Assembly (NCBI RefSeq): GCF_000372725.1
Contig: NW_005202176.1
Location: 380,188 to 444,187, forward strand
Direction of reading: 5' to 3'
DNA from: Emiliania huxleyi CCMP1516
Taxonomy: Eukaryota
Length of the DNA: 64,000 nucleotides
Below, piece after piece: positions 1 through 64,000 of the stretch. Numbering within the stretch: the stretch's first letter is position 1; the number at the start of each line of letters is the position of its first letter. The notes under the pieces are model-generated. The model did not search any database, was not told the origin of the DNA, and saw nothing but the letters and a program-made list of their open reading frames with translations. A program made the translations under genes and the position numbers.

Positions 1-217
1 GGTCGAGCCGGCGCCTAGACACTTCCTAGACACTTCCTAGACACTTCCCAAAGGTGGAGCCGGCGAGGGTCGAGCCGGCGCCTAGACACTTCCTAGACAC
101 TTCCTAGACACTTCCCAAAGGTGGAGCCGGCGAGGGTCGAGCCGGCGCCTAGACACTTCCTAGACACTTCCTAGACACTTCCCAAAGGTGGAGCCGGCGA
201 GGGTCGAGCCGGCGCCT
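1..217. repeat. Tandem repeat, ~67-bp unit (GGTGGAGCCGGCGAGGGTCGAGCCGGCG + (CCTAGACACTT)n CCCAAA)
   Basis: About three copies visible directly, each containing an 11-bp CCTAGACACTT subrepeat. Confidence 0.9.
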
Positions 218-264
218 GGGCAGAGGGGCGGGGAGGCGGGATCAGTCGACGTGCGTTGCGGGCG

Positions 265-790
265 CCGGCGTGAGAGTCACCGAGGGAGAGGGAGAGGGCG
301 AGGGAGAGGGCGAGGGAGAGGGAGAGGGAGAGGGAGAGGGAGAGGGAGAGGGAGAGGGAGAGGGAGAGGGAGAGGGAGAGGGAGAGGGAGAGGGCGAGGG
401 AGAGGGAGAGGGAGAGGGAGAGGGAGAGGGAGAGGGAGAGGGAGCCGGCGTGAGAGTCACCGAGCGCGGCGTCCGACGCAGCAGAGTCGACGTTGTGTGT
501 GTGTGTGTGTGAGAGAGGGGGAGAGGGAGAGGGAGAGGGAGCCGGCGTGAGAGTCACCGAGCGCGGCGTCCGACGCAGCAGAGTCGATGTTGTGTGTGTG
601 AGAGAGAGAGGGAGGGGGAGGGGGAGAGGGAGAGAGAGCCGGCGTGAGAGTCACCGAGCGCGGCGTCCGACGCAGCAGAGTCGACGTTGTGTGTGTGTGT
701 GTGAGAGAGAGGGGGAGAGGGAGAGGGAGAGGGAGCCGGCGTGAGAGTCACCGAGCGCGGCGTCCGACGCAGCAGAGTCGATGTTGTGTT
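265..790. repeat. Compound tandem repeat: ~55-bp conserved core separated by (GT)n/(GAGGGA)n microsatellite tracts
   Basis: Core GCCGGCGTGAGAGTCACCGAGCGCGGCGTCCGACGCAGCAGAGTCGA recurs at ~444, 541, 638 and 736. (GAGGGA)n run at ~282-443. Confidence 0.9.
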
Positions 791-1426
791 CAACGTGGAT
801 CTTGTAGTCGTGGTTCTGCCTCCACTTCTCGCGCCCTGCGAGTGGCAGGCGCACGCGAGGGTGGGGCCACAGCAGCCGCCTCTCGCCTGGCCTTCCCTCT
901 CGCCGCCTCTCCCTGCCGCCGGCCTCAGCTCCGCGCCCGTCTCCCTCTCTCACCCTCTGCTCGCCTCGGTGGCGCGGGCAGGCAAAGCCGCGCATGTCGC
1001 AAAAGCAGTTCTCGGGCAGCGAGCTCTGGCTGCGCGGTGGGCTGTCATCGCCCATCGAGAAGGCGCGGCGCGCGCGGCCCCAGGCGTTGTTGCTGCTTCC
1101 GGAGCCTCGCCGCTCGTCAAAGCGCCCGCCGCGGTTCGTCCTGCGAGCGCGCGGCGCTGCGTGGGAGAGTGCGAGGCTGCCGCGGTCGGACGGGGACGAG
1201 ACGGCCAGCAGACGCGGCATCAGTGCTACTTCACTCCGCTCCAGGCTTCGCACCCCCCGTCGTCGAGAACCCGGTCCGCCACCTTGCGCACGCTGACGGC
1301 TAGGTCGGAGAAGGCCTCGCCAACCTTGGCGCCGACGGAGTCGTAGTTCCGGTTCCCTTTGTACACCGGCGCGTAATCGTCGTCGTCGTCGTCCCAGCGG
1401 CCCGGTCCTCCACGCCGTGCCGCCAT
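740..1426 (-). CDS. Possible hypothetical protein; exon structure unresolved
   Basis: Protein-like segments (MAARRGGPGRWDDDDDDYAPVYKGNRNYDSVGAKVGEAFSDLAVSVRK...; ...NHDYKIHVEHNIDSAASD) lie in different frames. No family recognised. Confidence 0.25.
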
Positions 1427-2632
1427 GTGAACTTTTGTCCTTTCCTCGCCGAGGGTTCGGGCTCCTTGCAATGGGGTATTCACGCAACTATTTTTGGAGC
1501 TCTGGCGTCTGGCCACTGGGGCCCCCGCGCCGGTGGCGGTCGACACGCCGCGGCGCTCTCTCTCAACACTCAAGCGGCACAGCAAAAAAGGTTAACGCGA
1601 CCCAAGGCCGGGCGCTATGACGCGTCACGCGACAGGCGGCCCACTACGCTCGCGCGCAACTGCGTGCGGCACCACATGCTCGCGCCAGACGTCGGACAGC
1701 GCGCCCAACTCCGAGCGGGACGGAGATCCGTACGCGATGCGATGGCCGATCCACATCAGCGCCACTGCGCAAGCGCGGGCCGGCGCGGGGAAGAGCGAGT
1801 GGCTCGCCGGCGACCATGGCTCTCGCCGAGGCTCGCCCCAGCAAAGGGGGTACCCCGTTTGAGGGTGGGAGTACCTCGCCAGTCCCAGTTCAGGTAGAGC
1901 TCTACTTAGATCTACAGACGACTGAGAGAGAGAGAGATTTTTAGCAATACTTGACGACTGTGTGTATCGCACGACACGCCTTGCTTGCGATTTGCCGGGG
2001 GCGGGGGCGGCGGAGAAGAGATTTTTTCCTTCGCCGCGGAGCTGCAACGCTGCAACCTGCAAGCAGCGCCGGGCGATTTACTTTATACCGCCTCCCGGTC
2101 CCCCTCGGCACACCTCCGCTGCAATTGTGGCGCAGGCCTCGTCAGTTTTTTGCTCTTTGTGCATTTACTCACCCCACCGCAGTACAATTGATTGAGTCCG
2201 GGTTTTTTATGCGTATGATTGTAAGGGCGTAGGGACCCGCCCCAGGACAGGCTCTGTCGTTCTGATGGAGTGCTCTGGTGCCGAGGAGAGCCGCTGGCAA
2301 GAGGTAGATGTGAAGCCAACGACGGGTCGGTACAGCAGGCCGACCAGAGAGTGCAGAGTGAGCACTGCCCCTCTCCAAGATCGACTCCTGTGAAGAAGCC
2401 CGCATAGGACCATCAAGGGGAGGCCAGGTACACTTGACCCGCGCAAAGAGCTAGATGCAGCCGTCGCCATTCTACGGCCTCAGAGCGTATGCCTTGCCGC
2501 CGGACGGTGGCGGTCGTGTCGGTGGTTGGGCCGTTTTGCACGACGGCTGTGGCGGCGCTCTGGAGGGGAGGGCGGCCACTTTCGGGTGGTGGATGACCGG
2601 CCTTTGAGGTCTTGCAACCCTAGCTGTGACAG

Positions 2633-3514
2633 CTGAGGGAGGGTGTAGAGGATGTAGAGTGTAGAGCGCTGTAGAGCTGTAGAGCTGGAGAGCGCTGTAG
2701 AGCTGTAGAGCTCTACATCCGGCGCGTGACGATGTGAGTCCGATGTAGAGCGATGTAGAGGCGCTCTACAACGTAAAATCTCTACAACAAATTCTACACC
2801 ATAAGCGGCGAACGAGAGGCACGGTCGCTCTCCGACATGAGGCGCGTTGCACTTGCCAGTGCTGCCCTGGCCTTCTGTCTGCCCGCCCAATGGGTGGCAG
2901 GTGCCTCTGCTGCTGTGACATGCCTCACGGCTGCGACTGGCCGGCGCCTCGGCGCGTCAGCTCGGCTCGGCGTAGCGATCGTGGCCAGCGCAACTCGCTT
3001 GGACTCAACGCTCAGCCAGGAGCTCCCGCACGCGCGCTCGCTGGCGCGAGTCATGGCGCATGCAACGCGCAGCAATGCTCTCCTCGCCTCGCGCAAATGC
3101 GACCGTCCTCGCAGCCGACAGTCCACCGCCTGCTAAAGAAGCACTGCGACGAATGCGGCACCGGCGACGCATGGCAGGCTGGTCATGACGCAGTTATAGG
3201 GTGTTGTGTGCCGTCAGAGTGACTCTCTGTGTGTCAGGGATAGTCAGGGCCGTCCATCAGAGCTCCAGTAAGCTCGGAGACACACCCCACTAGCGCGGCT
3301 CGACCTCTTTGAGTCACTGCCTTCCCAGCGGTTTGGCTATAGAGCCTCTACAACAAACTCTACAGCAGAATCGCGCTCTACATCGCTCTACATCGGACTC
3401 ACATCGTCACGCGCCGGATGTACAGCTCTACAAGCTCTACAGCGCTCCAGAGCGCTCTACATCTCTACATCTTTACAGCGCTCTACACTCTACATCCTCT
3501 ACACCCTCCCTCAG
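2633..3514. mobile_element. Non-autonomous TIR DNA transposon (hAT-like) with 8-bp TSD
   Basis: Begins CTGAGGGAGGGTGTAGAG and ends CTCTACACCCTCCCTCAG. Imperfect inverted repeats of ~130 bp rich in GTAGAG/CTCTAC motifs. TGTGACAG is duplicated at 2625-2632 and 3515-3522. Confidence 0.85.
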
Positions 3515-4095
3515 TGTGACAGCTTTGGACAGCTCGCGTAACCCTACCTAGGAACAGCGGGCCGGCTAGGGTTGAGGCCACACAGCCCGGGACATGACGA
3601 GGGTGGTCGGTGGTGGAGGTCCGAAATCACGCCGCTATGCCTCGGCTCCAGCGAGGTCTCTCAGGCCCTAGCTCAGGTATATGCAGTAGCCGGAAGCAGG
3701 GAACACTCACCCCCCAGCACCAGTCTTCTAGGTGGAGGGCTGGAGGCGGGCCCGCTGGTATCGTCGGGAAGGTCGAGGAAGGGTGGGTGGATGAGCGAGA
3801 ACCTGACAAGGCCTGTATATGGGCTTCCAGTATCGGACCTTCAAGACATGCGTCGCCTCGCACTCCGGCCTTTTGTCGCTTGCGTGAGATCGGGTCTCGG
3901 GTGGCGCGATTCCCATTGGCAAAGCCGTGTTCACATCGAATAAGTCATCGTGTGATCACATCGGATTGCGGCGGCAATAGATAGATAGAAAGGCGAAGAA
4001 CTCAGAAGCTGATGTATGTAGAAGCTGAGCGCAAGAACCGAGACCGCACATGGTTAGGACCGAACCCACTGACGCTGGTTTCGGCTTCACGGCGC

Positions 4096-5122
4096 ATGTG
4101 TGTGTCCTCCCGCAAGCGCGCCCGCACCGCCAGCGAAGGCGAGGAGGAGGGCGAGGCTGTGCCAGTCGCGGGTGGCTTCGAGGCGCCCATCTTTGGCGCG
4201 CGCGTCGTCGGCCAGGTCACCACGCTGGCGCTCGAGGGCGAGGACGGCCCGCTGTTTGCCGTTGCAAGCGATCGCGCGGGCGGCTGGTACGTCACGACAG
4301 AGCACTCGCTGCTGCATGTGTCGGCGGCCGGGCGCAGCCGCACCGTCGCGACCTGCGAGGATTGCCGCCGCCGCACCGTCGCGACCTGCGAGGATTGCCG
4401 CCGGCCGGGTATTGCTCTCAGCCCCGACGGTAGCGCGCTGTTTTTGGCGGACAACGGCAACCACAAGATCCTGCGGGTGGAGGTGGCGACTGGCGCTGTG
4501 ACTATGCTCGCGGGCAGCGGCGAACATGGCGACGCGGACGGTGTGGGCGACGCGGCGCAGTTCAACGCCCCATACGGCGTCACCATCAGCCCCGACGGCG
4601 GCGCGCTGTTTGTGTGGCGGACTACAACAACCACAAGATCCGCGGGTGGCGGTGGCGACGGGCGCGGTGACGACTGTCGCGGGCAGCGGCGAAGAAGGCG
4701 ACGAGGATGGTGTGGGCGGCGCGGCGGAGTTCGACGGCCCGTCTGGCATCGCCATCAGCCCCGATGGCAGCGTGCTGTTTGTGGCGGACTTCGGCGGCTA
4801 CACGATCCGGCGGGTGGAGGTGGCGACTGGCGTGGTGACGACTGTCGCGGGCAGCGGCGCCGAAGGCAGCGCTGATGGCGTGGGCGGCGCGGCGCAGTTC
4901 AACAGCCCAATCGGCATCGACGTCAGCCCCGACGGCAGCGCACTGTTCGTGGCAGAGTTCTGGAACCACAAGATCCGGCACGTGGAGGTGGCGAGGGGCG
5001 CGGTGACTACGCTCGCGGGCAGCAGCACTGCTGGCAGCGCTGATGGCGTGGGCGGTGAAGCTCAGCTCGACAACCCAGTCAGCGTCGCCCTCAGCCCCGA
5101 CGGCAGCACTCTTCTGCATTGA
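4096..5122 (+). pseudogene. NHL-repeat protein fragment (paralog of 22494-24206), frameshifted, BTB domain missing
   Basis: GIALSPDGSALFxAD..NHKIRRVEVATGAVTTxAGSG repeats. The frame changes at ~4610-4645, a 30-bp tandem duplication lies at ~4337-4400, and homology stops at ~5115 before the BTB domain. Confidence 0.8.
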
Positions 5123-5522
5123 CATGGCGCCGGAGCGCGGCGCGCATTCGCGTTTTGTCGGCGCGTGTACATTCGGCGGACCTCCGTACATTCGGCGGAC
5201 CAAAGTGAGTTTGATTACTGCTAGTCGTTTCTGGAGATATGCCAAAGGCTCCCAGCGCCCACCGCACCCGTCTCGGCTGGCGTCACAACAGGCGACTCGT
5301 CTGGCATGGCCCCGTTCGCGGCTAAACGCACCGTCTCCCGCGCGAGCGAAGCGGGTTTCCCACTCCTCTCGCCCCCCCCCCCCACACACACACCACCAAC
5401 AACAACAACCACCACAACCACCACCACCACCAACCACCACCACCACCACCTACCTACCTATTGCGGGGCCCTCTGGGGGGTCCCCCTATAAGGGTAGGGG
5501 GTACTAGGGGGCCGCCTCTGCC

Positions 5523-6910
5523 ATGGCGCCCACCATGGACGAGCTCGTGCGGCAGCTCCAGGAGGCCTCCGGCCTCAGCGGCGAAGAGCCCTCCACATGC
5601 GCGCTTGGTGGGAAGCCGCGTGCCTTTGAGCGGTTCCTCATCGCCCACAAGCTTGACGTTCGAGCCGCGGCCGCTGCCCTCCGAGACACGCTCCGCTTCC
5701 GAGCCGAGCACAGCCTGGATGACAGTGGCGCTGGGTCGCACGCGCGCAAGATGGTGCTCGCCAAGGTGGCGCCGCATTGGCCTGGCGGCCTCGTCACGAG
5801 CATCGCCGGCGGCTCTGGGGTGTACTATTTTGGGTACGGCCCGCTCCGGCCTCGGAAGCTGATGCGTGACATCTCCGAGTCGGAGCTCCGCACCTTCTAC
5901 CTCCACTTCGTGGAGGGGATGCTCGCGCACATGAACGCGGCCAACGGCCGAGCTTGCCCGACCGAGCGGTGGGCGGGCCCAGTCGAGGCGCTCTCGTCCG
6001 CATCCGCTCCTCTCACCCGCCTCTTCCTCTCACCCGCCTCTCCTCTCACCCGCCTCTCCCTCTCACCCGCCTCTCCTCTCACCCGCCTCTCCCTCTCACC
6101 CGCCTCTCCTCTCACCCGCCTCTCCCTCTCACCCGCCTCTTCCTCTCACCCGCCTCTTCCTCTCACCCGCCTCTCCCTCTCACCCGCCTCTCCCTCCGCC
6201 CAGGTCCACGACCTGCGCGGCATCTCGCTGTCGACCCACTTCTACCCGCCCGGCCTGGCGATGCTCGCTCGCGTGCTCTCCCTCGGCCAGCGGCACGTGC
6301 CAGACAACCTCCGAAAGGAGCGAGGCCGCGGAAGGGGCAATGAATTAATTCTTCATTATTAATTAATTCTTTAATTAATCAACCTCCGAAAGGAGCGAGG
6401 CCGCGGAAGGGGCAAGGGGCGTCGGAGGGGCAACGCCTCACGCCGCCCGGCCGCTGTGCGCAGGCGTACTTCATCTTTGCGCCGCGCTGGTTCTCCGCCT
6501 CGTGGGGCGTCATCAGGCGGGTCCTGCACGAGGACATCGCCGCGCGCATCGAGATCCGCTCCGACGGGGGCGGAGACAGCCTCGCCGCCTTGCTCGGCGG
6601 GCAAGGGCGCGTGGAGGAGATGTGGCGCGAGGCTGAAGCGCGGGGCTACCCGCCCGCCCCTCCCCCCGGCCCAGCTGCCACCGAGAGCCGTTCCAAGAGG
6701 GAGGAGGACAGCAGTGGCGCCGGCGGCGGCGGCGGCGGCGGTGGCGGCTTCGGCGGCGGGGACAGCACGACGCTCCTTGTCACAGCGAGCATCGCTGCGA
6801 GCTTGCTCGTCGCGTACAAATCAGACCACCTCGACTGGGGCCTCGTGGCCGTGGGCTTGCAGCTCGGCTTGGCGGGTGTGAGCCTGCTGCTCACGAGCAC
6901 TCTCCCGTGA
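5523..6910 (+). CDS. CRAL-TRIO/Sec14-like lipid-binding protein with C-terminal hydrophobic segments; exons ~5523-5987, 6204-6317, 6464-6910
   Basis: RFLIAHKLDVRAAAAALRDTLRFR (CRAL-TRIO N region), VHDLRG, and HVPDNLRK|AYFIFAPRWFSASWGVIRRVL match the Sec14 pattern. Inferred introns are GC-AG and GA-AG. Confidence 0.75.
6005..6195. repeat. Intronic tandem repeat of CTCTCACCCGCCTCT-type units
   Basis: About 11 degenerate copies inside the inferred intron 5988-6203. Confidence 0.9.
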
Positions 6911-7067
6911 CCTGTTCAGTGTTATGCGCTGTGCACCAGGAGTGTGTGTATGGGTTACCTCTAGTGGACGACAGCGGACACGTGTGTTCTCTCTTTTCAG
7001 GGCTTTGTCGCCTCTGGTGTGCTGTGACGTGCGAGAGCGTGAAATGGTCTGACACGAGAAAACGCGT

Positions 7068-7557
7068 TTCTCTGGTAGGACGGGAACGAGATGATAGTAG
7101 GGAGTAGAAGAAAGCAAAGAGGAGCCCTGCGCACGCACGACTCCGCGCAGGAGAAACCCCTCCCCAGACAAAACACAAGGGAGAGGTGGGTGGGTCACAG
7201 AAAACTGCGGCCGCCAGCGACTGAGCGTCTCGCTGGCGGACGGGGAGAGAGGAACACAAAGGGACGTCCAGACGTCCATCCACTGGGATGAGAATACTGG
7301 AGATCTGAGGTCGAATCTGCCGATTCCACAGCCGCCCACAGGAGCGCCGCCTCAACACGGGGTCTCGGCTCTATCGAGCCATGCTAGCTCCAGCCGCAGC
7401 CCCACCCGGCCGCCCGAGGGTGTTCCCGCAGGCAGAGAAGACCAATCCTGGAGGAAGCAACCTTCTCTGGTAGGACGGGAACGAGATGATAGTAGGGAGT
7501 AGAAGAAAGCAAAGAGGAGCCCTGCGCACGCACGACTCCGCAGGAGAAACCCCTCCC
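7068..7557. repeat. ~95-bp direct repeats (7068-7164 and 7463-7557)
   Basis: TTCTCTGGTAGGACGGGAACGAGATGATAGTAGGGAGTAGAAGAAAGC...GGAGAAACCCCTCCC occurs twice. Confidence 0.85.
7216..7457. repeat. Copy 1 of a ~240-bp direct repeat (copy 2 at 11114-11377)
   Basis: Near-identical from AGCGACTGAGCGTCTCGC to CCAATCCTGGAGGAAG. Confidence 0.9.
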
Positions 7558-7760
7558 GCCCGTGCTTTTGCGCAGCGCAGCCTCCTCCTCCCTACGCGCA
7601 AGCTGGGCATGAGGATGATGGCGATTATGTCATGGCGTTGACGATCGCCAATACAGCCGTGATGCAAACGCAGATGAGGACGAACAGATGCCGATGGTGA
7701 TAAGAGGTTCCCACCCTTGAGAGACGCGCTGAGTTGCCTCGCCGCGCCGCTGTTGATGAC

Positions 7761-8031
7761 GGTACCTCGCGCGTCCGCTATGCGGTGCCGCGAGCTTCCG
7801 CTTGTGTATGGAAACCGATGGTGCCTCGCGCGTCCGCTATGCGGTGCCGCGAGCGTCCGTCTGTCTCCAGCGAGGATGGTACCTCACGCGTCCGCTGCGC
7901 GGTGCCGTGAGCCTCCTTCCGTCGCCTGTTGCTGGGCGGTGCCTCGCGCGTCCGCTGTGCGGTGCCGCGAGCGTCCGACACCAGCAACTACGGTACCTCG
8001 CGCGTCCGCTATGCGGTGCCGCGAGCTTCCG
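7761..8031. repeat. Array of five 40-bp hairpin-forming repeats with unique 14-20-nt spacers
   Basis: Consensus GGTRCCTCGCGCGTCCGCTRYGCGGTGCCGCGAGCBTCCG at 7761, 7820, 7878, 7938 and 7992. Confidence 0.9.
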
Positions 8032-8895
8032 ATGTGATTGACACGCTGCCGGGCTGTGTAGCCGCCACCCGACCGCCGCGTGACGATGGTGCCTCCAGAC
8101 ACGAGAGCTCTTTAGATTTGTGCACGCCCCCGTTACCCCGTATCCGGTGAATAGCCGCGGGGGCGTTCAATGCGTGAGCATGTCCAGTTCCCAATTGAGC
8201 TTCCTACGACGCTCCAGCTCCGGCTTGTCCGGCTTGCCCAGCTCCCGCTTGCGCCGTCGGTACTCGCGGTTTCGCCGCCGGCGCTCCTTGCGCTGCGCCT
8301 CGCTCATGCGCATCTGCTTCACACTTCGGCGGAAGACCTCCACGGGGTGCTGATGAGCGGCGCCGTCACGCTGTGGACCCTGGGCGCGATCCACCTCGCC
8401 GGCCTCGTCACCTTCCTGAGCTGATCTGCGGCTCCGTGTATCACATCGCCGAGGACCTCGAGCTCTAGGGCTCTATCTAGCTCGGCTTAGTAGCCGAGGC
8501 CGGGCCCGCCGGCGCCGTCGGACTCAGAATCTGCGTGCATGCATGGCGCCAGGGCGAGGAGCCGGCCCTGGCCACGGCATGCAGCCTTTATTAATAAATT
8601 GAGCATGCATGCAGCGCTCGCTGTATGCCAGGCCGGCCGGCTAAGACAAAGTACTTTACAAATCAATGCATATGTCAAATAGATTAGTTACAATCATATT
8701 AATTATTCGTACACGAGCTGGCAGCTCACCTTATTTGCATGCACGAATGGCGGCCGGGCCTCTTAGTCTAGCTCAGGCCTCAGGGACACGCGCCAGCATG
8801 CAGATCGGGCCGCGCACGTCACTGGCCTCGCAGGAGATGATGGGGTGGACCCGCGTGCGAAGCCCAGTGCCTGGCGGCTGCGCGCATGGAAAGGT

Positions 8896-10050
8896 TCACG
8901 GTAGAAATTTGGGATTGTCCATCAGAATGGCATTGGGATGGTCGCGACCGAGCGAGGTGAGCAAAACGCGGCTGCTCGAGACCCTCATGGGCATGCGACC
9001 GTGTGCGGTCAGGAGGTTGTCGAGCACGAGCACGTCGCCTGCCTCCAGAGTGAGAGCGACCGAGTTCTTGTAGACGAGCGCGCGCACGTGCGCGAGGGCC
9101 TCCTCACTCAACGGCGAGCCGTTGCCGTACGTCACGTGCACCGGCAGCTGTTCCAAGTCGCTGGGGGAGGGGTAGGGTGTCGCGGCGAGGAAGGCAGGAT
9201 GCGACGAGTGGTAAGAGTTGTGGTGAGCGTGAGCCTGAGCAAACATGATGTCCTCTCCCGTCACGGGGTGGGGGCGCATGACCTCGTCGACGGTCTGCCA
9301 CATGCGCAGCGAGTCGCCCTGCAGCCACTCGAACCCGTAGCCGTTCGCCGTCAGCCACTGCTCCGCCTCCTCGCGCGTGTCGCCAAGGAAGTCCTGCCAA
9401 GACGGCCGGTTGCCCCCAAATAGCATGGGCGAGGTCACCTTGCCCCGCGGCCATCCGAGCTTGGCATGCTCCGGGTCTTGCGTCCTGTTCTGAAGCACTC
9501 GAATGTAGGTGAGGCCGAGCTTTTGGATGCCACTCAGAAGTGCGGCGTCGAGCTGCTGCGTCACGTTGCGCATATCGGCCAACAGCGTCTCGCCGCCGTC
9601 CTGCGCGCCTCCCGCACGCGCGCAGAAGAAGTTGATGGTGCTCGGGTGCTGCTCGCGCCGATACGCTAGCTCCTGGTGGGGCTCCACAATCATCGCCGCC
9701 GCGAGGTCGGACGCTTCGGCGGCGAGCGCGCCCACCATGGAGCGCGTCGTCGTGCCGAGGTGGTACGGGAAGAGCCGATGGCCCATCGCCTCCAAGAAGG
9801 CCTCAAAGTCGTTGGCGTCGCTCAGCGGTGCCCCACGGATGAGCACCACGCCCACCTCGTGCAGGCGGGAGCCGATGACGGCGAGGGCTTCCTTCGCGTA
9901 ATCCTCGATGCTCGCGTTGCTGTCCGGGCGCGCGCGCAGCAGCAGAGGGAACGTGCCGTCGGCTCCGGTACCACCAGCGGCATCGAGTCCCTGTTGCCGC
10001 CAGGCACGAATGGCTGGCCCCGAAGCCTGGTGGGCGCGGTGACAGGGGCA
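8896..10050 (-). CDS. TauD/TfdA-family Fe(II)/2-oxoglutarate dioxygenase domain; probably the 3' exon of the gene starting at 11108
   Basis: GVVLIRG, HQE facial-triad motif (VEPHQELAY), FFC...GGETLLAD, and GDVLVLDNLLTAHGR. The frame is open upstream of the called GTG to ~10058 (GTFPLLLRA...). Confidence 0.85.
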   Translation of the reverse strand, partial: CPCHRAHQASGPAIRAWRQQGLDAAGGTGADGTFPLLLRARPDSNASIEDYAKEALAVIGSRLHEVGVVLIRGAPLSDANDFEAFLEAMGHRLFPYHLGTTTRSMVGALAAEASDLAAAMIVEPHQELAYRREQHPSTINFFCARAGGAQDGGETLLADMRNVTQQLDAALLSGIQKLGLTYIRVLQNRTQDPEHAKLGWPRGKVTSPMLFGGNRPSWQDFLGDTREEAEQWLTANGYGFEWLQGDSLRMWQTVDEVMRPHPVTGEDIMFAQAHAHHNSYHSSHPAFLAATPYPSPSDLEQLPVHVTYGNGSPLSEEALAHVRALVYKNSVALTLEAGDVLVLDNLLTAHGRMPMRVSSSRVLLTSLGRDHPNAILMDNPKFLP

Positions 10051-10059
10051 CAGCCCCGC

Positions 10060-11108
10060 TCATCGTGCTCCAGGAGGAGCGACGCATTCTCCCTGCGGTA
10101 GCGAGAGAGCTCGTCGTGGAACTGCTGCAGGGCGGCACCGCCCGCGCGCTCCGCCATGATGCGGTGGGCCTCGTGGAAGCGGTCGCGCAGGAACGAAGTG
10201 TCGAGGTCGCCATTGTTTGCCTGCCGGAACAAGTGCGACAGCTGCAGCGCGCAGTAATCGGTGTACTGTTGCGCGGTCATCGTCCAGCGCTCCTCCCCCG
10301 TCAGGCGGAAGGGTCCGTCCTGCGGCCAGATGCCTGGCACGGGTTTCCCCAGGGCGGTGGTGCGTCCGGAAAAGTGGTGGAGCGGCGCCTTGTGCTTGAG
10401 GTCCTTGTTGGCGAGAAGCATCTCAAACCACGTGGCCTTGTCCATCGCGCACGTCCAGTACACGAGCTGCTCGGCGCGCTCACCGATGAGCTCGCGCAGC
10501 TCATCGCGCCTGGAGATCGGAAACTGCGAAGCCTGATAGCCCACGGTGCCGTAGATGCTGTGAAAGAGGCCTGCGAGGCAGACGTCGTCGTCGATGTTGT
10601 CGCCGAGGTGCTGCCACTCGCGCAGGCAGTGTTCGTTGCCCAGCAGATGGTCAAAGAAGTGGCCGCTGTCGAGCTCGCCCTCGCCGCGCAGCAGTTGCCC
10701 ATTGGTGACGCTGGTGTAGTTGGGCGCTCGCTGGCTGCCGTGCGGGATCATCTTGGTACCGATGGACTCGAGAAAGCCGTACGCGTCCTCCCCGGCATGC
10801 CTCAGCTGGCTGTCGACGAGGCCAAAGTGCAATAGCCTGTCGTCGAAGGACGCTGCGACCCTGCGTCCATCGCCATCGTACTGCCGCCTCTTGGCCAGCT
10901 CGATGTACTCAGGCTGCTGCTCGGGCATGTTGGCGCGGCTCTCATGATAGGTGCCGTAGAAGCGGTTGCTTGCAAGCTGCTGAAGCTCCTCCCACGGGGT
11001 CGTGCTCGCGCCCAGGAGGCCGTCGCCACACTCGTGGCTCGCTTTGGCAAAGGTCACGGACACGAGAGCGCACGCGACCACGAGTTTCTTTGCGGCATCG
11101 CGCATCAT
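10060..11108 (-). CDS. Signal-peptide protein with DUF6817-like (HD-related) domain; probably the 5' part of a fusion with TauD
   Basis: N-terminal KKLVVACALVSVTFAKA hydrophobic leader. HLLG...W...DVCLAGLFHSIYGT...RRDELRELIGERAEQLVY is the pattern I associate with DUF6817. Confidence 0.65.
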
Positions 11109-11113
11109 GACTT

Positions 11114-11377
11114 AGCGACTGAGCGTCTCGCTGGCGGACGGGGAGAGAGGAACACAAAGGGACGTCCGGACGTCCATCGGATGGACCATGTTGGTCCATC
11201 CACTGGGATGAGAATACTGGAGATCTGAGGTCGAATCTGCCGATTCCACAGCCGCCCACAGGAGCGCCGCCTCAACACGGGGTCTCGGCTCTATCGAGCC
11301 ATGCTAGCTCCAGCCGCAGCCCCACCCGGCCGCCCGAGGGTGTTCCCGCAGGCAGAGAAGACCAATCCTGGAGGAAG
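11114..11377. repeat. Copy 2 of the ~240-bp direct repeat, with a 22-nt palindromic insertion
   Basis: Matches 7216-7457, plus an extra GGATGGACCA-TGT-TGGTCCATCC hairpin near 11179-11201. Confidence 0.9.
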
Positions 11378-11656
11378 TAACCGCGCGTGCAAAAGAGCCT
11401 GAAAACAACGAAGCACCTCCCGAGCGAGACCTGAGATATCAGATGATGGACACGGGCTATCGCATCTTCACCACTATCCACTCGCTCAGCAGAGAGCAGT
11501 CGCACTCGGAGCGTCCTCACTCCTCTCGCTTGCGAGCGGGGGGGGCGCCGTGGTCCGGCAGGTCCACAACCGACACGAGTGCACACGCTGGAGCTCGGAC
11601 ACAAGTGCACGTGGCCCGCATGTTTGTGCCCGATCGCGCGACTCCCTGCCCGCCCC

Positions 11657-13701
11657 TCACTCAGCCGCCTCGCAGCTCCACAAGGGCTGCCTGGCGGCCT
11701 CGCGCGACCGCGCCGTGTAGACGCTCTCATAGACGGTCAGCCGGGAGCCATCCGCGTGCGCCACCGCCTCCTGGAGAGGGGAGAGGGGGCGGCAGGGAGG
11801 AAGGAGGGCGAGGGAGTGTGGAGCGTCCAGGGCGGGGGCTGGCTCGAGAGGGTGGGGCCAGCCGGAGAGGGCGGGGCTGGCTCGAGAGGGGAGGGCTGGA
11901 GGGACGGCGGAGTCGCCTTCCCTCGCAGGTTGACAAAGAGGCAGGCGTCGACCGGGCAAGTCGGCCCCTGCATCGGGTCGTTCATCGCGCCCCACCGCGC
12001 GCGCGGCTCGCCGGCCAAGCTCATGTCCCCCGTCGGCTGCAGCTCCGCGGACACACGCTGCGCGTCGGCGCCGCCCGCGCCGGCGGCGCACGAGTAGCGC
12101 TTGCCGCGCAGCCGCTTGATGAGCGGGTTCTTGCGCGCCTCCTGCTCGAACCCGTTGGCAAGACTTATTGATGAATTAGTCATGACTAAGTATCAATTAA
12201 TGAAAGCCTCCTGCTCGAACCCGTTGGCAAGACTTGTAAATTCATCATTCATAATAATTCATTTAGATCTAATTAAAGCCTCCTGCTCGAACCCGTTGGC
12301 GTGCCGCGAGAACCAGTCCAGCCTGCGGCGGCCGTAGAGCGTCTGCACCACCTGCCCGCCCTCGCCCCCGGCAGGCTGCTTGGACGGCCAGCTCGGGATG
12401 GAACCCATCGCCTCGTTCCATGCGTTGAGCAGCCAGACGCCGGCCGCGTTCGCGCCCGGCGGCGGCTGCGGCAGCGGGTAGGCCGGCGAGATTTGGTTGA
12501 AGTGGCGCTTGTCGAGGGACCACTCGCCGATGTTCCACGGCTGGCAGGGCGTGCCGTCGAGCATGTACTCAAACTGGTACGTGTAGTGGAAGATGTAGAA
12601 GCGCCCTGCGGCAAACTCGGCCAGCTGGGCCTCGGTCGAGAGTGCGCCCGGCTCGACCTGGAACTCTTCGACGAGCCGGTGGACGATGCCCTCCGAGGCG
12701 GCGGCGATCGAGTAGCCCCACATCTCCTGCACCCAGCCCTGGATCACCCTCTCCGCCTCGGAGTTGGAGCGGAGCCCCAGCGAGAAGTCGAGCCACTTCT
12801 GGTAGACGCGGCGCAGCTGGTCGAGGTGGATGAGGAGAGGCGACGGGCCGACGGGCTGCACGCTCTTGTACGACCCTCCGGGCCAGTACTTCTCGACCAC
12901 CCACTGCTGCGACGGCTGCGGAAACATGTACCCAAACACAAAGGCCGCCGGCTTCTCCGGAGTGGCGAGGTTCGGGATGGGGCGCATGATGACGTGGTCC
13001 GTCTCGAGGATGAGCACATAGTCACTCGTCTTTCGGATCTCTGCGAGGAGGGTCGTGCTCTCCATCAGCTGCTTGACCGAGTTTGGCCTGTTGAGGACGC
13101 CAAAGTGGAAGTGCGACGCCAGCACCTGCGCGCTCAGCTCCACCGTGAAGAGCGTCGGGATCTCGCCTTCGAGCCCGTCGGGCCGCCCGCCGGCCGTCGC
13201 GCACAGCCGCGTGAAGGCCGCCATGTCGGTGCACTTGCCGCCGGCCGCGGAGGCCTTCTTCCAATGGTGGTACATGATGCGCGCCTGCCACTGCTGATAG
13301 ACCGACCCCGTCGCCGTCAGCACGGTGTGGTAGGGACGCCGCCCAGGGCAGCCGTCGTCGGCAGCGGCGGCGGCGGTGGCGGCGGCGGTGGCGGCGGTGG
13401 CGGCGGTGGCGGCGGGCGCCGGCAAGACCGCGGCAGCGGCGGGCGTCGCCGTGGCTGCGACTTTGGGCCGGAGCGATGCGTCCGCTCGCAGCTGCTCCAC
13501 CGCGGCCAAAAGCCGATCCAGCCGCTCCTCTGCCCGCTGGCTCGACGCCGCCATCTGCCGGAGGGCCGTCATCTGATGCTCGGTGCGCGCAGCCGCTTCG
13601 GTCCGCTCGGCCATCGACGCCTGCGCCGAGGTCATCGAGCCGAGCGAAACGAGCGCAGCGCACAGAATCAGCGCCAGCAGGGCGCCCTGCAGCGAGTTCA
13701 T
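11657..13701 (-). CDS. Hydroxyproline O-arabinosyltransferase (HPAT/GT95)-like type II membrane glycosyltransferase; exons ~13701-12280, 12138-11917, 11770-11657
   Basis: N-terminal TM helix, then YQQWQARIMY, FTRL, LNRP, ETDH, PVGPSP, GWVQEMWGYSIAAA, IFHYTY and WSLDKR motifs typical of HPAT. Two GC-AG introns restore the frame. Confidence 0.85.
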
Positions 13702-14061
13702 GACTTGGGGCGGATTTCGCGGCGCCAGAGAAGAATTCTTGCGGAACAAGCCTCTCTCACAGCACACTGGCACGACAAGGGCGCGGACTGGCGCGGACTG
13801 GCACACACACAGGCTCACCACCGGAGCCGCCTAAGCCAGAGAAGAATCTTACTGTCGGAGAAGAATTTCGCGTGTCCGAGGAATCCCTGGGACCCTGTCG
13901 TGTGGGTGAACCCTGCCCAGCCCCCCTCCGTGTCGCGATGCGCTCCCCGCTCCCGTTCCCCTGTGTCCCTGATCGTCCTTACAAGATCCTGCTCGTGCAG
14001 GTGGGGACCCTGTCCTTCTCCCACCCCTCGTTTGGCGTGCCCGTTTTATTTATTTATTTAT

Positions 14062-14128
14062 AGATATTTTGACGGATGACCGAAAATGGGCAAAAACGGG
14101 GTGATTTCGGTCATCCGTCAAAATATCT
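14062..14128. repeat. Perfect 24-bp inverted repeat with 19-nt loop
   Basis: AGATATTTTGACGGATGACCGAAA (14062-14085) pairs with TTTCGGTCATCCGTCAAAATATCT (14105-14128). Confidence 0.9.
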
Positions 14129-14855
14129 GAAGATCCTACTATAGGATTCTCCCCAAACCTTGCTCAGCTGATCCAGCACGGGTCGTAGGCCAGGCCTGGG
14201 CAAAGAAACCAGTACCTCATCAGGCTTCCCTGAGCGTCACAGCTCGGTGATCGTGCCGGCCGGACACCACTGTAACGTCCGTTCCGGGCATTTGAACGCG
14301 ACCCTCGAGGGCAAAGACATGGGCTCTATGGCTCAGATTGGACTCCTCTTGGTCCCTTCTGATGCCCTAGGCCACACCTGGGCCTTACCTGGGGCTCTAG
14401 GGGGTGGGCAGGGTTTGCCCCCCGAAACTGGCCAGGAGGACCTTAACTGCAGAACGCCGCCCCTCTACTCGGAGCTAGTGATACGAGAATACGCACCACG
14501 CCCACGCAATACTACTCGACGATAATACAAGAATACGCAGCTTGCAGACGCCTATAAAGAAACAGCGAGGTAAAGTTCGGCGGCTACGATAAACCGAAAG
14601 TTGTCGTAAAACGCGGGCAAAAGCAAAGCAGAGGGGAGAGGGGGGACGAGCACTGCTTCGCCTTCGGCAGCGTGCACCTCGATCCTGTACCGTGTTTGTT
14701 ATGACCCCCCCCAATGAACATACCAGTGAGGGAGGGCGAGACGATCGAGGGGTCCCGTACCATGCGGAATCGACCCTATCCAGTGCTCAAGTGCTCAAGC
14801 AGAGGGCGGGCGCTTTTGCCGCAGCGATAACCGCCGCCGCTGAACCTTCTTTCTA

Positions 14856-15368
14856 GACGGCTAGGATTGAGAGCAGCCTCGCTCTCAATCCGAGAAGTCG
14901 AAGGATTGTGAGCAGCACTCCTCGCAATCGTAGCATCTCTGTGCGATTGTGAGCGCCTACGCTCGCAATCCTACATCTTCTAGGACTAAGAGCAGCTCCG
15001 CTCCCAAGGTGACTGGTGACGCCTACGACTACTACCAGCGCGCTCGCAATCCGAGCAAAGTCTAGGGTTGCGAGCAGCACTGCTCACAATCCTAGCAACA
15101 TGCCTCCGATTGCGAGCAGTAGCGCTCGCAATCCTACATCTTGTATGTAGGACTATGAGCGGCTCCGCTCACAATCGTACCAAAGATCCTCACAATCCAA
15201 ACAGTGATCCCACCGATTGCGAGGGGACCCGCTCGCAATCCTAGAAGATGTAGGATTGCGAGCGTAGGCGCTCACAATCGCACAGAGATGCTACGATTGC
15301 GAGGAGTGCTGCTCACAATCCTTCGACTTCTAGGATTGAGAGCGAGGCTGCTCTCAATCCTAGCCGTC
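14856..15368. mobile_element. MITE/foldback element with ~130-bp TIRs, probable TA target-site duplication
   Basis: GACGGCTAGGATTGAGAGC... pairs with ...GCTCTCAATCCTAGCCGTC, and TA lies on both sides. The interior is built from GATTGYGAGC/GCTCRCAATC subrepeats. Confidence 0.85.
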
Positions 15369-15985
15369 TAGAAAAGCAGGTTCACCCCCGCAGCCTGTCG
15401 AGCAACTTCCGCGGCGCCCATGCGCCGCCGGCCATCATCATGCGCGTAAAGAAAGGTGCAAAGTAACGGCCGCGTTGCGAGAAGTTTCTGATAGCAATCA
15501 GGGTCCGCACGCGACCTTTCGTTGTTGGCGCGTCTACAATCGGGGCAGTCCGGAGGGGAACGCGGATGTCGCGGCCTCCGCCACGGGCGCGCCGCGGCTC
15601 GCATGTCCAAGGATTGTCACAGGAGGACGAGCGCACCTCCGCTCCACCAGCAATGCGCCGCCCGAAGCCACGCAGGCTTTCCAAGGATGACATAGTTGCC
15701 GGCGTGCGCGGCATCATGGGCTTGGCGCTTGGCGGGGGCGCGCGGGCGCGCCCCCAGCTCCGCACAGCAGCCAGCACGAGATGACTGTCGCGTGTCGGAC
15801 GACGGACGGCGTTCCAAGACATGCGCTCGAGCACATGCGCTTTTGGCCGGTGGCCCTTTTGGACAAAAAAACCTAGCCGTCGCGGCTAGGACCGCGCATG
15901 CAGGCGCGCACGGTGACACGTGGCGTGACGTGGCGTACACCGAGTGAGAGAAGTAGAGTGATGAGGTTGCACGTGGAAGCGCATC

Positions 15986-16540
15986 TCACGTCTCGTCCTT
16001 GGCGCTTCTCTGCGCTGTCCTCCGTTTCGCCCTTTCCCCTCTCGGACGGCTGCCTCCGGAGGCCTCTGCCGGCGCTTTGCCCACCTCCCACCCGTCAGCG
16101 AGCGCGTCGCTGCCGTCCCACGCGTCGACCGCCCTCGCCCACTCCAGCACAGCAGCCTCGTTCGGCGGGCCTGCGTACTCCAGCACACGCTTGCCAGGCG
16201 GAGCGTTGCGGAAGAAGGCCTTCAGCATCGGCCGGCCCGCTTCGACGCCCTTGGCAAAGCCGCCGCCCGTGTCGGTCGCATCAGGCTCGAGGCTCAGGCG
16301 GGCAAACTCGAGCCCGGGCACTCGCTCGGCCACGGACGCCAGCGTCGGCGAGAAGCTCTCGGCGCGATGGCAGCCTCTAGTGTGGAGCAGGAGCACCACC
16401 TTCTCGTTCTTCATCACGAGCTCTTTCGTGGCCGCCATGTCAATCGCCGCGAGGCTCGAGGGCTGAGACGTGTGCGGCTCATCGCCGAGCGTGGTCGCGG
16501 CGGCGAGCGATAGCACGATCCTCTGTAGGCGGCGAGCCAT
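15986..16540 (-). CDS. Secretory-pathway thioredoxin/PDI-fold protein with CxxA motif and KDEL-like C-terminus (KDET)
   Basis: Signal-like N-terminus, then VVLLLHTRGCHRAESFSPTLASVA...FARL...PMLKAFF...EYAGP, which follows the thioredoxin fold pattern. Confidence 0.55.
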   Translation of the reverse strand: MARRLQRIVLSLAAATTLGDEPHTSQPSSLAAIDMAATKELVMKNEKVVLLLHTRGCHRAESFSPTLASVAERVPGLEFARLSLEPDATDTGGGFAKGVEAGRPMLKAFFRNAPPGKRVLEYAGPPNEAAVLEWARAVDAWDGSDALADGWEVGKAPAEASGGSRPRGERAKRRTAQRSAKDET

Positions 16541-16774
16541 TCGCTTCTATAGGGGCACTCAGGGTGCGGTGTGTGGTCGAGACCGGCGTGCGGCGGGCAC
16601 GCTTTATCGCGCAGAGCTTGTCGCTATGCCAAGCTGCCTGGGTGAAGAATTCGAGGTCCGAGCGCCTCTCACAGCAGAGCTGGCTCGGACTGGGTGGAAG
16701 AAATCGGCCTTACACGTGGCGAGGAAGTGTGCATCACTATTGCTCTCTAGAAAAGAATATTTCCTGACAGCATC

Positions 16775-17096
<322 letters not shown>

Positions 17097-17394
17097 CGGC
17101 ACGCACGCGGCACGCGGCACACGGAAGATGCTAGGGCACGGGCGCGACGGGAAAGCCTCCATCCAGTATTGAGAAAGAATAAATCCAGTATTGATTTAGT
17201 CAGGTATACGAGCCTGACACCGGGGACCAGGCAGCGGTGCCGAGGTTTCTTGGCTGTTGGCGGGGGGGGCCTGACACCAGGCAGCGGTGCCGAGGTTTCG
17301 GCCTGTTGGGGGGGGGGGGGGGGGGTTGCTCACATCTCTCCGGCTCGAACGGGGCGGGAAGCAGCCAGCCAACGACATCTCAGCGACATCCGAC

Positions 17395-19909
17395 ATGTCG
17401 ATGCTCACCCCCAACGCTTGCATCGACATGTGCTACGGCGAGAAGCCGACGCGACCGGTGGTTCAGCTCGTGGACGTGCGGCTGCAGGGCAAGAACAACA
17501 AGTGCGCCGGCACCGCCTCTCACTCAACCCGAGCGCCACCACTGCGCCGGCGGCGCAAAGGACCCGCACCTCCGACTCACACGTGCCCCGCTCGTGCGCA
17601 GGGGCGTGATGTCGGACGGTGAGACCACCTTCTTCGCCGTCTTCAACTCCGCCGTCGCCAAGATGTTTCGCTCCGAGAGCAACCCTGACGGCCAGGCGCG
17701 GCTCTCACCTGCCGGCCGCACTCGTAATACATGTCACCTCCCACCCACCCCGCCGACGTCCTCGCCGCGAGCCGCCACCCGCTGCCGCGCACGCATCGCC
17801 ATCCCACTGCCCGCTGCCTGGCTCCACGCGCCGCTCCCGCCACCGCCAGCCTCGCCTCACTGGGCCGGCCGCTCCCTGCCGCCCGAAGGTCGAGCTCTAC
17901 TCTGCCGTGCGGCTCACCGACTACACGATCTCGACGATCTCTGCCGAGACGCGCGTCGCCATCGTGATGGGCATGGAGATGAACGAGAGCCAGCCCGAGG
18001 GCAAGATCGGCGATCCCGTCTCGGCCAAGGACAAGGCAAGATCGACTCGCCCACCCGCGCCCACCCGCCTCCCTGCACACCGCCTCCCTCCCTCTCCTCT
18101 TCGCTCTCCGCTGCCTCTCCGCTGCCTGCCACCTCCTCCACCCCCCCCCCCCTCCCCCTCCCCTCCCCCTCCTCCCCCTCCCCACTCCGCTCGCCCCCCT
18201 CGCCCCCCCTCCCTGCAGGGCAAGCCCGAGCCGGCAGAGCTCCCGGCCGCGACGCCGTCCAAGGGCCCTTCGCCCGGCGGCCACTCCAACACCACGCCGG
18301 AGTCGTCGCAGCAGAGCCGCGTTGCCCCCGCCGGCTTCGCGCCCAAGCCGGCGGCGCGCGCGAGCGAGCCCGCGGCGCCCGGCCGGCCGACCCCGATCGA
18401 GGCGCTCAACCCCTACTCTCGCACGTGGACCGTCCGCGCAAAGGTGACGGAGAACGGCGAGCTGCGCTCAATCACGACCAAGGCGGGCGAGACGATGTCC
18501 GTGTGGGAGATGGTCATCGCGGACGAGTCGGGCGAGATCAAGTGCACCGCGTGGCGCGCGGACGCGGAGCGCTTCGCGCGCATCGCCGAGCTGGGGAGCA
18601 CCTACCTCGTCTCGCGCGGCCAGATCAAGATTGCAAACAAGCGGTACTCGTCGACGGCAAACAACTACGAGATCACGCTCGGAGCCGACTCGGCGATGGT
18701 CAAGCAGGACGTCGAGCTCAAGACCTTCACGCCGACGTACCACTTCGACTTCACGCCGATCGCCGACCTCTCCGCCAAGCCCGCCAACTCGACCGTCGAC
18801 GTGATTGGCTCTGTGACTGAGGTTGGGCCGGTGCAGAACATCGTCTCCAAGGCGGGCAGGGAGCTCGTCAAGCGCGTCATCAACCTGAGCGACGACTCGA
18901 ACGCGGCCATCGAGGTGACGCTGTGGGGGAAGAGCGCCGAGACCTTCGCCGAGGACGCCGCCGCCACCGCCGCGGTCGTCGCCTTCAAGGGGCTCGTCGT
19001 GTCCGAGTGGAACACGCGCTCGCTCGGCGCCGTCCGCTCGACAAAGATCCAGATGGACCCCGACCTGCCGCAGGCGAAGCGGGTCAAGGCGTGGGCCGAC
19101 ACGGGCGCCGCCTCGGCAGCCACGTCGCTCTCCATCAACACCAGCGGCGGCGGCAGCGGCGGCGGCGGCGCCTCGATGGCGGACGATCTGGTAGCTCCGC
19201 CGCTCGCGCCGTGACCGCCCCCCTCGCCCGCCCGCTCACCTCCTGCCCCGCCTCGGCTCCTCAGGCGGAGCTCCTCGGCTTGCCGCCGTCCAAGATCCCG
19301 GAGAAGGGTGCGTACGCCACCGTGGGAGGCTACATCTCGCGGATTCTCACCTCGAAGGGCGGCGGCGGCGGCGGGCCCGCCGAGGAGAGGCCGATCTGGT
19401 ACTCGGCGTGCCCGAAGTGCAACAAGAAGGCGATCGGCGAGTACGGCGCCGGCTGGAGCTGCGAGTCGTGCGGCTGGTCGGGCGACGCGTGCACGCACCG
19501 GTACATCGTCGCCGTGCAGCTGATTGACGCGTCCGGCACGTCCTACGCCACCGCCTACCAGGAGCAGGCCATCGCCATCTTCGGCAAGACCGCAGACGAG
19601 CTCAAGGCGATCAAGGACGCGGACCAGAGCGCGTTCGAGGCGGAGTGCAGCTCGGTGCTCTTCAAGCGGCGCACCTTCCGCCTCAGGGCAAAGATCGAGA
19701 CGTACCAGGGCGTCGACCGCACAAAAGTGGGCGTCGTCAACTCGACGCCCACAACGCCGATCACCGAGGGGAAGCGCATGCTCGCCGACATCATGAAGTA
19801 CGACCTGCCAGAGCCGCCCGCCCCCGAGCCGTCAGCTACGCCCGACGAGCCCATGCCGCAAGCGGCCGCCGACGGCGAGGCTGCGGAGCCGGCCGCCGTA
19901 GAGGCTTGA
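17395..19909 (+). CDS. RPA1: Replication protein A 70-kDa subunit; exons ~17395-17501, 17602-17695, 17889-18035, 18219-19190, 19265-19909
   Basis: PIEALNPY..WTVRAKVT, DESGEIKCTAW, VDVIG, IEVTLWG, YSACPKCNKK...CESC zinc ribbon, and FRLRAKIETY. Two GT-AG and two GC-AG introns give a continuous frame. Confidence 0.93.
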
Positions 19910-20657
19910 TGCCGCCGACAGGCCGGCTCAGCACACTTATTAGCTGCCGCAGGGAGGACTGCGGCAGGGGCGTGAGCGTGAGAACCCTCACACCCCGCGC
20001 TCTCGCGTTGCGTACTGTACTCTGTTGGCGGCGTGTCCGTGCGCGCGACACATCGCATTTTCGCCCGGTCTTAACATGCATGCAGATATGTTGTAATTCA
20101 AGTATGAAAAAAAACTGTTCAGTTTTCAAAGGCAAAACACGACTCTCTGCGGTTGGTGTGTAATTCAAGTATGAAGTTCGTACCCTCACTTCCGCTCTCG
20201 ACAGTCGAGGGGGAAAACTGCCGTGCAGGCCAGGCACCAGGCATGGGATGGCCGCAGGAGAGCGGGGGGGAGAGACTGCGATCTCGGATCTGCGCGCAGC
20301 CCGCCCGCCAGTCGGGAGTCGCCAGGCGCCACCGCCAGCCGGCGCGCGGCGGGGAGTCCCATGTGCTCCCATCACTTCCGTCTTGTGACCGCGAGGAAAA
20401 TTCGTTTTGCGCGGCCGGATAAGGGTCCAGCTCGCGGCCGCTGCTTTGATGTTCAACACACTTCAGCCGCCCCCCGCGCCCCGGCCCCCGCGACTCGTAT
20501 TTACTGAGTCGTGAGTCTGGCTCTTGACTTCGCCACCGCCCGACACCGTACGTACGACTCATTCTCCCTGGCAGCTTGCTTATTCGTGCTTGGGGTGTCA
20601 CTCCAACTCCCAAGACCAAGGCGCAAGCTGGTGCGCTCCTCCTCTTCTTATCGACCC

Positions 20658-21381
20658 TTAGTCAACCTTGCTCGCTCGGACGCTCGCACGACTCATGGCG
20701 ATGATCGATGCGACGCCGCGGGCGGATGCCTCGCTCTCGACGCCTGCCCTCGCCTGCGCCTCGCGTGCGGCTTCGGCCCAGTCGACCCTGCTCACTGCCC
20801 ACGCCAAGACGACCACCTTGAAGACTTCGCCGGCCAGGTCGGACCACCAAAAGCCAGGCAGTCCCCACCCCCATTGGATGGGCATGAGGTAGGCCAGCGG
20901 GATGAAGATTGCCCACGACGCGATGTTGTTCGCGATCAAGTTGATGTTCGCCTCCCGCGGACCTGATGGTTTGCGGCGGCGGGCCTGTCAGAAGGCAATG
21001 ACACGGCGATCGGCACGCACTCACAAAAGGGAACCGAGCGAGACGCTCACGACGGTCAGCAGGAAGCGGAGGTAGACGAAGGAGACGGTCACAACAAAGA
21101 CGGCGAGGATCGAGTTGCACAGCTCGATGAGCTCTGCGTCCGTCGTCCAGATGCGCCACACCTCGTCGTGGAAGAGGAGCAGGACTACCGCCACGAGCAC
21201 CGCTCCGAGCATGAGGGTCACCGAGCCAATCTATGACGGGTCGGTGACTTCACGCGCAGCGGTGAAGGCAAGCACAGGACGGGGTGGATGTGAGAGGAGG
21301 GCGCATGCCTTGAGGATTCGCTTGGCCGCCTCTGGCTTCCCTTCGCCCAAATAGCGCGCGAGACGGATTTGCGTCGCCGTG
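20658..21381 (-). pseudogene. MATE-family transporter, 3' portion only (exons ~21381-21309, 21230-21035, 20962-20658)
   Basis: ATQIRLARYLGEGKPEAAKR, IWTTDAELIELC, NNIASWAIFIPLAY...GWGLPGFW and VDWAEAAREAQAR fit a MATE C-terminal half. No N-terminal exons were found upstream. Confidence 0.7.
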
Positions 21382-22493
21382 GAGAGGCGCGGGGCCCCCA
21401 GAGGGTGTCCATGCGGGGGGGAGATGGGTTCCCACGGCCCGCCGCAGGCGCCGATTTTTTCGGCATTTTTTCTTTTTTCGCCATTTTTACTTGTTTTCAT
21501 GGGAATTCGGCGTACTTGCGGCCATGCTATCACGCCTTGCGACAGCCTGTCGGCGCAGCTGACCGTGCCATGATGCACAATTGATCACCTGCATAGCTCG
21601 CGGCCTTAGTATCAAGCATTCAGTGACGACCTGATCCTACGACCAGTAGGAAGGTGTCCTTCCATCGTGTGCACGCTTCTGGCGCAATGCGCGTCGCCTC
21701 GGATTGGCTGCTGGCACTCTCGAGGCTATGCCTACACAGCCTCGCGCGCATGGGCAGTCAGGAGGGACCACGCACCTTCACAGGACAGCGCCGGTGCCTC
21801 TCTCTTGGACTGGCAAACTTGGTGGTCTCGTGTCACCAATGTGGGACCAGTGCGGCATCGCGCCATCGACAGCTCTGAACTGCGCCTCACCACTGACCGG
21901 GAAGGCCGCCAAGTGGGCCAGCACAGGTCGCATATTGTGGCAGCAGTCAGCAGTGCATGTCTGATAGCTAGAGCTGCAGCGTCAGGGTCGCAGGGTCGGA
22001 TCGTGTCAAGCCTCTCGCCCGGCCAGCCGCGTGCAGACGTCGGCCTGTCTGCTGTCTGGAGTGATCTGTCGGCGGTCAGAACGACCGATTAGGTTACAGT
22101 TATCTGATGGTTGGAGGGTCTATCTGTATGTACTCCTCGAGATCTCTCCGAATCTGCCCTCTACTTAACCGTACTTAATCGGGAAGTCGGTGCTCATAGA
22201 GACTCATAGAGCCGGGGCCCCGTTTCCGCACTGCGGCGCGGCGCACGGTGCCTCCGGGGGCCCCCGCGCCGGCCCAGAGGCAGGCGTGTGAGGAACAAGA
22301 GCCCCGGGCCCCCCGCGTTTCCGTTTGCTGCGGGGGTGAGTCGCGCAGGCCGCCAGCCGGGGCGGGCGGGGCATCGTTGGTGCATCGTACGGCCGTAGGG
22401 AGACGTAAGAGGAAGAGAGAGCGCTCATGAATCGTAACGCACTTGCTACCCTACCAAACTCGGTCCCGAATCCAGTCCTCTCCTCACGCGATC

Positions 22494-24206
22494 ATGGCGT
22501 CCGGTGCCGGCAAGCGCGCCCGCACCGCCGGTGGAGACGGCGAGGAGGACGAGGAGCCCGTGCCGGTCGCGGATGGCTTCGAGGCTCCCATCTTTTTTGG
22601 CGCGCGCGTCGGCCAGGTCGCCACGCTGACGCTCGAGGGCGAGGACGGCCCTCTGGCATCGCTCGGGTCGGTTGGCGTCGCGAGCGACCACGCGGGCGCC
22701 TGGTACGTCGCGACCAAGGACTCGCTGCTGCACGTCTCGGCGGCCGGGCGCGTGCGACGCGTGGCAGCCTTGCCGGCAAGTGACGAGTACTACTACACCG
22801 CTGCCGCCAGCCCAAACGGGAGCGCGGCGTTTGCGGCGGACTGCGAGAACCACAAGATCCGGCGGGTGGAGGTGGCGACTGGCGAGGTGACGACGGTCGC
22901 GGGCAGCGGCGAGAATGGCGACGCGGATGGCGTGGGCGAAGCGGCGCAGTTCCGCTACCCAACTGGCATCGCCATCAGCCCGGACGGGAGCGCGCTATTT
23001 GTGGCGGACTGCTGCAACTACAAGATCCGGCGGGTGGAGGTGGCGACAGGCGCGGTGACGACGATCGCGGGCAGCGGCACAGCGGGCAGCGCTGATGGCG
23101 TGGGCGACGCGGCGGAGTTCGGCGGCCCACGTGGCATCGCCATCAGCCGAGACGGCGGCGCGCTGTTTGTGGCAGACCAAGGCCACGGTGAGATCCGGCG
23201 GGTTGAGGTGGCGACTGGAGAGGTGACGACGCTCGCGGGCGCTGGCATTTGGGGCAGCGCCGATGGCGTGGGCGACGCGGCGCAGTTCTACTGCCCACGT
23301 GGCATCGCCCTCAGCCCGGACGGGAGCGCGCTGTTTGTGGCGGACAACGGCAACCACAAGATGCGGCGGGTGGAGGTGGCGACTGGCGCGGTGACGACGA
23401 TCGGGGGCAGCGGCGAGGCTGGCGACGCGGACGGCGTGGGCAATGCGGCGCAGTTTACCAACCCAAAGGAAGTCGCCATCAGCCCCGACGGCAGCACGCT
23501 GTTGGTCGGTTCGAGAGGTGGCCTCCGCCAGGTCTGCGTGGCGGCGCCTCCTCCGCCTCCCTCCTTTGCCCCGATCGTCGTTCCGCCCTCCACCATCCTG
23601 GCCGACCTCGCAAAGACGCGTGGTGATGCTTCCCTGCCAGAGGGGAAGGTCACCTTCCTGGTCGGCGACGACCGGGAGCGCATCGAGCACGTGAGCAAGT
23701 GCCACCTCTGCATTCGGTCCGGGTACTATCGGACCATGTTTGGCATCGGCATGAAGGAGCGCGACGCCGCCGAGGTCACGGTGCCCCATATCGACCCCGC
23801 CAGCTTCACCGCCCTCATCGACTACCTCCTCTGCGACAAGTTCGACCTCGGCGAGGAGGAGGGCAGGGCGCAGCGCGCGCTCGACCTGCGGGAGCTGGCG
23901 CAGATGTACCAGGTGCCGCGCCTCGAGCTGCTCTGCGCGCAGGCGCTGCAGGAGAGCGTCGCGCCGGCGACCGCCGTGCCGCTGCTCGAGGCGGCGCACA
24001 CGATGGGCGACGGGCGGCTCCTCGCGCAGTGCCGCCGCTACGTGGCCGACCACGCCGCCGAGGTGCGGGCGAGCGGCGGCGTGGAGCAGCTGCGCGACTT
24101 GGGCGTGGCCAAGGGGCTGCTCGGCGACGCGCTCGACCAGGTGGCGGAGCTCAAGGGTGCGATGCGCGAGGCGGACCTCGAGAAGGTCCGGGCGGAGCGG
24201 GCATGA
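22494..24206 (+). CDS. NHL-repeat beta-propeller + BTB/POZ(-BACK-like) protein
   Basis: About 5 NHL repeats (FxxPxGIAISPDGSALFVAD..NHKIRRV), then VTFLVG...LCIRSGYYRTMFGIGMKE...FTALIDYL...LAQMYQVPRLELLC (BTB). Confidence 0.88.
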   Translation: MASGAGKRARTAGGDGEEDEEPVPVADGFEAPIFFGARVGQVATLTLEGEDGPLASLGSVGVASDHAGAWYVATKDSLLHVSAAGRVRRVAALPASDEYYYTAAASPNGSAAFAADCENHKIRRVEVATGEVTTVAGSGENGDADGVGEAAQFRYPTGIAISPDGSALFVADCCNYKIRRVEVATGAVTTIAGSGTAGSADGVGDAAEFGGPRGIAISRDGGALFVADQGHGEIRRVEVATGEVTTLAGAGIWGSADGVGDAAQFYCPRGIALSPDGSALFVADNGNHKMRRVEVATGAVTTIGGSGEAGDADGVGNAAQFTNPKEVAISPDGSTLLVGSRGGLRQVCVAAPPPPPSFAPIVVPPSTILADLAKTRGDASLPEGKVTFLVGDDRERIEHVSKCHLCIRSGYYRTMFGIGMKERDAAEVTVPHIDPASFTALIDYLLCDKFDLGEEEGRAQRALDLRELAQMYQVPRLELLCAQALQESVAPATAVPLLEAAHTMGDGRLLAQCRRYVADHAAEVRASGGVEQLRDLGVAKGLLGDALDQVAELKGAMREADLEKVRAERA

Positions 24207-25132
24207 GTGAGGGGCAGCGCCCCACGCCCTGCTCGCTCGCCGCTTGGGCCTTGGCACCAGCGAGAGCTGAGTGACGTTGCGGAGTGAGAGCGCAGCGCGC
24301 CGTGTACAGGGAGCAGCTCCTGCGACACCCTTGATTTCTCGGGTACGTAAGAGGCCACGGTCGGTGATACCCGCCTTGCCCTTGTCCCGAATCCAGCCCT
24401 TTGTTCGCGCATGAGGTTGGCGCCACGGGCCTGCCTCCCAAAGCCAACCCGCCCTTTGTTTGTTAACGTGAATGACTTTTGCTGGCCGGAACCGTTTTTG
24501 ATACGATTACCGTCGTAGTTCATCACCAAGCCTCTTTGACGGATGACTGCAGCCGGCGCACGAGCCCCTGCTGCCTCTACAGGGGAGCCGTTTGGTGCAA
24601 TCGGACCCATGAGCAAGTCTGACCCCGCCGTGTACCGCTCCGCCCCAATCCAAAAGAAGCTGTCTGCGGCTCTTTCCGTCAAGCAATGCAAGCAAGACCA
24701 ATCCCATCCCTCCCTTGGGTTGTCTGTTTTCTTTCTTTTTTCTTTTTCGTTATCGGCCGCCTGTTATCTCCCGATAAGACCCACACGAGCGGGTTCAGCT
24801 GAAACACACCTCTCTCGACATGCGAGGCTGACTGTGATCCGGCATGTCGCCCTCTCTCGCCGAAGCCTCTCCCTCCGGCCTTCCGCCACGCGCCAGCACC
24901 CAGCAGGAGGCAGGCAGGCAGAATCAAACCCAAGATGCGCCTGGGCCTTGAGAAGGGGGTCGTGAGTGCCGGGATTATTGGGAAGGGCGGGGACGCCCCC
25001 GGGAATTCTTTCGTGCAAGTCTGCTGAAAGAGGGGCGGGGTGCTAGAATTCTTTTACCAAGCGACAAGGGAGACGGCCCGCTGACTGCGAAAGCGGCGTG
25101 ACAGAGCGCGGTCAAGAGCGGCCAAGCGTGCG

Positions 25133-25711
25133 ATGGGCCTCATGCAGGTTGAGTGCCCCGTGGGCGCGGGCGCCGGTCAGCGCATCAAGATTATGGCAAA
25201 CGGCGCCGAGTACGAGGTGGAGGTCCCGGCGGGCATAGTTGCCGGCCAGACCTTCCAAATTGAAATCCCCGACGCGGCTCCGCAGTCCAGCGTGCCAATC
25301 GCGCAGGGAGTCATGGTGCAGCCCGACTATGCGCAGCCAACGCCGCAGTACGCGCAACCGCCGCAGTACGCGCAACCGCCGCAGTACGCGCCACAGCCGC
25401 AATACATGCAGCCGCAGTCCGCATACGCTCCCCACCCGGGCTACGCGCCGGGCGGGGTTCAGCACGTGGTGGTTCACGAGGGCCCCGCCCCTCAGTTCGT
25501 GTCCGAGGTCCGTCGCTCGCCCCCCGCCCGCCCCACGCCCGTGCCCCGCCCGGCCAGCGCCGCAACAGCGGCCGCGAAGGAATGACCCGACCCTCCCCTC
25601 GCGCCACAGCCGTACTGCGGCCCGCTCTCGCTCCTGATCTGCCTCTTCGTGCCGTGCGGTTTCTGGATCGGCTGCTGCCCCATCGACGAGCGCCTCGTCC
25701 GCGTCGGCTGA
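25133..25711 (+). CDS. Small Pro/Gln/Tyr-rich protein with Cys-rich C-terminal membrane segment; exons 25133-25507, 25610-25711
   Basis: A GT-AG intron joins the PQYAQP repeats to PYCGPLSLLICLFVPCGFWIGCCPIDERLVRVG*. Confidence 0.7.
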
Positions 25712-27167
25712 GCACGGACAGAGAGTGGAGGATTGTGCGGGGGTGCCCACCGCGGAGGTCAGTCTCTCGGTGCATTTTTACAAACCCACCCGCAAGTGTG
25801 TCGGTAGTCTGCCGCGGTGGAGAAGTCTCTTGATTTGTACTTATACTTGTCGTATATACGGAATCATCAATACGGCTCTTGCGCCTACCCCACTACGGGT
25901 AGCCCATTCACGCGCGCGCTCCGTTGCTAATACGAATAACCCCGCCGATTAGTGTCGTATATCAATTAGTCCGTGCGTCCCTTCGTTTCGTGTGTTTTGG
26001 GATCCTTCGTATTGTTCGAATCCTATGGAGCAAGACGACCTCGGAGACTGGCTCTCACCGCTCTCGCGCAACAGCGAAGCACCGCCCTCTCCATCTCCGC
26101 TCGCCGCCCCGCCTGGCACTCCCCACGCCGGAGTGGGAGCGGGTGCGGGTCTTGTGCAGCTCTCGCATTGTACGGTCCTGGCTACTGCCTTCCATTTTGG
26201 CTGCACCCCGCGTGAGCCGTGTGTGTGTGTGCCGACCGGGGACCCGGACCCCGCTCCCCGGACGGCGCGTCCGCGACCCGGACGGGCCGGTAGCTAGAGA
26301 ATGACCTCTCATACTGGAAACAGAGCCCCCCCCCACCCCCCCCCACCAAAAAACCCCCACTCACCGAGCGATTTCTTTTGGTTGTTCTTTTCTTTTATTT
26401 CGTCGCTGGCTGGTGGTGGCTTAGTTGTTTGCCACACACACGCACCCCTTTGGGCCACGCAATTTCTTTTCCTTGTTCTTTTCGGTTCTTGTTTTTAACG
26501 CTCCGTTTCTTAATCTCTATGTTCTTTTTTCGCACGACATTGTTGTAAAATTCTTTTTTCGAAGCCAGGAGAGAGCCACCGTCCAGCAACAAACCTGTCT
26601 GCACGTCTCGCGCGCGCGTGAACAGGGCTCCAGGCCCCAAATGACGTGTGAGTGTTAGATTTGTTTGGTATTGCTAAAAATCTCTCCCGTCCAGCCGATG
26701 ATATCAGCCGAAATGCGATGGCCGATGCCACCTCCCGTTCGGGTAACAAGCATGATGACACACCCGGGAGCTCGTGTCGCGTGCTCGGACGCCTGTCCGC
26801 ATGCACGCGACCGCGAATAATAAATAAATACAACGGGCATCCCAAGCTAGGGCTGGGTCGAGGACAGACACGTCCCCACCTTTGCAGGATTTTGCAAAAG
26901 CGAGGGGGGAGGGCGCATCGCCGCGCGGAGAGGGCTGGGCACAGGGCACAGGGGATCTCTCTCGCATAGGATATGCACTCGGCGACCGCGAGTGTGACGA
27001 CCGAGAGCTGCGCGAATTCTTTTTTCGCCTGTGTTCGTGCCAGTGCGCGCCAGTCCCGTGCCCAGTGTCGTGCGAGGGAGTTTTGTTGTAAGATTCTTTT
27101 TTCGAAGCCCGGCGGGAGCGGCCTAGAGGAGAGAGGCGCTCAGCACCCGCAACCCCGCCCCCTTTGC

Positions 27168-29378
27168 ATGCCCGGCCGAACGAAGGCTGGCTCGGCCGCG
27201 TCCCGGCGCGGGCACGCGTCAACGGCGGCTACTGCTGCGCCGCTCTCGCTGCCGAAAAGGATCGAATCGGCGGCGGAGAACGGCAAGGTCGACGTGGTGC
27301 AGACGTGGCTCAGCGGGGCTGGGCGGGTTGACGCGACGTGCGTGCGTGGCGGTGTGTGCGGCTGTACGCTCCTGCTGATCGCCACCGAACACGGTCACAA
27401 AGAGATTATCGAACTACTGCTGAAGCGCGGCGCGGAGGCGGACGCGCGCGATGGCGAAGACCATACGGCGCTGATGGCCGCCGCCCGCTGGGGCTACGAG
27501 CTGGTGGCCGAGATGCTGCTGCGGCACGGCGTAGAGATCAACCTGCAGAACAGCGCAGGCAGCACCGCGCTGATGGTGGCCGCCGCCAACGGCCACGAGC
27601 AGGTGGCCGAGATGCTGATTCAGCACGGCGCGGAGATCAACCTTCAAGCTGGTGACGCCAGTACGGCGCTGATGGCCGCCGCCGCCGAGGGCCACGAGCG
27701 GGTGGCTGACTTGCTGCTGCGGCACGGGGCGGAGATCGACCTTCAAGACAGTTGCAACGGCCACACTGCGCTCACGGGCGCCGCCTGCATCGGCCATCCC
27801 ACCGTCGTGCTTCGCCTGCTGCGCGCGGGCGCAGACATGACGCTGCGCACTGCGGCGGGCAAGACGGCGCTACAGATCGCCAACGAGAAGGGCCACGCCG
27901 AGTGCGTCGCCGCCGTCAGGACGTATCTCGGCGAGGTGGCGGCTCGGAGCAAGGCGCCGTCGGCCGAGGCGGGCGGCGCAGGGGCGGGCGGCGCACCCGC
28001 AGGCGAAGCGGCGGCGGGCGCCAGTGCCGCGGCCTCTGCTTCCAGCGGCGAGGGTGGAGCGGAGACCGCGCCGGGCAGCGGGGCGGTGCCAGAGGAGGTC
28101 GTGCTAGCGGCTCGGCGAGGCGAAGAGGCGACGGTGCTGGCGTGGCTCGACGGCGGCGGGCGGGTCGACGCGACGTTCGAGTACACCTTTGATTGCGGCT
28201 CTCGTGTGAGCGGCATGACGCTGCTGATGGTCGCAATGGTCCAAAACCACGCGGTGCTGGCGGAGGCGCTTCTGCGGCGCGGTGCGGATGTCTCATTGCT
28301 GACCAGCGATGGCAGCTGCTATGCGCTGGGTCTCGCCGCCGTGAACGGCCGCGAAAAGCTGGTCAAGCTGGCATTGCGGCACGGCGCGGAGATCAATCAG
28401 AGAAGCCGCACGACCGGTTGCACCGCGCTGATGGACGCCGCCTACGAAGGTCGCGAGCGGGTGGTCCACACGCTGATCCGGCACGGCGCAGAGATCGACC
28501 ATCAGGACAACGACGACGGCACCGCCCTGATTCAAGCCGCCGCCGTCGGCCACCCTGCCGTCGTGCGTCAGCTGCTGCGGGGGGGCGCAGACATGACGCT
28601 GAGCACTATGGATGGCAAGACCGCGCTGCAATGGGCCAAGGAGAGGGGCCAAGCCGAGTGCGTGTGCGCCCTCGAGGAGCACGCGGCGGCCAAGGCGGCG
28701 GCCGAGAAGGCGGCGAATGAGGCGGCGTGGGCTGCGGGGGCGGCGGAGAGGGCGGCGCAGAGGGCGGCGGAGGAGAAGGAGGCGGCCCGGCACGCCGAGG
28801 AGCTACTGGCGGAGGTCGAGGCGGAGAAGCGCGCCAAGGGCAAGAAGGGCAAGAAGAAGAAGAAGGGCGGCGGGAGCGGCGGCGCTGGGCCGTCGCAGGA
28901 GTCCGAGGCGCCGGCAGAGGCAGCCGCAGCCAAGCCCGCGCCGTTGGACAGGGAGGGGCTGCTCCGGCTTCTCGCGGAGCTCCACGAGGACAGGATCCGG
29001 TTCGGCATCACGGCGGAGACGTCGGTCGAGGGATTGGCGGAGGCGCTGGGAGAGGCGGCGGGCGAGGCGAGCGAGGAGGAGGGTGAGGAGGAGACGGAGG
29101 CGGCCGAGGAGGAGGGCGAGGAGGAGGGCGAGGAGGAGGGCGAGGAGGCGGCAGCGGAGGCGCGCCGGCAGGCTGAGGCGAAGGCTGCGGCTGTGGCAGC
29201 GGCAGAAGAGGAGGAGGAGGCCGCGGCGGCGGCGGAGGCGGCGGCCGAGGCGGCAGTTGCAGCGGTAGCGGCGGCAGCGGCGGCGGCAGCGGCGGCGGCA
29301 GAGGCGGCGCTCGCCGCAGCCAAGGCGAGGCGCGTCTCGGCGGCCGCTGCGAGGGCGAAGGCGCGGGAGGCGGCCTAG
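27168..29378 (+). CDS. Ankyrin-repeat protein (two ANK arrays) with Lys-rich and Glu/Ala-rich tail
   Basis: Repeated GxTALMxAAxxGHxxVxxxLLxxGAxxxxxD motifs and KKGKKKKK. Convergent with the PKS. Confidence 0.9.
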   Translation: MPGRTKAGSAASRRGHASTAATAAPLSLPKRIESAAENGKVDVVQTWLSGAGRVDATCVRGGVCGCTLLLIATEHGHKEIIELLLKRGAEADARDGEDHTALMAAARWGYELVAEMLLRHGVEINLQNSAGSTALMVAAANGHEQVAEMLIQHGAEINLQAGDASTALMAAAAEGHERVADLLLRHGAEIDLQDSCNGHTALTGAACIGHPTVVLRLLRAGADMTLRTAAGKTALQIANEKGHAECVAAVRTYLGEVAARSKAPSAEAGGAGAGGAPAGEAAAGASAAASASSGEGGAETAPGSGAVPEEVVLAARRGEEATVLAWLDGGGRVDATFEYTFDCGSRVSGMTLLMVAMVQNHAVLAEALLRRGADVSLLTSDGSCYALGLAAVNGREKLVKLALRHGAEINQRSRTTGCTALMDAAYEGRERVVHTLIRHGAEIDHQDNDDGTALIQAAAVGHPAVVRQLLRGGADMTLSTMDGKTALQWAKERGQAECVCALEEHAAAKAAAEKAANEAAWAAGAAERAAQRAAEEKEAARHAEELLAEVEAEKRAKGKKGKKKKKGGGSGGAGPSQESEAPAEAAAAKPAPLDREGLLRLLAELHEDRIRFGITAETSVEGLAEALGEAAGEASEEEGEEETEAAEEEGEEEGEEEGEEAAAEARRQAEAKAAAVAAAEEEEEAAAAAEAAAEAAVAAVAAAAAAAAAAAEAALAAAKARRVSAAAARAKAREAA

Positions 29379-29667
29379 CCCACGCGCCGAAGAGGACTGC
29401 TGGCGCAGACCGCAGTGGCAACCATGTGTGGGGAAGGGATTCGAAGGGTGTCGCTCGGACTTTGGCAACATATATCGAGAATGTACAACTCTCTCGAGTC
29501 ACGAGTGTACGTACGTACTTATAGCTTACTGGGAGAAAAGAGTCGAGTGTACGTTACACTTTTTTGGTTCACATGCCTCCCTGCGACCGCGGTCCGCGCA
29601 ACGATGGTGTGTGTGTGTGAGACGCACAGACGACGTCAACACGCGACAGATGTCAAACACCCGACGC

Positions 29668-32600
29668 TTACGCCCCCATGTCATCCGAGTTGAGGACGAC
29701 AGGCCCAACACGCCCGCCCTCGAGCCTCTGCCGCGCGGGCACCGCCGGCTGAAGGCAGCCGCGGACGCCCGCGAGCAGCTCGGCGAGCGCGCCCTGCCAC
29801 CCGTCCGCCTTGAGCGAGCCGCCGCCACCGCTGGTTGCGGCGGCGCGGGTCGAGCGAGAGCGCGGCAGCTCCTCCAGCGCCTTGGCCGGCGGCGACGGCG
29901 CGAGGAACTCGGCCGCCATCGCCTTGAACCGCTCGTCGCGGCGCGCGATGCACTGCATCACCACGTCGAAGTGCTGCCCCTCGAGCTCCAGCTCGAGCGC
30001 CGACGCCCCAAACTCGCCGAGCGAGCCCTGGATCTGCACCATCCGCTCGAGCGCGCCGAGCGCCCTCGCGCCGAGCACGCGCTCGAAGTCGTCGCGGATG
30101 TGCGCGAGCGAGGAGCCCTCGTCGAGCATCTTTCGGAAGTCGGACGCGTTCTCGTACTTTGCGAACGCCGCGCGCACCATCGCCGAGCGGCCTCCCGTCA
30201 GCCGGTCGACCACGGCGTCGTCGACGTTGCGCAGCCCTTGCGTCATGAGGAAGCTGAAGTACGCCCCTCGCTCGCTCGCGCGTACCATGAGTATGGCGGG
30301 CTCGCCGCGCTCGCCGGCAAAGGCGAAGGGCCGCGGCGGCTTCGGCGCCCTCCCTCCCCACTCGTCCCACACCAGCTGGATGAGCTGCTTGTGCACAGCG
30401 ATCCGGACGGCGGCGGCGCGCGTCGCCTCCTGCGCCTGCGCGATGCTCGGGCGCGCAGGCAGCGAGGCCTTGGCCAGGACGAAGGCGAGGGCGCCCTCGG
30501 GCGAGCCGCGCACCTCGTCAAGGATCCCCTGCAGGGCCTCGAGCCCGCCCGCGTCGCGCGCGCCGCCGAGCTGGATCGTGGGGCCGATGATGAGCGACTC
30601 GGCCGCCATCGCGAAGCTGATGTGCACGTGGCGCGAGAGCTCGCGCAGGAAGCCCGGCATTGCGCCCGACTCTGGCGGGTCGATGAGCACGAGGCCGCGC
30701 GGCCGCCCGCCGAGGCTCCGCGCGATGAGGGCGACTCTGTGCGCGACCAGCGCGCCGAGCGAGCCGCCGATCAGGTCAAAGGGCGAGTCAGCCAGGTAGG
30801 CGACCAGCTCGGCGGCGTACGCCTCGGAGAGCTGCTGGATGGAGGTCGACCCCTCGACGACGCCACTCCAAAAGGCGGGGTGGCGCAGCGCGATCACCTC
30901 GCGCTCGAGCACGTTGGAGGGCTTGTACCACCGCTCGTAGCCTTGCTCGTCGCCGACGACGCTGTGTGCTATGACGAGCGGCGGCGCAGCCGGCGCCGCG
31001 GCAGGTTTGCCGCACAGCCGCACGAGCGACGGACTGATGTACTCAGCCTGCTCGGCTCCAGCGTGCTCGGTCCGATCCGTGGAGGTGGGCGCAGCGGCCG
31101 TGGCCGACGCCTCGACCGACTCCCCAGCTTGCGCTCCTGGCCCCGCCTCGGGCGGTGCGGCCGTGGCACTCGCGCCAAGGTGCAGAGCGAGGGAGCGCGC
31201 CGTCGGGTGGTCAATGAGCAGCGTGCTCGGCAGCTCGTCGACGCCCGTCGCGTGCTGCAGCTGGGTGCGCAACTCGACCGCGCCGAGCGAGTCGAGCCCC
31301 GCATCTGCGAGAGGGACGTCCGCATCGACGCTGCCACTCATAGCGCCACCGATGATGTCGAGGATAGAGTCGAGGTTGAGCGCCACAGACTTCGTGTAGC
31401 CGCCAGCCGCCTTCTCCTTGAGCAGACGCCGGTTCTTCCACGGCAGGAGCAGGCCGGGCACGGGGCCAGCGGCTCCCCGGCCGAGCAGCAGCGGCCACTC
31501 GGCCGGCCACACCGCCACGACGCGGTCGCACCGCGCCAGCGAGGCGTGAAGGGCGTCCCACGCCATCGCACGCGTGACGGCGCCCATGCCGCTCTTCGTC
31601 GCCCGCTCGTCCGCCCCGTGGCGCGCAGCGTAGCCGATCTCGGCGACGGCGCCCCACTGCGTGCCGAGCCCGCCCAGGCCCGCGTCGCGCCGGCAGTGCA
31701 CCAGCGAGTCGAGCCACGTGTTGGCCGCAGAGTGCGGCGTCGCGGCGGCGTTGCCGATGAGCCCCGCCACCGACGAGTAGGCGTGGAAGTGCTGCAGCGC
31801 GCCGGCGAGGCTGGCCGCGTGCAGCCAGCCCGCGCCGTGCACCTTGGGCGCGAAGACCGTGGCGAAGTGGCCCATCGTCTGGTTGCGCACCGTCGCATCC
31901 GCAAGCAAGCCCGCGGCGTGGTAGACCCCGCACAGCGGCATGCAGCTCTGCTGCACGGCGCCGGCAAGCGCCCGCACAGCGGTGGCGTCAGACACGTCGC
32001 AACGGGCGGGCGACACGGCAACGCGGCTGGTGAGCCACGCCCAGTCCGCCTCGCTGCCGCTCTGCACGCGCCCGCTGCGACACGAAAGCACCAGGTGCTT
32101 CGCGCCACGCCCGACGAGCATGCGTGCCGTCAGCAAGCCGAGCCCGCCGAGCCCACCCGAGAAGAGGTGGGTGCCGCGATCGAGCTCCGCGCGCCGTGCG
32201 CCAGGCGACCGCTCGCCCACCTGGGAGACGATGATCGCCTGCGTCTCGAGCAGCAGGCCGTCGCCGCGCATGCAGTGGGAGCTGGCAAAGCCGCTCGCCG
32301 CCAGGATCTGACGCCAGTGCTCCCACGACAGCAGCGGGCTCGGCTGGTTGGTGCGCTCCGGGTCGCTCGCAAACATCCACCACCCGTCGGTCAGGCCAAA
32401 CGTGGTCTGCAAAAATCCACTCGTTCGAAGCAGCTCATTCAGAAGAAGGAAGCCCCCGTCGCAGAGCAGGCGGCGGCAGTTTCGCAGCGTGTTGCGGATG
32501 AAGGGCGTCGCGTGCAGCACGTTGGTGGCGATGGCGAGGTCGAACGATCCCGAGGCGAAGCCCTGGAGGCGCGAGTCGGCGTCGATGTTGAGCAGCTCAA

Positions 32601-35600
32601 AGCGCATGAAGCCGGCGTACTCGGCAAAGCGCCGCTGCGCCTGGTTGAGGAAGACCTCCGACACGTCGGTGAACATGTACTGCTCGCACACCCGACGCAG
32701 CCGCGGCAGCACGCTCGATGCCGTGCCGCCCGTGCCGGCGCCAACCTCGACGACGCTCAAGAAGCGGCCGGCTGGCAGGCTGGCAATGATGGAGTCGATC
32801 GCGGCCACCACGCACTCGTTGTAGAAGCGAGCGTTGACGGCGTCCTCGTACACGGGCAGCGTCAGCTCCATCGACCCTCCCGGGAAGAGGAGCTCCTGGT
32901 AGGCGACGGTGCCGAGGAGGGCGGCGGCGAGCTGGGAGGCACATCGTTGAGTCAAGCCAACCTCAGGCCAGAGCCGCGGCGACACTGCGAGCACGTCTTC
33001 GTACGATGCGGGCTCTGTGGGCGGCTCGATGGCGGCGCACCACTCATGTAGCAGCCGGTGGTGCCACTTGGGGATGGCAGAAGGGTCCAAACCGCTCAGG
33101 GCGCGGGCGATGTCGTGCCTCACAGCCCTCTCAAGCACCTCGTGGGCGTCCGTCACCTGCGGCAATTCCTCGAGCGCGCGCACCGCGTCCGACACGTGGG
33201 CATCAAGCAGCTCGCAGAGCGGCGCAAACGCCACCGCCAACGAGCTTGGCGCACCCAACCGGACAGGTATCGTGATCACCACCTTGCCGAGGTTTGCGCC
33301 GCCCGAGAGGAACCGGAACGCGTCTCGTGCCTCGCGCTCGATGCCGAAGCTGCGGAGCGGGAGGCCGTGGACCACAACCGCCTCGAGCCGCCGCGCGAGG
33401 ACCTGCAGCACCTCTGCAGAGTACCAGTCAGGGTCGGCGGGGACGTCGAGCGCCATGTCGAGGACGGAATAGGCGCTCGGCACGGCGGCGGCGGCTCGCG
33501 CAAAGCTCCACACGGAGCGCTTCCCGATCTCTTCGAACCGGCCGGCCGGCGCAAGGAGCGCGAAGGAGGTGGAGATGAAGTCCGCGGACAGGCTGTTGAG
33601 CACGCCGTCCAGGCGCCGCCCGCCAAGCTGCGATGCGAGCGAATGCCCGCACGAGGCAGCTTGGCGAGAGCTCGCAGTCGAGCGTACGCCGCAGCACCGC
33701 AGGAGGTGGTGCTTGCGCGGGGCGCCCGCGGTGCCAAAGAGCCGGAGGCGAAGCCACGCGGCGTACTCCGAAGCCGCCAGGCCAACGCCGCCGGCCGTAG
33801 CGTGCACGAGCAGCCGCCGCGAGCCGACGAGCCGGGACCGGACGAACGCCACGTGCACAGTGCACCAGGTGCTGATCAGAGTGGTCGCGGCCTCAAAGCT
33901 CACCGCGCTCGGCTTGCGCACCTGCAATCGCGCGTCGCAGCACACATGCGATGCGAGGCAAGCATTGGAGATACCGAAGCAAGCGTCGCGCTGAGCAATG
34001 TGAGCGACCTGCGAGCCCGCGTGCTCCACCATGCCAGCGCAGTCGGAACCCGGGTCGGCTCGAGGCCCCGGATACTGATCCAAAACGATCAGGACATCCC
34101 GGAAGTTGAGGCCGACCGCATGCACGGCGATGCTGACCTCGGTGGGCGCCACCTCGTTGCCATCGCGGGACGAGTGGTCGCCCCGAGGCTCGAGCTTGAG
34201 GTTCGCGAATGAGCCGCGGGGCTCGCAAGTCAGGACGATCGACTGCAACGCCGCCGGCGATCTCCGCAAGGTCAGCCGGCGAACGTGCATCGAGCCGCCG
34301 CGGAGCGCCGCCTCGTTCTCGGCGGCGGGTCCCACTCGCAGGCCGTGGACGAACCCGTCCTCGGATGCCAGCGCGCGCGAGCGCACGAGCTCGGCCGCGC
34401 CACGCAGCGACTGCGCGCACCCGAAGTCGAGGTCCAGGTTGTACAGCGGCAGCCCGGCTGCCTCTTGCAGACACGCACGCGCAAAGCCCCACAGACCGGC
34501 GTGCTCGCTCGAGCTCCGCCGCACGGAGGCGACGGGCTGGGTCAGGTGCGTGCAGACCCACACCGGCACAGCGGCGGGCAGGTCCATCTGCCACTGCACG
34601 ATGGTCAGCGCCGACGCGATGCTGCCCAGCGCGGCCGCAGCCCGGGGCGGCGCGACGAGGACGACGCCATCGAGAGCGCCGGCCTCGCGCAGCTCCGAGG
34701 CGGACCCGCTCTCCGCGCGCCGAGCGATGCTCCGCCCGAGCGCCGCGGCCAGCGTGCCGCGCCGGTCGCCCACGAGCAAGACGCGGGCCTCCCGGCTCGG
34801 ATCGGCCGCGGCGGAGGCCACCGGAGCCCACTCCGTCGCAAAGTAGCCAACCTTTTCAGTGGCCTTGGTCTCGGGCTTCTGTCGCCAAGCAAAGAGGGTT
34901 CGCTTAAAGCGTAAGGATGGCCCCCACGGGACCGCTACGTCATCGCCAGAGATAGTCAATAGATGGTGCACAATGGTGCCGCTGTACCCAAACGAGCTCA
35001 CGCCGCCGAGCCGAGTGGCGTTGCCGCCCTCCCACGTCGTCGCGAGCTGCGTCTGGTGCAAGACGCGGACGCTCTCGATCGCGGAAGCCACGTGCGGGTT
35101 GAGCACGCGGAGCTGTGCGTTGGGCGACGCCTGATCGGTCACCAGCTTCAGCCCGAGGCGAAGAAGCCCCGCGGCACCGGCAGCCGCTTCGGCATGGCCC
35201 GCGTTGGCCTTGATGCTGCCCACTGCCGTGATGGAACCGTGCCCTGCAAGCAAGGTCGCGGCGAGCGAGCCCACCTCGATCGGGTCGCCGAGCGACGTGC
35301 CAGTGCCGTGCGCCTCGACGCAGCTCAGATCATCGCAGGTCGATCCGGCATCGACGAGCGCTGCCTCAAGGAGCGCCTGCTGCGCCTTGCCGTTTGGCGC
35401 GGTGAGGCTCGCGCTCTTGCCGTCTTGCCGCACGCAGCTCCCGGTGGAGACGAGGGACGACTCCGACTTGGCGTGCGACAGCAGTGTGAGGGCACAGCAG
35501 GACTCGCCACGCGCAAAGCCATCAGCGCGGGCGTCAAAAGTGTGGCAGCGCCCCCGCGCCGACGTCATGCCAGCCGTCGCAAAGCTTGTCCCCAGCGACG

Positions 35601-38600
35601 GCAGAAGCATCAAGCTCACGCCAGCAACAACTCCGCCAGAGCACTCGCCGAGCTGGGTAGCACGCAGTGCCGCGTGACCAGCCGCAAGCGTAGAGGAGCA
35701 GGCAGTGTCATACGACGCGCACGGACCCTGGAGGCCCAAAATGTAGGACAGCCGTCCAGATGCGATCGAGTGGCTGCTACCCGTGGCAGAGTAGACGCTG
35801 CTAGCGAGGGGCGAGTTCGTGACGAGGAATGCAAAGTCCTGCGTTCCAATACCAACGAACACGCCCATGGTTGTGCCAATTAGCGTGGTGCGCTTCAGCC
35901 CGGCACCGTGCAGCGACTCGTAGCCCCGCTCGAGCAAGATGCGCTGCTGCGGATCCATCACTGCCGTCTCGGCCGCGGAGATGCCAAAGCACGCGTTGTC
36001 GAAGCGGTCAATGCCGCGCGCAAACCCACCGTGACGTACTCGGCGAGCGATGAGCTCATCTGGGAACTGCAGCTCGTCTGGGCACCACCGGTCAGCAGGC
36101 ACCTCCGACACCACGTTGCCGCCCGTCGCGGCGACGGCTCGAGCCGCCTCGAGAGTGGTGACGCCCTCCGGAAGGGTGGCAGAGAGGCCGGCGGCGCAAA
36201 CCGCCTCGGCAGCGCGGGCGGAGGCATGCGAGGGCGTGGCGGCGGCGGCTGCCACCGGCGGCGCGCCCTTGTCGCTGAAGAAGGAAGCCAGCTGACGCGC
36301 AGTCGGGTGGTCAAACACCAGAGTGCTCGGCAGTGGCACCGCGTCGCCAGCCGCCCGCTGGAGCTGGTTGCGCAGCTCGACCGCGCCGAGCGAGTCGAGC
36401 CCCGCCTCCATGAGAGGCACGTCCGCGTCGACGCGTGCGCTCATTGTGCCCTGCAAGATCTCGAGCACCCCGTCGAGGCTCAGAAGGGCGGACGAACCCG
36501 CCGTCGCGGCCGGCTGGGTCGCGCTGGCACTCGCCGGAACGCCCGGCGCCGGCGCTGCGCGGGCGCGCTTCGGCGCCGCTCGGCCGCGCCGGTTCTTCCA
36601 CGGCAGGAGCAGGCCGGGCACGGCGCCGGCAGGTGCGCGGCCGAGCAGCAGCGGCCACTCGGCCGGCCACACCGCCACGACGCGGTCGCACCGCGCCAGC
36701 GAGGCGTGAAGGGCGTCCCACGCCATCGCACGCGTGACGGCGCCCATGCCGCTCTTCGTCGCCCGCTCGTCCGCCCCGTGGCGCGCCGCGTAGCCGATCT
36801 CGGCGACGGCGCCCCACTGCGTGCCGAGCCCGCCCAGGCCCGCGTCGCGCCGGCAGTGCACCAGCGAGTCGAGCCACGTGTTGGCCGCAGAGTGCGGCGT
36901 CGCGGCGGCGTTGCCGATGAGCCCCGCCACCGACGAGTAGGCGTGGAAGTGCTGCAGCGCGCCGGCGAGGCTGGCCGCGTGCAGCCAGCCCGCGCCGTGC
37001 ACCTTGGGCGCGAAGACCGTGGCGAAGTGGCCCATCGTCTGGTTGCGCACCGTCGCATCCGCAAGCAAGCCCGCGGCGTGGTAGACCCCGCACAGCGGCA
37101 TACAGCTCTGCTGCACGGCGCCGGCAAGCGCCCGCACAGCGGTGGCGTCAGACACGTCGCAACGGGCGGGCGACACGGCAACGCGGCTGGTGAGCCACGC
37201 CCAGTCCGCCTCGCTGCCGCTCTGCACGCGCCCGCTGCGAGACGAAAGCACCAGGTGCTTCGCGCCACGCCCGACGAGCATGCGTGCCGTCAGCAAGCCG
37301 AGCCCGCCGAGCCCACCCGAGAAGAGGTGGGTGCCGCGATCGAGCTCCGCGCGCCGTGCGCCAGGCGACCGCTCGCCCACCTGGGAGACGATGATCGCCT
37401 GCGTCTCGAGCAGCAGGCCGTCGCCGCGCATGCAGTGGGAGCTGGCAAAGCCGCTCGCCGCCAGGATCTGACGCCAGTGCTCCCACGACAGCAGCGGGCT
37501 CGGCTGGTTGGTGCGCTCCGGGTCGCTCGCAAACATCCACCACCCGTCAGTCAGGCCAAACGTGGTCTGGATAGAACTGCTCGTCCGAAGTGCCTCATTG
37601 ACAAGAAGGAAGCCCCCGTCGCAGAGCAGGCGGCGGCAGTTTCGCAGCGTGTTGCGGATGAAGGGCGTCGCGTGCAGCACGTTGGTGGCGATGGCGAGGT
37701 CGAACGATCCCGAGGCGAAGCCCTGGAGGCGCGAGTCGGCGTCGATGTTGAGCAGCTCAAAGCGCATGAAGCCGGCGTACTCGGCAAAGCGCCGCTGCGC
37801 CTGGTTGAGGAAGACCTCCGACACGTCGGTGAACATGTACTGCTCGCACACCCGACGCAGCCGCGGCAGCACGCTCGATGCCGTGCCGCCCGTGCCGGCG
37901 CCAACCTCGACGACGCTCAAGAAGCGGCCGGCTGGCAGGCTGGCAATGATGGAGTCGACCGCGGCCACCACGCACTCGTTGTAGAAGCGGGAGTGAACTG
38001 CGTCCTCGTACACGGGCAGCGTCAGCTCCATGGACCCTCCCGGGAAGAGGAGCTCCTGGTAGGCGACGGTGCCGAGGAGGGCGGCGGCGAGCTGGGAGGC
38101 ACATCGTTGAGTCAAGCCAACCTCAGGCCAGAGCCGCGGCGACACTGCGAGCACGTCTTCGTACGATGCGGGCTCTGTGGGCGGCTCGATGGCGGCGCAC
38201 CACTCATGTAGCAGCCGGTGGTGCCACTTGGGGATGGCAGAAGGGTCCAAACCGCTCAGGGCGCGGGCGATGTCGTGCCTCACAGCCCTCTCAAGCACCT
38301 CGTGGGCGTCCGTCACCTGCGGCAAGTCCTCGAGCGCGCGCACCGCGTCCGACACGTGGGCATCAAGCAGCTCGCAGAGCGGCGCAAACGCCACCGCCAA
38401 CGAGCTTGGCGCACCCAACCGGACAGGTATCGTGATCACCACCTTGCCGAGGTTTGCGCCGCCCGAGAGGAACCGGAACGCGTCTCGTGCCTCGCGCTCG
38501 ATGCCGAAGCTGCGGAGCGGGAGGCCGTGGACCACAACCGCCTCGAGCCGCCGCGCGAGGACCTGCAGCACCTCTGCAGAGTACCAGTCAGGGTCGGCGG

Positions 38601-41600
38601 GGACGTCGAGCGCCATGTCGAGGACGGAATAGGCGCTCGGCACGGCGGCGGCGGCTCGCGCAAAGCTCCACACGGAGCGCTTCCCGATCTCTTCGAACCG
38701 GCCGGCCGGCGCAAGGAGCGCGAAGGAGGTGGAGATGAAGTCCGCGGACAGGCTGTTGAGCACGCCGTCCAGGCGCCGCCCGCCAAGCTGCGATGCGAGC
38801 GAATGCCCGCACGAGGCAGCTTGGCGAGAGCTCGCAGTCGAGCGTACGCCGCAGCACCGCAGGAGGTGGTGCTTGCGCGGGGCGCCCGCGGTGCCAAAGA
38901 GCCGGAGGCGAAGCCACGCGGCGTACTCCGAAGCCGCCAGGCCAACGCCGCCGGCCGTAGCGTGCACGAGCAGCCGCCGCGAGCCGACGAGCCGGGACCG
39001 GACGAACGCCACGTGCACAGTGCACCAGGTGCTGATCAGAGTGGTCGCGGCCTCAAAGCTCACCGCGCTCGGCTTGCGCACCTGCAATCGCGCGTCGCAG
39101 CACACATGCGATGCGAGGCAAGCATTGGAGATACCGAAGCAAGCGTCGCGCTGAGCAATGTGAGCGACCTGCGAGCCCGCGTGCTCCACCATGCCAGCGC
39201 AGTCGGAACCCGGGTCGGCTCGAGGCCCCGGATACTGATCCAAAACGATCAGGACATCCCGGAAGTTGAGGCCGACCGCATGCACGGCGATGCTGACCTC
39301 GGTGGGCGCCACCTCGTTGCCATCGCGGGACGAGTGGTCGCCCCGAGGCTCGAGCTTGAGGTTCGCGAATGAGCCGCGGGGCTCGCAAGTCAGGACGATC
39401 GACTGCAACGCCGCCGGCGATCTCCGCAAGGTCAGCCGGCGAACGTGCATCGAGCCGCCGCGGAGCGCCGCCTCGTTCTCGGCGGCGGGTCCCACTCGCA
39501 GGCCGTGGACGAACCCGTCCTCGGATGCCAGCGCGCGCGAGCGCACGAGCTCGGCCGCGCCACGCAGCGACTGCGCGCACCCGAAGTCGAGGTCCAGGTT
39601 GTACAGCGGCAGCCCGGCTGCCTCTTGCAGACACGCACGCGCAAAGCCCCACAGACCGGCGTGCTCGCTCGAGCTCCGCCGCACGGAGGCGACGGGCTGG
39701 GTCAGGTGCGTGCAGACCCACACCGGCACAGCGGCGGGCAGGTCCATCTGCCACTGCACGATGGTCAGCGCCGACGCGATGCTGCCCAGCGCGGCCGCAG
39801 CCCGGGGCGGCGCGACGAGGACGACGCCATCGAGAGCGCCGGCCTCGCGCAGCTCCGAGGCGGACCCGCTCTCCGCGCGCCGAGCGATGCTCCGCCCGAG
39901 CGCCGCGGCCAGCGTGCCGCGCCGGTCGCCCACGAGCAAGACGCGGGCCTCCTGGCTCGGATCGGCCGCGGCGGAGGCCACCGGAGCCCACTCGCACGCG
40001 TAGGACCAGTCGGCGGCCGGGGCAGCCTTGCCGGCGGCCGAGGCAGCCTTGCCGGCGGCGCCCTTCTTGAGCACACGGCTCTCGAAGTGGTCGAGCCTCG
40101 TCGCCTTCCCGAGGCCAGACAGGACGACGTCAGCCGTGGAGGCGCCTCGCCGGCTCAGCATCGCGACCATGTTGCCGTGCAAGCCGCTGAGCGCCGCCTC
40201 TGCCACCGAGAAGGGGAGTCGAGTCTCGCTCGAGCGCTCGCGCTCCATCAGAATCGAGGCCTGCAGCGCGCCGTCAAGGTCCGCGGGGTGGAGGAGAGTG
40301 CCCTCGAGGCACGCCTTGCGTCGGGGGCGCAGAGACGCGATCGCCGTGCCCGAGAGAGCCGACGCCCAGCCCTGAGCGAGCGTCTGGAAGGCGCGGCCGT
40401 ACTCGAGCCCAACGGCGCGGAAGTCGCCGTAGATCCGAGCTGCATCGGCGGCGTGCGGGCAGCACGCGCGCTGCGCTGGCGCGGCGAGCGACCGCGCGCC
40501 CGCCGCGCCTCCCGCCCCGCCACCCGAGGGTGACGCCGCGCAATGCACCATCCGCTCGGCGAGGGCGGCGCCCGCGCCGCTGCGAATCTCAAGACTGTCG
40601 AGCGCACCCGACACCTCGCACTCGATGTGCTGGTCGGCAGCCGGCTCCACCACGCAGGGCTGCATGAAGAGGACGCGGCGCAGATGGCACGCACGGCTGC
40701 CCGCGTAAAGCGTGCTCGCCTGGCATGCGGCCCGCGCCAGCTCGAGATAGCCGGCCGCGGGGAAGATGACGCGGCCTTGCACGACGTGGTCGGCCATGAG
40801 GGCAACTAGCCGGCCCCGGGCCGGCGAGCGGAAGAGGTGGGCCTCGCCGGCGCGGCCCGGCTGCTGCGCCAGCGGGTGCAGCTCGTCCTGCCACGAGAAG
40901 CGCTGCCTGCGGTAGACCAAGCCCGGAGCGGACGGCGGCCGCGCCGGCTCGCCCGCGCGGGCCGAGCACGAGAGGACGGCGTGGACGATGGTGCCGCTGT
41001 AGCCAAAGGAGGAGACGCCTCCCACTGCCACCAACCCGCGCTCCCGCTGCAACCGCTGCGTAGGCAGTATGGCGCTCGGTCCTGCACCCCCACCGAGATG
41101 CTCAGAGACGAGCTCGTTCATCACCCGGAGCTGCGCGTTGCCAGCGCAGTCAGCCGACAAGACGTGAAGGGCCTTGCAGATGCCGAACAGCCCAGACATT
41201 GGCTCCGCGTGGCCGACATTTGCCTTGAGCGCCCCAACAGCGACGTGCCCCGGAGCCGCGCGGAAGAGGTGCGACAAGGCGCCGCTCTCGATCGGGTCGC
41301 CGAGCGCCGTGCCTGTGCCGTGCGCCTCAATCGATGCGACAGCAGCCGCGGTGACCGACGCGCGAGACAGGGCAGCGTTCATCAGCACCCGCTGGGCGGA
41401 GCCGTTTGGCGCAGTCAGGCTCGCGCTGCGTCCATCCTGCCGCACCGCGCTGCCAAGCAGAAGCCGGGCGGGAGCTCCCTCGCAAATAGCGTCACGTGTG
41501 AGGACGATCGCGCCGACGCCCTCCGCCCGGACAAACCCGTTGGCACTCCTGTCGTAGGTCTTGCAGCGGGCGTCGGGAGAAAGCATTCCCGCAGCGGCAA

Positions 41601-44600
41601 CTCGTAGGGTCACAAGAGGCGACAGCTTCAGCGTCACAGACGCGACCAACGCCAGCGCGCACTCGGTATTGCGCATGGCGCTGGCGGCGCTGTGCTGCGC
41701 ACTGAGTGCCGAAGAGCAAGCAGTGTCGAGGCTCATGCAGGGCCCCATCAGCCCCAAGCAGAAGGAGATGCGCCCCGCGGCAACGGAGTTGGTGTCGGCA
41801 GTCACGGCATAGACAGAGGCTGCGGCTTGTGGCGACTGCATCCGGGTCCAATCTGGCCGCTCCATCCCAACGTATACGCCGGTGTCTGTGCCGAGCAGCG
41901 AGTCGCGTCGCAAGCCGTGGCCGTGGAAGGCCTGATAGCTGAGCTCAAGGAGCAGCCGCTGCTGCGGGTCCATGGCAGCGCCCTCAGTGGGCGAGATGGC
42001 GAAGAGGGCGCTGTCGAACAGCTCAGCTTTGCACACAAACCCACCGCTGCCTGCAGCCGCCGCCTGCACGTCGCTGATTGAGCCGATGTCCACGTGCTCG
42101 CTGAGCACCCATCGCACGCGGGGCACTGCGCGGATGCCGTCCCCGCTCGCTTCGAAGCTCGCCATTGCTTCACCGATCGCCTCGGCTCCTCCTGGCCAGC
42201 GCGCGACATCCCCACCTGAGATCGAGATGGCTTTCTCCGCCGCTGCAGGCGACGCACTGGCAGTGGCAATCGGCCGGTTTGCGCCCGAGCAGCGCAGCTC
42301 TTCTAGCAGATGCGATGCGAGGGCTCGGGGAGTCGGGTGGTCGAACACCATTGTTGGCGACACCGCGACGCCCGTTAGATCGCGCAGGCGCGAGGCGAGC
42401 TCCGTTGCGGCTAGCGAGTCGATGCCAGCCTCCATCAGCGGCGTGGCGGCGCCGATGGCTTCGACGTCGCTCAGCTTGCGCACCGTCTCCAAAACGGCCT
42501 CCTCCATTCTCGTCGCTCTGACCGCTGGCGTCAACGTCGCCAGCTCCTGGCTAAAGTTGCTTCCGCACGCATTCTCAGTGCCAGAGGCTGCAGAGCTAGA
42601 CACGGCGGCGCGCAGCTCCGACAGGAGAGGAACGTCTGCGCTGGGCACGCCCTCGAGCATGCGTGCGGTGGCCGTGGGCAGTGGCAATCGCACGGCCACG
42701 GCCGCATTGCTGAGCACCGACTGGAGTACGGCCTCGTACTCGACGAGAGAGATGGCAAGCATGCCTCGGAAGGACATCTGCCCTTTGGAGAAGGCAGCGG
42801 CTCCGATTCCGACGCCCTGCACGAGCGGGAACTGCACGCTGCTGGCGACGCACCCGCGGCTGCCCAAGTGGGCGGCCAACACGTCCAAGCACGAGTTGGC
42901 CGAGGCGTAGCTCGCTTGCCCGGCGCCGCCGAGCATGGCAGCGACAGACGAGTAGAGCAAGAATCCCCGCAACGGTGCCGTCGTCGTGCAGGCGTGAAGA
43001 AGCCTTGCGCTGTCGACTTTGGCCGCAAAGACGGCGTGCACGCGCGGCGCGAGGATGTCGGCGAGCAGACCCTTGTCGGCCACGCCTGCTGCATGCAGGA
43101 CATGGGCGGTCCCACCGGCCGTGGCTCCAAGCAGCGCCTTGACATCGGCCGGCTTGCTCGCGTCGCACGCCAGGACAGCCACATGCTTCGCCGAGTCTCG
43201 CAGAGATTGCAGCATGTCGTGCAGGCCTTGGCCGTCGCGCACCACAGCGCCGCTGCGAGAGGTGAGCAGAATCGACGAGGCAGAGCGAGCAAAGAGCAGC
43301 GCCGCCTTGAGCCCGAGACCACCAAGGCCGCCAGTCACAACGACGGAACTTCTCTGCCTGGACGGACCGGCCAAAGTCGAGGTTTTCGTCACGCCGCCCC
43401 CACGGCGGAGGCGGGCCACAAACCTCGAGGCACCGACGTAGGCTGCAGCGGAGTCGTGCGCCGCCGCGGAAAGCGCAGCTGTGAAGAATGAGCGTGCTGC
43501 CTCCTCCGCGGCCGGCGTGGCGCGGGGGAGATCGACGAGTCCGAGCCGCAGCTGGGGCCGCTCGAGCTGGAGGACTCTGCCGACGCCCCACGAGCCACAC
43601 CCTCCGAGGATGGAGCCGGGCTGGACGACGCGTGGCGCGGCGACAACCTCGCCGCTGGTGCAGACGATGATCTGGGGGGGCGGCTGCAGATTGACCAGGC
43701 GCTGGAGAAGAGTGATCAGAGGGGCGGCCGTGGTGTCGCCCTCCCCGCCGGGGCAGATGACCACGGCGGCCCACTGCCCGGCTGCGCTGGCCCCCGCCTC
43801 CAAGTCAGCCTTCTCCACCTGCAGCCTAGCCTGGACAAGCGCTCTCCCGACAAGCGAAATCCCCTGGTGGGGAGCGAGCAGAAGGCAGCGGCCAGAGACG
43901 GTAGCCGCCTGAAGCGCGCTGCGGGAGCGGACCCACGCAGCTTGGTAGCTTGAAAGCGAGGCCTCGGTGCTGGTAGGCGACGAGGAGCGCCACTTGAACG
44001 ACTTGTGGCGGTAGCTGTAACGGCGTGTGAACGAGGTGGACGGGGCCACCGTCAGCGCTGATGCAGCAGCGACGACATGCACAATGGTGCCGCTGTACCC
44101 AAACGAGCTCACGCCGCCGAGCCGAGTGGCGTTGCCGCCCTCCCACGTCGTCGCGAGCTGCGTCTGGTGCAAGACGCGGACGCTCTCGATCGCGGAAGCC
44201 ACGTGCGGGTTGAGCACGCGGAGCTGTGCGTTGGGCGACGCCTGATCGGTCACCAGCTTCAGCCCGAGGCGAAGAAGCCCCGCGGCACCGGCAGCAGGCT
44301 CGGCATGGCCCGCGTTGGCCTTGATGCTGCCCACTGCCGTGATGGAACCGTGCCCTGCAAGCAAGGTCGCGGCGAGCGAGCCCACCTCGATCGGGTCGCC
44401 GAGCGACGTGCCAGTGCCGTGCGCCTCGACGCAGCTCAGATCATCGCAGGTCGATCCGGCATCGACGAGCGCTGCCTCAAGGAGCGCCTGCTGCGCCTTG
44501 CCGTTTGGCGCGGTGAGGCTCGCGCTCTTGCCGTCTGATCGCACGCAGCTACCCGCCAAGGAGAGGTGGCCCATCCCCGTGCGCAAGGTGAGGGCACAGC

Positions 44601-47600
44601 ACGCCTCAGCACGAGCATAGCCGTCAGCGCGGGCGTCAAAAGTGTGGCAGCGCCCCCGCGCCGACGTCATGCCAGCCGTCGCAAAGCTATAGCTAACTCG
44701 GGGCAAAAGAAGCAGGCTGATGCCAGCGACCAAGTTGTCGACGCTTTCGGCATGCCGTGTCGCACGCACCGCCGCATGGCATGCGGTGAGAGTAGAGGAG
44801 CAGGCAGTGTCATACGACGCGCACGGACCCTGGAGGCCCAAAATGTAGGACAGCCGTCCAGATGCGATCGAGTGGCTGCTACCCGTGGCGGAGTAGACGC
44901 TGCCCCCTGCGGGAGATTTCGAGAGAATCTCGGCGAAGTCGTTGGCGGCGATGCCAATGAAAATCCCGGTGACGCTCCCTAGCAGGCTGGACTTGGGAAG
45001 TCCAGCACCGTGTAGCGACTCGTAGCCCCGCTCGAGCAAGATGCGCTGCTGCGGATCCATCGAAGCCGCCTCCACCGCGGAGATGCCAAAGTGGCCGTTA
45101 TCGAACAGGTCGGCCGCTCGGACAAACGCTCCGTGGCAAACGCGCTGAGCAACTGCAGCGGAAACGTTGCTGGCCTCTAGCGTCCACCGGTCTGCAGGCA
45201 CCTCCGACACCACGTTGCCGCCCGTCGCGGCGACGGCTCGAGCCGCCTCGAGAGTGGTGACGCCCTCCGGAAGGGTGGCAGAGAGGCCGGCGGCGCAAAC
45301 CGCCTCGGCAGCGCGGGCGGAGGCATGCGAGGGCGTGGCGGCGGCGGCTGCCACCGGCGGCGCGCCCTTGTCGCTGAAGAAGGAAGCCAGCTGACGCGCA
45401 GTCGGGTGGTCAAACACCAGAGTGCTCGGCAGTGGCACCGCGTCGCCAGCCGCCCGCTGGAGCTGGTTGCGCAGCTCGACCGCGCCGAGCGAGTCGAGCC
45501 CCGCCTCCATGAGAGGCACGTCCGCGTCGACGCGTGCGCTCATTGTGCCCTGCAAGATCTCGAGCACCCCGTCGAGGCTCAGAAGGGCGGACGAACCCGC
45601 CGTCGCGGCCGGCTGGGTCGCGCTGGCACTCGCCGGAACGCCCGGCGCCGGCGCTGCGCGGGCGCGCTTCGGCGCCGCTCGGCCGCGCCGGTTCTTCCAC
45701 GGCAGGAGCAGGCCGGGCACGGCGCCGGCAGGTGCGCGGCCGAGCAGCAGCGGCCACTCGGCCGGCCACACCGCCACGACGCGGTCGCACCGCGCCAGCG
45801 AGGCGTGAAGGGCGTCCCACGCCATCGCACGCGTGACGGCGCCCATGCCGCTCTTCGTCGCCCGCTCGTCCGCCCCGTGGCGCGCAGCGTAGCCGATCTC
45901 GGCGACGGCGCCCCACTGCGTGCCGAGCCCGCCCAGGCCCGCGTCGCGCCGGCAGTGCACCAGCGAGTCGAGCCACGTGTTGGCCGCAGAGTGCGGCGTC
46001 GCGGCGGCGTTGCCGATGAGCCCCGCCACCGACGAGTAGGCGTGGAAGTGCTGCAGCGCGCCGGCGAGGCTGGCCGCGTGCAGCCAGCCCGCGCCGTGCA
46101 CCTTGGGCGCGAAGACCGTGGCGAAGTGGCCCATCGCCTGGTTGCGCACCGTCGCATCCGCAAGCAAGCCCGCGGCGTGGTAGACCCCGCACAGCGGCAT
46201 GCAGCTCTGCTGCACGGCGCCGGCAAGCGCCCGCACAGCGGTGGCGTCAGACACGTCGCAACGGGCGGGCGACACGGCAACGCGGCTGGTGAGCCACGCC
46301 CAGTCCGCCTCGCTGCCGCTCTGCACGCGCCCGCTGCGAGACGAAAGCACCAGGTGCTTCGCGCCACGCCCCACGAGCATGCGTGCCGTCAGCAAGCCGA
46401 GCCCGCCGAGCCCACCCGAGAAGAGGTGGGTGCCGCGATCGAGCTCCGCGCGCCGTGCGCCAGGCGACCGCTCGCCCACCTGGGAGACGATGATCGCCTG
46501 CGCCTCTAGGACGTAGCCGTCGCCGCGCATGCAGTGGGAGCTGGCAAAGCCGCTCGCCGCCAGGATCTGACGCCAGTGCTCCCACGACAGCAGCGGGCTC
46601 GGCTGGTTGGTGCGCTCCGGGTCGCTCGCAAACATCCACCACCCGTCGGTCAGGCCAAACGTGGTCTGCAAAAATCCATTCGTTCGAAGCAGCTCATTCA
46701 GAAGAAGGAAGCCCCCGTCGCAGAGCAGGCGGCGGCAGTTTCGCAGCGTGTTGCGGATGAAGGGCGTCGCGTGCAGCACGTTGGTGGCGATGGCGAGGTC
46801 GAACGATCCCGAGGCGAAGCCCTGGAGGCGCGAGTCGGCGTCGATGTTGAGCAGCTCAAAGCGCATGAAGCCGGCGTACTCGGCAAAGCGCCGCTGCGCC
46901 TGGTTGAGGAAGACCTCCGACACGTCGGTGAACATGTACTGCTCGCACACCCGACGCAGCCGCGGCAGCACGCTCGATGCCGTGCCGCCCGTGCCGGCGC
47001 CAACCTCGACGACGCTCAAGAAGCGGCCGGCTGGCAGGCTGGCAATGATGGAGTCGACCGCGGCCACCACGCACTCGTTGTAGAAGCGAGCGTTGACGGC
47101 GTCCTCGTACACGGGCAGCGTCAGCTCCATGGACCCTCCCGGGAAGAGGAGCTCCTGGTAGGCGACGGTGCCGAGGAGGGCGGCGGCGAGCTGGGAGGCA
47201 CATCGTTGAGTCACGCCAACCTCAGGCCAGAGCCGCGGCGACACTGCGAGCACGTCTTCGTACGATGCGGGCTCTGTGGGCGGCTCGATGGCGGCGCACC
47301 ACTCATATAGCAGCCGGTGGTGCCACTTGGGGATGGCAGAAGGGTCCAAACCGCTCAGGGCGCGGGCGATGTCGTGCCTCACAGCCCTCTCAAGCACCTC
47401 GTGGGCGTCCGTCACCTGCGGCAAGTCCTCGAGCGCGCGCACCGCGTCCGACACGTGGGCATCAAGCAGCTCGCAGAGCGGCGCAAACGCCACCGCCAAC
47501 GAGCTTGGCGCACCCAACCGGACAGGTATCGTGATCACCACCTTGCCGAGGTTTGCGCCGCCCGAGAGGAACCGGAACGCGTCTCGTGCCTCGCGCTCGA

Positions 47601-50600
47601 TGCCGAAGCTGCGGAGCGGGAGGCCGTGGACCACAACCGCCTCGAGCCGCCGCGCGAGGACCTGCAGCACCTCTGCAGAGTACCAGTCAGGGTCGGCGGG
47701 GACGTCGAGCGCCATGTCGAGGACGGAATAGGCGCTCGGCACGGCGGCGGCGGCTCGCGCAACGCTCCACACGGAGCGCTTCCCGATCTCTTCGAACCGG
47801 CCGGCCGGCGCAAGGAGCGCGAAGGAGGTGGAGATGAAGTCCGCGGACAGGCTGTTGAGCACGCCGTCCAGGCGCCGCCCGCCAAGCTGCGATGCGAGCG
47901 AATGCCCGCACGAGGCAGCTTGGCGAGAGCTCGCAGTCGAGCGCACGCCGCAGCACCGCAGGAGGTGGTGCTTGCGCGGGGCGCCCGCGGTGCCAAAGAG
48001 CCGGAGGCGAAGCCACGCGGCGTACTCCGAAGCCGCCAGGCCAACGCCGCCGGCCGTAGCGTGCACGAGCAGCCGCCGCGAGCCGACGAGCCGGGACCGG
48101 ACGAACGCCACGTGCACAGTGCACCAGGTGCTGATCAGAGTGGTCGCGGCCTCAAAGCTCACCGCGCTCGGCTTGCGCACCTGCAATCGCGCGTCGCAGC
48201 ACACATGCGATGCGAGGCAATTCTTCGCCTGACCGAAGCAAGCGTCGCGCTGAGCAATGTGAGCGACCTGCGAGCCCGCGTGCTCCACCATGCCAGCGCA
48301 GTCGGAACCAAGCGTGCCAAGGTACTCCGACGGAAGTTCACCCAACGCATCCAGGACATCCCGGAAGTTGAGGCCGACCGCATGCACGGCGATGCTGACC
48401 TCGGTGGGCGCCACCTCGTTGCCATCGCGGGACGAGTGGTCGCCCCGAGGCTCGAGCTTGAGGTTCGCGAATGAGCCGCGGGGCTCGCAAGTCAGGACGA
48501 TCGACTGCAACGCCGCCGGCGATCTCCGCAAGGTCAGCCGGCGAACGTGCATCGAGCCGCCGCGGAGCGCGGCCTCGTTCTCGGCGGCGGGTCCCACTCG
48601 CAAGCCGTGGACGAACCCGTCCTCGGATGCCAGCGCGCGCGAGCGCACGAGCTCGGCCGCGCCACGCAGCGACTGCGCGCACCCGAAGTCGAGGTCCAGG
48701 TTGTACAGCGGCAGCCCGGCTGCCTCTTGCAGACACGCACGCGCAAAGCCCCACAGACCGGCGTGCTCGCTCGAGCTCCGCCGCACGGAGGCGACGGGCT
48801 GGGTCAGGTGCGTGCAGACCCACACCGGCACAGCGGCGGGCAGGTCCATCTGCCACTGCACGATGGTCAGCGCCGACGCGATGCTGCCCAGCGCGGCCGC
48901 AGCCCGGGGCGGCGCGACGAGGACGACGCCATCGAGAGCGCCGGCCTCGCGCAGCTCCGAGGCGGACCCGCTCTCCGCGCGCCGAGCGATGCTCCGCCCG
49001 AGCGCCGCGGCCAGCGTGCCGCGCCGGTCGCCCACGAGCAAGACGCGGGCCTCCTGGCTCGGATCGGCCGCGGCGGAGGCCACCGGAGCCCACTCGCACG
49101 CGTAGGACCAGTCGGCGGCCGGGGCAGCCTTGCCGGCGGCCGAGGCAGCCTTGCCGGCGGCGCCCTTCTTGAGCACACGGCTCTCGAAGTGGTCGAGCCT
49201 CGTCGCCTTCCCGAGGCCAGACAGGACGACGTCAGCCGTGGAGGCGCCTCGCCGGCTCAGCATCGCGACCATGTTGCCGTGCAAGCCGCTGAGCGCCGCC
49301 TCTGCCACCGAGAAGGGGAGTCGAGTCTCGCTCGAGCGCTCGCGCTCCATCAGAATCGAGGCCTGCAGCGCGCCGTCAAGGTCCGCGGGGTGGAGGAGAG
49401 TGCCCTCGAGGCACGCCTTGCGTCGGGGGCGCAGAGACGCGATCGCCGTGCCCGAGAGAGCCGACGCCCAGCCCTGAGCGAGCGTCTGGAAGGCGCGGCC
49501 GTACTCGAGCCCAACGGCGCGGAAGTCGCCGTAGATCCGAGCTGCATCGGCGGCGTGCGGGCAGCACGCGCGCTGCGCTGGCGCGGCGAGCGACCGCGCG
49601 CCCGCCGCGCCTCCCGCCCCGCCACCCGAGGGTGACGCCGCGCAATGCACCATCCGCTCGGCGAGGGCGGCGCCCGCGCCGCTGCGAATCTCAAGACTGT
49701 CGAGCGCACCCGACACCTCGCACTCGATGTGCTGGTCGGCAGCCGGCTCCACCACGCAGGGCTGCATGAAGAGGACGCGGCGCAGATGGCACGCACGGCT
49801 GCCCGCGTAAAGCGTGCTCGCCTGGCATGCGGCCCGCGCCAGCTCGAGGTAGCCGGCCGCGGGGAAGATGACGCGGCCTTGCACGACGTGGTCGGCCATG
49901 AGGGCAACTAGCCGGCCCCGGGCCGGCGAGCGGAAGAGGTGGGCCTCGCCGGCGCGGCCCGGCTGCTGCGCCAGCGGGTGCAGCTCGTCCTGCCACGAGA
50001 AGCGCTGCCTGCGGTAGACCAAGCCCGGAGCGGACGGCGGCCGCGCCGGCTCGCCCGCGCGGGCCGAGCACGAGAGGACGGCGTGGACAATGGTGCCGCT
50101 GTAGCCAAAGGAGGAGACTGCACCGTACATAAGACCCGACTGCCCGTGACCCACGTTGCTTGGTGCCGTGGGTAGTCCGCAAGGCACGATGGAGAGCACA
50201 TCGTGGACGTGGGGGTTCACTCTCCGGAGCTGCGCGTTCGGCGACGTCGCGGAGCCTTGCAATGCAAGCACCAACGCCTGAAACCCGCTGAATCCAGCGC
50301 CAGGCTCGGCGTGGCCCGCGTTGGCCTTGAGGCTCCCGACAGTCGTCTGTGCCGCGCCCTCCTTGGCGGCAGGAACAAAGACGCTCGTCGATAGACTCCG
50401 CATCTCGATCGGGTCGCCCAGCGCGGTTCCCGTCCCGTGTGCCTCCTCCACTTGCACGTCCGCAGCGCGCACCCCCGCCCGCGCTATCGCCGCGCTGATC
50501 AGACGGCACTGCGCCTGACCGTTCGGGGCGGTGAGGCTAGCACTCCGTCCATCGCAGCGGACAGTCACGCCAGCGACCGCGCATCGGCTCCTCTGGCCCT

Positions 50601-53600
50601 CGTCTTGCGGCTCGAAGACCGCCGCGCCGCAAGAGTCAGCGCGCACGTAGCCATCCGCCCTCTCGTCGAAGGTGTGGCACTTGCCTCGAGGCGATGTCAT
50701 GCCCGCGATCGCGAACGCCTGGTGGACGTCGGTCACGAGCATCACGTTGACCGCCAGGACCACCGCCTCGCGGCACTCGCCGAGCTGCAGAGTGCCGCAC
50801 GCCAGATTGGTGGCCGTCAGCCCTGCGGAGCAGGCGGTGTCGACTTGCGTGCAAGGTCCCTGCATGCCAAGCGCGAAGGAGAGCCTCCCAGCTGCTACGG
50901 ACTGGCTGCTGCCGGTGGCAGCGTAGACGGAGCGCCACGCGTCCGACTGGAGGAGCACCCTCGAGAAGTCTTGGCACGAGAGCGCCAGGAAGACTCCGGT
51001 CTCCCGGCCCAGGAGCGAGGCGCGCAGAAGCCCTGCGGCGTGCAAAGCCGCGTAGCCGTGCTCGAGGCACAGGCGCTGCTGTGGGTCCATGGCAAACGCC
51101 TCGCTCTTCGAGACAGAGAAGGCGGATGCGTCGAAGAGGTCAGCCTGGCGGAGGAAAGCTCCGTACCTCATCCGGCTGCACACCACATCGTCCAGTCCGC
51201 CAGCGACCGCGTCGGCGACAGCGCTTCCCACGTCCCACCGTTCCAGCGGGACCTCGGCAGCGACGTCTCCGCAAGAAGCAAGGACCAGTGAAAATGTGTG
51301 CTGCGTAGCAACGCCCGCCGGTAGGCGAACGCTGCTCCCGACCAGCGTCTGTGATGACGAGGTCATCACTGGCGGCGCGAGGCCCAACTCAGAGCCCGGG
51401 TTCTCCTCCGGCGCCTGCACCAGCGCAGAGATGGCGCGGACGGTCGGCGCGTCGAAAATGAAAGTCGACGGCAGCTCCAACCCATCGCCGGCTGCGCGCT
51501 GCAGCTGGTTGCGCAGCTCGACGGCGCCGAGTGAGTCCAAGCCCGCTTCCATGAGAGGCTTGTCCGGGTCGAGCTCAGCCCCCGCGACTCCCTGCGCAAT
51601 TCGCAGTACTTGCTCCATCGGAAGCTGGTTGGTCAAGGTCGAGCTTGCACCACGAGCGGTGGCGGCGGGCTTGAACCTGTCAAGCAGCAGTGGGACGGCG
51701 GGTAGAGACTCCAAGAACCGATCCCAATCGGTGAGAAACAGCGCAAACACGGCCGGCTCGCGAGCGCTGAGCGCCGCGACCAGACCGGCCGCCCCCTCCT
51801 GCAAGCTGATCTGCCGTAGGCCAGACGCCTGTAAGCGTGCACTCACCGCGCTGCCCGCCGCCATACCCACGTCCGCCCACGGGCCCCACTGCACGCTCGA
51901 CGCCGCCAGCCCGTCGCCGCGCCGCCGAGCCGACAGCGCGTCGAGGCAGCAGTTGGCCGCGCTGTAGTTCGACTGGCCCGCGCCAAACAGGGCAGCCATC
52001 GACGAGAAGAGCACGAACGAGTCGAGCGGCGCAGCGGCGCACGCGCTCTGCAGGCACCACGCGCCGCCCGCCTTGGGCGCGTACACGCGGCGCAGCGACG
52101 CCGCCGTCTGCGAGCGCAGCAGCCCGTCCGACAGCACGCCCGCCGCGTGCCACACGCCGCGCCAATCCCGCACGCCCACGAGACGGCGCACGTCGGCAGG
52201 CTCCGACGCGTCGCAGCGAGCCGCGAGCAAGGCACACGAGGCCACCGACCCCGCCGATGTGTCCGCCTGCGCCGCGCCCACTCGCCCGCTGCGCGAGGAG
52301 AGCACCACCGCCGACGCGCCTCGGCCGACCAGCCAGCCCGCGGTCACAAAAGCCAGGCCCCCGCTCCCGCCCGTCACGATGTGCGACCCGTGCGCGCTCT
52401 GCTCGAGGAAGGCCACGCGGAGCACCACCTTCCCGGAGTTTGAGCCGCTCTGCAGGTACCGGAACGCCGCGACCGCCTCGCTCTCCAGGTCGAAGAGCTC
52501 CAGCGGCAGCCCGTGCAACACGAGCCGCCGGGCCCGCGCCGCCAGCTGGCGCAGCGCATGTTGGGTCCACTCCGGAGCGTGCTCCATCGTCGCGTCGAGC
52601 GCAAGCACCTCGTAGCGCAGATGCGCCGCCGACGACCACGCCCGCGCCGACGACCACACGCCGCGCTTGCCGATCTCGGCGAAGGTGCCGCCCTCGCGAG
52701 CCAGCGCCACCGAACAGGCGATGAAGTCGCCGGAGAGGCTGTTGAGCACGCAATCCAACCGCCGCGAGCGCAAGGCCGCCAAGCCCGAAGCGTACGCGCC
52801 GCCGTCGCGCGAGCTGCCCATCCCCCCCTCCAGGCCCAGTGCGCGCAGAACGCGGTGCTTGCGTGGCCGCCCCGCGGTCGTGCCAGTCGCTAGCCGAAGC
52901 CAGTGGCTGTACTCCACAGCCGCAAAGCCAACTCCGCCCGCGCCCGCATGCACGAGCAGCCGGTGCCGGGCCAGCGGACGCGAGCCGCAAAACGCGGCAT
53001 GCACCGTGCTCCACACCGTCGGCAGAGTGCACGCCGAGGCGGGCGACAGCTCCGCCGGCCGCGCCGCCAGCAGCCGCACGTCAGCGCGGGCGAGCGAGGC
53101 AAGCGCCGCCACCGCGTGGCCAAGCACACACCCGCCAACCGCCAGCTCCGCCCCCGCCGCCGCGCCGAGAGCCGCCACGCGCGCCGCACAATCCGAGCCG
53201 GGCGCACCCGGGTCGCCGGGGTACGCACCCAGCACGTTGAGCACGTCGCGAAAGTTGAGGCCGACGCACCACACCCGCAACGAAGCCTCGCCGTCCGCCG
53301 CTACGCCGCTCCCGACCGGCTGCGGCACCACGCGCAAACTCGTCAGCGAGCCCCGCGCGTCAAAGCGAAGCGCGATGGGGCACGAAAGCGAGCACGCCGC
53401 AGCGACGAGCCGAGGCGCGAGAGCGACGTCGCCCACGAGGCGCAGCTCCGGCTCGGCCAAGCCCTGGAGGGCCAGCGCCGCCGCCGCCGGCTCCACGAGG
53501 GACACCGCCGCCGCGCCAGAGAGCGCAAGACAACCGAGCGGCGCCGATGGCGCCTCGCTCCGCGCCGACCGCGCGAGTCCCAGCAAGCCGGGCTGGTGCT

Positions 53601-56600
53601 CGTGGCTGTCCCGCGAGCGAGCGCCGCAAGCCCGCACCAGCCACAGAGGCACTTGGAGAGAGCCACCCGCCAGCTGTGAGCGCACCACGCCCAGCGCCGC
53701 CTCAAGCGCCCCGACCGGCTCGGCTGCCGCGCTCGTGCCCGCGATGCCACTGGGCGCCAACACCAAAGAGTCCGTCTGCCGCCCGCCGGTGACCTCGGCC
53801 GCCGGCCAGCGCCGCAGCCGCGGCCGGCACCTCCCGAGCACCAGCGCGCCACCGTCAGCGCCGCCAGCAGAGATAGGGAGAGCCGCCCCACCGGCCGGCC
53901 GCCACGCCGTAGTGTACAAATGCCGCTCGCGATCCGACGCAGCCGACTCCGCAATCGCGCGGCTCTCAAAGCCGCTCAGCCGCACCGCTGGCGCGCTGCC
54001 ACACGCCGCGCCCGCGAGCCAGACGCTGACCAAGCTCCCGCTCTCCCGAGCAGCGACCGACCAGAGCCGCCCCGAGGCCTGTTGCAGAGCGGCTGCGCCC
54101 ACGGCGAACGGCAGCCGAGTGCAGCCGGGGCGGGTCTCGGAGACCAGCTGCGTGAGCTGCAACGCGCCGTCCAGGTCGGCCGGGTGCAGCTGCGTGCCAG
54201 ACAGCCTGGAGCGCTTGTGCAGCCGTGCCGTCGCTGCGCCGGCCGTGGACAAGCGCGCCGCAGCGAGCGTGCGGTACTCCGGGCCGTACTCAAGCCGCAT
54301 CGAGCGCGAGTGGGCGTAAAGCCGGCCGACACCCGCCGCGCATGTGCAAGCGCTGGCGACGGACGGCAGGTCGAGCGGCGCGCTCGGCGACGCGAGCGGA
54401 CACGACGCGCCGGCGCAGTGCGCCGTGTGATCTGTCGGCTCCTCGCCGACGCCGCTGATCTCGAACCGGCCTGCGGCCGTGTCGACCTCACAGCTCACGC
54501 GCGCCGCCGAGCCGTCGAGCACGAGCGGCTTCAGAAAGAAGACGCGCCGCAGCGCAGCGCCTGCTGACGGCACGCTGCCGTGGGCGGCTGCGCTGGCCGC
54601 CCGCGCCATCTCCAGATATGCCGCCGCGGGAAAGACGACCTGGCCGTCGACGATGTGGTCGGAGACCAACGCCGCCAGCCGACCGACCGCCGGGCTCCAC
54701 GCAGTCGTCAAGCTGCCGGCGCTCGACACGTGGGCGCGCAGCGGGTGGCAGCCCGCCCACGGCTCGAAGCGACGGCGCTGCATCACAAGCGGCACGGCGC
54801 CCGACCGAAGCCGAGGACCCGACGTCCGCCGCTCGGCGTCGACCACACACGACGCGATCGTCCCGCTGTAGCCGAAGGAGCTCACCGCCCCTGTCGCCGC
54901 CGCGCCACCGCCCACCTGGAGGAAAGGCGAGTGCTGCGACGGGAGCGACGCGGTCGGCGCGCCCTCAAAGACCGCCGCAATGTGCGGGTTGACCGTGCGT
55001 AGCTGCGCGTTCGGCGACGCGACGCCGCCGCCAAGACCGACGGCCAGCCGCAGCAGCCCGGAGCCGCCCGCCGCCGGCTCGCCGTGGCCGGCGTTGGCCT
55101 TGACGCTCCCGGTGGGCAACGCGCACTCGTCGCCGAGGTACGTCAGCACCGCCGCGGCGAGCGAGCGCATCTCGATCGGGTCGCCCAGCGCCGTGCCCGT
55201 GCCGTGCGCCTCCCACATCGACAGGTCCTCGCACGGCAGGGCCGCGTCCACCAGAGTCGCGTCGAGCAGCGCGTGCTGGGCTCGCCCGTTCGGCGCGGTC
55301 AGGCTCGCGCTCTTCCCGTCCTGCCGCACGCAGCCGCCTCGCACCGCGAGCGTGCACGCCTCCACGCCCGTCGTGCGCAGCGTGAGCGCGCAGCACGCCT
55401 CGCCGCGCGCGTAGCCGTCGGCCCGAGCGTCGAAGGTGTGGCACCGGCCGCGCGCTGACAGCATGCCAGCCACAGCGAAGCTCGTGCCCAAGTTCGGCAG
55501 CAGCATCAAGCTGACGCCCGCTACGAGGCTGCCGATGCTCTCGCGCAGCTGCGTCGCCCGCAAGCCGGCGTGGCACGCCACCAGCGCGGCGGAGCACGCC
55601 GTGTCGTACGAGACGCACGGGCCCTGCAGGCCGAGCACGTAGGAAAGCCGGCCTGAAGCGATCGAGTGCGCGCTCCCCGTCGCGGCGTACACGCTCCCGC
55701 CCGCCGGCGACGCGTTCATCAGCAAATTGAAGTCCACGCTCGCGATCGCCACAAAGACGCCGAACGCCGTGTCCGCCAGGGCCGCCCGCTCGAGGCCTGC
55801 GCCACGCAGCGACTCGTAGCCCCGCTCGAGCAGCAACCGCTGCTGCGGGTCCATCGACTGCGCCTCGGCGCTCGACACGCCGAAACGCGCGTGGTCAAAC
55901 AGCTCCGCGCCGTGGACAAACGCGCCGTGCCGCACGCGCCTCGCCACCTCGCCGTCGGAGGGGCTCGGCGCCTCAAGCGTCCAACGCTCGACGGGCACCT
56001 CCGACACGAGGTTGGCGGCGCACGCCCCAACGCGGCTCAGCGACGCCGCAGATGCGACACCCGACGGCAGCACCATCTGCAGCCCGCCCGCGCGCACCGA
56101 GTCGCGTGAGAAGCGAGAGGCCTCCACGCTACCGCCGACCGCCGACCGACGAGACGCCGCCGCCGCCGTCGCCTCGCCGCCGAGAGCAGCCGAGGCAAAG
56201 AAGGCAGCGAGCTGGCGCGCCGTCGGGTGGTCGAAAACCAGTGTGCTTGGCAGAGAGAGCGAGTCGCCCGCCGCGGCATGCAGCTGGTTGCGCAGCTCGA
56301 CGGCGCCGAGCGAGTCGACGCCCGCGTCCATCAGCGGCACGTCCGCGTCGAGCCCGCCTCCCGCGATTTGGCGAGCGATCTCCAGGACAAGGTCGAGGTC
56401 AACCGTGCTCTTGCCTGCAGACCCGCCGGCAGCGACGGCGGCCTTCGGCGCGGCGGAGCCACCCGAGGCCGCCAGCGACGACAGCAGCGGTGGCGTCGTG
56501 CCCATCGTCCGCACAAGCCGACGCCAGTCGACCACCAACAAGGCCAAGACTGGAGGCGCCTGCGGCACCGCGGCAGCCGCCAGTGCCGCCCGGCCCTGAG

Positions 56601-59600
56601 CGGCCGTGATCAAGCCGACCCCCGTCGCCTGCAGCCGACCGCCCACCGCGCCGCCCGCCGCCATACCCACGTCCGCCCACGGGCCCCACTGCACGCTCGA
56701 CGCCGCCAGCCCGTCGCCGCGCCGCCGAGCCGACAGCGCGTCGAGGCAGCAGTTGGCCGCGCTGTAGTTCGACTGGCCCGCGCCAAACAGGGCAGCCATC
56801 GACGAGAAGAGCACGAACGAGTCGAGCGGCGCAGCGGCGCACGCGCTCTGCAGGCACCACGCGCCGCCCGCCTTGGGCGCGTACACGCGGCGCAGCGACG
56901 CTGCCGTCTGCGAGCGCAGCAGCCCGTCCGACAGCACGCCCGCCGCGTGCCACACGCCGCGCCACTCCCGCACGCCCACGAGACGGCGCACGTCGGCGGG
57001 CTCCGACGCGTCGCAGCGAGCCGCGAGCAAGGCACACGAGGCCACCGACCCCGCCGATGTGTCCGCCTGCGCCGCGCCCACTCGCCCGCTGCGCGAGGAG
57101 AGCACCACCGCCGACGCGCCTCGGCCGACCAGCCAGCCCGCGGTCACAAAAGCCAGGCCCCCGCTCCCGCCCGTCACGATGTGCGACCCGTGCGCGCTCT
57201 GCTCGAGGAAGGCCACGCGGAGCACCACCTTCCCGGAGTTTGAGCCGCTCTGCAGGTACCGGAACGCCGCGACCGCCTCGCTCTCCAGGTCGAAGAGCTC
57301 CAGCGGCAGCCCGTGCAACACGAGCCGCCGGGCCCGCGCCGCCAGCTGGCGCAGCGCATGTTGGGTCCACTCCGGAGCGTGCTCCATCGTCGCGTCGAGC
57401 GCAAGCACCTCGTAGCGCAGATGCGCCGCCGACGACCACGCCCGCGCCGACGACCACACGCCGCGCTTGCCGATCTCGGCGAAGGTGCCGCCCTCGCGAG
57501 CCAGCGCCACCGAACAGGCGATGAAGTCGCCGGAGAGGCTGTTGAGCACGCAGTCCAACCGCCGCGAGCGCAAGGCCGCCAAGCCCGAAGCGTACGCGCC
57601 GCCGTCGCGCGAGCTGCCCATCCCCCCCTCCAGGCCCAATGCGCGCAGAACGCGGTGCTTGCGTGGCCGCCCCGCGGTCGTGCCAGTCGCTAGCCGAAGC
57701 CAGTGGCTGTACTCCACAGCCGCAAGGCCAACTCCGCCCGCGCCCGCATGCACGAGCAGCCGGTGCCGGGCCAGCGGACGCGAGCCGCAAAACGCGGCAT
57801 GCACCGTGCTCCACACCGTCGGCAGAGTGCACGCCGAGGCGGGCGACAGCTCCGCCGGCCGCGCCGCCAGCAGCCGCACGTCAGCGCGGGCGAGCGAGGC
57901 AAGCGCCGCCACCGCGTGGCCAAGCACACACCCGCCAACCGCCAGCTCCGCCCCCGCCGCCGCGCCGAGAGCCGCCACGCGCGCCGCACAATCCGAGCCG
58001 GGCGCACCCGGGTCGCCGGGGTACGCACCCAGCACGTTGAGCACGTCGCGAAAGTTGAGGCCGACGCACCACACCCGCAACGAAGCCTCGTCGTCCGCGG
58101 CAACGCTTTTGTTGAGCGGCTGCGGCACCACGCGCAAACTCGTCAGCGAGCCCCGCGCGTCAAAGCGAAGCGCGATGGGGCACGAAAGCGAGCACGCCGC
58201 AGCGACGAGCCGAGGCGCGAGAGCGACGTCGCCCACGAGGCGCAGCTCCGGCTCGGCCAAGCCCTGGAGGGCCAGCGCCGCCGCCGCCGGCTCCACGAGG
58301 GACACCGCCGCCGCGCCAGAGAGCGCAAGACAACCGAGCGGCGCCGATGGCGCCTCGCTCCGCGCCGACCGCGCGAGTCCCAGCAAGCCGGGCTGGTGCT
58401 CGTGGCTGTCCCGCGAGCGAGCGCCGCAAGCCCGCACCAGCCACAGAGGCACTTGGAGAGAGCCACCCGCCAGCTGTGAGCGCACCACGCCCAGCGCCGC
58501 CTCAAGCGCCCCGACCGGCTCGGCTGCCGCGCTCGTGCCCGCGATGCCACTGGGCGCCAACACCAAAGAGTCCGTCTGCCGCCCGCCGGTGACCTCGGCC
58601 GCCGGCGAGCGCCGCAGCCGCGGCCGGCACCTCCCGAGCACCAGCGCGCCACCGTCAGCGCCGCCAGCAGAGATAGGGAGAGCCGCCCCGCCGGCCGGCC
58701 GCCACGCCGTAGTGTACAAATGCCGCTCGCGATCCGACGCAGCCGACTCCGCAATCGCGCGGCTCTCAAAGCCGCTCAGCCGCACCGCTGGCGCGCTGCC
58801 ACACGCCGCGCCCGCGAGCCAGACGCTGACCAAGCTCCCGCTCTCCCGAGCAGCGACCGACCAGAGCCGCCCCGACGCCTGTTGCAGAGCGGCTGCGCCC
58901 ACGGCGAACGGCAGCCGAGTGCAGCCGGGGCGGGTCTCGGAGACCAGCTGCGTGAGCTGCAACGCGCCGTCCAGGTCGGCCGGGTGCAGCTGCGTGCCAG
59001 ACAGCCTGGAGCGCTTGTGCAGCCGTGCCGTCGCTGCGCCGGCCGTGGACAAGCGCGCCGCAGCGAGCGTGCGGTACTCCGGGCCGTACTCAAGCCGCAT
59101 CGAGCGCGAGTGGGCGTAAAGCCGGCCGACACCCGCCGCGCATGTGCAAGCGCTGGCGACGGACGGCAGGTCGAGCGGCGCGCTCGGCGAAGCGAGCGGA
59201 CACGACGCGCCGGCGCAGTGCGCCGTGTGATCTGTCGGCTCCTCGCCGACGCCGCTGATCTCGAACCGGCCTGCGGCCGTGTCGACCTCACAGCTCACGC
59301 GCGCCGCCGAGCCGTCGAGCACGAGCGGCTTCAGAAAGAAGACGCGCCGCAGCGCAGCGCCTGCTGACGGCACGCTGCCGTGGGCGGCTGCGCTGGCCGC
59401 CCGCGCCATCTCCAGATATGCCGCCGCGGGAAAGACGACCTGGCCGTCGACGATGTGGTCGGAGACCAACGCCGCCAGCCGACCGACCGCCGGGCTCCAC
59501 GCAATCGTCAAGCTGCCGGCGCTCGACACGTGGGCGCGCAGCGGGTGGCAGCCCGCCCACGGCTCGAAGCGACGGCGCTGCATCACAAGCGGCACGGCGC

Positions 59601-62600
59601 CCGACCGAAGCCGAGGACGCGACGTCCGCCGCTCGGCGTCGACCACGCACGACGCGATCGTCCCGCTGTAGCCGAAGGAGCTCACCGCCCCTGTCGCCGC
59701 CGCGCCACCGCCCACCTGGAGGAAAGGCGAGTGCTGCGACGGGAGCGACGCGGTCGGCGAGCCCTCAAAGACCGCCGCAATGTGCGGGTTGACCGTGCGT
59801 AGCTGCGCGTTCGGCGACGCGACGCCGCCGCCAAGACCGACGGCCAGCCGCAGCAGCCCGGAGCCGCCCGCCGCCGGCTCGCCGTGGCCGGCGTTGGCCT
59901 TGACGCTCCCGGTGGGCAACGCGCACTCGTCGCCGAGGTACGTCAGCACCGCCGCGGCGAGCGAGCGCATCTCGATCGGGTCGCCCAGCGCCGTGCCCGT
60001 GCCGTGCGCCTCCCACATCGACAGGTCCTCGCACGGCAGGGCCGCGTCCACCAGACTCGCGTCGAGCAGCGCGTGCTGGGCTCGCCCGTTCGGCGCGGTC
60101 AGGCTCGCGCTCTTCCCGTCTTGCCGCACGCAGCCGCCTCGCACCGCGAGCGTGCACGCCTCCACGCCCGTCGTGCGCAGCGTGAGCGCGCAGCACGCCT
60201 CGCCGCGCGCGTAGCCGTCGGCCCGAGCGTCGAAGGTGTGGCACCGGCCGCGCGCTGACAGCATGCCAGCCACAGCGAAGCACGTGCCCAAGTTCGGCAG
60301 CAGCATCAAGCTGACACCCGCTACGAGGCTGCCGATGCTCTCGCGCAGCTGCGTCGCCCGCAAGCCGGCGTGGCACGCCACCAGCGCGGCGGAGCACGCC
60401 GTGTCGTACGAGACGCACGGGCCCTGCAGGCCGAGCACGTAGGAAAGCCGGCCTGAAGCGATCGAGTGCGCGCTCCCCGTCGCGGCGTACACGCTCCCGC
60501 CCGCCGGCGACGCGTTCATCAGCAAATTGAAGTCCACGCTCGCGATCGCCACAAAGACGCCGAACGCCGTGTCCGCCAGGGCCGCCCGCTCGAGGCCTGC
60601 GCCGCGCAGCGACTCGTAGCCCCGCTCGAGCAGCAACCGCTGCTGCGGGTCCATCGACTGCGCCTCGGCGCTCGACACGCCGAAACGCGCGTGGTCAAAC
60701 AGCTCCGCGCCGTGGACAAACGCGCCGTGCCGCACGCGCCTCGCCACCTCGCCGTCGGAGGGGCTCGGCGCCTCAAGCGTCCAACGCTCGACGGGCACCT
60801 CCGACACGAGGTTGGCGGCGCACGCCCCAACGCGGCTCAGCGACGCCGCAGATGCGACACCCGACGGCAGCACCATCTGCAGCCCGCCCGCGCGCACCGA
60901 GTCGCGTGAGAAGCGAGAGGCCTCCACGCTACCGCCGACCGCCGACCGACGAGACGCCGCCGCCGCCGTCGCCTCGCCGCCGAGAGCAGCCGAGGCAAAG
61001 AAGGCAGCGAGCTGGCGCGCCGTCGGGTGGTCGAAAACCAGTGTGCTTGGCAGAGAGAGCGAGTCGCCCGCCGCGGCATGCAGCTGGTTGCGCAGCTCGA
61101 CGGCGCCGAGCGAGTCGACGCCCGCGTCCATCAGCGGCACGTCCGCGTCGAGCCCGCCTCCCGCGATTTGGCGAGCGATCTCCAGGACAAGGTCGAGGTC
61201 AACCGTGCTCTTGCCTGCAGACCCGCCGGCAGCGACGGCGGCCTTCGGCGCGGCGGAGCCACTCGAGGCCGCCAGCGACGACAGCAGCGGTGGCGTCGTG
61301 CCCATCGTCCGCACAAGCCGACGCCAGTCGACCACCAACAAGGCCAAGACTGGAGGCGCCTGCGGCACCGCGGCAGCCGCCAGTGCCGCCCGGCCCTGAG
61401 CGGCCGTGATCAAGCCGACCCCCGTCGCCTGCAGCCGACCGCCCACCGCGCCGCCCGCCGCCATACCCACGTCCGCCCACGGGCCCCACTGCACGCTCGA
61501 CGCCGCCAGCCCGTCGCCGCGCCGCCGAGCCGACAGCGCGTCGAGGCAGCAGTTGGCCGCGCTGTAGTTCGACTGGCCCGCGCCAAACAGGGCAGCCATC
61601 GACGAGAAGAGCACGAACGAGTCGAGCGGCGCAGCGGCGCACGCGCTCTGCAGGCACCACGCGCCGCCCGCCTTGGGCGCGTACACGCGGCGCAGCGACG
61701 CCGCCGTCTGCGAGCGCAGCAGCCCGTCCGACAGCACGCCCGCCGCGTGCCACACGCCGCGCCACTCCCGCACGCCCACGAGACGGCGCACGTCGGCAGG
61801 CTCCGACGCGTCGCAGCGAGCCGCGAGCAAGGCACACGAGGCCACCGACCCCGCCGATGTGTCCGCCTGCGCCGCGCCCACTCGCCCGCTGCGCGAGGAG
61901 AGCACCACCGCCGACGCGCCTCGGCCGACCAGCCAGCCCGCGGTCACAAAAGCCAGGCCCCCGCTCCCGCCCGTCACGATGTGCGACCCGTGCGCGCTCT
62001 GCTCGAGGAAGGCCACGCGGAGCACCACCTTCCCGGAGTTTGAGCCGCTCTGCAGGTACCGGAACGCCGCGACCGCCTCGCTCTCCAGGTCGAAGAGCTC
62101 CAGCGGCAGCCCGTGCAACACGAGCCGCCGGGCCCGCGCCGCCAGCTGGCGCAGCGCATGTTGGGTCCACTCCGGAGCGTGCTCCATCGTCGCGTCGAGC
62201 GCAAGCACCTCGTAGCGCAGATGCGCCGCCGACGACCACGCCCGCGCCGACGACCACACGCCGCGCTTGCCGATCTCGGCGAAGGTGCCGCCCTCGCGAG
62301 CCAGCGCCACCGAACAGGCGATGAAGTCGCCGGAGAGGCTGTTGAGCACGCAGTCCAACCGCCGCGAGCGCAAGGCCGCCAAGCCCGAAGCGTACGCGCC
62401 GCCGTCGCGCGAGCTGCCCATCCCCCCCTCCAGGCCCAATGCGCGCAGAACGCGGTGCTTGCGTGGCCGCCCCGCGGTCGTGCCAGTCGCTAGCCGAAGC
62501 CAGTGGCTGTACTCCACAGCCGCAAGGCCAACTCCGCCCGCGCCCGCATGCACGAGCAGCCGGTGCCGGGCCAGCGGACGCGAGCCGCAAAACGCGGCAT

Positions 62601-64000
62601 GCACCGTGCTCCACACCGTCGGCAGAGTGCACGCCGAGGCGGGCGACAGCTCCGCCGGCCGCGCCGCCAGCAGCCGCACGTCAGCGCGGGCGAGCGAGGC
62701 AAGCGCCGCCACCGCGTGGCCAAGCACACACCCGCCAACCGCCAGCTCCGCCCCCGCCGCCGCGCCGAGAGCCGCCACGCGCGCCGCACAATCCGAGCCG
62801 GGCGCACCCGGGTCGCCGGGGTACGCACCCAGCACGTTGAGCACGTCGCGAAAGTTGAGGCCGACGCACCACACCCGCAACGAAGCCTCGCCGTCCGCCG
62901 CTACGCCGCTCCCGACCGGCTGCGGCACCACGCGCAAACTCGTCAGCGAGCCCCGCGCGTCAAAGCGAAGCGCGATGGGGCACGAAAGCGAGCACGCCGC
63001 AGCGACGAGCCGAGGCGCGAGAGCGACGTCGCCCACGAGGCGCAGCTCCGGCTCGGCCAAGCCCTGGAGGGCCAGCGCCGCCGCCGCCGGCTCCACGAGG
63101 GACACCGCCGCCGCGCCAGAGAGCGCAAGACAACCGAGCGGCGCCGATGGCGCCTCGCTCCGCGCCGACCGCGCGAGTCCCAGCAAGCCGGGCTGGTGCT
63201 CGTGGCTGTCCCGCGAGCGAGCGCCGCAAGCCCGCACCAGCCACAGAGGCACTTGGAGAGAGCCACCCGCCAGCTGTGAGCGCACCACGCCCAGCGCCGC
63301 CTCAAGCGCCCCGACCGGCTCGGCTGCCGCGCTCGTGCCCGCGATGCCACTGGGCGCCAACACCAAAGAGTCCGTCTGCCGCCCGCCGGTGACCTCGGCC
63401 GCCGGCGAGCGCCGCAGCCGCGGCCGGCACCTCCCGAGCACCAGCGCGCCACCGTCAGCGCCGCCAGCAGAGATAGGGAGAGCCGCCCCGCCGGCCGGCC
63501 GCCACGCCGTAGTGTACAAATGCCGCTCGCGATCCGACGCAGCCGACTCCGCAATCGCGCGGCTCTCAAAGCCGCTCAGCCGCACCGCTGGCGCGCTGCC
63601 ACACGCCGCGCCCGCGAGCCAGACGCTGACCAAGCTCCCGCTCTCCCGAGCAGCGACCGACCAGAGCCGCCCCGAGGCCTGTTGCAGAGCGGCTGCGCCC
63701 ACGGCGAACGGCAGCCGAGTGCAGCCGGAGCGGGTCTCGGAGACCAGCTGCGTGAGCTGCAACGCGCCGTCCAGGTCGGCCGGGTGCAGCTGCGTGCCAG
63801 ACAGCCTGGAGCGCTTGTGCAGCCGTGCCGTCGCTGCGCCGGCCGTGGACAAGCGCGCCGCAGCGAGCGTGCGGTACTCCGGGCCGTACTCAAGCCGCAT
63901 CGAGCGCGAGTGGGCGTAAAGCCGGCCGACACCCGACGCGCATGTGCAAGCGCTGGCGACGGACGGCAGGTCGAGCGGCGCGCTCGGCGAAGCGAGCGGA
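29668..64000 (-). CDS. Giant AT-less (trans-AT) modular type I polyketide synthase, C-terminal >11,400 aa; 5' end outside the window
   Basis: Single open frame, still open at 63901-64000. Contains 6 KS (DTACS, HGTGT, NxGH), 7 ACP (GxDSL), 5 DH regions (HxxxGxxxFP, HPADLDGALQ; the first is partial), 6 ER (LVHAxAGGVG), 7 KR, 3 MT (EVGAGTGG, NVLHAT) and 1 TE (GGSLG). No AT domain is seen. Confidence 0.97.
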   Translation of the reverse strand, partial: PLASPSAPLDLPSVASACTCASGVGRLYAHSRSMRLEYGPEYRTLAAARLSTAGAATARLHKRSRLSGTQLHPADLDGALQLTQLVSETRSGCTRLPFAVGAAALQQASGRLWSVAARESGSLVSVWLAGAACGSAPAVRLSGFESRAIAESAASDRERHLYTTAWRPAGGAALPISAGGADGGALVLGRCRPRLRRSPAAEVTGGRQTDSLVLAPSGIAGTSAAAEPVGALEAALGVVRSQLAGGSLQVPLWLVRACGARSRDSHEHQPGLLGLARSARSEAPSAPLGCLALSGAAAVSLVEPAAAALALQGLAEPELRLVGDVALAPRLVAAACSLSCPIALRFDARGSLTSLRVVPQPVGSGVAADGEASLRVWCVGLNFRDVLNVLGAYPGDPGAPGSDCAARVAALGAAAGAELAVGGCVLGHAVAALASLARADVRLLAARPAELSPASACTLPTVWSTVHAAFCGSRPLARHRLLVHAGAGGVGLAAVEYSHWLRLATGTTAGRPRKHRVLRALGLEGGMGSSRDGGAYASGLAALRSRRLDCVLNSLSGDFIACSVALAREGGTFAEIGKRGVWSSARAWSSAAHLRYEVLALDATMEHAPEWTQHALRQLAARARRLVLHGLPLELFDLESEAVAAFRYLQSGSNSGKVVLRVAFLEQSAHGSHIVTGGSGGLAFVTAGWLVGRGASAVVLSSRSGRVGAAQADTSAGSVASCALLAARCDASEPADVRRLVGVREWRGVWHAAGVLSDGLLRSQTAASLRRVYAPKAGGAWCLQSACAAAPLDSFVLFSSMAALFGAGQSNYSAANCCLDALSARRRGDGLAASSVQWGPWADVGMAAGGAVGGRLQATGVGLITAAQGRAALAAAAVPQAPPVLALLVVDWRRLVRTMGTTPPLLSSLAASSGSAAPKAAVAAGGSAGKSTVDLDLVLEIARQIAGGGLDADVPLMDAGVDSLGAVELRNQLHAAAGDSLSLPSTLVFDHPTARQLAAFFASAALGGEATAAAASRRSAVGGSVEASRFSRDSVRAGGLQMVLPSGVASAASLSRVGACAANLVSEVPVERWTLEAPSPSDGEVARRVRHGAFVHGAELFDHARFGVSSAEAQSMDPQQRLLLERGYESLRGAGLERAALADTAFGVFVAIASVDFNLLMNASPAGGSVYAATGSAHSIASGRLSYVLGLQGPCVSYDTACSAALVACHAGLRATQLRESIGSLVAGVSLMLLPNLGTCFAVAGMLSARGRCHTFDARADGYARGEACCALTLRTTGVEACTLAVRGGCVRQDGKSASLTAPNGRAQHALLDASLVDAALPCEDLSMWEAHGTGTALGDPIEMRSLAAAVLTYLGDECALPTGSVKANAGHGEPAAGGSGLLRLAVGLGGGVASPNAQLRTVNPHIAAVFEGSPTASLPSQHSPFLQVGGGAAATGAVSSFGYSGTIASCVVDAERRTSRPRLRSGAVPLVMQRRRFEPWAGCHPLRAHVSSAGSLTIAWSPAVGRLAALVSDHIVDGQVVFPAAAYLEMARAASAAAHGSVPSAGAALRRVFFLKPLVLDGSAARVSCEVDTAAGRFEISGVGEEPTDHTAHCAGASCPLASPSAPLDLPSVASACTCAAGVGRLYAHSRSMRLEYGPEYRTLAAARLSTAGAATARLHKRSRLSGTQLHPADLDGALQLTQLVSETRPGCTRLPFAVGAAALQQASGRLWSVAARESGSLVSVWLAGAACGSAPAVRLSGFESRAIAESAASDRERHLYTTAWRPAGGAALPISAGGADGGALVLGRCRPRLRRSPAAEVTGGRQTDSLVLAPSGIAGTSAAAEPVGALEAALGVVRSQLAGGSLQVPLWLVRACGARSRDSHEHQPGLLGLARSARSEAPSAPLGCLALSGAAAVSLVEPAAAALALQGLAEPELRLVGDVALAPRLVAAACSLSCPIALRFDARGSLTSLRVVPQPLNKSVAADDEASLRVWCVGLNFRDVLNVLGAYPGDPGAPGSDCAARVAALGAAAGAELAVGGCVLGHAVAALASLARADVRLLAARPAELSPASACTLPTVWSTVHAAFCGSRPLARHRLLVHAGAGGVGLAAVEYSHWLRLATGTTAGRPRKHRVLRALGLEGGMGSSRDGGAYASGLAALRSRRLDCVLNSLSGDFIACSVALAREGGTFAEIGKRGVWSSARAWSSAAHLRYEVLALDATMEHAPEWTQHALRQLAARARRLVLHGLPLELFDLESEAVAAFRYLQSGSNSGKVVLRVAFLEQSAHGSHIVTGGSGGLAFVTAGWLVGRGASAVVLSSRSGRVGAAQADTSAGSVASCALLAARCDASEPADVRRLVGVREWRGVWHAAGVLSDGLLRSQTAASLRRVYAPKAGGAWCLQSACAAAPLDSFVLFSSMAALFGAGQSNYSAANCCLDALSARRRGDGLAASSVQWGPWADVGMAAGGAVGGRLQATGVGLITAAQGRAALAAAAVPQAPPVLALLVVDWRRLVRTMGTTPPLLSSLAASGGSAAPKAAVAAGGSAGKSTVDLDLVLEIARQIAGGGLDADVPLMDAGVDSLGAVELRNQLHAAAGDSLSLPSTLVFDHPTARQLAAFFASAALGGEATAAAASRRSAVGGSVEASRFSRDSVRAGGLQMVLPSGVASAASLSRVGACAANLVSEVPVERWTLEAPSPSDGEVARRVRHGAFVHGAELFDHARFGVSSAEAQSMDPQQRLLLERGYESLRGAGLERAALADTAFGVFVAIASVDFNLLMNASPAGGSVYAATGSAHSIASGRLSYVLGLQGPCVSYDTACSAALVACHAGLRATQLRESIGSLVAGVSLMLLPNLGTSFAVAGMLSARGRCHTFDARADGYARGEACCALTLRTTGVEACTLAVRGGCVRQDGKSASLTAPNGRAQHALLDATLVDAALPCEDLSMWEAHGTGTALGDPIEMRSLAAAVLTYLGDECALPTGSVKANAGHGEPAAGGSGLLRLAVGLGGGVASPNAQLRTVNPHIAAVFEGAPTASLPSQHSPFLQVGGGAAATGAVSSFGYSGTIASCVVDAERRTSGPRLRSGAVPLVMQRRRFEPWAGCHPLRAHVSSAGSLTTAWSPAVGRLAALVSDHIVDGQVVFPAAAYLEMARAASAAAHGSVPSAGAALRRVFFLKPLVLDGSAARVSCEVDTAAGRFEISGVGEEPTDHTAHCAGASCPLASPSAPLDLPSVASACTCAAGVGRLYAHSRSMRLEYGPEYRTLAAARLSTAGAATARLHKRSRLSGTQLHPADLDGALQLTQLVSETRPGCTRLPFAVGAAALQQASGRLWSVAARESGSLVSVWLAGAACGSAPAVRLSGFESRAIAESAASDRERHLYTTAWRPAGGAALPISAGGADGGALVLGRCRPRLRRWPAAEVTGGRQTDSLVLAPSGIAGTSAAAEPVGALEAALGVVRSQLAGGSLQVPLWLVRACGARSRDSHEHQPGLLGLARSARSEAPSAPLGCLALSGAAAVSLVEPAAAALALQGLAEPELRLVGDVALAPRLVAAACSLSCPIALRFDARGSLTSLRVVPQPVGSGVAADGEASLRVWCVGLNFRDVLNVLGAYPGDPGAPGSDCAARVAALGAAAGAELAVGGCVLGHAVAALASLARADVRLLAARPAELSPASACTLPTVWSTVHAAFCGSRPLARHRLLVHAGAGGVGFAAVEYSHWLRLATGTTAGRPRKHRVLRALGLEGGMGSSRDGGAYASGLAALRSRRLDCVLNSLSGDFIACSVALAREGGTFAEIGKRGVWSSARAWSSAAHLRYEVLALDATMEHAPEWTQHALRQLAARARRLVLHGLPLELFDLESEAVAAFRYLQSGSNSGKVVLRVAFLEQSAHGSHIVTGGSGGLAFVTAGWLVGRGASAVVLSSRSGRVGAAQADTSAGSVASCALLAARCDASEPADVRRLVGVRDWRGVWHAAGVLSDGLLRSQTAASLRRVYAPKAGGAWCLQSACAAAPLDSFVLFSSMAALFGAGQSNYSAANCCLDALSARRRGDGLAASSVQWGPWADVGMAAGSAVSARLQASGLRQISLQEGAAGLVAALSAREPAVFALFLTDWDRFLESLPAVPLLLDRFKPAATARGASSTLTNQLPMEQVLRIAQGVAGAELDPDKPLMEAGLDSLGAVELRNQLQRAAGDGLELPSTFIFDAPTVRAISALVQAPEENPGSELGLAPPVMTSSSQTLVGSSVRLPAGVATQHTFSLVLASCGDVAAEVPLERWDVGSAVADAVAGGLDDVVCSRMRYGAFLRQADLFDASAFSVSKSEAFAMDPQQRLCLEHGYAALHAAGLLRASLLGRETGVFLALSCQDFSRVLLQSDAWRSVYAATGSSQSVAAGRLSFALGMQGPCTQVDTACSAGLTATNLACGTLQLGECREAVVLAVNVMLVTDVHQAFAIAGMTSPRGKCHTFDERADGYVRADSCGAAVFEPQDEGQRSRCAVAGVTVRCDGRSASLTAPNGQAQCRLISAAIARAGVRAADVQVEEAHGTGTALGDPIEMRSLSTSVFVPAAKEGAAQTTVGSLKANAGHAEPGAGFSGFQALVLALQGSATSPNAQLRRVNPHVHDVLSIVPCGLPTAPSNVGHGQSGLMYGAVSSFGYSGTIVHAVLSCSARAGEPARPPSAPGLVYRRQRFSWQDELHPLAQQPGRAGEAHLFRSPARGRLVALMADHVVQGRVIFPAAGYLELARAACQASTLYAGSRACHLRRVLFMQPCVVEPAADQHIECEVSGALDSLEIRSGAGAALAERMVHCAASPSGGGAGGAAGARSLAAPAQRACCPHAADAARIYGDFRAVGLEYGRAFQTLAQGWASALSGTAIASLRPRRKACLEGTLLHPADLDGALQASILMERERSSETRLPFSVAEAALSGLHGNMVAMLSRRGASTADVVLSGLGKATRLDHFESRVLKKGAAGKAASAAGKAAPAADWSYACEWAPVASAAADPSQEARVLLVGDRRGTLAAALGRSIARRAESGSASELREAGALDGVVLVAPPRAAAALGSIASALTIVQWQMDLPAAVPVWVCTHLTQPVASVRRSSSEHAGLWGFARACLQEAAGLPLYNLDLDFGCAQSLRGAAELVRSRALASEDGFVHGLRVGPAAENEAALRGGSMHVRRLTLRRSPAALQSIVLTCEPRGSFANLKLEPRGDHSSRDGNEVAPTEVSIAVHAVGLNFRDVLDALGELPSEYLGTLGSDCAGMVEHAGSQVAHIAQRDACFGQAKNCLASHVCCDARLQVRKPSAVSFEAATTLISTWCTVHVAFVRSRLVGSRRLLVHATAGGVGLAASEYAAWLRLRLFGTAGAPRKHHLLRCCGVRSTASSRQAASCGHSLASQLGGRRLDGVLNSLSADFISTSFALLAPAGRFEEIGKRSVWSVARAAAAVPSAYSVLDMALDVPADPDWYSAEVLQVLARRLEAVVVHGLPLRSFGIEREARDAFRFLSGGANLGKVVITIPVRLGAPSSLAVAFAPLCELLDAHVSDAVRALEDLPQVTDAHEVLERAVRHDIARALSGLDPSAIPKWHHRLLYEWCAAIEPPTEPASYEDVLAVSPRLWPEVGVTQRCASQLAAALLGTVAYQELLFPGGSMELTLPVYEDAVNARFYNECVVAAVDSIIASLPAGRFLSVVEVGAGTGGTASSVLPRLRRVCEQYMFTDVSEVFLNQAQRRFAEYAGFMRFELLNIDADSRLQGFASGSFDLAIATNVLHATPFIRNTLRNCRRLLCDGGFLLLNELLRTNGFLQTTFGLTDGWWMFASDPERTNQPSPLLSWEHWRQILAASGFASSHCMRGDGYVLEAQAIIVSQVGERSPGARRAELDRGTHLFSGGLGGLGLLTARMLVGRGAKHLVLSSRSGRVQSGSEADWAWLTSRVAVSPARCDVSDATAVRALAGAVQQSCMPLCGVYHAAGLLADATVRNQAMGHFATVFAPKVHGAGWLHAASLAGALQHFHAYSSVAGLIGNAAATPHSAANTWLDSLVHCRRDAGLGGLGTQWGAVAEIGYAARHGADERATKSGMGAVTRAMAWDALHASLARCDRVVAVWPAEWPLLLGRAPAGAVPGLLLPWKNRRGRAAPKRARAAPAPGVPASASATQPAATAGSSALLSLDGVLEILQGTMSARVDADVPLMEAGLDSLGAVELRNQLQRAAGDAVPLPSTLVFDHPTARQLASFFSDKGAPPVAAAAATPSHASARAAEAVCAAGLSATLPEGVTTLEAARAVAATGGNVVSEVPADRWTLEASNVSAAVAQRVCHGAFVRAADLFDNGHFGISAVEAASMDPQQRILLERGYESLHGAGLPKSSLLGSVTGIFIGIAANDFAEILSKSPAGGSVYSATGSSHSIASGRLSYILGLQGPCASYDTACSSTLTACHAAVRATRHAESVDNLVAGISLLLLPRVSYSFATAGMTSARGRCHTFDARADGYARAEACCALTLRTGMGHLSLAGSCVRSDGKSASLTAPNGKAQQALLEAALVDAGSTCDDLSCVEAHGTGTSLGDPIEVGSLAATLLAGHGSITAVGSIKANAGHAEPAAGAAGLLRLGLKLVTDQASPNAQLRVLNPHVASAIESVRVLHQTQLATTWEGGNATRLGGVSSFGYSGTIVHVVAAASALTVAPSTSFTRRYSYRHKSFKWRSSSPTSTEASLSSYQAAWVRSRSALQAATVSGRCLLLAPHQGISLVGRALVQARLQVEKADLEAGASAAGQWAAVVICPGGEGDTTAAPLITLLQRLVNLQPPPQIIVCTSGEVVAAPRVVQPGSILGGCGSWGVGRVLQLERPQLRLGLVDLPRATPAAEEAARSFFTAALSAAAHDSAAAYVGASRFVARLRRGGGVTKTSTLAGPSRQRSSVVVTGGLGGLGLKAALLFARSASSILLTSRSGAVVRDGQGLHDMLQSLRDSAKHVAVLACDASKPADVKALLGATAGGTAHVLHAAGVADKGLLADILAPRVHAVFAAKVDSARLLHACTTTAPLRGFLLYSSVAAMLGGAGQASYASANSCLDVLAAHLGSRGCVASSVQFPLVQGVGIGAAAFSKGQMSFRGMLAISLVEYEAVLQSVLSNAAVAVRLPLPTATARMLEGVPSADVPLLSELRAAVSSSAASGTENACGSNFSQELATLTPAVRATRMEEAVLETVRKLSDVEAIGAATPLMEAGIDSLAATELASRLRDLTGVAVSPTMVFDHPTPRALASHLLEELRCSGANRPIATASASPAAAEKAISISGGDVARWPGGAEAIGEAMASFEASGDGIRAVPRVRWVLSEHVDIGSISDVQAAAAGSGGFVCKAELFDSALFAISPTEGAAMDPQQRLLLELSYQAFHGHGLRRDSLLGTDTGVYVGMERPDWTRMQSPQAAASVYAVTADTNSVAAGRISFCLGLMGPCMSLDTACSSALSAQHSAASAMRNTECALALVASVTLKLSPLVTLRVAAAGMLSPDARCKTYDRSANGFVRAEGVGAIVLTRDAICEGAPARLLLGSAVRQDGRSASLTAPNGSAQRVLMNAALSRASVTAAAVASIEAHGTGTALGDPIESGALSHLFRAAPGHVAVGALKANVGHAEPMSGLFGICKALHVLSADCAGNAQLRVMNELVSEHLGGGAGPSAILPTQRLQRERGLVAVGGVSSFGYSGTIVHAVLSCSARAGEPARPPSAPGLVYRRQRFSWQDELHPLAQQPGRAGEAHLFRSPARGRLVALMADHVVQGRVIFPAAGYLELARAACQASTLYAGSRACHLRRVLFMQPCVVEPAADQHIECEVSGALDSLEIRSGAGAALAERMVHCAASPSGGGAGGAAGARSLAAPAQRACCPHAADAARIYGDFRAVGLEYGRAFQTLAQGWASALSGTAIASLRPRRKACLEGTLLHPADLDGALQASILMERERSSETRLPFSVAEAALSGLHGNMVAMLSRRGASTADVVLSGLGKATRLDHFESRVLKKGAAGKAASAAGKAAPAADWSYACEWAPVASAAADPSQEARVLLVGDRRGTLAAALGRSIARRAESGSASELREAGALDGVVLVAPPRAAAALGSIASALTIVQWQMDLPAAVPVWVCTHLTQPVASVRRSSSEHAGLWGFARACLQEAAGLPLYNLDLDFGCAQSLRGAAELVRSRALASEDGFVHGLRVGPAAENEAALRGGSMHVRRLTLRRSPAALQSIVLTCEPRGSFANLKLEPRGDHSSRDGNEVAPTEVSIAVHAVGLNFRDVLIVLDQYPGPRADPGSDCAGMVEHAGSQVAHIAQRDACFGISNACLASHVCCDARLQVRKPSAVSFEAATTLISTWCTVHVAFVRSRLVGSRRLLVHATAGGVGLAASEYAAWLRLRLFGTAGAPRKHHLLRCCGVRSTASSRQAASCGHSLASQLGGRRLDGVLNSLSADFISTSFALLAPAGRFEEIGKRSVWSFARAAAAVPSAYSVLDMALDVPADPDWYSAEVLQVLARRLEAVVVHGLPLRSFGIEREARDAFRFLSGGANLGKVVITIPVRLGAPSSLAVAFAPLCELLDAHVSDAVRALEDLPQVTDAHEVLERAVRHDIARALSGLDPSAIPKWHHRLLHEWCAAIEPPTEPASYEDVLAVSPRLWPEVGLTQRCASQLAAALLGTVAYQELLFPGGSMELTLPVYEDAVHSRFYNECVVAAVDSIIASLPAGRFLSVVEVGAGTGGTASSVLPRLRRVCEQYMFTDVSEVFLNQAQRRFAEYAGFMRFELLNIDADSRLQGFASGSFDLAIATNVLHATPFIRNTLRNCRRLLCDGGFLLVNEALRTSSSIQTTFGLTDGWWMFASDPERTNQPSPLLSWEHWRQILAASGFASSHCMRGDGLLLETQAIIVSQVGERSPGARRAELDRGTHLFSGGLGGLGLLTARMLVGRGAKHLVLSSRSGRVQSGSEADWAWLTSRVAVSPARCDVSDATAVRALAGAVQQSCMPLCGVYHAAGLLADATVRNQTMGHFATVFAPKVHGAGWLHAASLAGALQHFHAYSSVAGLIGNAAATPHSAANTWLDSLVHCRRDAGLGGLGTQWGAVAEIGYAARHGADERATKSGMGAVTRAMAWDALHASLARCDRVVAVWPAEWPLLLGRAPAGAVPGLLLPWKNRRGRAAPKRARAAPAPGVPASASATQPAATAGSSALLSLDGVLEILQGTMSARVDADVPLMEAGLDSLGAVELRNQLQRAAGDAVPLPSTLVFDHPTARQLASFFSDKGAPPVAAAAATPSHASARAAEAVCAAGLSATLPEGVTTLEAARAVAATGGNVVSEVPADRWCPDELQFPDELIARRVRHGGFARGIDRFDNACFGISAAETAVMDPQQRILLERGYESLHGAGLKRTTLIGTTMGVFVGIGTQDFAFLVTNSPLASSVYSATGSSHSIASGRLSYILGLQGPCASYDTACSSTLAAGHAALRATQLGECSGGVVAGVSLMLLPSLGTSFATAGMTSARGRCHTFDARADGFARGESCCALTLLSHAKSESSLVSTGSCVRQDGKSASLTAPNGKAQQALLEAALVDAGSTCDDLSCVEAHGTGTSLGDPIEVGSLAATLLAGHGSITAVGSIKANAGHAEAAAGAAGLLRLGLKLVTDQASPNAQLRVLNPHVASAIESVRVLHQTQLATTWEGGNATRLGGVSSFGYSGTIVHHLLTISGDDVAVPWGPSLRFKRTLFAWRQKPETKATEKVGYFATEWAPVASAAADPSREARVLLVGDRRGTLAAALGRSIARRAESGSASELREAGALDGVVLVAPPRAAAALGSIASALTIVQWQMDLPAAVPVWVCTHLTQPVASVRRSSSEHAGLWGFARACLQEAAGLPLYNLDLDFGCAQSLRGAAELVRSRALASEDGFVHGLRVGPAAENEAALRGGSMHVRRLTLRRSPAALQSIVLTCEPRGSFANLKLEPRGDHSSRDGNEVAPTEVSIAVHAVGLNFRDVLIVLDQYPGPRADPGSDCAGMVEHAGSQVAHIAQRDACFGISNACLASHVCCDARLQVRKPSAVSFEAATTLISTWCTVHVAFVRSRLVGSRRLLVHATAGGVGLAASEYAAWLRLRLFGTAGAPRKHHLLRCCGVRSTASSRQAASCGHSLASQLGGRRLDGVLNSLSADFISTSFALLAPAGRFEEIGKRSVWSFARAAAAVPSAYSVLDMALDVPADPDWYSAEVLQVLARRLEAVVVHGLPLRSFGIEREARDAFRFLSGGANLGKVVITIPVRLGAPSSLAVAFAPLCELLDAHVSDAVRALEELPQVTDAHEVLERAVRHDIARALSGLDPSAIPKWHHRLLHEWCAAIEPPTEPASYEDVLAVSPRLWPEVGLTQRCASQLAAALLGTVAYQELLFPGGSMELTLPVYEDAVNARFYNECVVAAIDSIIASLPAGRFLSVVEVGAGTGGTASSVLPRLRRVCEQYMFTDVSEVFLNQAQRRFAEYAGFMRFELLNIDADSRLQGFASGSFDLAIATNVLHATPFIRNTLRNCRRLLCDGGFLLLNELLRTSGFLQTTFGLTDGWWMFASDPERTNQPSPLLSWEHWRQILAASGFASSHCMRGDGLLLETQAIIVSQVGERSPGARRAELDRGTHLFSGGLGGLGLLTARMLVGRGAKHLVLSCRSGRVQSGSEADWAWLTSRVAVSPARCDVSDATAVRALAGAVQQSCMPLCGVYHAAGLLADATVRNQTMGHFATVFAPKVHGAGWLHAASLAGALQHFHAYSSVAGLIGNAAATPHSAANTWLDSLVHCRRDAGLGGLGTQWGAVAEIGYAARHGADERATKSGMGAVTRAMAWDALHASLARCDRVVAVWPAEWPLLLGRGAAGPVPGLLLPWKNRRLLKEKAAGGYTKSVALNLDSILDIIGGAMSGSVDADVPLADAGLDSLGAVELRTQLQHATGVDELPSTLLIDHPTARSLALHLGASATAAPPEAGPGAQAGESVEASATAAAPTSTDRTEHAGAEQAEYISPSLVRLCGKPAAAPAAPPLVIAHSVVGDEQGYERWYKPSNVLEREVIALRHPAFWSGVVEGSTSIQQLSEAYAAELVAYLADSPFDLIGGSLGALVAHRVALIARSLGGRPRGLVLIDPPESGAMPGFLRELSRHVHISFAMAAESLIIGPTIQLGGARDAGGLEALQGILDEVRGSPEGALAFVLAKASLPARPSIAQAQEATRAAAVRIAVHKQLIQLVWDEWGGRAPKPPRPFAFAGERGEPAILMVRASERGAYFSFLMTQGLRNVDDAVVDRLTGGRSAMVRAAFAKYENASDFRKMLDEGSSLAHIRDDFERVLGARALGALERMVQIQGSLGEFGASALELELEGQHFDVVMQCIARRDERFKAMAAEFLAPSPPAKALEELPRSRSTRAAATSGGGGSLKADGWQGALAELLAGVRGCLQPAVPARQRLEGGRVGPVVLNSDDMGA
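29900..31020 (-). other. PKS terminal thioesterase (alpha/beta hydrolase)
   Basis: PLVIAHSVVG, FDLIGGSLGALVA (GxSxG), LVLIDPP and LEGQHF give an apparent Ser-Asp-His triad. Confidence 0.85.
31180..36210 (-). other. PKS terminal module n: KS-psiKR-ER-cMT-KR(Tyr>His)-ACP, no DH
   Basis: The KS is followed directly by YFATEWAP (psiKR start). 31420-34835 repeats 36580-39995 at a 5160-bp offset. Confidence 0.88.
36280..42235 (-). other. PKS module n-1: KS-DH-psiKR-ER-cMT-KR(Tyr>His)-ACP
   Basis: LDTACSSA. The DH-to-ACP region is near-identical to module n-3 at an offset of 9099/9102 bp. Confidence 0.88.
42300..45310 (-). other. PKS module n-2: KS-psiKR-KR-ACP (hydroxyl-retaining)
   Basis: DTACSST, TGGLGGLG, HAAGVADK (no LDD), GQASYASAN, GIDSL. 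No DH or ER motifs. Confidence 0.88.
45380..51350 (-). other. PKS module n-3: KS-DH-psiKR-ER-cMT-KR(Tyr>His)-ACP
   Basis: VDTACSAG, DHVVQGRVIFP, HATAGGVG, EVGAGTGG/NVLHAT/FGLTDGWW, GNAAATPHSAAN, GLDSL. Confidence 0.88.
51420..56100 (-). other. PKS module n-4: KS-DH-psiKR-ER-KR-ACP (fully reducing)
   Basis: Copy of the 4800-bp unit down to ~51850, then a unique KR tail and ACP (GLDSL). Confidence 0.9.
56200..60900 (-). other. PKS module n-5: KS-DH-psiKR-ER-KR-ACP (fully reducing)
   Basis: All catalytic motifs intact. One copy of the 4800-bp unit. Confidence 0.9.
61000..64000 (-). other. PKS module n-6 (partial): DH(C-part)-psiKR-ER-KR-ACP
   Basis: HPADLDGALQ, GLNFRDVL, HAGAGGVG, TGGSGGLA, GQSNYSAAN (Tyr at 61564-61566), GVDSL. 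Confidence 0.9.

Follow-up and report, generated by a model that had tools for sequence, protein, structure and literature searches.

The repeat array in the first part of the window (the whole 64,000-nt stretch of Emiliania huxleyi CCMP1516 DNA analyzed here) is a real cis-acting structure of a retroelement. There is good support for placing the array in the 3′ part of a 5′-truncated, minus-strand copy of a haptophyte tyrosine-recombinase (YR) retrotransposon, and the structure is likely to act in the sense RNA, which corresponds to the minus strand. Judged by its sequence, the array-bearing element is a Gag-only form, a near-complete copy of which encodes ORF1 alone. We assume, with a probability of about 55% and by analogy, that the ten purine-rich internal loops of the array could serve as a multivalent RNA site for the arginine-rich C-terminus of the element's own ORF1 protein.

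Structure of the Hairpin Array

The five copies of the repeat start at positions 7761, 7820, 7878, 7938, and 7992, and the repeat is absent from the rest of the window. The number of copies and their periods of 59, 58, 60, and 54 nt agree with the original prediction, whereas the conserved unit turned out to be 39 nt long rather than 40 bp. The predicted hairpin stem is present, but it carries two internal loops, and the outer one (GGTRCC/GCBTCC), which closes the stem as drawn earlier, had been missed. On the minus strand the loops read GGA-N-GC/GG-N-ACC, two per hairpin and ten in the five hairpins. The variable 3-nt apical loop and the paired stem change in copy 3, both of which had been reported, are indeed in the sequence. 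The earlier caution that the paired change may reflect CpG deamination appeared to be justified: there is a CpG-type transition on either side, each unit contains 7 CpGs, and a second random CpG hit falls on the pairing partner in about 1 case in 13. The copy-3 change is therefore weak evidence when taken alone. Sites that form G·U on one strand and A·C on the other favor the minus strand 4 to 1.

The sequences between the repeats had been described as unrelated spacers. This description does not hold, as halves of the linkers beside the 39-nt cores (20, 19, 21, and 15 nt) pair with one another and extend hairpins 2, 3, and 4. When the cores were kept fixed and the spacers together with 20-nt flanks were shuffled 300 times, none of the 300 shuffles folded as well as the native sequence, either on the minus strand (−148.7 vs. 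−128.0 ± 4.6 kcal/mol) or on the plus strand (−146.4 vs. −126.8 ± 4.7 kcal/mol). Compared with 200 dinucleotide shuffles, 7750–8040 folds better than every one of them on either strand, with z-scores of −6.6 (minus) and −4.0 (plus) that are inflated by the repeats. The spacer test and the constancy of the loop support the previous proposal of selection on a secondary structure. Likewise, the retroelement context and the recurrence of the loop favor two of the roles suggested at that time, a mobile-element cis signal or a protein-binding hairpin array, as far as these may be read from sequence.

Searches for a known RNA at this place were negative. None of the covariance models of 4227 Rfam families matches the array region at E ≤ 10, and ARAGORN reports nothing there. 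The repeat pattern has no match in IMG/VR; a looser pattern has one, a coding repeat judged to be a chance match, and none in two MAGs. A coding use of the array was rejected because the repeat periods do not keep to multiples of three. Readings as a SECIS element, an HDV-like ribozyme, or a loop-E motif were considered by eye against the consensus and do not fit.

Table 1. Positions in the window of the array, its linkers, and the repeats of the element
Feature	Position	Strand	Remarks
Hairpin array, five 39-nt units, 10 internal loops	7761–8030	−	Sense set by the L004 ORF
Linker S1; pairs in part with S2 (basal stem, hairpin 2)	7800–7819	−	
Linker S2; one half pairs with S1 in hairpin 2, the other with S3 in hairpin 3	7859–7877	−	
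Linker S3; one half pairs with S2 in hairpin 3, the other with S4 in hairpin 4 (8-bp stem)	7917–7937	−	
Linker S4; pairs with S3	7977–7991	−	
Part of the element between the break and the 5′ side of the array	8031–8104	−	L003/L004 match to 8104, then continue into the ORF1 3′ end
3′ internal region, from array to terminal repeats	7558–7760	−	Matches L004; ~97 nt of the region deleted in L003
Split direct repeat B1 (Ngaro notation)	7463–7557	−	98% identical to 7068–7164
Split direct repeat A2; as A1 precedes ORF1 in other copies	7195–7462	−	
30-nt linker between A2 and B2	7165–7194	−	
Split direct repeat B2, the element 3′ end	7068–7164	−	In other copies, differing flanks join at or near 7068
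Separate partial copy of repeat A	11114–11382	−	91% identical to 7216–7462

The Element Carrying the Array

Scanning metagenome contigs for the repeat pattern revealed five loci (L001–L005), of which L003 and L004 represent the same element as the window copy. The L004 array shows no differences from the window over 271 nt; that of L003 has one unit fewer (4) and one substitution. Within 3.8 kb, L004 holds part of repeat A, a 782-aa ORF1 on the minus strand with its stop ~230 nt ahead of the array, the array itself, and B-A-B, with no space for pol. Since L003 and L004 run past the point equivalent to 8104 into ORF1, the window contains the 3′ end of a 5′-truncated copy, and ORF1 is missing from it because the element sequence ends at 8104.

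In the sense orientation the layout is A1-ORF-B1A2B2, with split direct repeats, pieced together from contigs none of which has both outer ends in full. B1, A2, and B2 are present in the window and in L004, and A1 is only partial in L004. The position of repeat A ahead of ORF1 is indicated by a loose end at L004 3570 that reads into A and by the N-terminal extension of P0266, which translates repeat A. In L003, array-B-A is fused to the beginning of a further ORF1, and a Penelope-like tandem insertion was therefore considered as well; it was set aside because the relatives carry YR and the repeats fit A1-B1A2B2. The summed contig depth of the terminal repeat is ~100 times that of the ORF core, a ratio that is not a copy number. 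RNA-library contigs cover the array or most of it in all four runs (four studies), with no other letters listed within it, and none of them covers 8374–8900; such contigs carry no strand, and the libraries may hold DNA.

Two neighboring stretches deserve mention. A DUF6817 ORF (9822–11111, minus) has its ATG a few bases from the repeat A copy at 11114–11382, which may act as a promoter or 5′ UTR for it; a TauD ORF (8896–10059, minus) comes after the DUF6817 ORF. The sequence that abuts the element break (8105–8800), with an arginine-rich minus-strand frame at 8167–8472 and a palindrome-rich stretch, is possibly another mobile element.

ORF1 and Its Pol-Bearing Relatives

The ORF1 of the array-bearing element has no Pfam match. 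The cluster of the L004 ORF1 includes proteins named from Emiliania huxleyi CCMP1516, and 290 relatives were found at E ≤ 0.001 among 50% identity clusters. One relative, P0038 (2673 aa), runs on into a region related to proteins that have the motifs of RT, RNase H, and YR in a single frame. HMM matches to ORF1 were obtained in L008 and L009. In L008 the ORF1 homologue lies directly upstream of an RT-RH ORF (23% over 586 aa, E 7e-20), and L009 likewise has one just upstream of the pol ORF. ORF1 thus stands in the Gag position, and this position together with the zinc-type tail of the relatives would fit a Gag-like protein; a putative capsid role is read from the position only.

In L006 and L007 the motifs of RT, RNase H, and YR follow one another in a single frame, in the order given. 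Among 28 pol proteins, Pfam finds Phage_integrase in 19, all below the curated cut-off, and calls RVT_1 on none; the pol relatives fall in Atlas RVT_1 clusters at 0.96–0.97. PAT-like elements are marked by a methyltransferase domain placed after RT-RH. P0038 has a methyltransferase-like stretch upstream of the RT start (phrog_757, E 2.5e-4), and the Pfam scans of the 28 pol proteins show no methyltransferase domain. Accessory domains precede RT in the autonomous relatives P0038, P0246, and P0193: methyltransferase-like (phrog_757), DUF4326, and NADAR, with OTU-like and NUDIX-like stretches seen by eye. L006–L009, L015, and L016 are retroelement contigs filed within bacterial MAGs, probably as eukaryotic contamination; L008 and L009 are read in this way because their named relatives come from Prymnesium.

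ORF1 has no sequence match in the PDB, and its confident models (the whole protein and the C-terminal core) have no match to a known fold. Atlas matches of P0001 to the coat proteins of potyviruses and flexiviruses (0.85) are no more than a lead, to which fold searches gave no support. Relatives of P0001, P0038, or repeat A2 were not found in viral contigs.

A Second Array-Bearing Family with the Same Loop

L001, L002, and L005 belong to one other element, which is also without pol and whose ORF1 is 24% identical to that of the first family. Its 3′ region has up to three hairpins, one of them missing in L002. Because the hairpin pattern was used to find L005, the match of one of its hairpins is due to selection; in the remaining two the loop is retained, although the stems are different, a pair has been added, and the apex carries long insertions. 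The sense-strand loop GGA-N-GC/GG-N-ACC is kept in 15 of 15 cases (10 in the window, 5 in L005), whereas the stems, the apical loops, and the middle position vary. The bases that face each other in the loop are, in order, G-C, G-C, A·A, N·N, G·G, and C-G, the middle N·N being C·C in 10 loops, A-U in 3, G·U in 1, and C·A in 1. When the 3′ regions of the two families are compared as DNA, only the 39-nt hairpin matches strongly; no other shared stretch exceeds 15 nt. The loop is absent from six partial loci that represent autonomous relatives and total 38.5 kb (2.05 expected from shuffles); these loci come from other species and mostly lack 3′ ends. Family 2 also has a second motif, approximately GGTGAYGGC..WAAA.TACC in the sense orientation, with ~10 copies at L005 3080–3440 and 1860–1900.

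The Arginine-Rich C-Terminal Motif

In both array-bearing families ORF1 ends in RKRRH-x-x-RR-x-RQR and has neither the zinc domain nor the CCCH finger of its relatives. A tree set of 43 relatives (19 near-duplicates having been dropped) shows how these ends are distributed: 26 have a zinc-type CW..C..H domain, 3 a CCCH finger, and 12 have none or are truncated, while the arginine-rich motif occurs in 2, which are exactly the two array-bearing families. The CCCH finger stands in place of the zinc-type domain in a third ORF1 group (P0039, P0044, and P0115, on 2–4 kb contigs), perhaps another module swap in Gag-only elements.

The motif matches between the families at 11 of 17 residues, and 7 of these 11 are encoded by different codons, which points to selection on the arginine-rich peptide. 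In family 1 the motif is present in all 13 of the 15 listed cluster members that reach the C-terminus. In family 2 it is found in 22 of 30 listed members, the rest being truncated or internally deleted; the deletions in P0291 and P0292 take out the motif. Members of a cluster are near-copies and not independent cases. Structure prediction places the motif in a lone helix (764–778) after a disordered linker, at low confidence (pLDDT about 54–63).

P0246, from the sister subfamily of family 1, is 70% identical over residues 15–733 and keeps the zinc domain; the ORF1 of this subfamily has 1617 aa and lies on a 10.6-kb contig. In quick trees the motif lineages are not sisters, and a single clade was rejected with p-AU of 0.008, a test made on 22 of the 43 rows, in which the group was designated once the first tree was known and P0008 forms a long branch. 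At sequence level, it seems that the motif and the array passed from lineage to lineage together, as a single cassette. The simplest history would be that the C-terminal peptide and the RNA array replaced the zinc domain and pol together. The co-occurrence of motif and array concerns two lineages of one species, and it is close to a single event because these lineages may share one donor cassette.

Proposed Recognition of the Array by ORF1

In the preferred reading, A·A and G·G pairs in the array loops would open the major groove, and the predicted helix R(K)RRH-x-x-RR-x-RQR would bind the opened groove, standing in for the lost zinc domain. In this way the element would single out its own RNA for packaging or for assembly into ribonucleoprotein, and possibly for nuclear export too. 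Pol would be borrowed from the autonomous sister subfamily with the same terminal repeats. A wider proposal, which we regard as tentative and somewhat doubtful, is that haptophyte Gag-only YR elements independently evolved a Rev/RRE-like cassette in place of the ORF1 zinc domain, a private RNA code for packaging or export that spread between distant ORF1 lineages parasitizing autonomous helpers.

The comparison with HIV-1 is one of analogy only, not of homology. According to the available parts of two papers, G47-A73, G48-G71, and the bulged U72 of RRE IIB widen the groove for the arginine-rich helix of Rev (PMC4488727), and one RRE IIB strand is GGUAC (PMC3154333). As far as these parts show, the second strand of the array loop is GGUAC as well when N is U (PMC3154333), and two purine–purine oppositions occupy the same places around a variable base (PMC4488727). 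Both systems have several sites on one RNA and a short arginine-rich helix, here putative sites and a predicted helix. The register RR[N/H]xxRRxRxR is also shared, although such registers are easily found in arginine-rich stretches. In contrast to RRE IIB, the array loop has A·A in place of G47-A73, a middle base on each of its two strands, and an extra base, and C takes the place of U in 10 of 15 loops. Furthermore, the motif ends a 780-aa ORF1, whereas Rev is a small export adaptor.

Alternative Explanations

The array could be read by another factor, such as a host RNA-binding protein or the helper Pol, or could act on stability or against silencing through its mismatch-broken helices, the motif being a nuclear localization signal carried in the same cassette. 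All the structural and element evidence fits such a scheme without direct binding, and basic patches occur in many ORF1 relatives. However, the motif occupies the place of the relatives' zinc-type domain and is kept residue by residue, H and Q included, between two distant lineages, and we consider this explanation rather unlikely. It is improbable that the hairpins serve YR or replication steps as sites of folded DNA, formed when the antisense cDNA (plus strand) is single-stranded: the array is internal and distant from the ends at which the flanks join, recombinase-encoding autonomous loci (partial contigs) did not show the loop, and the G·U sites lean to the minus strand. This is so despite the good folding of the plus strand, the resemblance of two oppositely oriented loops around a 6-bp stem to a dyad site, and the amplification of DIRS-1 via single-stranded, mostly linear cDNA, as described in the available part of PMC7192593.

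Tandem repeats are numerous in the window and in the elements, the number of units varies (4 in L003, and L002 is one hairpin short), and several stem changes are of the CpG type, all of which would agree with a neutral minisatellite in a transposon whose stems were perfected by template switching and CpG decay. Yet it is the mismatched loop and not the stems that is invariant (15 of 15), every hairpin has its own complementary basal stem, and the unit is kept across families with 24% identical proteins, which makes neutrality very improbable. The CRISPR-like framing under which the array was first described turned out to be misleading. Repeats and spacers do make it look like a precursor of guide RNAs or small RNAs (similar to a CRISPR array, a TIGR array, or a miRNA cluster) with spacers that direct a protein to targets, and contigs from RNA libraries cover it. 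The spacers are nevertheless structural: they pair mutually and are invariant between samples, identical in L004 over the whole 271 nt, and the two of the four that were scanned (S1 and S3) have no exact viral match in IMG/VR. There is no recognizable nuclease in the element, and the neighboring ORFs scanned are TauD and DUF6817. The suggestion of a polycistronic small-RNA precursor found no support either, with no Rfam match over the array and no match in 12 of the 19 supplements of an E. huxleyi small-RNA paper (PMC4839659), the other 7 of which could hold array small RNAs. A guide array is, in our opinion, barely credible. The reading in which ORF1 binds the loops through its own C-terminus is the one we prefer.

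Comparison with Known Elements

The split direct repeats and the ORF order of the relatives make the element Ngaro-like at sequence level. The split pattern is known from Ngaro, PAT, and VIPER elements, as stated in the available parts of PMC8547959 and PMC6681497. The same part of PMC8547959 describes Ngaros (order DIRS) of Cafeteria burkhardae that resemble the haptophyte elements in having the arrangement A1-[ORF]-B1A2B2, abundant short terminal-repeat pieces, and, like the autonomous relatives, an ORF1 in the Gag position followed by RT, RNase H, and YR. The array-bearing element is ORF1-only, whereas the Cafeteria deletion variants described there (PMC8547959) are instead without ORF1; that portion of the paper shows no hairpin array or arginine-rich motif in Cafeteria Ngaros. 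A further difference from Ngaro is that the haptophyte relatives have RT-RH-YR in one ORF and an ORF1 with accessory domains.

VIPER elements have YR before RT/RH, in contrast to L006 and L007, where YR comes after RT and RNase H. The repeat order, on the other hand, is the same as in VIPER/SIRE of Trypanosoma cruzi, for which the available part of PMC6681497 gives a table listing Gag-like, YR, and RT/RH proteins. As described there, SIRE consists of A2, ~30 bp, and B2 (PMC6681497), which matches 7462–7195, the 30-nt linker, and 7164–7068 in the window. CRISPR arrays share with the window array the palindromic repeats with short intervening sequences, but the spacers here are self-pairing and invariant and belong to a eukaryotic retroelement.

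To our knowledge, the way in which YR retrotransposons select their RNA has not been worked out. A search of the accessible literature gave no relevant paper on a packaging signal, an arginine-rich motif, or a Gag-only form in these elements. The element class itself is already known, because Ngaro repeats in the haptophyte Prymnesium parvum (bioRxiv 10.1101/2022.10.25.513657) and one unassigned DIRS1/PAT-like sequence in E. huxleyi (PMC3266345) are reported in the accessible parts of these sources. PMC13508280 does not contain the transposon terms that were looked for.

Other Features of the Window

A minus-strand frame of at least 11,443 aa (29671–63999), open at the window end, encodes a modular type I polyketide synthase with KS, DH, ER, KR, ACP, methyltransferase, and terminal thioesterase domains. 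Within the frame, stretches of 4.8 and ~9.1 kb are duplicated almost identically, and the tRNA-Val calls at 55323 and 60123 inside it are probably spurious. A fold-back MITE-like element at 14850–15380, with ~40-nt hairpin units and inverted ends, is unrelated to the array.

Conclusions

The present data outline a large family of haptophyte YR retrotransposons with 290 clusters at 50% identity and an ORF1 without a known fold match. The small size of the two proposed partners, a 39-nt RNA and a peptide of ~15 residues, allows a cheap and direct binding test. If the two do bind, the array and the motif would give Rev/RRE-style recognition a second natural example outside retroviruses. It would also mean that non-autonomous elements swap their RNA-binding modules, be it a zinc domain, a CCCH finger, or an arginine-rich helix.

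Follow-up and report, generated by a model that had tools for sequence, protein, structure and literature searches.

A seven-module AT-less polyketide synthase of Emiliania huxleyi, most likely EhuPKS6, and its predicted branched dihydroxy acid

Locus, domain content and probable identity of the gene

The window, a stretch of 64,000 nucleotides from Emiliania huxleyi CCMP1516 (contig NW_005202176.1), carries on its minus strand one unbroken polyketide synthase (PKS) reading frame at 29668-63999, which ends in a TAA stop at 29668-29670 and runs for 11,443 codons without a stop to the window edge, leaving its 5' side open. Over the same stretch, the remaining five frames contain 56-199 stops each, and the GC3 of the PKS frame is 0.86. 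A Pfam scan of the frame in 8 segments recovered 6 complete KS modules, a partial first module and a TE, in the order DH C-half-ER-KR-ACP, two KS-DH-ER-KR-ACP, KS-DH-ER-MT-KR-ACP, KS-KR-ACP, KS-DH-ER-MT-KR-ACP, KS-ER-MT-KR-ACP and TE. The AT family gave no Pfam match in any of the 8 segments, and no GHSxG or HAFH motif was found in the in-window frame. The Cys-His-His triad is intact in all 6 KSs, the Ser is kept in all 7 ACPs, and the His/Asp motifs are present in all DHs in view. With repeated KS...ACP modules, intact triads and no AT, the frame fits a modular trans-AT type I PKS. The earlier note's description of an AT-less frame of more than 34 kb with at least 7 modules and a terminal TE was thus borne out, counting the partial module as the seventh. 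Its claim of a single exon holds for the part in the window; the loader of an orthologue in a metagenome, locus L001, is split over two frames.

All modules lie on the minus strand. Module 1 (60970-63999), the partial one, is the first of three A-type copies, has a KR with the catalytic Tyr, and is identical to module 2 at 992 of 1000 amino acids. Module 2 (56170-60969; KS-DH-ER-KR(Tyr)-ACP) is the second, fully reducing A-type copy, with a period of 4800 nt, and module 3 (51400-56169; also KR(Tyr)) is the third, with a KR C-terminal end and an ACP of its own. Module 4 (45355-51399) is KS-DH-ER-MT-KR-ACP with His6003 in the KR, module 5 (42265-45354) is KS-KR(Tyr)-ACP and is predicted to leave a hydroxyl, and module 6 (36235-42264) has the order of module 4 with His9036 in the KR. 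Module 7 (31120-36234; KS-ER-MT-KR-ACP with His10756) has no DH; its KS is related to KS5 (334 of 412 amino acids), and its reductive loop is a 99% copy of that of module 6. The type I thioesterase (29890-31002) has, as read from its sequence, a Ser11080/Asp11107/His11343 triad, together with an enlarged helical lid, and its motifs are kept in the homologues P0387 and P0388.

The flanking genes code for NHL-BTB, TauD/DUF6817, HPAT, RPA1 and ankyrin proteins, and 10 of the 15 flanking frames scanned match a family. In the RPA1 neighbour, the OB domain and the C-terminal domain lie in different frames, joined by a GT-AG candidate intron at 19191-19264, which agrees with the claim of intron-bearing neighbours for at least one gene. 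Among named sequences, those closest to the flanking HPAT gene come from Prymnesium and Diacronema (49-56% identity), supporting the proposed haptophyte host, and its 90% cluster includes MMETSP proteins. MMETSP protein matches were found at 96-99% identity.

Several other features were observed near the PKS. At 8899-11111 on the minus strand, 18 kb downstream of it, overlapping frames code for a DUF6817 domain and, after it, a dioxygenase domain of TauD type; they are probably one intron-split fusion gene. Two NHL-repeat paralogues on the plus strand (3985-5119 and 22494-24203) contain 168-nt repeats and are 76% alike; one has a BTB domain and the other is broken over frames. Beside the ankyrin gene, 26300-27100 is a high-copy repeat with very high contig depth and many loose ends, possibly a small mobile element.

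Twelve E. huxleyi PKSs were catalogued by Shelest et al. (2015; PMC4661987), who cite Read et al. (2013). Supplement 2 of that paper gives EhuPKS6 (JGI 632068) as ligase-ACP, three KS-DH-ER-KR-ACP, KS-DH-ER-MT-KR-ACP, KS-KR-ACP, KS-DH-ER-MT-KR-ACP and KS-ER-MT-KR-ACP-TE, with 7 KSs. The domain string of the window equals this string from the DH of module 1 to the TE, including the ER-MT-KR order, the KR-only module 5 and the DH-less module 7, and EhuPKS6 is the only one of the 12 published strings that matches. This match of domain strings makes it very probable that the frame is EhuPKS6; most likely it is the 3' nine-tenths of that gene, or of its allele or orthologue in Gephyrocapsa. If the window and the EhuPKS6 model share one assembly, the match is no independent proof of the module number. 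The N-terminal AMP ligase-ACP loader and the first KS of EhuPKS6 fall beyond the window and are present in L001. If the gene is EhuPKS6, the missing 5' part is estimated at about 1,500 amino acids, and the whole at about 13,000 amino acids, 7 modules and a gene of about 39 kb. Because the string has been listed since 2013/2015, the gene is most likely already annotated and not, as had been suggested, missed by annotation, and its discovery value as a gene is low.

In the sense of the earlier note, the locus could also belong to an undescribed, open-ended and much larger megasynthase, whose upstream part would hold many more saturating modules in a row. The frame is open at the window edge, the A modules are 99% identical tandem copies able to expand, and one DNA run of three gave a contig depth ratio of 4.1-4.7 for the A-module DH/ER relative to the single-copy KS4, although depth is not a copy number. 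This reading is nevertheless very unlikely, as the published EhuPKS6 string has exactly three such modules, 2.6 of them in the window, the depth ratios in the other two DNA runs were 1.6-2.5 and 2.3-2.5, and the orthologue L001 has fewer A modules. Contig depth was rejected as a measure of copy number, since GC differs among the segments and the two-copy DH of modules 4 and 6 gave only 0.8-1.3. The window most likely ends within module 1 of a seven-module EhuPKS6, so the proposed polymethylene run probably comes down to three saturating modules on a short starter.

Contig support and duplication of modules

Window positions 26500-36000 were present in 16 of the 20 runs listed, from 9 studies, with 6 runs recorded as RNA. 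The stretch from KR7 through ACP and TE to the stop was bridged by short-read contigs in two DNA runs, and that from module 5 to KS6 by single contigs in two DNA runs and one RNA run (3 of 4 runs), in each case with 7 or fewer deviating letters and no gap the size of an intron. All four runs contained the junction at which one 4800-nt module follows another head to tail, and a joint in three of four fits the DH-less junction of module 7. The RNA contigs are colinear with the gene. No contig spans the whole gene, so the copy number of the A modules is not fixed by contigs, and 99% identical copies mis-assemble easily. A mis-assembly, a pseudogene or a bacterial contaminant was therefore considered. 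However, the unique junctions and the tandem joint recur in independent contigs, the flanks are eukaryotic and of haptophyte type, and 11,443 codons pass without a stop. An artefact has only the slimmest probability and is largely refuted, the A-module copy number excepted.

In RNA run X11, depth was 27 just past the 3' end and 234-689 inside the gene, which is a hint only. A 2026 study found differential expression of PKS6 in each of its two strains (PMC13508280, Table S23). P0001, an MMETSP transcript protein that is 96% identical, has another module string, in which the MT follows a structural KR without an ER and then come KR(His)-ACP and a KS7-type KS. It may be a strain variant, a paralogue or a chimeric transcript, and its differing string suggests that strains or paralogues vary.

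AT loss and module duplication have been given as the rule for algal PKSs (PMC4661987). Over 7,375 nt the A modules agree at 99.3% of positions, and the identity among the reductive loops of modules 4, 6 and 7 is 98-99%. Given this nucleotide identity of about 99%, the modules arose by recent duplication. The differences among the copies are clustered, with up to 10-14 per 60 nt; in 4 of 5 comparisons, not one of 2000 shuffles reached such a density. The patches fall in an ER loop that holds the stereo-diagnostic Tyr in an alignment to bacterial ERs, and in two MT segments beside residues aligned with the CurJ active site. The ER4 patch (amino acids 5217-5229; 48313-48351, minus strand) is unlike ER6 and ER7, with ER4 lacking the diagnostic Tyr that ER6 has, and the MT6 patches (amino acids 8667-8670 and 8800-8817; 37549-37999, minus strand), aligned to the CurJ MT, are unlike MT4 and MT7. 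The orthologue is represented by the metagenome loci L001 and L003, which share a dataset prefix but are not established as one gene, and whose domains are 49-81% identical. In it, the ER4 and MT6 patches recur in the DH-ER-MT module and the MT7 patch in the terminal module, suggesting that the patches are old subtypes retained while the remainder was homogenised. Since they appear old and kept, ER4, ER6 and the MTs can be argued to work. In addition, KR4, KR6 and KR7 share all motifs, and L001 preserves the ER4 and MT6 patches at an overall identity of 60-80%, so the reductive loops are likely in use. This is a clear case of module homogenisation sparing substrate-contact patches. The patches, the 99% identical copies and the Tyr-to-His ketoreductases described below all go beyond the earlier note.

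A further patch of 10 differences was observed at the ER start of module 2 alone (58091-58116 vs 53291-53316), and this variant appeared in run X3 as a separate contig of about single-copy depth. The MTs belong to the CurJ/DisA type of C-MT (E 1e-49) and retain the Tyr, His and Glu at the aligned positions. The motifs EVGAGTG, NVLHAT and NE occur in all three copies in an alignment to 5thy, so that the SAM motif and the His/Glu dyad are present.

Ketoreductases with His and the predicted product

KR4, KR6 and KR7 have His in place of the catalytic Tyr of the AmphB KR and retain the NADPH motif together with the Lys, the Ser and the Asn. A motif-only count, with His in 30 of 30 MT modules, was rejected because it missed divergent KRs, and an HMM count was used instead. 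Starting from 476 KR domains in 240 homologues, 11 gapped domains and 63 without a KS in the record were dropped, and among the 402 scored, His occupied the catalytic position in 42 of 73 MT modules, leaving 31 without it, versus 4 of 329 others; the rows are related and the query was itself an MT module, so a p-value is not meaningful. The same replacement has been reported in the KRs of HMWP1, MicC and AgrA, which were predicted to be inactive, at odds with the reduced product (PMC12997852), and yersiniabactin synthesis has been achieved in vitro with four purified proteins (PMC5995452). We infer that the His-type KR may be a functional variant, one that allows the methyl group to be added before reduction. 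The window PKS thus provides a lead on His-type ketoreductases. On a more far-reaching and unlikely reading, the MT-KR(His) cassette would be a tunable haptophyte unit, active inside the line and off at the chain ends in some relatives.

Among 27 aligned MT-linked KRs, 21 have His, 3 Tyr and 3 Ala, and all three Ala cases (P0387, P0020 and P0062) end their lines before a TE, that of P0387 being the closest to the window TE (63%). Three of the five chain-terminal MT-KR-ACP-TE relatives scored have thus lost the catalytic residue, while L003 and P0002 end with His. Accordingly, KR7 may be weak or kept only by homogenisation. In that case the same gene would release a 2-methyl-3-keto acid from module 7, with KR7 slow or outrun by the TE, and decarboxylation would give a branched ethyl ketone. 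The Ala in the three relatives, the His in KR7 itself and the similar end of the published alkenone candidate EhuPKS7 speak for the ketone. However, KR7 equals KR4 and KR6, which must function to supply the substrate of DH and ER, and the orthologue L003, whose terminal module is KS-MT-KR(His)-ACP-TE without DH or ER, retains His-Ser-Ala-Ala-Asn. We regard the ketone as unlikely, though it is the chief alternative.

The reading that we favor, and consider probable on balance, is that PKS6 is a seven-module AT-less line building a 3,7-dihydroxy-2,4,8-trimethyl acid on a C16-C17 backbone. The sequence itself displays the domain order, the KS, DH, MT, ACP and TE motifs, the absence of AT and the His in three MT-linked KRs; every chemical step is a prediction. 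The N-terminal ligase-ACP beyond the window would load a short C2-C3 acid, and malonyl would be delivered by a free-standing AT, MAT1 and a malonyl-CoA:ACP transacylase being recorded for the E. huxleyi reference (PMC13508280). Modules 1-3 would add saturated C2 units, and modules 4 and 6 would methylate with SAM and then fully reduce, probably with opposite methyl configurations under the ER Tyr rule (PMC7327777, section 9). Module 5 would leave the hydroxyl at C7, and in module 7 methylation and ketoreduction would produce the hydroxyl at C3, with the ER of this module carried along unused. The TE may then free the acid, C19H38O4 from an acetyl start (16 backbone carbons) or C20H40O4 from a propionyl start (17 carbons with a C3 starter). 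The colinear order would be C1 carboxyl, C2 methyl, C3 hydroxyl, C4 methyl, C7 hydroxyl, C8 methyl and a saturated tail. The line would have grown via tandem module duplication and homogenisation with the substrate-contact patches spared. The alpha-methylated head that the earlier note proposed, with a single internal hydroxyl and oxygen at C3, is therefore supported as a prediction from domain content.

The domains may also be used in a non-colinear manner, with modules 5 and 6 forming a saturating bimodule around a non-elongating KS6, or with some MTs skipped, giving a shorter and less branched chain. Saturating bimodules, one of which carries the only MT, have been proposed for the PKZILLAs (bioRxiv 10.1101/2024.01.29.577497), and KS6 is a deep branch in our KS tree. 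However, KS6 keeps DTACS, EAHGTGT and GHAE, and the own KR and conserved MT subtype of module 6 need a fresh beta-keto group; this arrangement is quite unlikely.

For the favored seven-module line, the start was approached through relatives. When metagenomes were scanned for the loader that would precede the window frame in this species, 74 loci were obtained (best 67% identity), none of them from the same species. The loader ligase of L001 (L001:3087-4855) is of the acetate/propionate-CoA ligase type. Its best match is 6eqo (1850-aa chain, E 2e-67), which we take to be a 3-hydroxypropionate-activating propionyl-CoA synthase, and the next matches are plain acetyl-CoA synthetases (about 1e-27 to 2e-27). 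Because the loader is far closer to 6eqo, a C3 starter, acrylate or 3-hydroxypropionate that could stem from DMSP cleavage, can be envisaged for a branched hydroxy lipid made with a tunable MT-KR(His) cassette, an elaboration that we consider unlikely. The start of L002 is similar to that of the L001 loader. The more distant relative L004 has a fatty acyl-AMP ligase loader, so a long starter would be possible for the window PKS. A further long PKS frame lacking AT, formed by L004, L008 and L013 on one 48.5-kb contig, begins with fatty acyl-AMP ligase domains and has many saturating modules. An alignment-based model of the window TE (pLDDT 86) shows the type I fold and a large lid. In a fold search, which carries no information on release chemistry, the Pks13, oocydin and gladiolin TEs came closest (13-18% identity).

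Comparison with known systems

In a quick KS tree with five window KSs and at most two KSs per protein, which is without PKZILLA and has one chlorophyte trans-AT reference only, all five window KSs belonged to a clade of environmental, AT-less sequences (SH-aLRT 99) that is distinct from the named KSs of bacteria and dinoflagellates. The KSs of P0044, whose source label is 'bacterium', also sit in this algal-type clade, and P0044 is possibly a mis-binned eukaryotic contig.

EhuPKS6 is alike in the full string from the DH of module 1 to the TE, in its seven modules and in being trans-AT, and the table in PMC4661987 gives neither product nor mechanism for it. A literature search, with subscription journals outside its coverage, found nothing on the product of PKS6 or on PKS6 of huxleyi itself. 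What is left as new is a testable structure prediction for a PKS that is expressed, is an orphan as to its product and belongs to a bloom alga abundant worldwide.

EhuPKS7 (JGI 632072/XP_005762094), the alkenone synthase candidate of PMC13508280, shares the lack of AT, many KS-DH-ER-KR-ACP modules and the terminal KS-MT-KR-ACP-TE, but differs in having 13 modules, 21,165 aa and one MT, with no ligase in the published string. The window PKS could itself be thought the alkenone synthase, as the host is a likely alkenone producer, the line ends in MT-KR-TE and PKS6 expression moves with alkenones in one strain (PMC13508280). This is highly improbable. C37-C39 chains are out of reach for seven modules from a short starter, and an alkenone-type line would have about 13 or more modules without internal methylation, whereas here two internal MT modules with intact motifs and a hydroxyl module misfit unbranched trans-dienones; the published candidate is PKS7, and most PKSs in the expression table of PMC13508280 shift alike. 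That paper explains ethyl ketones via methylmalonyl-CoA, and the word 'methyltransferase' is absent from its main text. Optional SAM methylation and a dead terminal KR in PKS7 would give the methyl/ethyl alkenone pair; if so, its terminal MT would explain the pair without methylmalonyl-CoA, and the MT-KR-TE end makes the origin of ethyl alkenones testable.

PKZILLA-1, -2 and -3 of Prymnesium parvum (bioRxiv 10.1101/2024.01.29.577497) are likewise haptophyte trans-AT lines with an ANL ligase-ACP loader and repetitive modules. They have features of their own, namely 74-137 kb, 56 modules over two proteins, 34 introns, 11 KS0, FLX/AMT/ST domains, one MT and a polyether product. In the window PKS, no KS0 modules were found, the KS triads all being intact, and no FLX/AMT/ST tailoring domains were matched by Pfam, so the line is separate from the PKZILLAs, as claimed. 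Against tens of modules and a gene of at least 74 kb, 34 kb lie in the window, with the 5' end beyond it, and about 39 kb are expected if the gene is EhuPKS6, so the term giant is relative.

The bacterial C-MT modules with a His-KR (HMWP1, MicC, AgrA and the McyD-like P0144) and the CurJ/DisA MT share the C-MT fold and residues and the His at the KR catalytic position. They are mostly cis-AT and have the MT 490-850 aa before the KR motif, whereas in the window PKS the MT lies about 325 aa before it, between the ER and the catalytic KR. Mycolipanoic acid and the Mas-type branched hydroxy acids of mycobacteria are made by iterative cis-AT PKSs from methylmalonyl-CoA. The predicted 3-hydroxy-2,4-dimethyl head is alike, and the resemblance is one of product only.

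Follow-up and report, generated by a model that had tools for sequence, protein, structure and literature searches.

Gene and module architecture

The window, i.e., the whole 64,000-nucleotide stretch of Emiliania huxleyi DNA that was analysed, carries a trans-AT modular PKS gene on the minus strand (29668..63999), a single open frame of 11,443 aa with an open 5' end that is cut by the window end. Its modules are DH-ER-KR-ACP, two copies of KS-DH-ER-KR-ACP, M4 (KS-DH-ER-MT-KR-ACP), M5 (KS-KR-ACP), M6 (KS-DH-ER-MT-KR-ACP) and M7 (KS-ER-MT-KR-ACP-TE); when the structural subdomain is spelled out, M7 reads KS-psiKR-ER-MT-KR-ACP-TE and has no DH. A Pfam search of the 3' flank, run on 14 selected frames (a non-exhaustive set with introns ignored), detected no AT domain. 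Across all seven modules seen here, the domain string agrees with the one listed for EhuPKS6 (JGI 632068) of the same species in supplement file 2 of Shelest et al. 2015 (PMC4661987). The match is by domain string only; it extends to the missing DH of the last module and to the TE, and the loading ligase-ACP and first KS of EhuPKS6 are outside the window. The table row for EhuPKS6 carries no comment on KRs, and the words "KR domain" are absent from the main text of that paper.

M4, like all features described below, lies on the minus strand. It consists of a DH with intact His and Asp motifs (49150..49989), the KR structural subdomain (psiKR) upstream of ER and MT (48440..49100, bounds approximate; motifs at 48825 and 48759), an ER (47524..48408) with the loop DALGELPSEYLG after NFRD, as against IVLDQYPGPRAD in M6 and M7, a C-methyltransferase core (46486..47223) and, directly after it, a KR catalytic subdomain of the His type (45778..46443), in which GGLGGLG, LAD, Lys, Ser and Asn are retained. 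The KR of M5 (42700..43353), of the Tyr type by its motif and MT-less, is an internal control. M6 includes a DH, again with intact His and Asp motifs (40048..40887), and, by motif, an ER (38425..39306) and a C-methyltransferase core (37387..38124), as well as a His-type KR (36679..37344). In M7, an ER (33265..34146), which probably receives no enoyl substrate from its own module, a C-methyltransferase core recognized by motif (32227..32964) and a His-type KR (31519..32184) are followed by a thioesterase (30670..30981; a Pfam PF00975 stretch with GGSLG). The first-pass annotation had ascribed an intact DH to all three MT modules; this is right for M4 and M6, but M7 passes from KS straight to psiKR (34833..34951), and an RNA-library contig (X15 record 2, 34586-35005) bridges this DH-less junction.

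All three C-methyltransferases contain VEVGAGTGG and NVLHAT, and their best Foldseek match is the CurJ cMT (5thy); Foldseek confirmed the cMT and KR folds and nothing beyond. Differences between the copies within the window are concentrated in the pocket loops of ER and MT.

Histidine at the catalytic position

The KRs of M4, M6 and M7 read YSSVAGLIGNAAATPHSAAN, together with GGLGGLG, HAAGLLAD and FAPKVHG. The claim of the first-pass annotation that His takes the place of the catalytic Tyr in all three was borne out: every one of them is encoded by CAC (minus strand; 45991-45993, 36892-36894 and 31732-31734, respectively), and the retention of GGLGGLG and a B-type-like LAD was confirmed by motif reading. 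The MT-less KRs have GQSNYSAAN in three cases and GQASYASAN in one, also as described before. In phmmer alignments, the His falls without gaps on the catalytic Tyr of the tylactone PKS (2z5l), AmphB (3mjv/4dif/3mjc) and 5bp4. Canonical B-type KRs such as the tylactone KR have fold, register, Ser, Lys, Asn and LxD in common with the window KRs and differ in having Tyr where His is found here. None of the 45 chains matched in a PDB search bears a label that marks it as the KR of a cMT module.

The His of M4 was found in contigs from 4/4 public runs, including two RNA libraries, with no alternative letter at 45991-3; this check used contigs over 45700-46500 rather than raw reads and concerned the first codon only. 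An MMETSP transcript protein (P0001) has the identical motif and 99% KR identity. In an AlphaFold model built on an 18-row alignment (pLDDT 70), His stands at the start of helix 508-525; the active-site loop and the lid (497-510 and 533-565) have pLDDT <50, and side chains there are not placeable. The three KR copies differ by 3-4 of 678 nt and, therefore, count as one event, as had been proposed; this applies to the window's copies, but the His itself is far older than the gene and is common to 41 non-redundant MT-adjacent modules.

Distribution and evolution

In a census de-duplicated at 90%, 712 of 798 scored KRs were kept; all the sets are biased, since they were gathered with His-KR queries. 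With an upstream C-MT, His occupies the catalytic column in 41/48 MT-adjacent (algal-type) and 70/101 MT-embedded (bacterial-type) KRs, as against 10/374 complete MT-less modules; it was also found in 12/96 incomplete modules and in 2/93 modules of KR-then-MT order. Counted by genome loci, the distribution is 41/55 vs 1/36. The 41 MT-adjacent His-KRs conserve the third-position Asp (41), Ser (40), Lys (39), GGLGGLG (37) and Asn (30). Judging by this distribution, the His is not a product of local decay, because it is widespread in KRs with an upstream C-MT and rare without it.

At the same time, His is not required in MT modules, since Tyr works in some of them: Tyr is present in a CrpA-like protein, CcsC and L180, as well as in 28/101 bacterial-type and 5/48 algal-type KRs, and the CrpA-like protein and CcsC were the first two characterised MT modules examined. 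It may be supposed that the KRs are active and His is merely a tolerated inherited state of the MT-KR cassette, having no role in the timing of methylation. An independent-pairs comparison of MT and His (1.6 the same way, 1.2 opposite, 5 pairs, median p 1, on a tree for which exceptions were over-sampled) is not significant and leaves coupling unsupported, so that shared descent may explain the association. MT and KR travel as a single block, and there are 23 His/Tyr swaps on the 167-row tree; the CurJ/JamJ group itself includes two KRs with Tyr, the CrpA-like one and L180. Against this supposition, His persists over long branches, is encoded by CAC as well as by CAT, occurs in two domain orders and is almost missing when KR precedes MT. 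On balance, we regard mere tolerance as rather unlikely.

Algal KRs form a separate branch (support 99/97). Algal and bacterial His-KRs are apart in the free tree, and a tree that unites them is worse by 49.6 log units (p-AU 0.054). P0023, a close relative, has lost the His itself.

Evidence for ketoreductase activity

CurJ (L175) has His in its KR and Tyr in four neighbouring modules; the cMT and DH of L175 are, with the exception of terminal residues, letter for letter those of 5THY and 3KG8. His is also found in a JamJ orthologue and in the cyrA-linked CyrB of 2917 aa, and the products of JamJ and CyrB are reduced. HMWP1 has His at the Tyr column as well, in the motif GQSAHALAC. These enzymes resemble the window KRs in His, Ser, Lys, the glycine-rich NADPH motif, the B-type Asp, the loss of the lid Met and an upstream C-MT with NV[LI]HAT. 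They differ in domain order, which is DH-cMT-psiKR-(ER)-KR with AT in bacteria and DH-psiKR-ER-MT-KR without AT in the window, and in the motif, GQxNHxAAN in bacteria (apart from HMWP1) and PHSAAN here.

It had been suggested that these modules might leave alpha-methyl ketones, with DH and ER idle, on the premise that loss of Tyr marks a redox-dead KR. Ordinary KRs are indeed killed by a Tyr-to-Phe change (PMC7327777), and the window KR has additionally lost a Gln near the His. The Tyr-to-His swap was noted in HMWP1, MicC and the agrochelin enzyme despite a reduced product (PMC12997852, 2026); the authors predict inactivity, invoke an alternative mechanism and treat the swap as a conflict with their own spectra. 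For His, the premise fails: the products of CurJ and HMWP1 are reduced at the carbon concerned, and the CurJ DH acts on a 3,5-diol (PMC12828468). The partner DH dyads are intact in 9/10 algal-type and 46/49 bacterial-type His modules, compared with 216/221 Tyr controls; these counts come from an alignment test, used instead of a regex that was too crude (6/39 His modules, 91/233 controls). The idle-KR reading was rejected because of these two facts. KS5 and KS7 most resemble KSs located after a fully reducing module (62-64% vs 43-50%), a weak resemblance that KS4 does not fit.

The intact NADPH motif makes an epimerising-only variant unlikely; according to PMC11228615, C2 KRs keep Tyr or Gln and lose the NADPH site. 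The window KRs share fold and register with C2-type epimerases and differ in an intact GGLGGLG and in having His rather than Tyr or Gln. C1 (inactive) KRs have lost both catalytic Ser and Tyr (PMC7327777); here, Ser is kept. As for the canonical B type, the LDD-like motif is present as LAD and the A-type Trp is missing, but so is the catalytic Tyr. Taken together, a KR that is redox-dead or only epimerises, with reduction left undone or carried out by a trans-acting enzyme, is highly improbable.

The window KRs are best placed in an informal group, for which there is no curated model: His-type KRs of C-methylating modules, having His, an upstream intact C-MT, a replaced lid Met and conserved Ser, Lys, NADPH motif and B-type Asp. 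The precedent of CurJ and HMWP1 and the otherwise intact active site point to a working His-type variant, one of the readings proposed earlier. In our opinion, the window KRs probably belong to this widespread subgroup, found mainly with an upstream C-MT, and are active NADPH-dependent B-type reductases with His replacing Tyr.

Lid tyrosine and the Gln-to-Ala change

The usual lid Met covers the nicotinamide ring. Met or Leu stands at this column in 332/358 MT-less Tyr-KRs, and Ile, Ala or Thr in the 5 algal-type Tyr-KRs, as against Tyr in 35/41 MT-adjacent His-KRs (Phe in 2). By alignment, the lid of M4 (IGYAA) has Tyr (45889..45891) in the column of the GMA Met; the corresponding codons of M6 and M7 are 36790-36792 and 31630-31632. 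In addition, Ala (46000..46002 in M4) replaces the Gln three residues before His, which is kept in 40/41 MT-adjacent His-KRs.

The lid Tyr could itself give the acid or hydrogen bond, with His helping. Its occurrence and an independent-pairs comparison of His with a non-aliphatic lid (4.2 the same way, 0.0 opposite, 8 pairs, median p 0.125) are consistent with such a relocation, but bacterial His-KRs, including CurJ and HMWP1, function with Ala, Glu, Ser or Arg in the lid (Tyr in 4/70), and the lid Tyr is also met in some Tyr-KRs (6 incomplete modules); the low-pLDDT model does not position the side chain. We consider relocation unlikely. A broader scenario, in which the His-type KR of haptophytes evolved independently of bacteria with MT inserted elsewhere, the catalytic Tyr was relocated from helix F into the lid (GMA changed to GYA), a convergent His/lid-Tyr site gates reduction until methylation is complete and Gln-to-Ala in this gene alters alpha-methyl stereochemistry, is likewise unlikely.

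The Tyr-to-His swap has already been mentioned in two papers, and except for the lid Tyr there is little out of the ordinary in the finding. What is new is the algal lineage with the order psiKR-ER-MT-KR, Met-to-Tyr in the lid and Gln-to-Ala before His. A literature search gave no account of His-KR catalysis or its association with C-methylation; an earlier statement of the His-cMT link may exist. The main text of the PKZILLA preprint mentions neither histidine nor tyrosine, PMC13749307, PMC13564409 and the APD preprint contain nothing about His-KRs, and the names CyrB, CurJ and JamJ are absent from PMC3252866.

Proposed mechanism, predicted product and significance

If the window KRs are active, His and the conserved Ser may polarise and protonate the beta-carbonyl, doing the job of Tyr. 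Competition between MT and KR was documented in fungal PKSs (PMC6839510). His and the loss of the lid Met might make the KR slower or less keen on an unmethylated beta-ketoacyl chain, which would let MT act first, with reduction to follow. M4 and M6 would then each add an alpha-methylated, fully reduced unit, and M5 would leave a hydroxyl; M7, having no DH, would finish the chain with a 2-methyl-3-hydroxy end, to be released by TE. This predicts a 3,7-dihydroxy-2,4,8-trimethyl fatty acid as the product, whatever its starter.

If these KRs are read as active, a specific product can be predicted for an orphan PKS from a bloom-forming alga, and annotation rules that call Tyr-less KRs dead mispredict the products of His-KR modules. 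Two simple pairs lend themselves to tests: the algal KR and the Tyr in its lid, and CurJ and its MT-less counterpart. In one curacin-type cluster (G006), KS, AT and DH are 94-98% identical, MT is gone and the KR is of the Tyr type; with 53% KR identity, this is a block swap and not a point reversion.

Organization of the Gene

A single minus-strand frame (29668-63999) encodes an AT-less modular PKS of 11,443 residues, and no AT was found among the 14 frames scanned in the flank of the gene. According to profiles built for this analysis, the first modules read DH-ER-KR-ACP and then twice KS-DH-ER-KR-ACP, followed by KS-DH-ER-MT-KR-ACP (M4), KS-KR-ACP (M5), KS-DH-ER-MT-KR-ACP (M6) and KS-ER-MT-KR-ACP (M7), where KR is a ketoreductase and MT a C-methyltransferase; a terminal thioesterase was recognized by Pfam. 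EhuPKS6 of Emiliania huxleyi (PMC4661987, supplement) has the same domain string, strings and not sequences having been matched. The nearest relative with a named organism is a protein of Phaeocystis antarctica (53%). Flanking frames (8896-29378) encode a TauD dioxygenase (8899-10059, minus strand), DUF6817, HPAT, RPA, NHL-BTB and ankyrin proteins. Modules 1-3 (51760-63999) are near-identical in sequence, with a repeat period of 4,800 nt (KS2 and KS3, 99%), and their KRs show GGSGGLA and a loop before Tyr shorter by one residue.

The MT lies behind the KR structural subdomain (psiKR) and the ER, immediately ahead of the KR catalytic subdomain, whereas in bacterial cis-AT modules, such as that of CyrB, it precedes psiKR. 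The first-pass annotation assigned an intact DH to the methylating modules, and this holds for M4 and M6 but not for M7, where the KS leads straight into psiKR (34833-34951) across a junction spanned by one RNA-library contig. M7 retains an ER (33265-34146), which is predicted to be idle. A psiKR-ER-MT-KR cassette of about 3.4 kb (98–99% identical) is copied in M7 behind a KS related to KS5 (81%).

Histidine in the KRs of Methylating Modules

In all three MT-module KRs the motif is GNAAATPHSAAN, with CAC at 45991-45993 (M4), 36892-36894 (M6) and 31732-31734 (M7), while the other four KRs have Tyr. The early assignment of this His to the position of the catalytic Tyr was confirmed by gap-free alignment with 2z5l, AmphB KRs and 5bp4. 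The M4 codon is supported by contigs of 4/4 runs without any alternative letter, and the same motif occurs in an MMETSP transcript protein. The three KR copies differ at 3–4 of 678 nt. These KRs are most likely active members of a group of His-type KRs.

Distribution and Conservation of His-KRs

Every KR in proteins from searches with His-KR queries was collected, giving 798 with a residue at the Tyr column and 712 at 90% identity. In this set, biased by its queries and with counts that are not independent events, His was found in 41/48 KRs of the algal order psiKR-ER-MT-KR (MT-adjacent), 70/101 of the bacterial order with MT before psiKR (MT-embedded), 2/93 KR-then-MT modules, 10/374 complete MT-less and 12/96 incomplete modules; the 41 include two from one AT-bearing protein of ambiguous origin. 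Corresponding counts, under the same query bias, were 19/28 versus 3/264 in one search subset alone and 41/55 versus 1/36 among genome loci. An independent-pairs test of MT against His gave 1.6 versus 1.2 on 5 pairs, and 23 His/Tyr changes were counted on a 167-row FastTree tree.

The rest of the active site is largely kept in the 41 MT-adjacent His-KRs (Lys 39, Ser 40, GGLGGLG 37, B-type Asp 41, Asn 30), and bacterial His-KRs are also B-type (Asp in 67/70). The DH dyad is present in 9/10 algal-type His modules (one truncated), 46/49 bacterial-type ones and 216/221 Tyr controls. A large subclade (relatives P0006, P0008-P0013 and other MT-adjacent proteins) has HAAHxLAD where HAAGxLxD is usual, which places another His close to the active site. 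In P0023, a close relative of the window KR, His is replaced by Ala and the Tyr of the lid is also lost; this KR is likely to be truly dead.

In KRs the tyrosine can be missing: according to PMC7327777, which refers to Keatinge-Clay 2012, it is 'sometimes replaced by histidine'. A phrase search found this paper and PMC12997852 to treat the swap; no His-KR assay or algal mention of a His-KR was met in the literature searched, some key papers and preprint supplements lying outside it. The group is widespread and already noted, and its occurrence in an algal PKS is, as far as the search reached, new.

Comparison with Pathways of Known Products

The His is present in a protein whose first ER is nearly that of JamJ (5DOV) and in a 2917-aa A-PCP-KS-AT-DH-MT-KR-ACP protein of Chrysosporum bergii, located behind an amidinotransferase-like gene, which we take to be CyrB. 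Products of the JamJ-type and CyrB pathways are reduced. In G005, a genome with a curacin-type cluster, one module has cMT and DH identical letter for letter to the CurJ structures 5THY and 3KG8, terminal residues excepted; its KR reads GQGNHSAAN, and four neighbouring modules have Tyr. PMC12828468 describes a 3,5-diol as the substrate of elimination by the DH of CurJ, and the KR of this module would accordingly have reduced first. The KR of HMWP1 also has His (GQSAHALAC). PMC12997852 describes this replacement for HMWP1, for MicC and for the enzyme of agrochelin; it predicts inactivity and notes a conflict with the paper's own spectra.

The CurJ counterpart in a second such genome, G006, keeps KS, AT and DH (98, 97 and 94%), but MT is absent and the KR is another one, of Tyr type (53%); MT and His-KR were therefore exchanged together as a block. 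In the G006 cluster (L183:1443-7094, compared with L175:4235-11164 in G005), the cMT was lost when the whole MT-KR-ACP part was exchanged, and the cluster would yield a desmethyl product. MT together with a Tyr-KR, which speaks against a strict rule, occurs in CcsC, in locus L180 and in a CrpA-like protein of Nostoc ATCC 53789. CcsC is active, according to PMC12628792. Within the CurJ group, the KRs of the MT modules at loci L149, L163 and L180 have Tyr and a two-residue insertion (GQGMANYSAAN). A module of Okeania hirsuta (L006:4856-13252) combines a Tyr-KR with damaged MT (NVLYAT) and NADPH (EGISSLG) motifs.

Proposed Mechanism

The His would form a hydrogen bond with the carbonyl and protonate it together with Ser, NADPH would bind as normal, and the product would be a D-type alcohol. 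The swap would also favour methylation ahead of reduction, which is the weakest step of the proposal; in fungal PKSs, MT and KR compete for one beta-ketoacyl chain, as stated in PMC6839510. If the window KRs are active, colinearity predicts a 3,7-dihydroxy-2,4,8-trimethyl fatty acid, with the ER of M7 idle.

Features of the Algal Lineage

The lid column usually occupied by the Met of GMA has Met or Leu in 332/358 MT-less Tyr-KRs. Among His-KRs, 35/41 of the algal type have Tyr there, and 62/70 of the bacterial type have Ala, Glu or Ser. Over 8 independent pairs, a changed lid agreed with His in 4.2 and opposed it in 0.0 (median p 0.125); the lid side chain could not be placed in the structural model. 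In the tree, the MT-adjacent KRs of algae group on a separate branch (99/97, 36 rows); a single clade with bacterial His-KRs is disfavoured without being rejected (p-AU 0.054), and therefore the two types may have arisen by convergence.

Three residues ahead of His, this gene has Ala, and 40/41 relatives have Gln. Engineered Ala at this place in other KRs changed alpha-stereochemistry and raised activity, according to PMC7327777. M4 and M6 differ at 30 of 1,180 residues. These differences are concentrated in the loop that follows NFRD in the ER and in pocket regions of the MT (48351-48220, 47094-47089 and 46701-46669, with the M6/M7 copies), the KR being almost invariant, a pattern that would fit ER and MT domains that work and are tuned to their substrates. 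In M7, a mosaic, the ER is M6-like and the MT pocket M4-like.

Follow-up and report, generated by a model that had tools for sequence, protein, structure and literature searches.

Shelest et al. (2015) published EhuPKS6 (JGI 632068), from Emiliania huxleyi, as a domain string comprising a ligase-ACP followed by seven modules (PMC4661987, supplementary file 2), the tabulated entry giving the string alone, with no mention of a His-type ketoreductase (KR), a thioesterase (TE) insert, gene conversion or a product. EhuPKS7, with 13 modules, has been put forward as the enzyme that makes alkenones (Perez Gallego et al. 2026, PMC13508280); the ethyl ketones are attributed there to methylmalonyl-CoA, and the main text contains no occurrence of 'thioesterase' or 'decarboxyl'. 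PKZILLA-1 and PKZILLA-2 from Prymnesium parvum are giant haptophyte trans-AT polyketide synthases (PKSs) with ligase-ACP loading and a C-terminal TE, comprising 56 modules with one C-methyltransferase (MT), using non-elongating ketosynthase (KS) units that finish reduction, and yielding polyethers (bioRxiv 10.1101/2024.01.29.577497). Finally, the engineered LipPks1(KR-dead)-EryTE combines a non-reducing last module with a TE and is described as giving an ethyl ketone via the 3-oxo acid (PMC12814521, PMC7327777).

The locus analyzed here lies in a 64,000-nucleotide stretch of DNA (the window), where a single minus-strand frame of 11,443 amino acids enters from beyond 63999 and encodes an AT-less modular type I PKS with multiple KS-ACP modules. 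The gene-scale features are as follows:

29668..63999, minus strand: giant AT-less modular PKS open reading frame, open at the window's edge, stop codon at 29668
51844..64000, minus strand: KS-DH-ER-KR-ACP modules repeated in tandem as whole units of 4,800 bases, 99.4% identical
45686..49095, minus strand: second inner copy (module 4) of the structural KR-ER-MT-KR block, matching the terminal one at 98.4% identity
42280..45300 (bounds approximate), minus strand: module 5 (KS-KR-ACP), whose KR is of the ordinary Tyr type
36587..39993, minus strand: inner copy (module 6) of the structural KR-ER-MT-KR block

The modules in the window run DH-ER-KR-ACP, two KS-DH-ER-KR-ACP, KS-DH-ER-MT-KR-ACP, KS-KR-ACP, KS-DH-ER-MT-KR-ACP, and KS-ER-MT-KR-ACP-TE, an order identical over seven modules to the tabulated EhuPKS6 string, including its terminal KS-ER-MT-KR-ACP-TE. 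Judged by this string, the gene is most likely EhuPKS6; its architecture is thus already in print, and the organism most likely produces alkenones, in keeping with the alkenone link that the initial annotation had raised. Like PKZILLA-1/-2, the enzyme is of the giant haptophyte trans-AT type with ligase-ACP loading and a C-terminal TE, but all six KSs of the window keep their elongating motifs. Pfam detects no AT family in any of the four protein pieces, the GHSxG motif is absent, and none of the seven neighboring open reading frames scanned encodes a separate AT. Hidden extra modules in the repeat region were considered and set aside: contig depth there, at about 1.5 to 5 times the single-copy level in four runs (for the MT, with its three copies, about 2.6 to 3 times), is no copy number and hints at them only weakly.

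The terminal module was read by the initial annotation as lacking a dehydratase (DH) while keeping an enoylreductase (ER), an MT, and a His-type KR before the TE, and it is indeed organized as KS-(no DH)-ER-MT-KR(His)-ACP-TE:

34966..36204 (bounds approximate), minus strand: terminal KS, with Cys, His, and His motifs intact (DTACS, EAHGTG, GHAE)
34834..34965, minus strand: short DH-less linker, similar to that of orthologue L001
34240..34833, minus strand: structural KR half, 197 of 198 residues identical to the inner copies
33259..34239, minus strand: ER, 327 of 327 residues identical to the previous module's ER
32173..33258, minus strand: C-methyltransferase, with SAM motif, His (32512-32514), and Glu intact
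31426..32172, minus strand: catalytic KR half, with GGLGGLG, Lys, Ser, and Asn present and His replacing Tyr (31732-31734)
31630-31632, minus strand: KR lid Tyr, where Met is usual
31180..31380 (bounds approximate), minus strand: ACP, Ser at 31288-31290
29860..31017, minus strand: type I TE, Ser-Asp-His
about 30355-30654, minus strand: TE helical lid
30025..30270, minus strand: second helical insert of the TE, about 75-80 residues and six predicted helices, just before the His

In the last 2,200 residues, Pfam finds KS, ER-type, MT, KR, ACP, and TE families and no DH family, whereas DH is present in all three upstream pieces; consistently, 57 residues separate the KS end motif from the structural KR, compared with 342 in the two inner MT modules. 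The ER therefore has no in-module enoyl substrate, as had been pointed out. An assembly artefact is ruled out by bridging contigs: a 193-base contig of run X3 (34804-34996) spans the DH-less junction, X10 and X9 contigs carry the same variant base within this stretch, and a 2,931-base X3 contig links the terminal KR with the TE and stop codon. The terminal KS is 82% identical to that of the KS-KR module, and a similar upstream module precedes both.

The terminal ER-MT-KR block differs from its module 6 copy at 31 of 3,407 bases (99.1% identity), the differences between the two MTs being concentrated in two short stretches. Orthologues of this PKS end were recognized in L001, P0001, and P0137; that of L001, with a TE 61% identical to the window's, shares the DH-less linker and has no ER, and the ER is also absent from the DH-less ends of P0139, L012, and L006. 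The near-identity to the inner module, together with the orthologue devoid of ER, indicates that the terminal ER was likely carried in as a passenger by gene conversion. The ancestral end would have been KS-MT-KR-ACP-TE, into which conversion from an inner module would have written the ER and a complete KR, leaving the ER presumably idle. The near-identical blocks could be mis-phased in the assembly, as short contigs cannot resolve their phase. At the stereo-control site, for which section 9 of a review gives a Tyr rule (PMC7327777), the module 4 ER carries Leu and the other two ERs carry Tyr. The proposed direction of conversion hinges on two orthologues.

The His of the terminal KR aligns with the catalytic Tyr of AmpKR2, a replacement that the KR review notes as occasional (PMC7327777). 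It had been a candidate mark of a dead KR confined to the last module, an idea ruled out by the same His in both inner MT modules. Apart from this substitution, the terminal KR preserves the NADPH motif, Lys, Ser, Asn, and lid as in the inner copies, from which it differs at 4 of 249 residues (98% identity); at one of these sites (32081, Cys for Ser) all four sequencing runs examined have Ser. Eleven other His-KRs were collected, two from the window, two from P0017, and seven from loci L004, L005, and L007-L011, falling into about five lineages on what is a quick tree only. All eleven keep the Pro-His, Lys, Ser, and lid GY motifs, and nine keep the Asn. Five follow a DH with both catalytic motifs (window, two; P0017, L009, and L011), four have an ER in their module, and two hand on to a non-elongating KS-ER-ACP unit, which needs an enoyl substrate. 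The His-KR is a conserved haptophyte form and, occurring beside intact DH and ER, likely an active reductase. The terminal copy, 98% identical to such inner His-KRs, likely reduces as well; an active terminal KR is what the initial annotation had said would tell against ketone release.

The missing Tyr, and the common occurrence of reductase-dead KRs noted in the review (PMC7327777), would also fit a His-KR that reduces in none of the modules and serves as an epimerase or scaffold, with 2-methyl-3-oxo units remaining from modules 4, 6, and 7 and a polyketone or pyrone-like ring as the product, or else a TE that transfers or cyclises the chain otherwise. We consider this improbable: the same modules contain intact DH and ER, non-elongating KS-ER units lie downstream of related KRs, and the C2-epimerising KRs described in the review show the reverse, with the Tyr retained and the Asn lost.

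Assuming active His-KRs, the ligase-ACP (outside the window, from the published string) would load a carboxylic acid starter, the chain would grow by saturated units in modules 1-3 and by methylated saturated units in modules 4 and 6, and module 5 is predicted to leave a hydroxyl at C7. The last module would add two carbons, methylate C2, and reduce C3 to a hydroxyl, with the KR His as general acid, perhaps aided by the lid Tyr. Seven modules, two intact inner MTs, and the inner KR-only module thus lead to a predicted 2,4,8-trimethyl-3,7-dioxygenated chain, which the TE would release as a long 2,4,8-trimethyl-3,7-dihydroxy fatty acid or its ester. The MT His and Glu are kept in all three copies in the window, although the module 6 MT has a distinct residue set, shared with L002, so the number of methyls is unsure. 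Release of a 3-hydroxy acid or ester is the reading we lean towards, by a modest measure. To our knowledge no product of EhuPKS6 is known; a literature search largely confined to sources other than subscription journals found no publication on it, on a haptophyte His-KR, or on SAM-derived ethyl alkenones.

The initial annotation had also stressed the length of the TE, with roughly 230 residues between Asp and His. With Ser at 30760, Asp at 30679, and His at 29971, the spacing is 236 residues, due to the second helical insert, which lies between the last two core strands (model mean pLDDT 92; alignment). The modeled TE is an α/β-hydrolase fold, with Asp after strand 6 and His after strand 8, sharing its core and Ser-Asp-His triad with type I PKS TEs (GbnD6 TE, 9f7b; oocydin TE, 7r0x; Pks13 TE). 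Fold comparison gave Z scores of 19.5 (rmsd 3.8, 263 residues aligned) and 18.8 (rmsd 4.3, 273 aligned), with about 110-120 of the 386 residues unaligned and an extra helical insert before the His strand. Such an insert may shape a pocket suited to a long chain or a lipid surface. Atlas matches were to generic thioesterase clusters only. An olefin-forming ST-TE end of the CurM type was rejected, as Pfam finds no sulfotransferase family in the last 2,200 residues. The length is unusual but not unique, since a small long-insert family exists, in which T. lutea, L012, and P0141 TEs form a group supported at 100/99; with 11 of its 20 inner branches left open, the TE tree does not establish that the insert arose once. 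The insert was not upheld as a marker of ketone release, because a long TE also follows a non-elongating KS-ACP in P0140 and the dead-KR end of L006 has a short TE.

The alkyl ketone proposed initially may survive for this gene in a branched form. The PKS6 end would release a 3-oxo acid that loses CO2 to give a branched ethyl ketone (4,8-dimethyl-7-hydroxy-alkan-3-one type), the His-KR being slow or idle in the terminal module or outrun by the long TE. A model is the mycobacterial phthiodiolone synthase PpsA-E, which turns a ligase-loaded fatty acid into a methyl-branched hydroxy chain ending as a 4-methyl-3-one, but is cis-AT, uses methylmalonyl units, and has no comparable TE. Support comes from five other terminal MT-KR modules with decayed KRs (L001, P0001, P0139, L012, and L006), including one from Tisochrysis lutea and one PKS7-like end: the lid motif is lost in all five, the His in four, and the NADPH motif in three, and four carry a long-insert TE. 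Ketone-type ends with such TEs therefore do exist in relatives, judging by sequence. The orthologous KRs are themselves decaying (His and Asn lost in P0001; His kept and lid motif lost in L001), so selection in this lineage may have favored a 3-oxo end, and 3-oxo chains may be the preferred substrate of the TE. The engineered LipPks1-TE, as described in PMC12814521 and PMC7327777, illustrates that a dead KR and an ordinary TE suffice for ketones, though its KR was inactivated whereas the window's is likely active, its methyl comes from methylmalonyl-CoA rather than SAM, its chain is short, and decarboxylation was by heating. The window's terminal KR, however, has all its parts and is nearly the same as the inner copies, which have to supply DH and ER; the insert is no ketone marker, and no decarboxylase feature was identified in the TE model; we regard this route as unlikely, yet worth keeping in view. 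The ketone idea is a better fit to the sister enzymes than to PKS6, the related ends with broken KRs, one from alkenone-making T. lutea, being predicted to release ketones.

A further question is whether PKS6 makes the alkenones themselves, unbranched C37-C39 methyl and ethyl ketones. A host that most likely makes alkenones speaks for it, as does a gene labeled PKS6 that is up at 7 C and down over time like PKS7 in CCMP2758; PKS2 and PKS9, however, share that pattern, and PKS6 has no temperature response in CCMP1742 (PMC13508280, Table S23). In the suggested comparison of module count with C37-C39, the seven modules supply 14 carbons, which would call for a C24 starter bearing both trans double bonds; in addition, two MTs would have to stay silent and the C7 hydroxyl would have to be removed. 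The MT and KR motifs are intact, bearing out the earlier objection that inner MT and KR-only modules argue against unbranched alkenones; the two inner MTs (His, Glu) and the Tyr-type KR-only module are at odds with a stretch free of branches and hydroxyls between C4 and C15 of the 3-oxo acid. The synthase proposed in PMC13508280 is the 13-module PKS7. PKS6 is probably not the alkenone synthase, and we give this origin very little credence. EhuPKS7 resembles the window PKS in being AT-less with mostly KS-DH-ER-KR-ACP modules and, by its tabulated string (PMC4661987), in a DH-less KS-MT-KR-ACP-TE end, but has 13 modules and lacks both inner MTs and a terminal ER. In the PKS7-like ends (T. lutea P0139/P0205; L012) the KR is dead, and the TE shares only about 34% identity with that of the window; L012 keeps an intact MT. 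For the named PKS7 end, a P0139 protein search returned nothing but itself above 31% identity among 120 hits, and none of 598 candidates from metagenomes scanned with an alignment of PKS7-type TEs was the PKS7 end.

These observations can be joined in a reading that we put forward tentatively and, as a whole, hold to be rather doubtful. The long-insert TE would be a dedicated releaser, perhaps a decarboxylase, of very long 3-oxo chains; the KS-MT-dead-KR-ACP-TE end of PKS7-type enzymes (T. lutea P0139/P0205; L012) would make the alkenone ketone, methyl ketones arising when the MT is skipped and ethyl ketones when SAM methylates C2; and PKS6 would belong to a sister line for a branched ketone, in which conversion in E. 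huxleyi switched the product to a hydroxy acid.

The His-KR clade, the rewritten last module, and the long-insert TE family go further than the published outline. Motif-based tools could miscall a haptophyte KR clade with His at the Tyr site and a lid Tyr as dead, and so yield wrong product predictions. The last module, seemingly rewritten from an inner one, would be a natural case of repeat homogenisation altering an assembly line, and the small long-insert TE family also terminates PKS7-like enzymes with dead KRs. Alkenones are the main sea-temperature proxy, hence the interest in the origin of their ketone, and MT-KR-ACP-TE is a small, expressible unit with which to test how they get a methyl or ethyl ketone.

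The polyketide synthase (PKS) is encoded by a single minus-strand ORF with the domain order DH-ER-KR-ACP, 2x KS-DH-ER-KR-ACP, KS-DH-ER-MT-KR-ACP (module 4), KS-KR-ACP (module 5), KS-DH-ER-MT-KR-ACP (module 6) and KS-ER-MT-KR-ACP-TE (module 7, terminal). No AT was found anywhere in the portion of the ORF inside the window, where the Cys, His, His motifs are intact in all six KSs. The terminal module is ~285 aa shorter at the DH position of the inner MT modules, and the DH-less junction is present in contigs of independent runs, as is the KR-to-TE join, bearing out the DH-less last module of the initial annotation. The ORF and its neighbourhood comprise:

window edge to stop at 29668, minus strand: PKS ORF, at least 11,443 aa
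12262-29378: housekeeping-like neighbours (hydroxyproline arabinosyltransferase, RPA large subunit, NHL-BTB, ankyrin protein), with no tailoring-gene cluster seen among them
8896-11111, minus strand: overlapping frames, perhaps of a single spliced gene, in which DUF6817 and TauD dioxygenase domains occur; they lie 18 kb away from where the PKS ends

C31/C33 alkenes occur in E. huxleyi. The table of Shelest et al. 2015 (PMC4661987, supplementary file 2) lists EhuPKS8, outside the window, as ending in KS-KR-ACP-(P-loop domain)-TE, a table string with a layout like that of sulfotransferase-TE terminal-alkene release. The same file gives EhuPKS6 as ligase-ACP followed by the domain order of the ORF described here, which is matched by none of its other 11 E. 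huxleyi rows; because domain order is the basis of the name, we infer, strongly, that the ORF is EhuPKS6. The product of a neighbouring gene falls into a cluster with one NCBI record and six transcriptome records. The DH-less ER-MT-KR end of EhuPKS6 has been published as a domain string since 2015 (PMC4661987).

The block extending from the structural KR to the catalytic KR (3,407 bases) shows 31 mismatches between the terminal and the preceding module, 18 of them in two short MT stretches and 6 at the block edge, and the two ERs are identical over 327/327 aa. The orthologous end at metagenome locus L001, from another organism, reads KS-MT-KR-ACP-TE, without DH or ER, with a 61% identical TE and similar linkers; ER is also absent from three more DH-less ends (P0139/P0205, L012 and L006). 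As judged from these sequences, the terminal ER is likely a hitchhiker, and the simplest history, with a direction that rests on few orthologues, would be an ancestral DH-less end overwritten by the inner-module block. The module 6 MT (37560-38000) carries the residue set HSRFYN, NEAL, which recurs in the inner MT of an orthologue (L002:10003-11026), unlike the NARFYN, NELL shared by terminal MTs; module-specific selection on the MTs is suggested. L002 pairs this MT with a module 4 type of ER, and blocks have therefore been shuffled or mis-phased.

The terminal KR displays a His aligned with the catalytic Tyr of AmpKR2 and a Tyr replacing the lid Met; a review mentions that the KR Tyr is sometimes His instead (PMC7327777). 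In a metagenome contig scan, 80 of 218 confirmed loci were kept and 17 of these examined (L001-L016, L019), picked by rank and identity. Together with protein P0017 and the window, they disclose 11 further His-KRs from about five lineages, a count leaving out L003 and L019 (KR cut short), L002 (ending in MT), L013 and L014 (Tyr-type KR), and L015 and L016 (ordinary PKS modules). All 11 keep the Pro-His, Lys, Ser and lid GY motifs, and nine the Asn; five have an upstream DH with both catalytic motifs, four an ER in the same module, and two hand the chain to a non-elongating KS-ER-ACP unit, which requires a dehydrated chain. The terminal His-KR is likely active as a reductase. The non-elongating KS (AANGS)-ER-ACP units that follow MT-His-KR modules (L010:2920-5458; P0017 residues 4228-5080) resemble the saturating bimodules of PKZILLA, and at L008:2043-2504 the release domain behind a His-KR-ACP is a serine hydrolase of the FSH1 type. 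At position 32081, just before the NADPH-binding Arg, the terminal KR has Cys versus Ser in the inner copies; the site reads Ser in 4/4 runs checked, so the Cys is strain-private or an error.

Decayed terminal KRs in relatives pull against an active His-KR. The lid motif is lost in all five other terminal MT-KR modules, namely L001 and P0001 (PKS6-type TE), P0139 and L012 (second TE group), and L006 (short TE); the His is lost in four, and the NADPH motif in three of those four. These KRs form two groups on a quick KR tree, so that their decay does not represent five independent events. Termini in this family thus tend towards a non-reducing state; the complete terminal KR of the window is the exception. 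L006:5478-10900 comprises a KS-MT-dead KR-ACP that lacks DH, with a short TE of conventional kind behind it and a KS-DH-ER-KR module ahead of it, a further candidate ketone or 3-oxo-acid end.

P0139, which clusters with a protein from the alkenone producer Tisochrysis lutea, shows a KS-MT-dead KR-ACP-long TE layout, shared by L012:1-5700, in which the MT His is intact and the TE groups with that of T. lutea (support 100/99). The codon use of L012 is the nearest to the window among seven loci compared (r 0.97-0.98 vs 0.96 for the next), and its intron repeat is of a type typical of E. huxleyi, weakly hinting at L012 as a candidate for the PKS7 end in that species. The published domain string of PKS7 terminates in KS-MT-KR-ACP-TE (PMC4661987), and a 2026 account proposed it as the alkenone synthase, with methylmalonyl-CoA for ethyl ketones (PMC13508280). 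Ethyl ketones might alternatively arise through the terminal SAM-dependent MT, but the T. lutea MT has Tyr where the catalytic His is expected, which speaks against this route. Ketone chemistry is plausible in these sister enzymes of PKS6 with KS-MT-dead KR ends; the ketone release proposed for the window itself fits less well with its complete, probably active terminal KR.

The unusually long Asp-His gap reported for the TE is confirmed, the insert being real and conserved. The model (mean pLDDT 92; 40 sequences) predicts an α/β-hydrolase in which a helical lid follows the Asp, while a second insert, of six helices, directly precedes the His strand; thioesterases of PKS and NRPS systems are its closest solved folds. 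Searching 1.84 billion representatives returned 69 hits; the Asp-His spacing, taken only where both residues were pattern-matched (most others being fragments or unmatched), is 236-248 in four (P0001, P0137, P0139 and P0140) and 144-168 in 11, while a single hit containing a low-complexity stretch has 207, compared to 236 in L001, 246 in L012 and 140 in L006. Since the long insert of P0140 lies behind a non-elongating KS, the insert alone is no marker of ketone release.

The SAM motif, His and Glu are intact in all three MTs. With carbons counted from the carboxyl group, the methyls on C2, C4 and C8 would come from modules 7, 6 and 4, respectively, the C7 hydroxyl from module 5, and the state of C3 from module 7. 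An active terminal KR is predicted to give a 2,4,8-trimethyl-3,7-dihydroxy acid or its ester; an idle KR would yield a 3-oxo acid and, after CO2 loss, a 4,8-dimethyl-7-hydroxy ethyl ketone. Both differ from alkenones, which are described as unbranched (PMC13508280), and to make an alkenone this ORF would have to start from a C24 unit, keep two of its MTs silent and lose the hydroxyl; the alkenone reading first offered for this gene is thus not sustained. Finally, 51844-64000 contains tandem whole-module repeats of exactly 4,800 bases each, at 99.4% identity, the copy number of which may vary and set the chain length.

What the first reader, a model, noticed from the sequence alone, without database searches (positions are those of the whole stretch)
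48215..48360. Near-identical modules differ at the ER stereocontrol position
Seen: across ~4.9 kb of near-identity between modules n-3 and n-1, the ER differences cluster in two short patches. These are RDVLDALGELPSEYLGTLGSD versus RDVLIVLDQYPGPRADPGSD (with a 3-nt indel) and GQAKNC versus GISNAC. Known: the Tyr in the ER NFRDVLxxLGxYPG motif correlates with (2S)-methyl and non-Tyr residues with (2R). Inference: the duplicated modules set opposite methyl configurations, which implies selection on active ERs while the flanks are homogenised.
Basis: partly seen in the sequence, partly recalled or inferred. Interest (0 to 1): 0.72.

Follow-up and report, generated by a model that had tools for sequence, protein, structure and literature searches.

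The report
Stereo-switch islands in algal polyketide factory
In a giant polyketide-building enzyme of the bloom-forming alga Emiliania huxleyi, two copies of a working unit are 99.7% identical except for five tiny patches at or beside their catalytic pockets; selection likely kept these patches while the rest was overwritten by gene copying, and one patch is predicted, but not shown, to give two methyl branches opposite handedness.

Summary
The window holds most of E. huxleyi EhuPKS6, a catalogued trans-AT PKS of unknown product. Modules 4 (n-3) and 6 (n-1) differ at 72 of about 4,900 nt; 59 fall in five patches totalling 135 nt. Patch 1 holds position 52' (aligns to QOR Tyr52): Leu plus one extra residue in module 4, Tyr in module 6. 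Both loop versions occur in other species' ERs whose bodies are only 57-69% identical, while the two bodies here are identical. This supports gene conversion with selection-kept islands. The reference strain carries the module-4 form in the same phase, so assembly error is unlikely. Opposite methyl configuration is the best single reading (about 0.5) but is not implied: the 2R signature is Val/Ala/Phe, a fungal ER with Leu52' gives 2S, and the rule is uncalibrated in haptophytes. Pocket tuning for different substrates is the main rival. The pair is a natural minimal test of ER stereocontrol.

The parts
29668..63999 (-). Single ORF of at least 11,443 aa, 5'-open: most of trans-AT modular PKS EhuPKS6. 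(KS-)DH-ER-KR-ACP x3, KS-DH-ER-MT-KR-ACP, KS-KR-ACP, KS-DH-ER-MT-KR-ACP, KS-ER-MT-KR-ACP-TE
   Evidence: identical architecture listed for EhuPKS6 (JGI 632068) in PMC4661987 supplement file 2 row 24; 97-99.7% identity to CCMP1516 proteins
45370..51327 (-). Module 4 (n-3): KS-DH-psiKR-ER(Leu52')-cMT-KR-ACP (approximate bounds)
47515..48501 (-). Module-4 ER domain; NFRD, HATAGGVG and EIGK motifs intact; predicted MDR/PKS-ER fold
   Evidence: pLDDT 94.2; TM 0.89 to CurK ER
48310..48351 (-). ER patch 1 in module 4: position-52' loop, Leu at 52' (codon 48334-48336), one residue longer than the Tyr form
   Evidence: 10 of 14 residues and the extra residue shared with the orthologous module in L001
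48220..48231 (-). ER patch 2 in module 4 (QAKN vs ISNA), turn after strand 87-91 of the model; not conserved in L001 (1 of 4)
47089..47100 (-). MT patch A (AVNA vs AVHS), 3-6 residues after the Tyr equivalent to CurJ Tyr169
46648..46701 (-). MT patch B, spanning the conserved Glu of the His/Glu pair and the following segment
   Evidence: module-6 form 17 of 18 identical to L001 with 10 synonymous codon changes
46501..46515 (-). MT patch C (YVLEA vs LLLET), before the last MT strand; pocket role not established
44080..45183 (-). KS of module 5, which receives the module-4 product: N-terminal half diverged from, C-terminal half nearly identical in DNA to, the KS of module 7
36271..42216 (-). Module 6 (n-1): KS-DH-psiKR-ER(Tyr52')-cMT-KR-ACP (approximate bounds)
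39211..39249 (-). ER patch 1 in module 6: Leu46', Ile47', Tyr52' (codon 39232-39234), Pro53', the full published 2S signature
   Evidence: 11 of 13 residues shared with P0322
39121..39132 (-). ER patch 2 in module 6 (ISNA)
29668..36198 (-). Module 7 (n): KS-psiKR-ER(Tyr52')-cMT-KR-ACP-TE with no DH; its psiKR-ER stretch is codon-identical to module 6 for about 540 codons; MT patches A and B are of the module-4 type, patch C of the module-6 type

Best explanation
Modules 4 and 6 of the E. huxleyi polyketide synthase EhuPKS6 are near-identical copies that differ mainly in five short patches; gene conversion likely homogenised the copies, selection likely kept the patches, and the enoylreductase loop (Leu52' plus one residue versus Tyr52') is predicted to make the two modules set opposite methyl configurations. 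In each module the cMT would methylate C2, KR and DH would give a 2-methyl-enoyl thioester, and the ER would add hydride at C3 and a proton at C2. The Tyr loop of module 6 would give the 2S-type intermediate by the published rule; the Leu loop of module 4 would let the other face be protonated. By collinearity the product is predicted to be a long-chain 3,7-dihydroxy-2,4,8-trimethyl acid, with C4 set by the module-6 ER and C8 by the module-4 ER. Shown: patches, their position, their occurrence in other species, intact motifs. Inferred: conversion and selection (about 0.85), active module-4 ER (about 0.85). Predicted only: opposite stereochemistry, product.
For: Clustering: 59 of 72 differences in 135 of 4,908 nt. 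Position: QOR Tyr52 column; Asn+11, as for vFAS Asn1573/Leu1584. Patch versus body: module 4 vs 6 body 100%, patch 2 of 13; module-4 patch vs L001 10 of 14 with the same extra residue (body 69%); module-6 patch vs P0322 11 of 13 (body 57%). L001 is the positional orthologue (KS 67.8% to module-4 KS vs 43.8% to module-6 KS), and 169 of 284 fourfold sites differ from the window, so both loops predate the homogenisation. Three-way mosaic with module 7, synonymous codons included. Module 6 matches the full 2S signature L46' I47' Y52' P53'. Leu52' with a one-residue longer loop occurs in 5 of 18 ERs from ER-MT modules or stand-alone KS-ER modules and 0 of 38 plain ER-KR modules; Tyr and Leu forms occur in both of those ER groups, as a two-state switch would give. 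Three Leu-type ERs sit in stand-alone KS-ER modules whose only processing domain is the ER; one (P0121) follows a DH-MT-KR module. The KSs after modules 4 and 6 group with KSs that follow fully reducing modules (FastTree support 0.95-0.98).
Against: Leu is not among the 2R residues (Val, occasionally Ala or Phe), and module 4 keeps Leu46' and Pro53' of the 2S signature. SQTKS ER has Leu52' and gives 2S in the intact synthase, and V52'Y did not switch RapER13. The rule comes from actinobacterial and mycobacterial PKSs; I found no haptophyte calibration (PKZILLA supplement unreadable). The module-4 patch is no more identical to L001 than the body is (10 of 14 vs 69%, binomial p 0.55); the module-6 match to P0322 is p 0.037. 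Patch 2 is not conserved in L001 (1 of 4), and the MT patches of the L001 orthologue of module 4 are the window's module-6 type, so islands are not all fixed to a module. An island of 7 changed codons in module 2 (58090-58116) lies in a variable N-terminal ER segment with no known role, so some islands may be neutral remnants. A Tyr four residues downstream in the Leu loop might replace Tyr52'; no coordinates were available to check. No product is known.
Confidence: 0.5

Rival explanations
1. The islands are kept by selection, but they tune the acyl pockets to different substrates (a plain alkyl tail in module 4; a tail with hydroxyl and methyl in module 6), and both ERs give the same configuration.
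For: By residue count from the conserved Asn, SQTKS pocket residues I1938, F1941 (+16, +19) fall in patch 1 and L1969 (+47) in patch 2 (counted, not aligned). F1941A changed substrate acceptance. The cMTs, whose stereocentre is erased by DH, show the same island pattern, as do the substrate halves of the downstream KSs. SQTKS Leu52' gives 2S.
Against: The same Leu+1 versus Tyr split recurs in a separate clade of stand-alone ERs. L001 keeps the Leu loop although its upstream module lacks an ER and so delivers a different chain.
Confidence: 0.3
2. The module-4 ER is switched off or bypassed by its loop, so the chain keeps a methyl-substituted C8=C9 alkene; selection keeps the 'off' loop.
For: PMC7327777 cites an inactive natural ER (fostriecin ER1) with a changed 52' residue and an intact NADPH site. 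An ER-less psiKR-MT joint exists in 3 of 4 runs, so ER-less methylating modules are in the population.
Against: All ER motifs are intact. Leu+1 loops occur in stand-alone KS-ER modules, which would be pointless if inactive. The downstream KS groups with KSs receiving saturated chains.
Confidence: 0.1
3. The patches are neutral leftovers of old divergence that conversion tracts have not yet covered, or artefacts of assembling repeats.
For: One island in module 2 has no evident function. Short-read contigs mix patch types (X8: Tyr loop with QAKN). The module-4 patch is not significantly more conserved than the ER body.
Against: P0439 from the reference assembly has the same phase. Four of the five islands fall at or beside named catalytic or pocket positions. 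MT patch B is 17 of 18 identical to L001 despite 10 synonymous changes.
Confidence: 0.1

Closest known systems
EhuPKS6 of Emiliania (Gephyrocapsa) huxleyi (JGI 632068; Shelest et al. 2015, PMC4661987, passages and supplement file 2 seen)
   Same: Same seven-module domain string, including the terminal KS-ER-MT-KR-ACP-TE; fragments P0439 and P0179 from CCMP1516 match modules 4 and 6/7.
   Different: The table gives architecture only. In the passages read there is no mention of the patches, stereochemistry or a product; 'gene conversion' has 0 occurrences in the main text. Sequence identity to model 632068 itself was not tested.
ER position-52' stereocontrol rule (Kwan and Leadlay; seen through reviews PMC6264292 and PMC7327777, passages)
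   Same: Same column; module 6 has the complete 2S signature; close mycobacterial ERs differing at 52' give opposite methyl configurations.
   Different: Module 4 has Leu plus one inserted residue, not Val/Ala/Phe. The whole loop differs, not one residue. Methyl comes from a cMT in a eukaryotic trans-AT line, and both forms sit in one polypeptide on an identical body.
Gene conversion between PKS modules: mycolactone PKS (PMC2569948, passages) and GRINS (PMC8256042, passages)
   Same: Paralogous modules more alike than orthologues; mosaic identity; 98-100% identical stretches.
   Different: There the exchanged units are whole domains or 0.3-1.4 kb tracts. Here the retained units are 12-54 nt inside domains. 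No GRINS-type skew.
SQTKS and vertebrate FAS ERs (PMC5369529, passages and section 8; PMC9053739, passages)
   Same: Leu at position 52'; SQTKS reduces cMT-made 2-methyl-enoyl chains.
   Different: Iterative enzymes. SQTKS gives 2S with Leu and loses C2 selectivity when excised, which limits both the rule and isolated-domain assays.
Islands of divergence under gene conversion (PMC3728101, start of abstract in a search listing only)
   Same: Divergent islands persisting through conversion are read as regions under selection.
   Different: Here the islands map to catalytic pockets of tandem modules within one gene.

Membership tests
Haptophyte trans-AT modular PKS (EhuPKS6) | Multimodular KS-...-ACP organisation without AT domains | tested here: met
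   No AT family hit in 8 segments covering the ORF
Haptophyte trans-AT modular PKS (EhuPKS6) | Domain string equal to the catalogued EhuPKS6 | tested here: met
   the loading domains and first KS lie outside the window
Haptophyte trans-AT modular PKS (EhuPKS6) | Sequence identity to gene model 632068 | not tested
   The model's sequence was not returned by any search; only CCMP1516 fragments P0439 and P0179 were compared
Active PKS enoylreductase (MDR fold) | MDR fold; NFRD, GGVG NADPH motif and Lys of E(I/L)GK intact | tested here: met
Active PKS enoylreductase (MDR fold) | NADPH-dependent enoyl reduction | not testable with these tools
   needs an assay
2S-type ER (module 6) | Leu46', Ile47', Tyr52', Pro53' | tested here: met
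   4 of 4
2R-type ER (module 4) | No Tyr at 52' | tested here: met
   Leu5222
2R-type ER (module 4) | Val46', Val47', Val52' (or Ala/Phe at 52') | tested here: not met
   Leu46', Asp47', Leu52', Pro53'; not filed as a canonical 2R ER
2R-type ER (module 4) | 2R product | not testable with these tools
   no product or assay
PKS C-methyltransferase | SAM motif and CurJ-equivalent Tyr169, Asn277, His and Glu | tested here: met
   All three MTs; the His280/Glu306 numbers are recalled, the Tyr169/Asn277 numbers are from PMC7327777
GRINS | Duplicated region of more than 80% identity within the cluster | tested here: met
GRINS | Intense, correlated GC and TA skews | tested here: not met
   mean |GC skew| 0.07, correlation about 0 in modules 4 and 6
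Concerted evolution with selected islands | Paralogue bodies closer than orthologues while islands group with other species | tested here: met
   ER patch 1 and MT patches A and B; one comparator per allele, and P0322 has no module context
Concerted evolution with selected islands | Islands fixed by module across population haplotypes | tested here: inconclusive
   Short-read contigs collapse the repeats; one phased reference fragment agrees

The most novel reading that the evidence does not exclude
Haptophyte PKSs use a two-state ER loop cassette (Tyr52' versus Leu52' plus one residue) as a portable stereo-switch. Gene conversion overwrites whole modules yet spares, and sometimes shuffles, 12-54 nt pocket cassettes in ER and cMT, so a module's chemistry is programmed by a few codons on an interchangeable chassis. 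Swapping 14 residues would invert a methyl centre in either direction, which point mutation of bacterial ERs has not achieved cleanly.
Probability: 0.35. Interest if true: 0.78.

Novelty: new variant of a known kind. Interest (0 to 1): 0.56.

Why it matters
How an ER picks the face of C2 protonation is unsettled: the Tyr rule works one way only and fails for Leu-bearing fungal ERs. These two ERs differ at 17 aligned positions on an otherwise identical body, 16 of them in two patches, so a loop swap tests the question directly without the usual domain-compatibility problem. The same pair gives near-isogenic cMT pockets. It also yields a concrete stereochemical prediction for an unknown methyl-branched lipid of a globally abundant bloom alga, and shows that conversion islands can be used to find the specificity residues of eukaryotic PKS domains from sequence alone.

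Tried and rejected
No whole genome is held for the window, so upstream domains and other PKS genes could not be searched for a donor. A mis-phased assembly was considered, because L001 pairs the Leu ER with the module-6-type MT; rejected because P0439 has the window's phase through MT patch A (patches B and C are beyond its end). GRINS rejected. Lower GC3 in the patches (57 of 89 vs 552 of 634, Fisher p 5e-7) fits GC-biased conversion of the flanks but was not used as support, since the unduplicated TE region has GC3 0.91. The His in place of the KR catalytic Tyr raised the possibility of dead KRs; it recurs in most MT-module KRs listed, including DH-MT-KR modules, so it was read as a family trait (activity untested). 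An alkenone synthase reading was rejected: two internal MT modules would branch the chain, and PMC13508280 (abstract and section 6 read; supplement searched) proposes PKS7. Run depths were not used as copy numbers. The AlphaFold model gave no coordinates, so pocket contacts rest on alignment and residue counts. PMC5224524 and PMC6470028 (cMT structures) were not held; the PKZILLA supplement could not be read and may hold ER sequences that calibrate the rule. The search for related loci gave 3 loci from 210 candidate stretches. Literature searches for this gene's product or patches found nothing (listings only). The search of earlier findings returned nothing.

Full report
Setting. The finding lies in one minus-strand ORF of at least 11,443 aa (29668-63999, open at the 5' end). 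Pfam and motif scans give seven AT-less modules: three DH-ER-KR, then KS-DH-ER-MT-KR-ACP (n-3), KS-KR-ACP (n-2), KS-DH-ER-MT-KR-ACP (n-1) and KS-ER-MT-KR-ACP-TE (n). This string equals the one listed for EhuPKS6 of Emiliania huxleyi in PMC4661987 supplement file 2, which adds an AMP-ligase/ACP loading part. Two CCMP1516 proteins match: P0439 differs from module n-3 at 3 of 1,074 aligned residues, and P0179 from n-1 at 2 of 231, both at its frayed end. So n-3, n-1 and n are modules 4, 6 and 7. I found no product or patch analysis in print (searches; listings only).

Observation. Modules 4 and 6 differ at 72 columns in 4,908 nt. Fifty-nine lie in five patches totalling 135 nt, and identity elsewhere is 99.73%. 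The densest 60 nt hold 25 differences, against at most 9 in 20,000 random placements. With module 7 the pattern is a mosaic: 7 equals 6 at both ER patches and MT patch C, and nearly equals 4 at MT patches A and B, synonymous codons included. The KSs of modules 5 and 7 are also mosaic, with a near-identical C-terminal half and a diverged N-terminal half.

Is it real? P0439 carries the module-4 KS end, the Leu loop, QAKN and MT patch A in the window's phase; it may derive from a related strain or allele, so it is an independent assembly rather than an independent population sample. Of 20 runs listed, 16 hold half or more of the stretch's words; I laid 4. Their collapsed ER contig has the Leu loop in 3 and the Tyr loop in 1, and QAKN in all 4. 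One of the four is on record as RNA-seq. Short-read contigs cannot phase the repeats.

Where the patches sit. Tyr8256 of module 6 aligns without gaps to Tyr52 of E. coli quinone oxidoreductase, the reference position of the rule (PMC6264292, passages), and to the Tyr of SpnB ER2. Leu5222 of module 4 is the same column, in a loop one residue longer. The module-4 ER keeps its NFRD, GGVG and EIGK motifs and is modelled at pLDDT 94 with TM 0.89 to CurK ER. By residue count only, SQTKS pocket residues I1938 and F1941 fall in patch 1 and L1969 in patch 2. In the MT, a constant offset of 24 on the CurJ alignment (counted by hand) places Tyr169 and Asn277, named in PMC7327777 section 6. Patch A starts three residues after that Tyr, and patch B spans the conserved Glu (numbered 306 from recall). 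The role of patch C is not established.

Age of the patches. L001, from another species, has a module whose KS is 67.8% identical to the module-4 KS and 43.8% to the module-6 KS, in collinear order; 169 of 284 fourfold sites differ from the window. Its ER has the Leu loop with the same extra residue (10 of 14 identical; body 69%). P0322, an ER fragment with a body only 57% identical, has the module-6 loop (11 of 13). The window's two bodies are 100% identical while their loops share 2 of 13. MT patches A and B of module 6 match L001 at 4 of 4 and 17 of 18 residues with 4 and 10 synonymous changes. The simplest reading is recent homogenisation of old paralogues with selected islands. Against: the Leu loop is no more identical to L001 than the body (p 0.55); patch 2 is not conserved (1 of 4); L001 has the module-6-type MT patches in its module-4 orthologue; and an island in module 2 (58090-58116) has no evident function.

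Census. Of 357 ER domains extracted from all hits, 72 were picked as haptophyte-like by one motif and 4 added by hand; 281 were left out, and 20 of the 76 have unknown context. All 38 ERs followed directly by KR have Tyr52' (37 with Asn47'), so Tyr alone is the default. Leu52' with a one-residue longer loop occurs in 2 of 10 ER-MT and 3 of 8 stand-alone KS-ER domains, and in 0 of 38 plain ones (hand-calculated p about 0.002, but the sequences are related and three of the ten are from this gene). An upstream MT module is shown for only two stand-alone cases (P0121, P0183). Stand-alone ERs with the Leu loop argue that this loop is compatible with activity.

Mechanism. I commit to the following. 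Each of modules 4 and 6 methylates C2, reduces and dehydrates, and its ER saturates the 2-methyl-enoyl thioester (inferred from intact motifs; the downstream KSs group with KSs that follow fully reducing modules). Module 6 has the full 2S signature L46' I47' Y52' P53'. Module 4, lacking the Tyr and with a rebuilt loop, is predicted to protonate the other face. The collinear product would be a long-chain 3,7-dihydroxy-2,4,8-trimethyl acid with C4 and C8 set by ERs of opposite type. Confidence is 0.5, because the 2R signature is V/V/V, module 4 keeps L46' and P53', and SQTKS ER has Leu and gives 2S (PMC5369529, passages and section 8). Pocket tuning with equal stereochemistry (0.3), an inactive module-4 ER (0.1) and neutral remnants (0.1) are the rivals.

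Module 7. It has no DH, so its Tyr-type ER, codon-identical to module 6, has no regular substrate and says nothing about selection. A contig joining psiKR to MT without an ER is present in 3 of 4 runs; which module or gene it belongs to is unknown. Cross-module ER action is known in azalomycin PKS (PMC9899208, passages), but nothing here supports it.

Comparison and novelty. The gene, the 52' rule and gene conversion between PKS modules (PMC8256042, PMC2569948, passages) are known. GRINS-type skews are absent. What I did not find described is codon-scale pocket islands kept across species in a eukaryotic PKS, and a recurring Leu+1 ER loop in haptophytes. Verdict: observation confirmed, interpretation partly supported, new variant of a known kind, interest 0.56.

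Noticed in passing
window 33234-34288 (equivalent to 47493-48550): A 116-nt contig joins psiKR directly to the MT, skipping the ER, in runs X7, X8 and X11; X6 shows a different joint. An ER-less methylating module exists in other strains, alleles or a paralogue; the DH-less module 7 is the obvious candidate.
   Followed up: partly
window about 46000-46030, 36900-36930, 31740-31770 (KR active sites of modules 4, 6, 7): The KR catalytic Tyr is His in all three MT modules, as in most haptophyte-like MT-module KRs listed. In P0200, a terminal MT-KR-ACP-TE from a related species, it is Ala, which would leave a 2-methyl-3-keto acid able to decarboxylate to an ethyl ketone.
   Followed up: partly
window 44080-45183 vs about 34960-36090: KS domains of modules 5 and 7 are mosaic: about 145 C-terminal codons with 3 nt differences, N-terminal half diverged in blocks.
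   Followed up: partly
window 58090-58116: Island of 7 changed codons in the ER N-terminal segment of module 2 relative to modules 1 and 3, which are 99.3% identical 4,800-nt repeats. No evident function.
   Followed up: partly
L001 about 4600-5600 (aa 1540-1870 of the long frame): The module before the Leu-ER module in the related species has a divergent DH-like region and no ER, so its product differs from that predicted here.
   Followed up: no
window 8896-29378: Ordinary neighbours by Pfam: TauD dioxygenase (8896-9855 -), DUF6817 (9822-11108 -), hydroxyproline O-arabinosyltransferase (12259-13821 -), replication protein A pieces (17619-19909 +), NHL-BTB protein (22443-24206 +, with a 76% identical paralogous stretch at 4109-5112), ankyrin protein (26973-29378 +). 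No trans-AT or tailoring cluster was seen among the 13 ORFs scanned.
   Followed up: no
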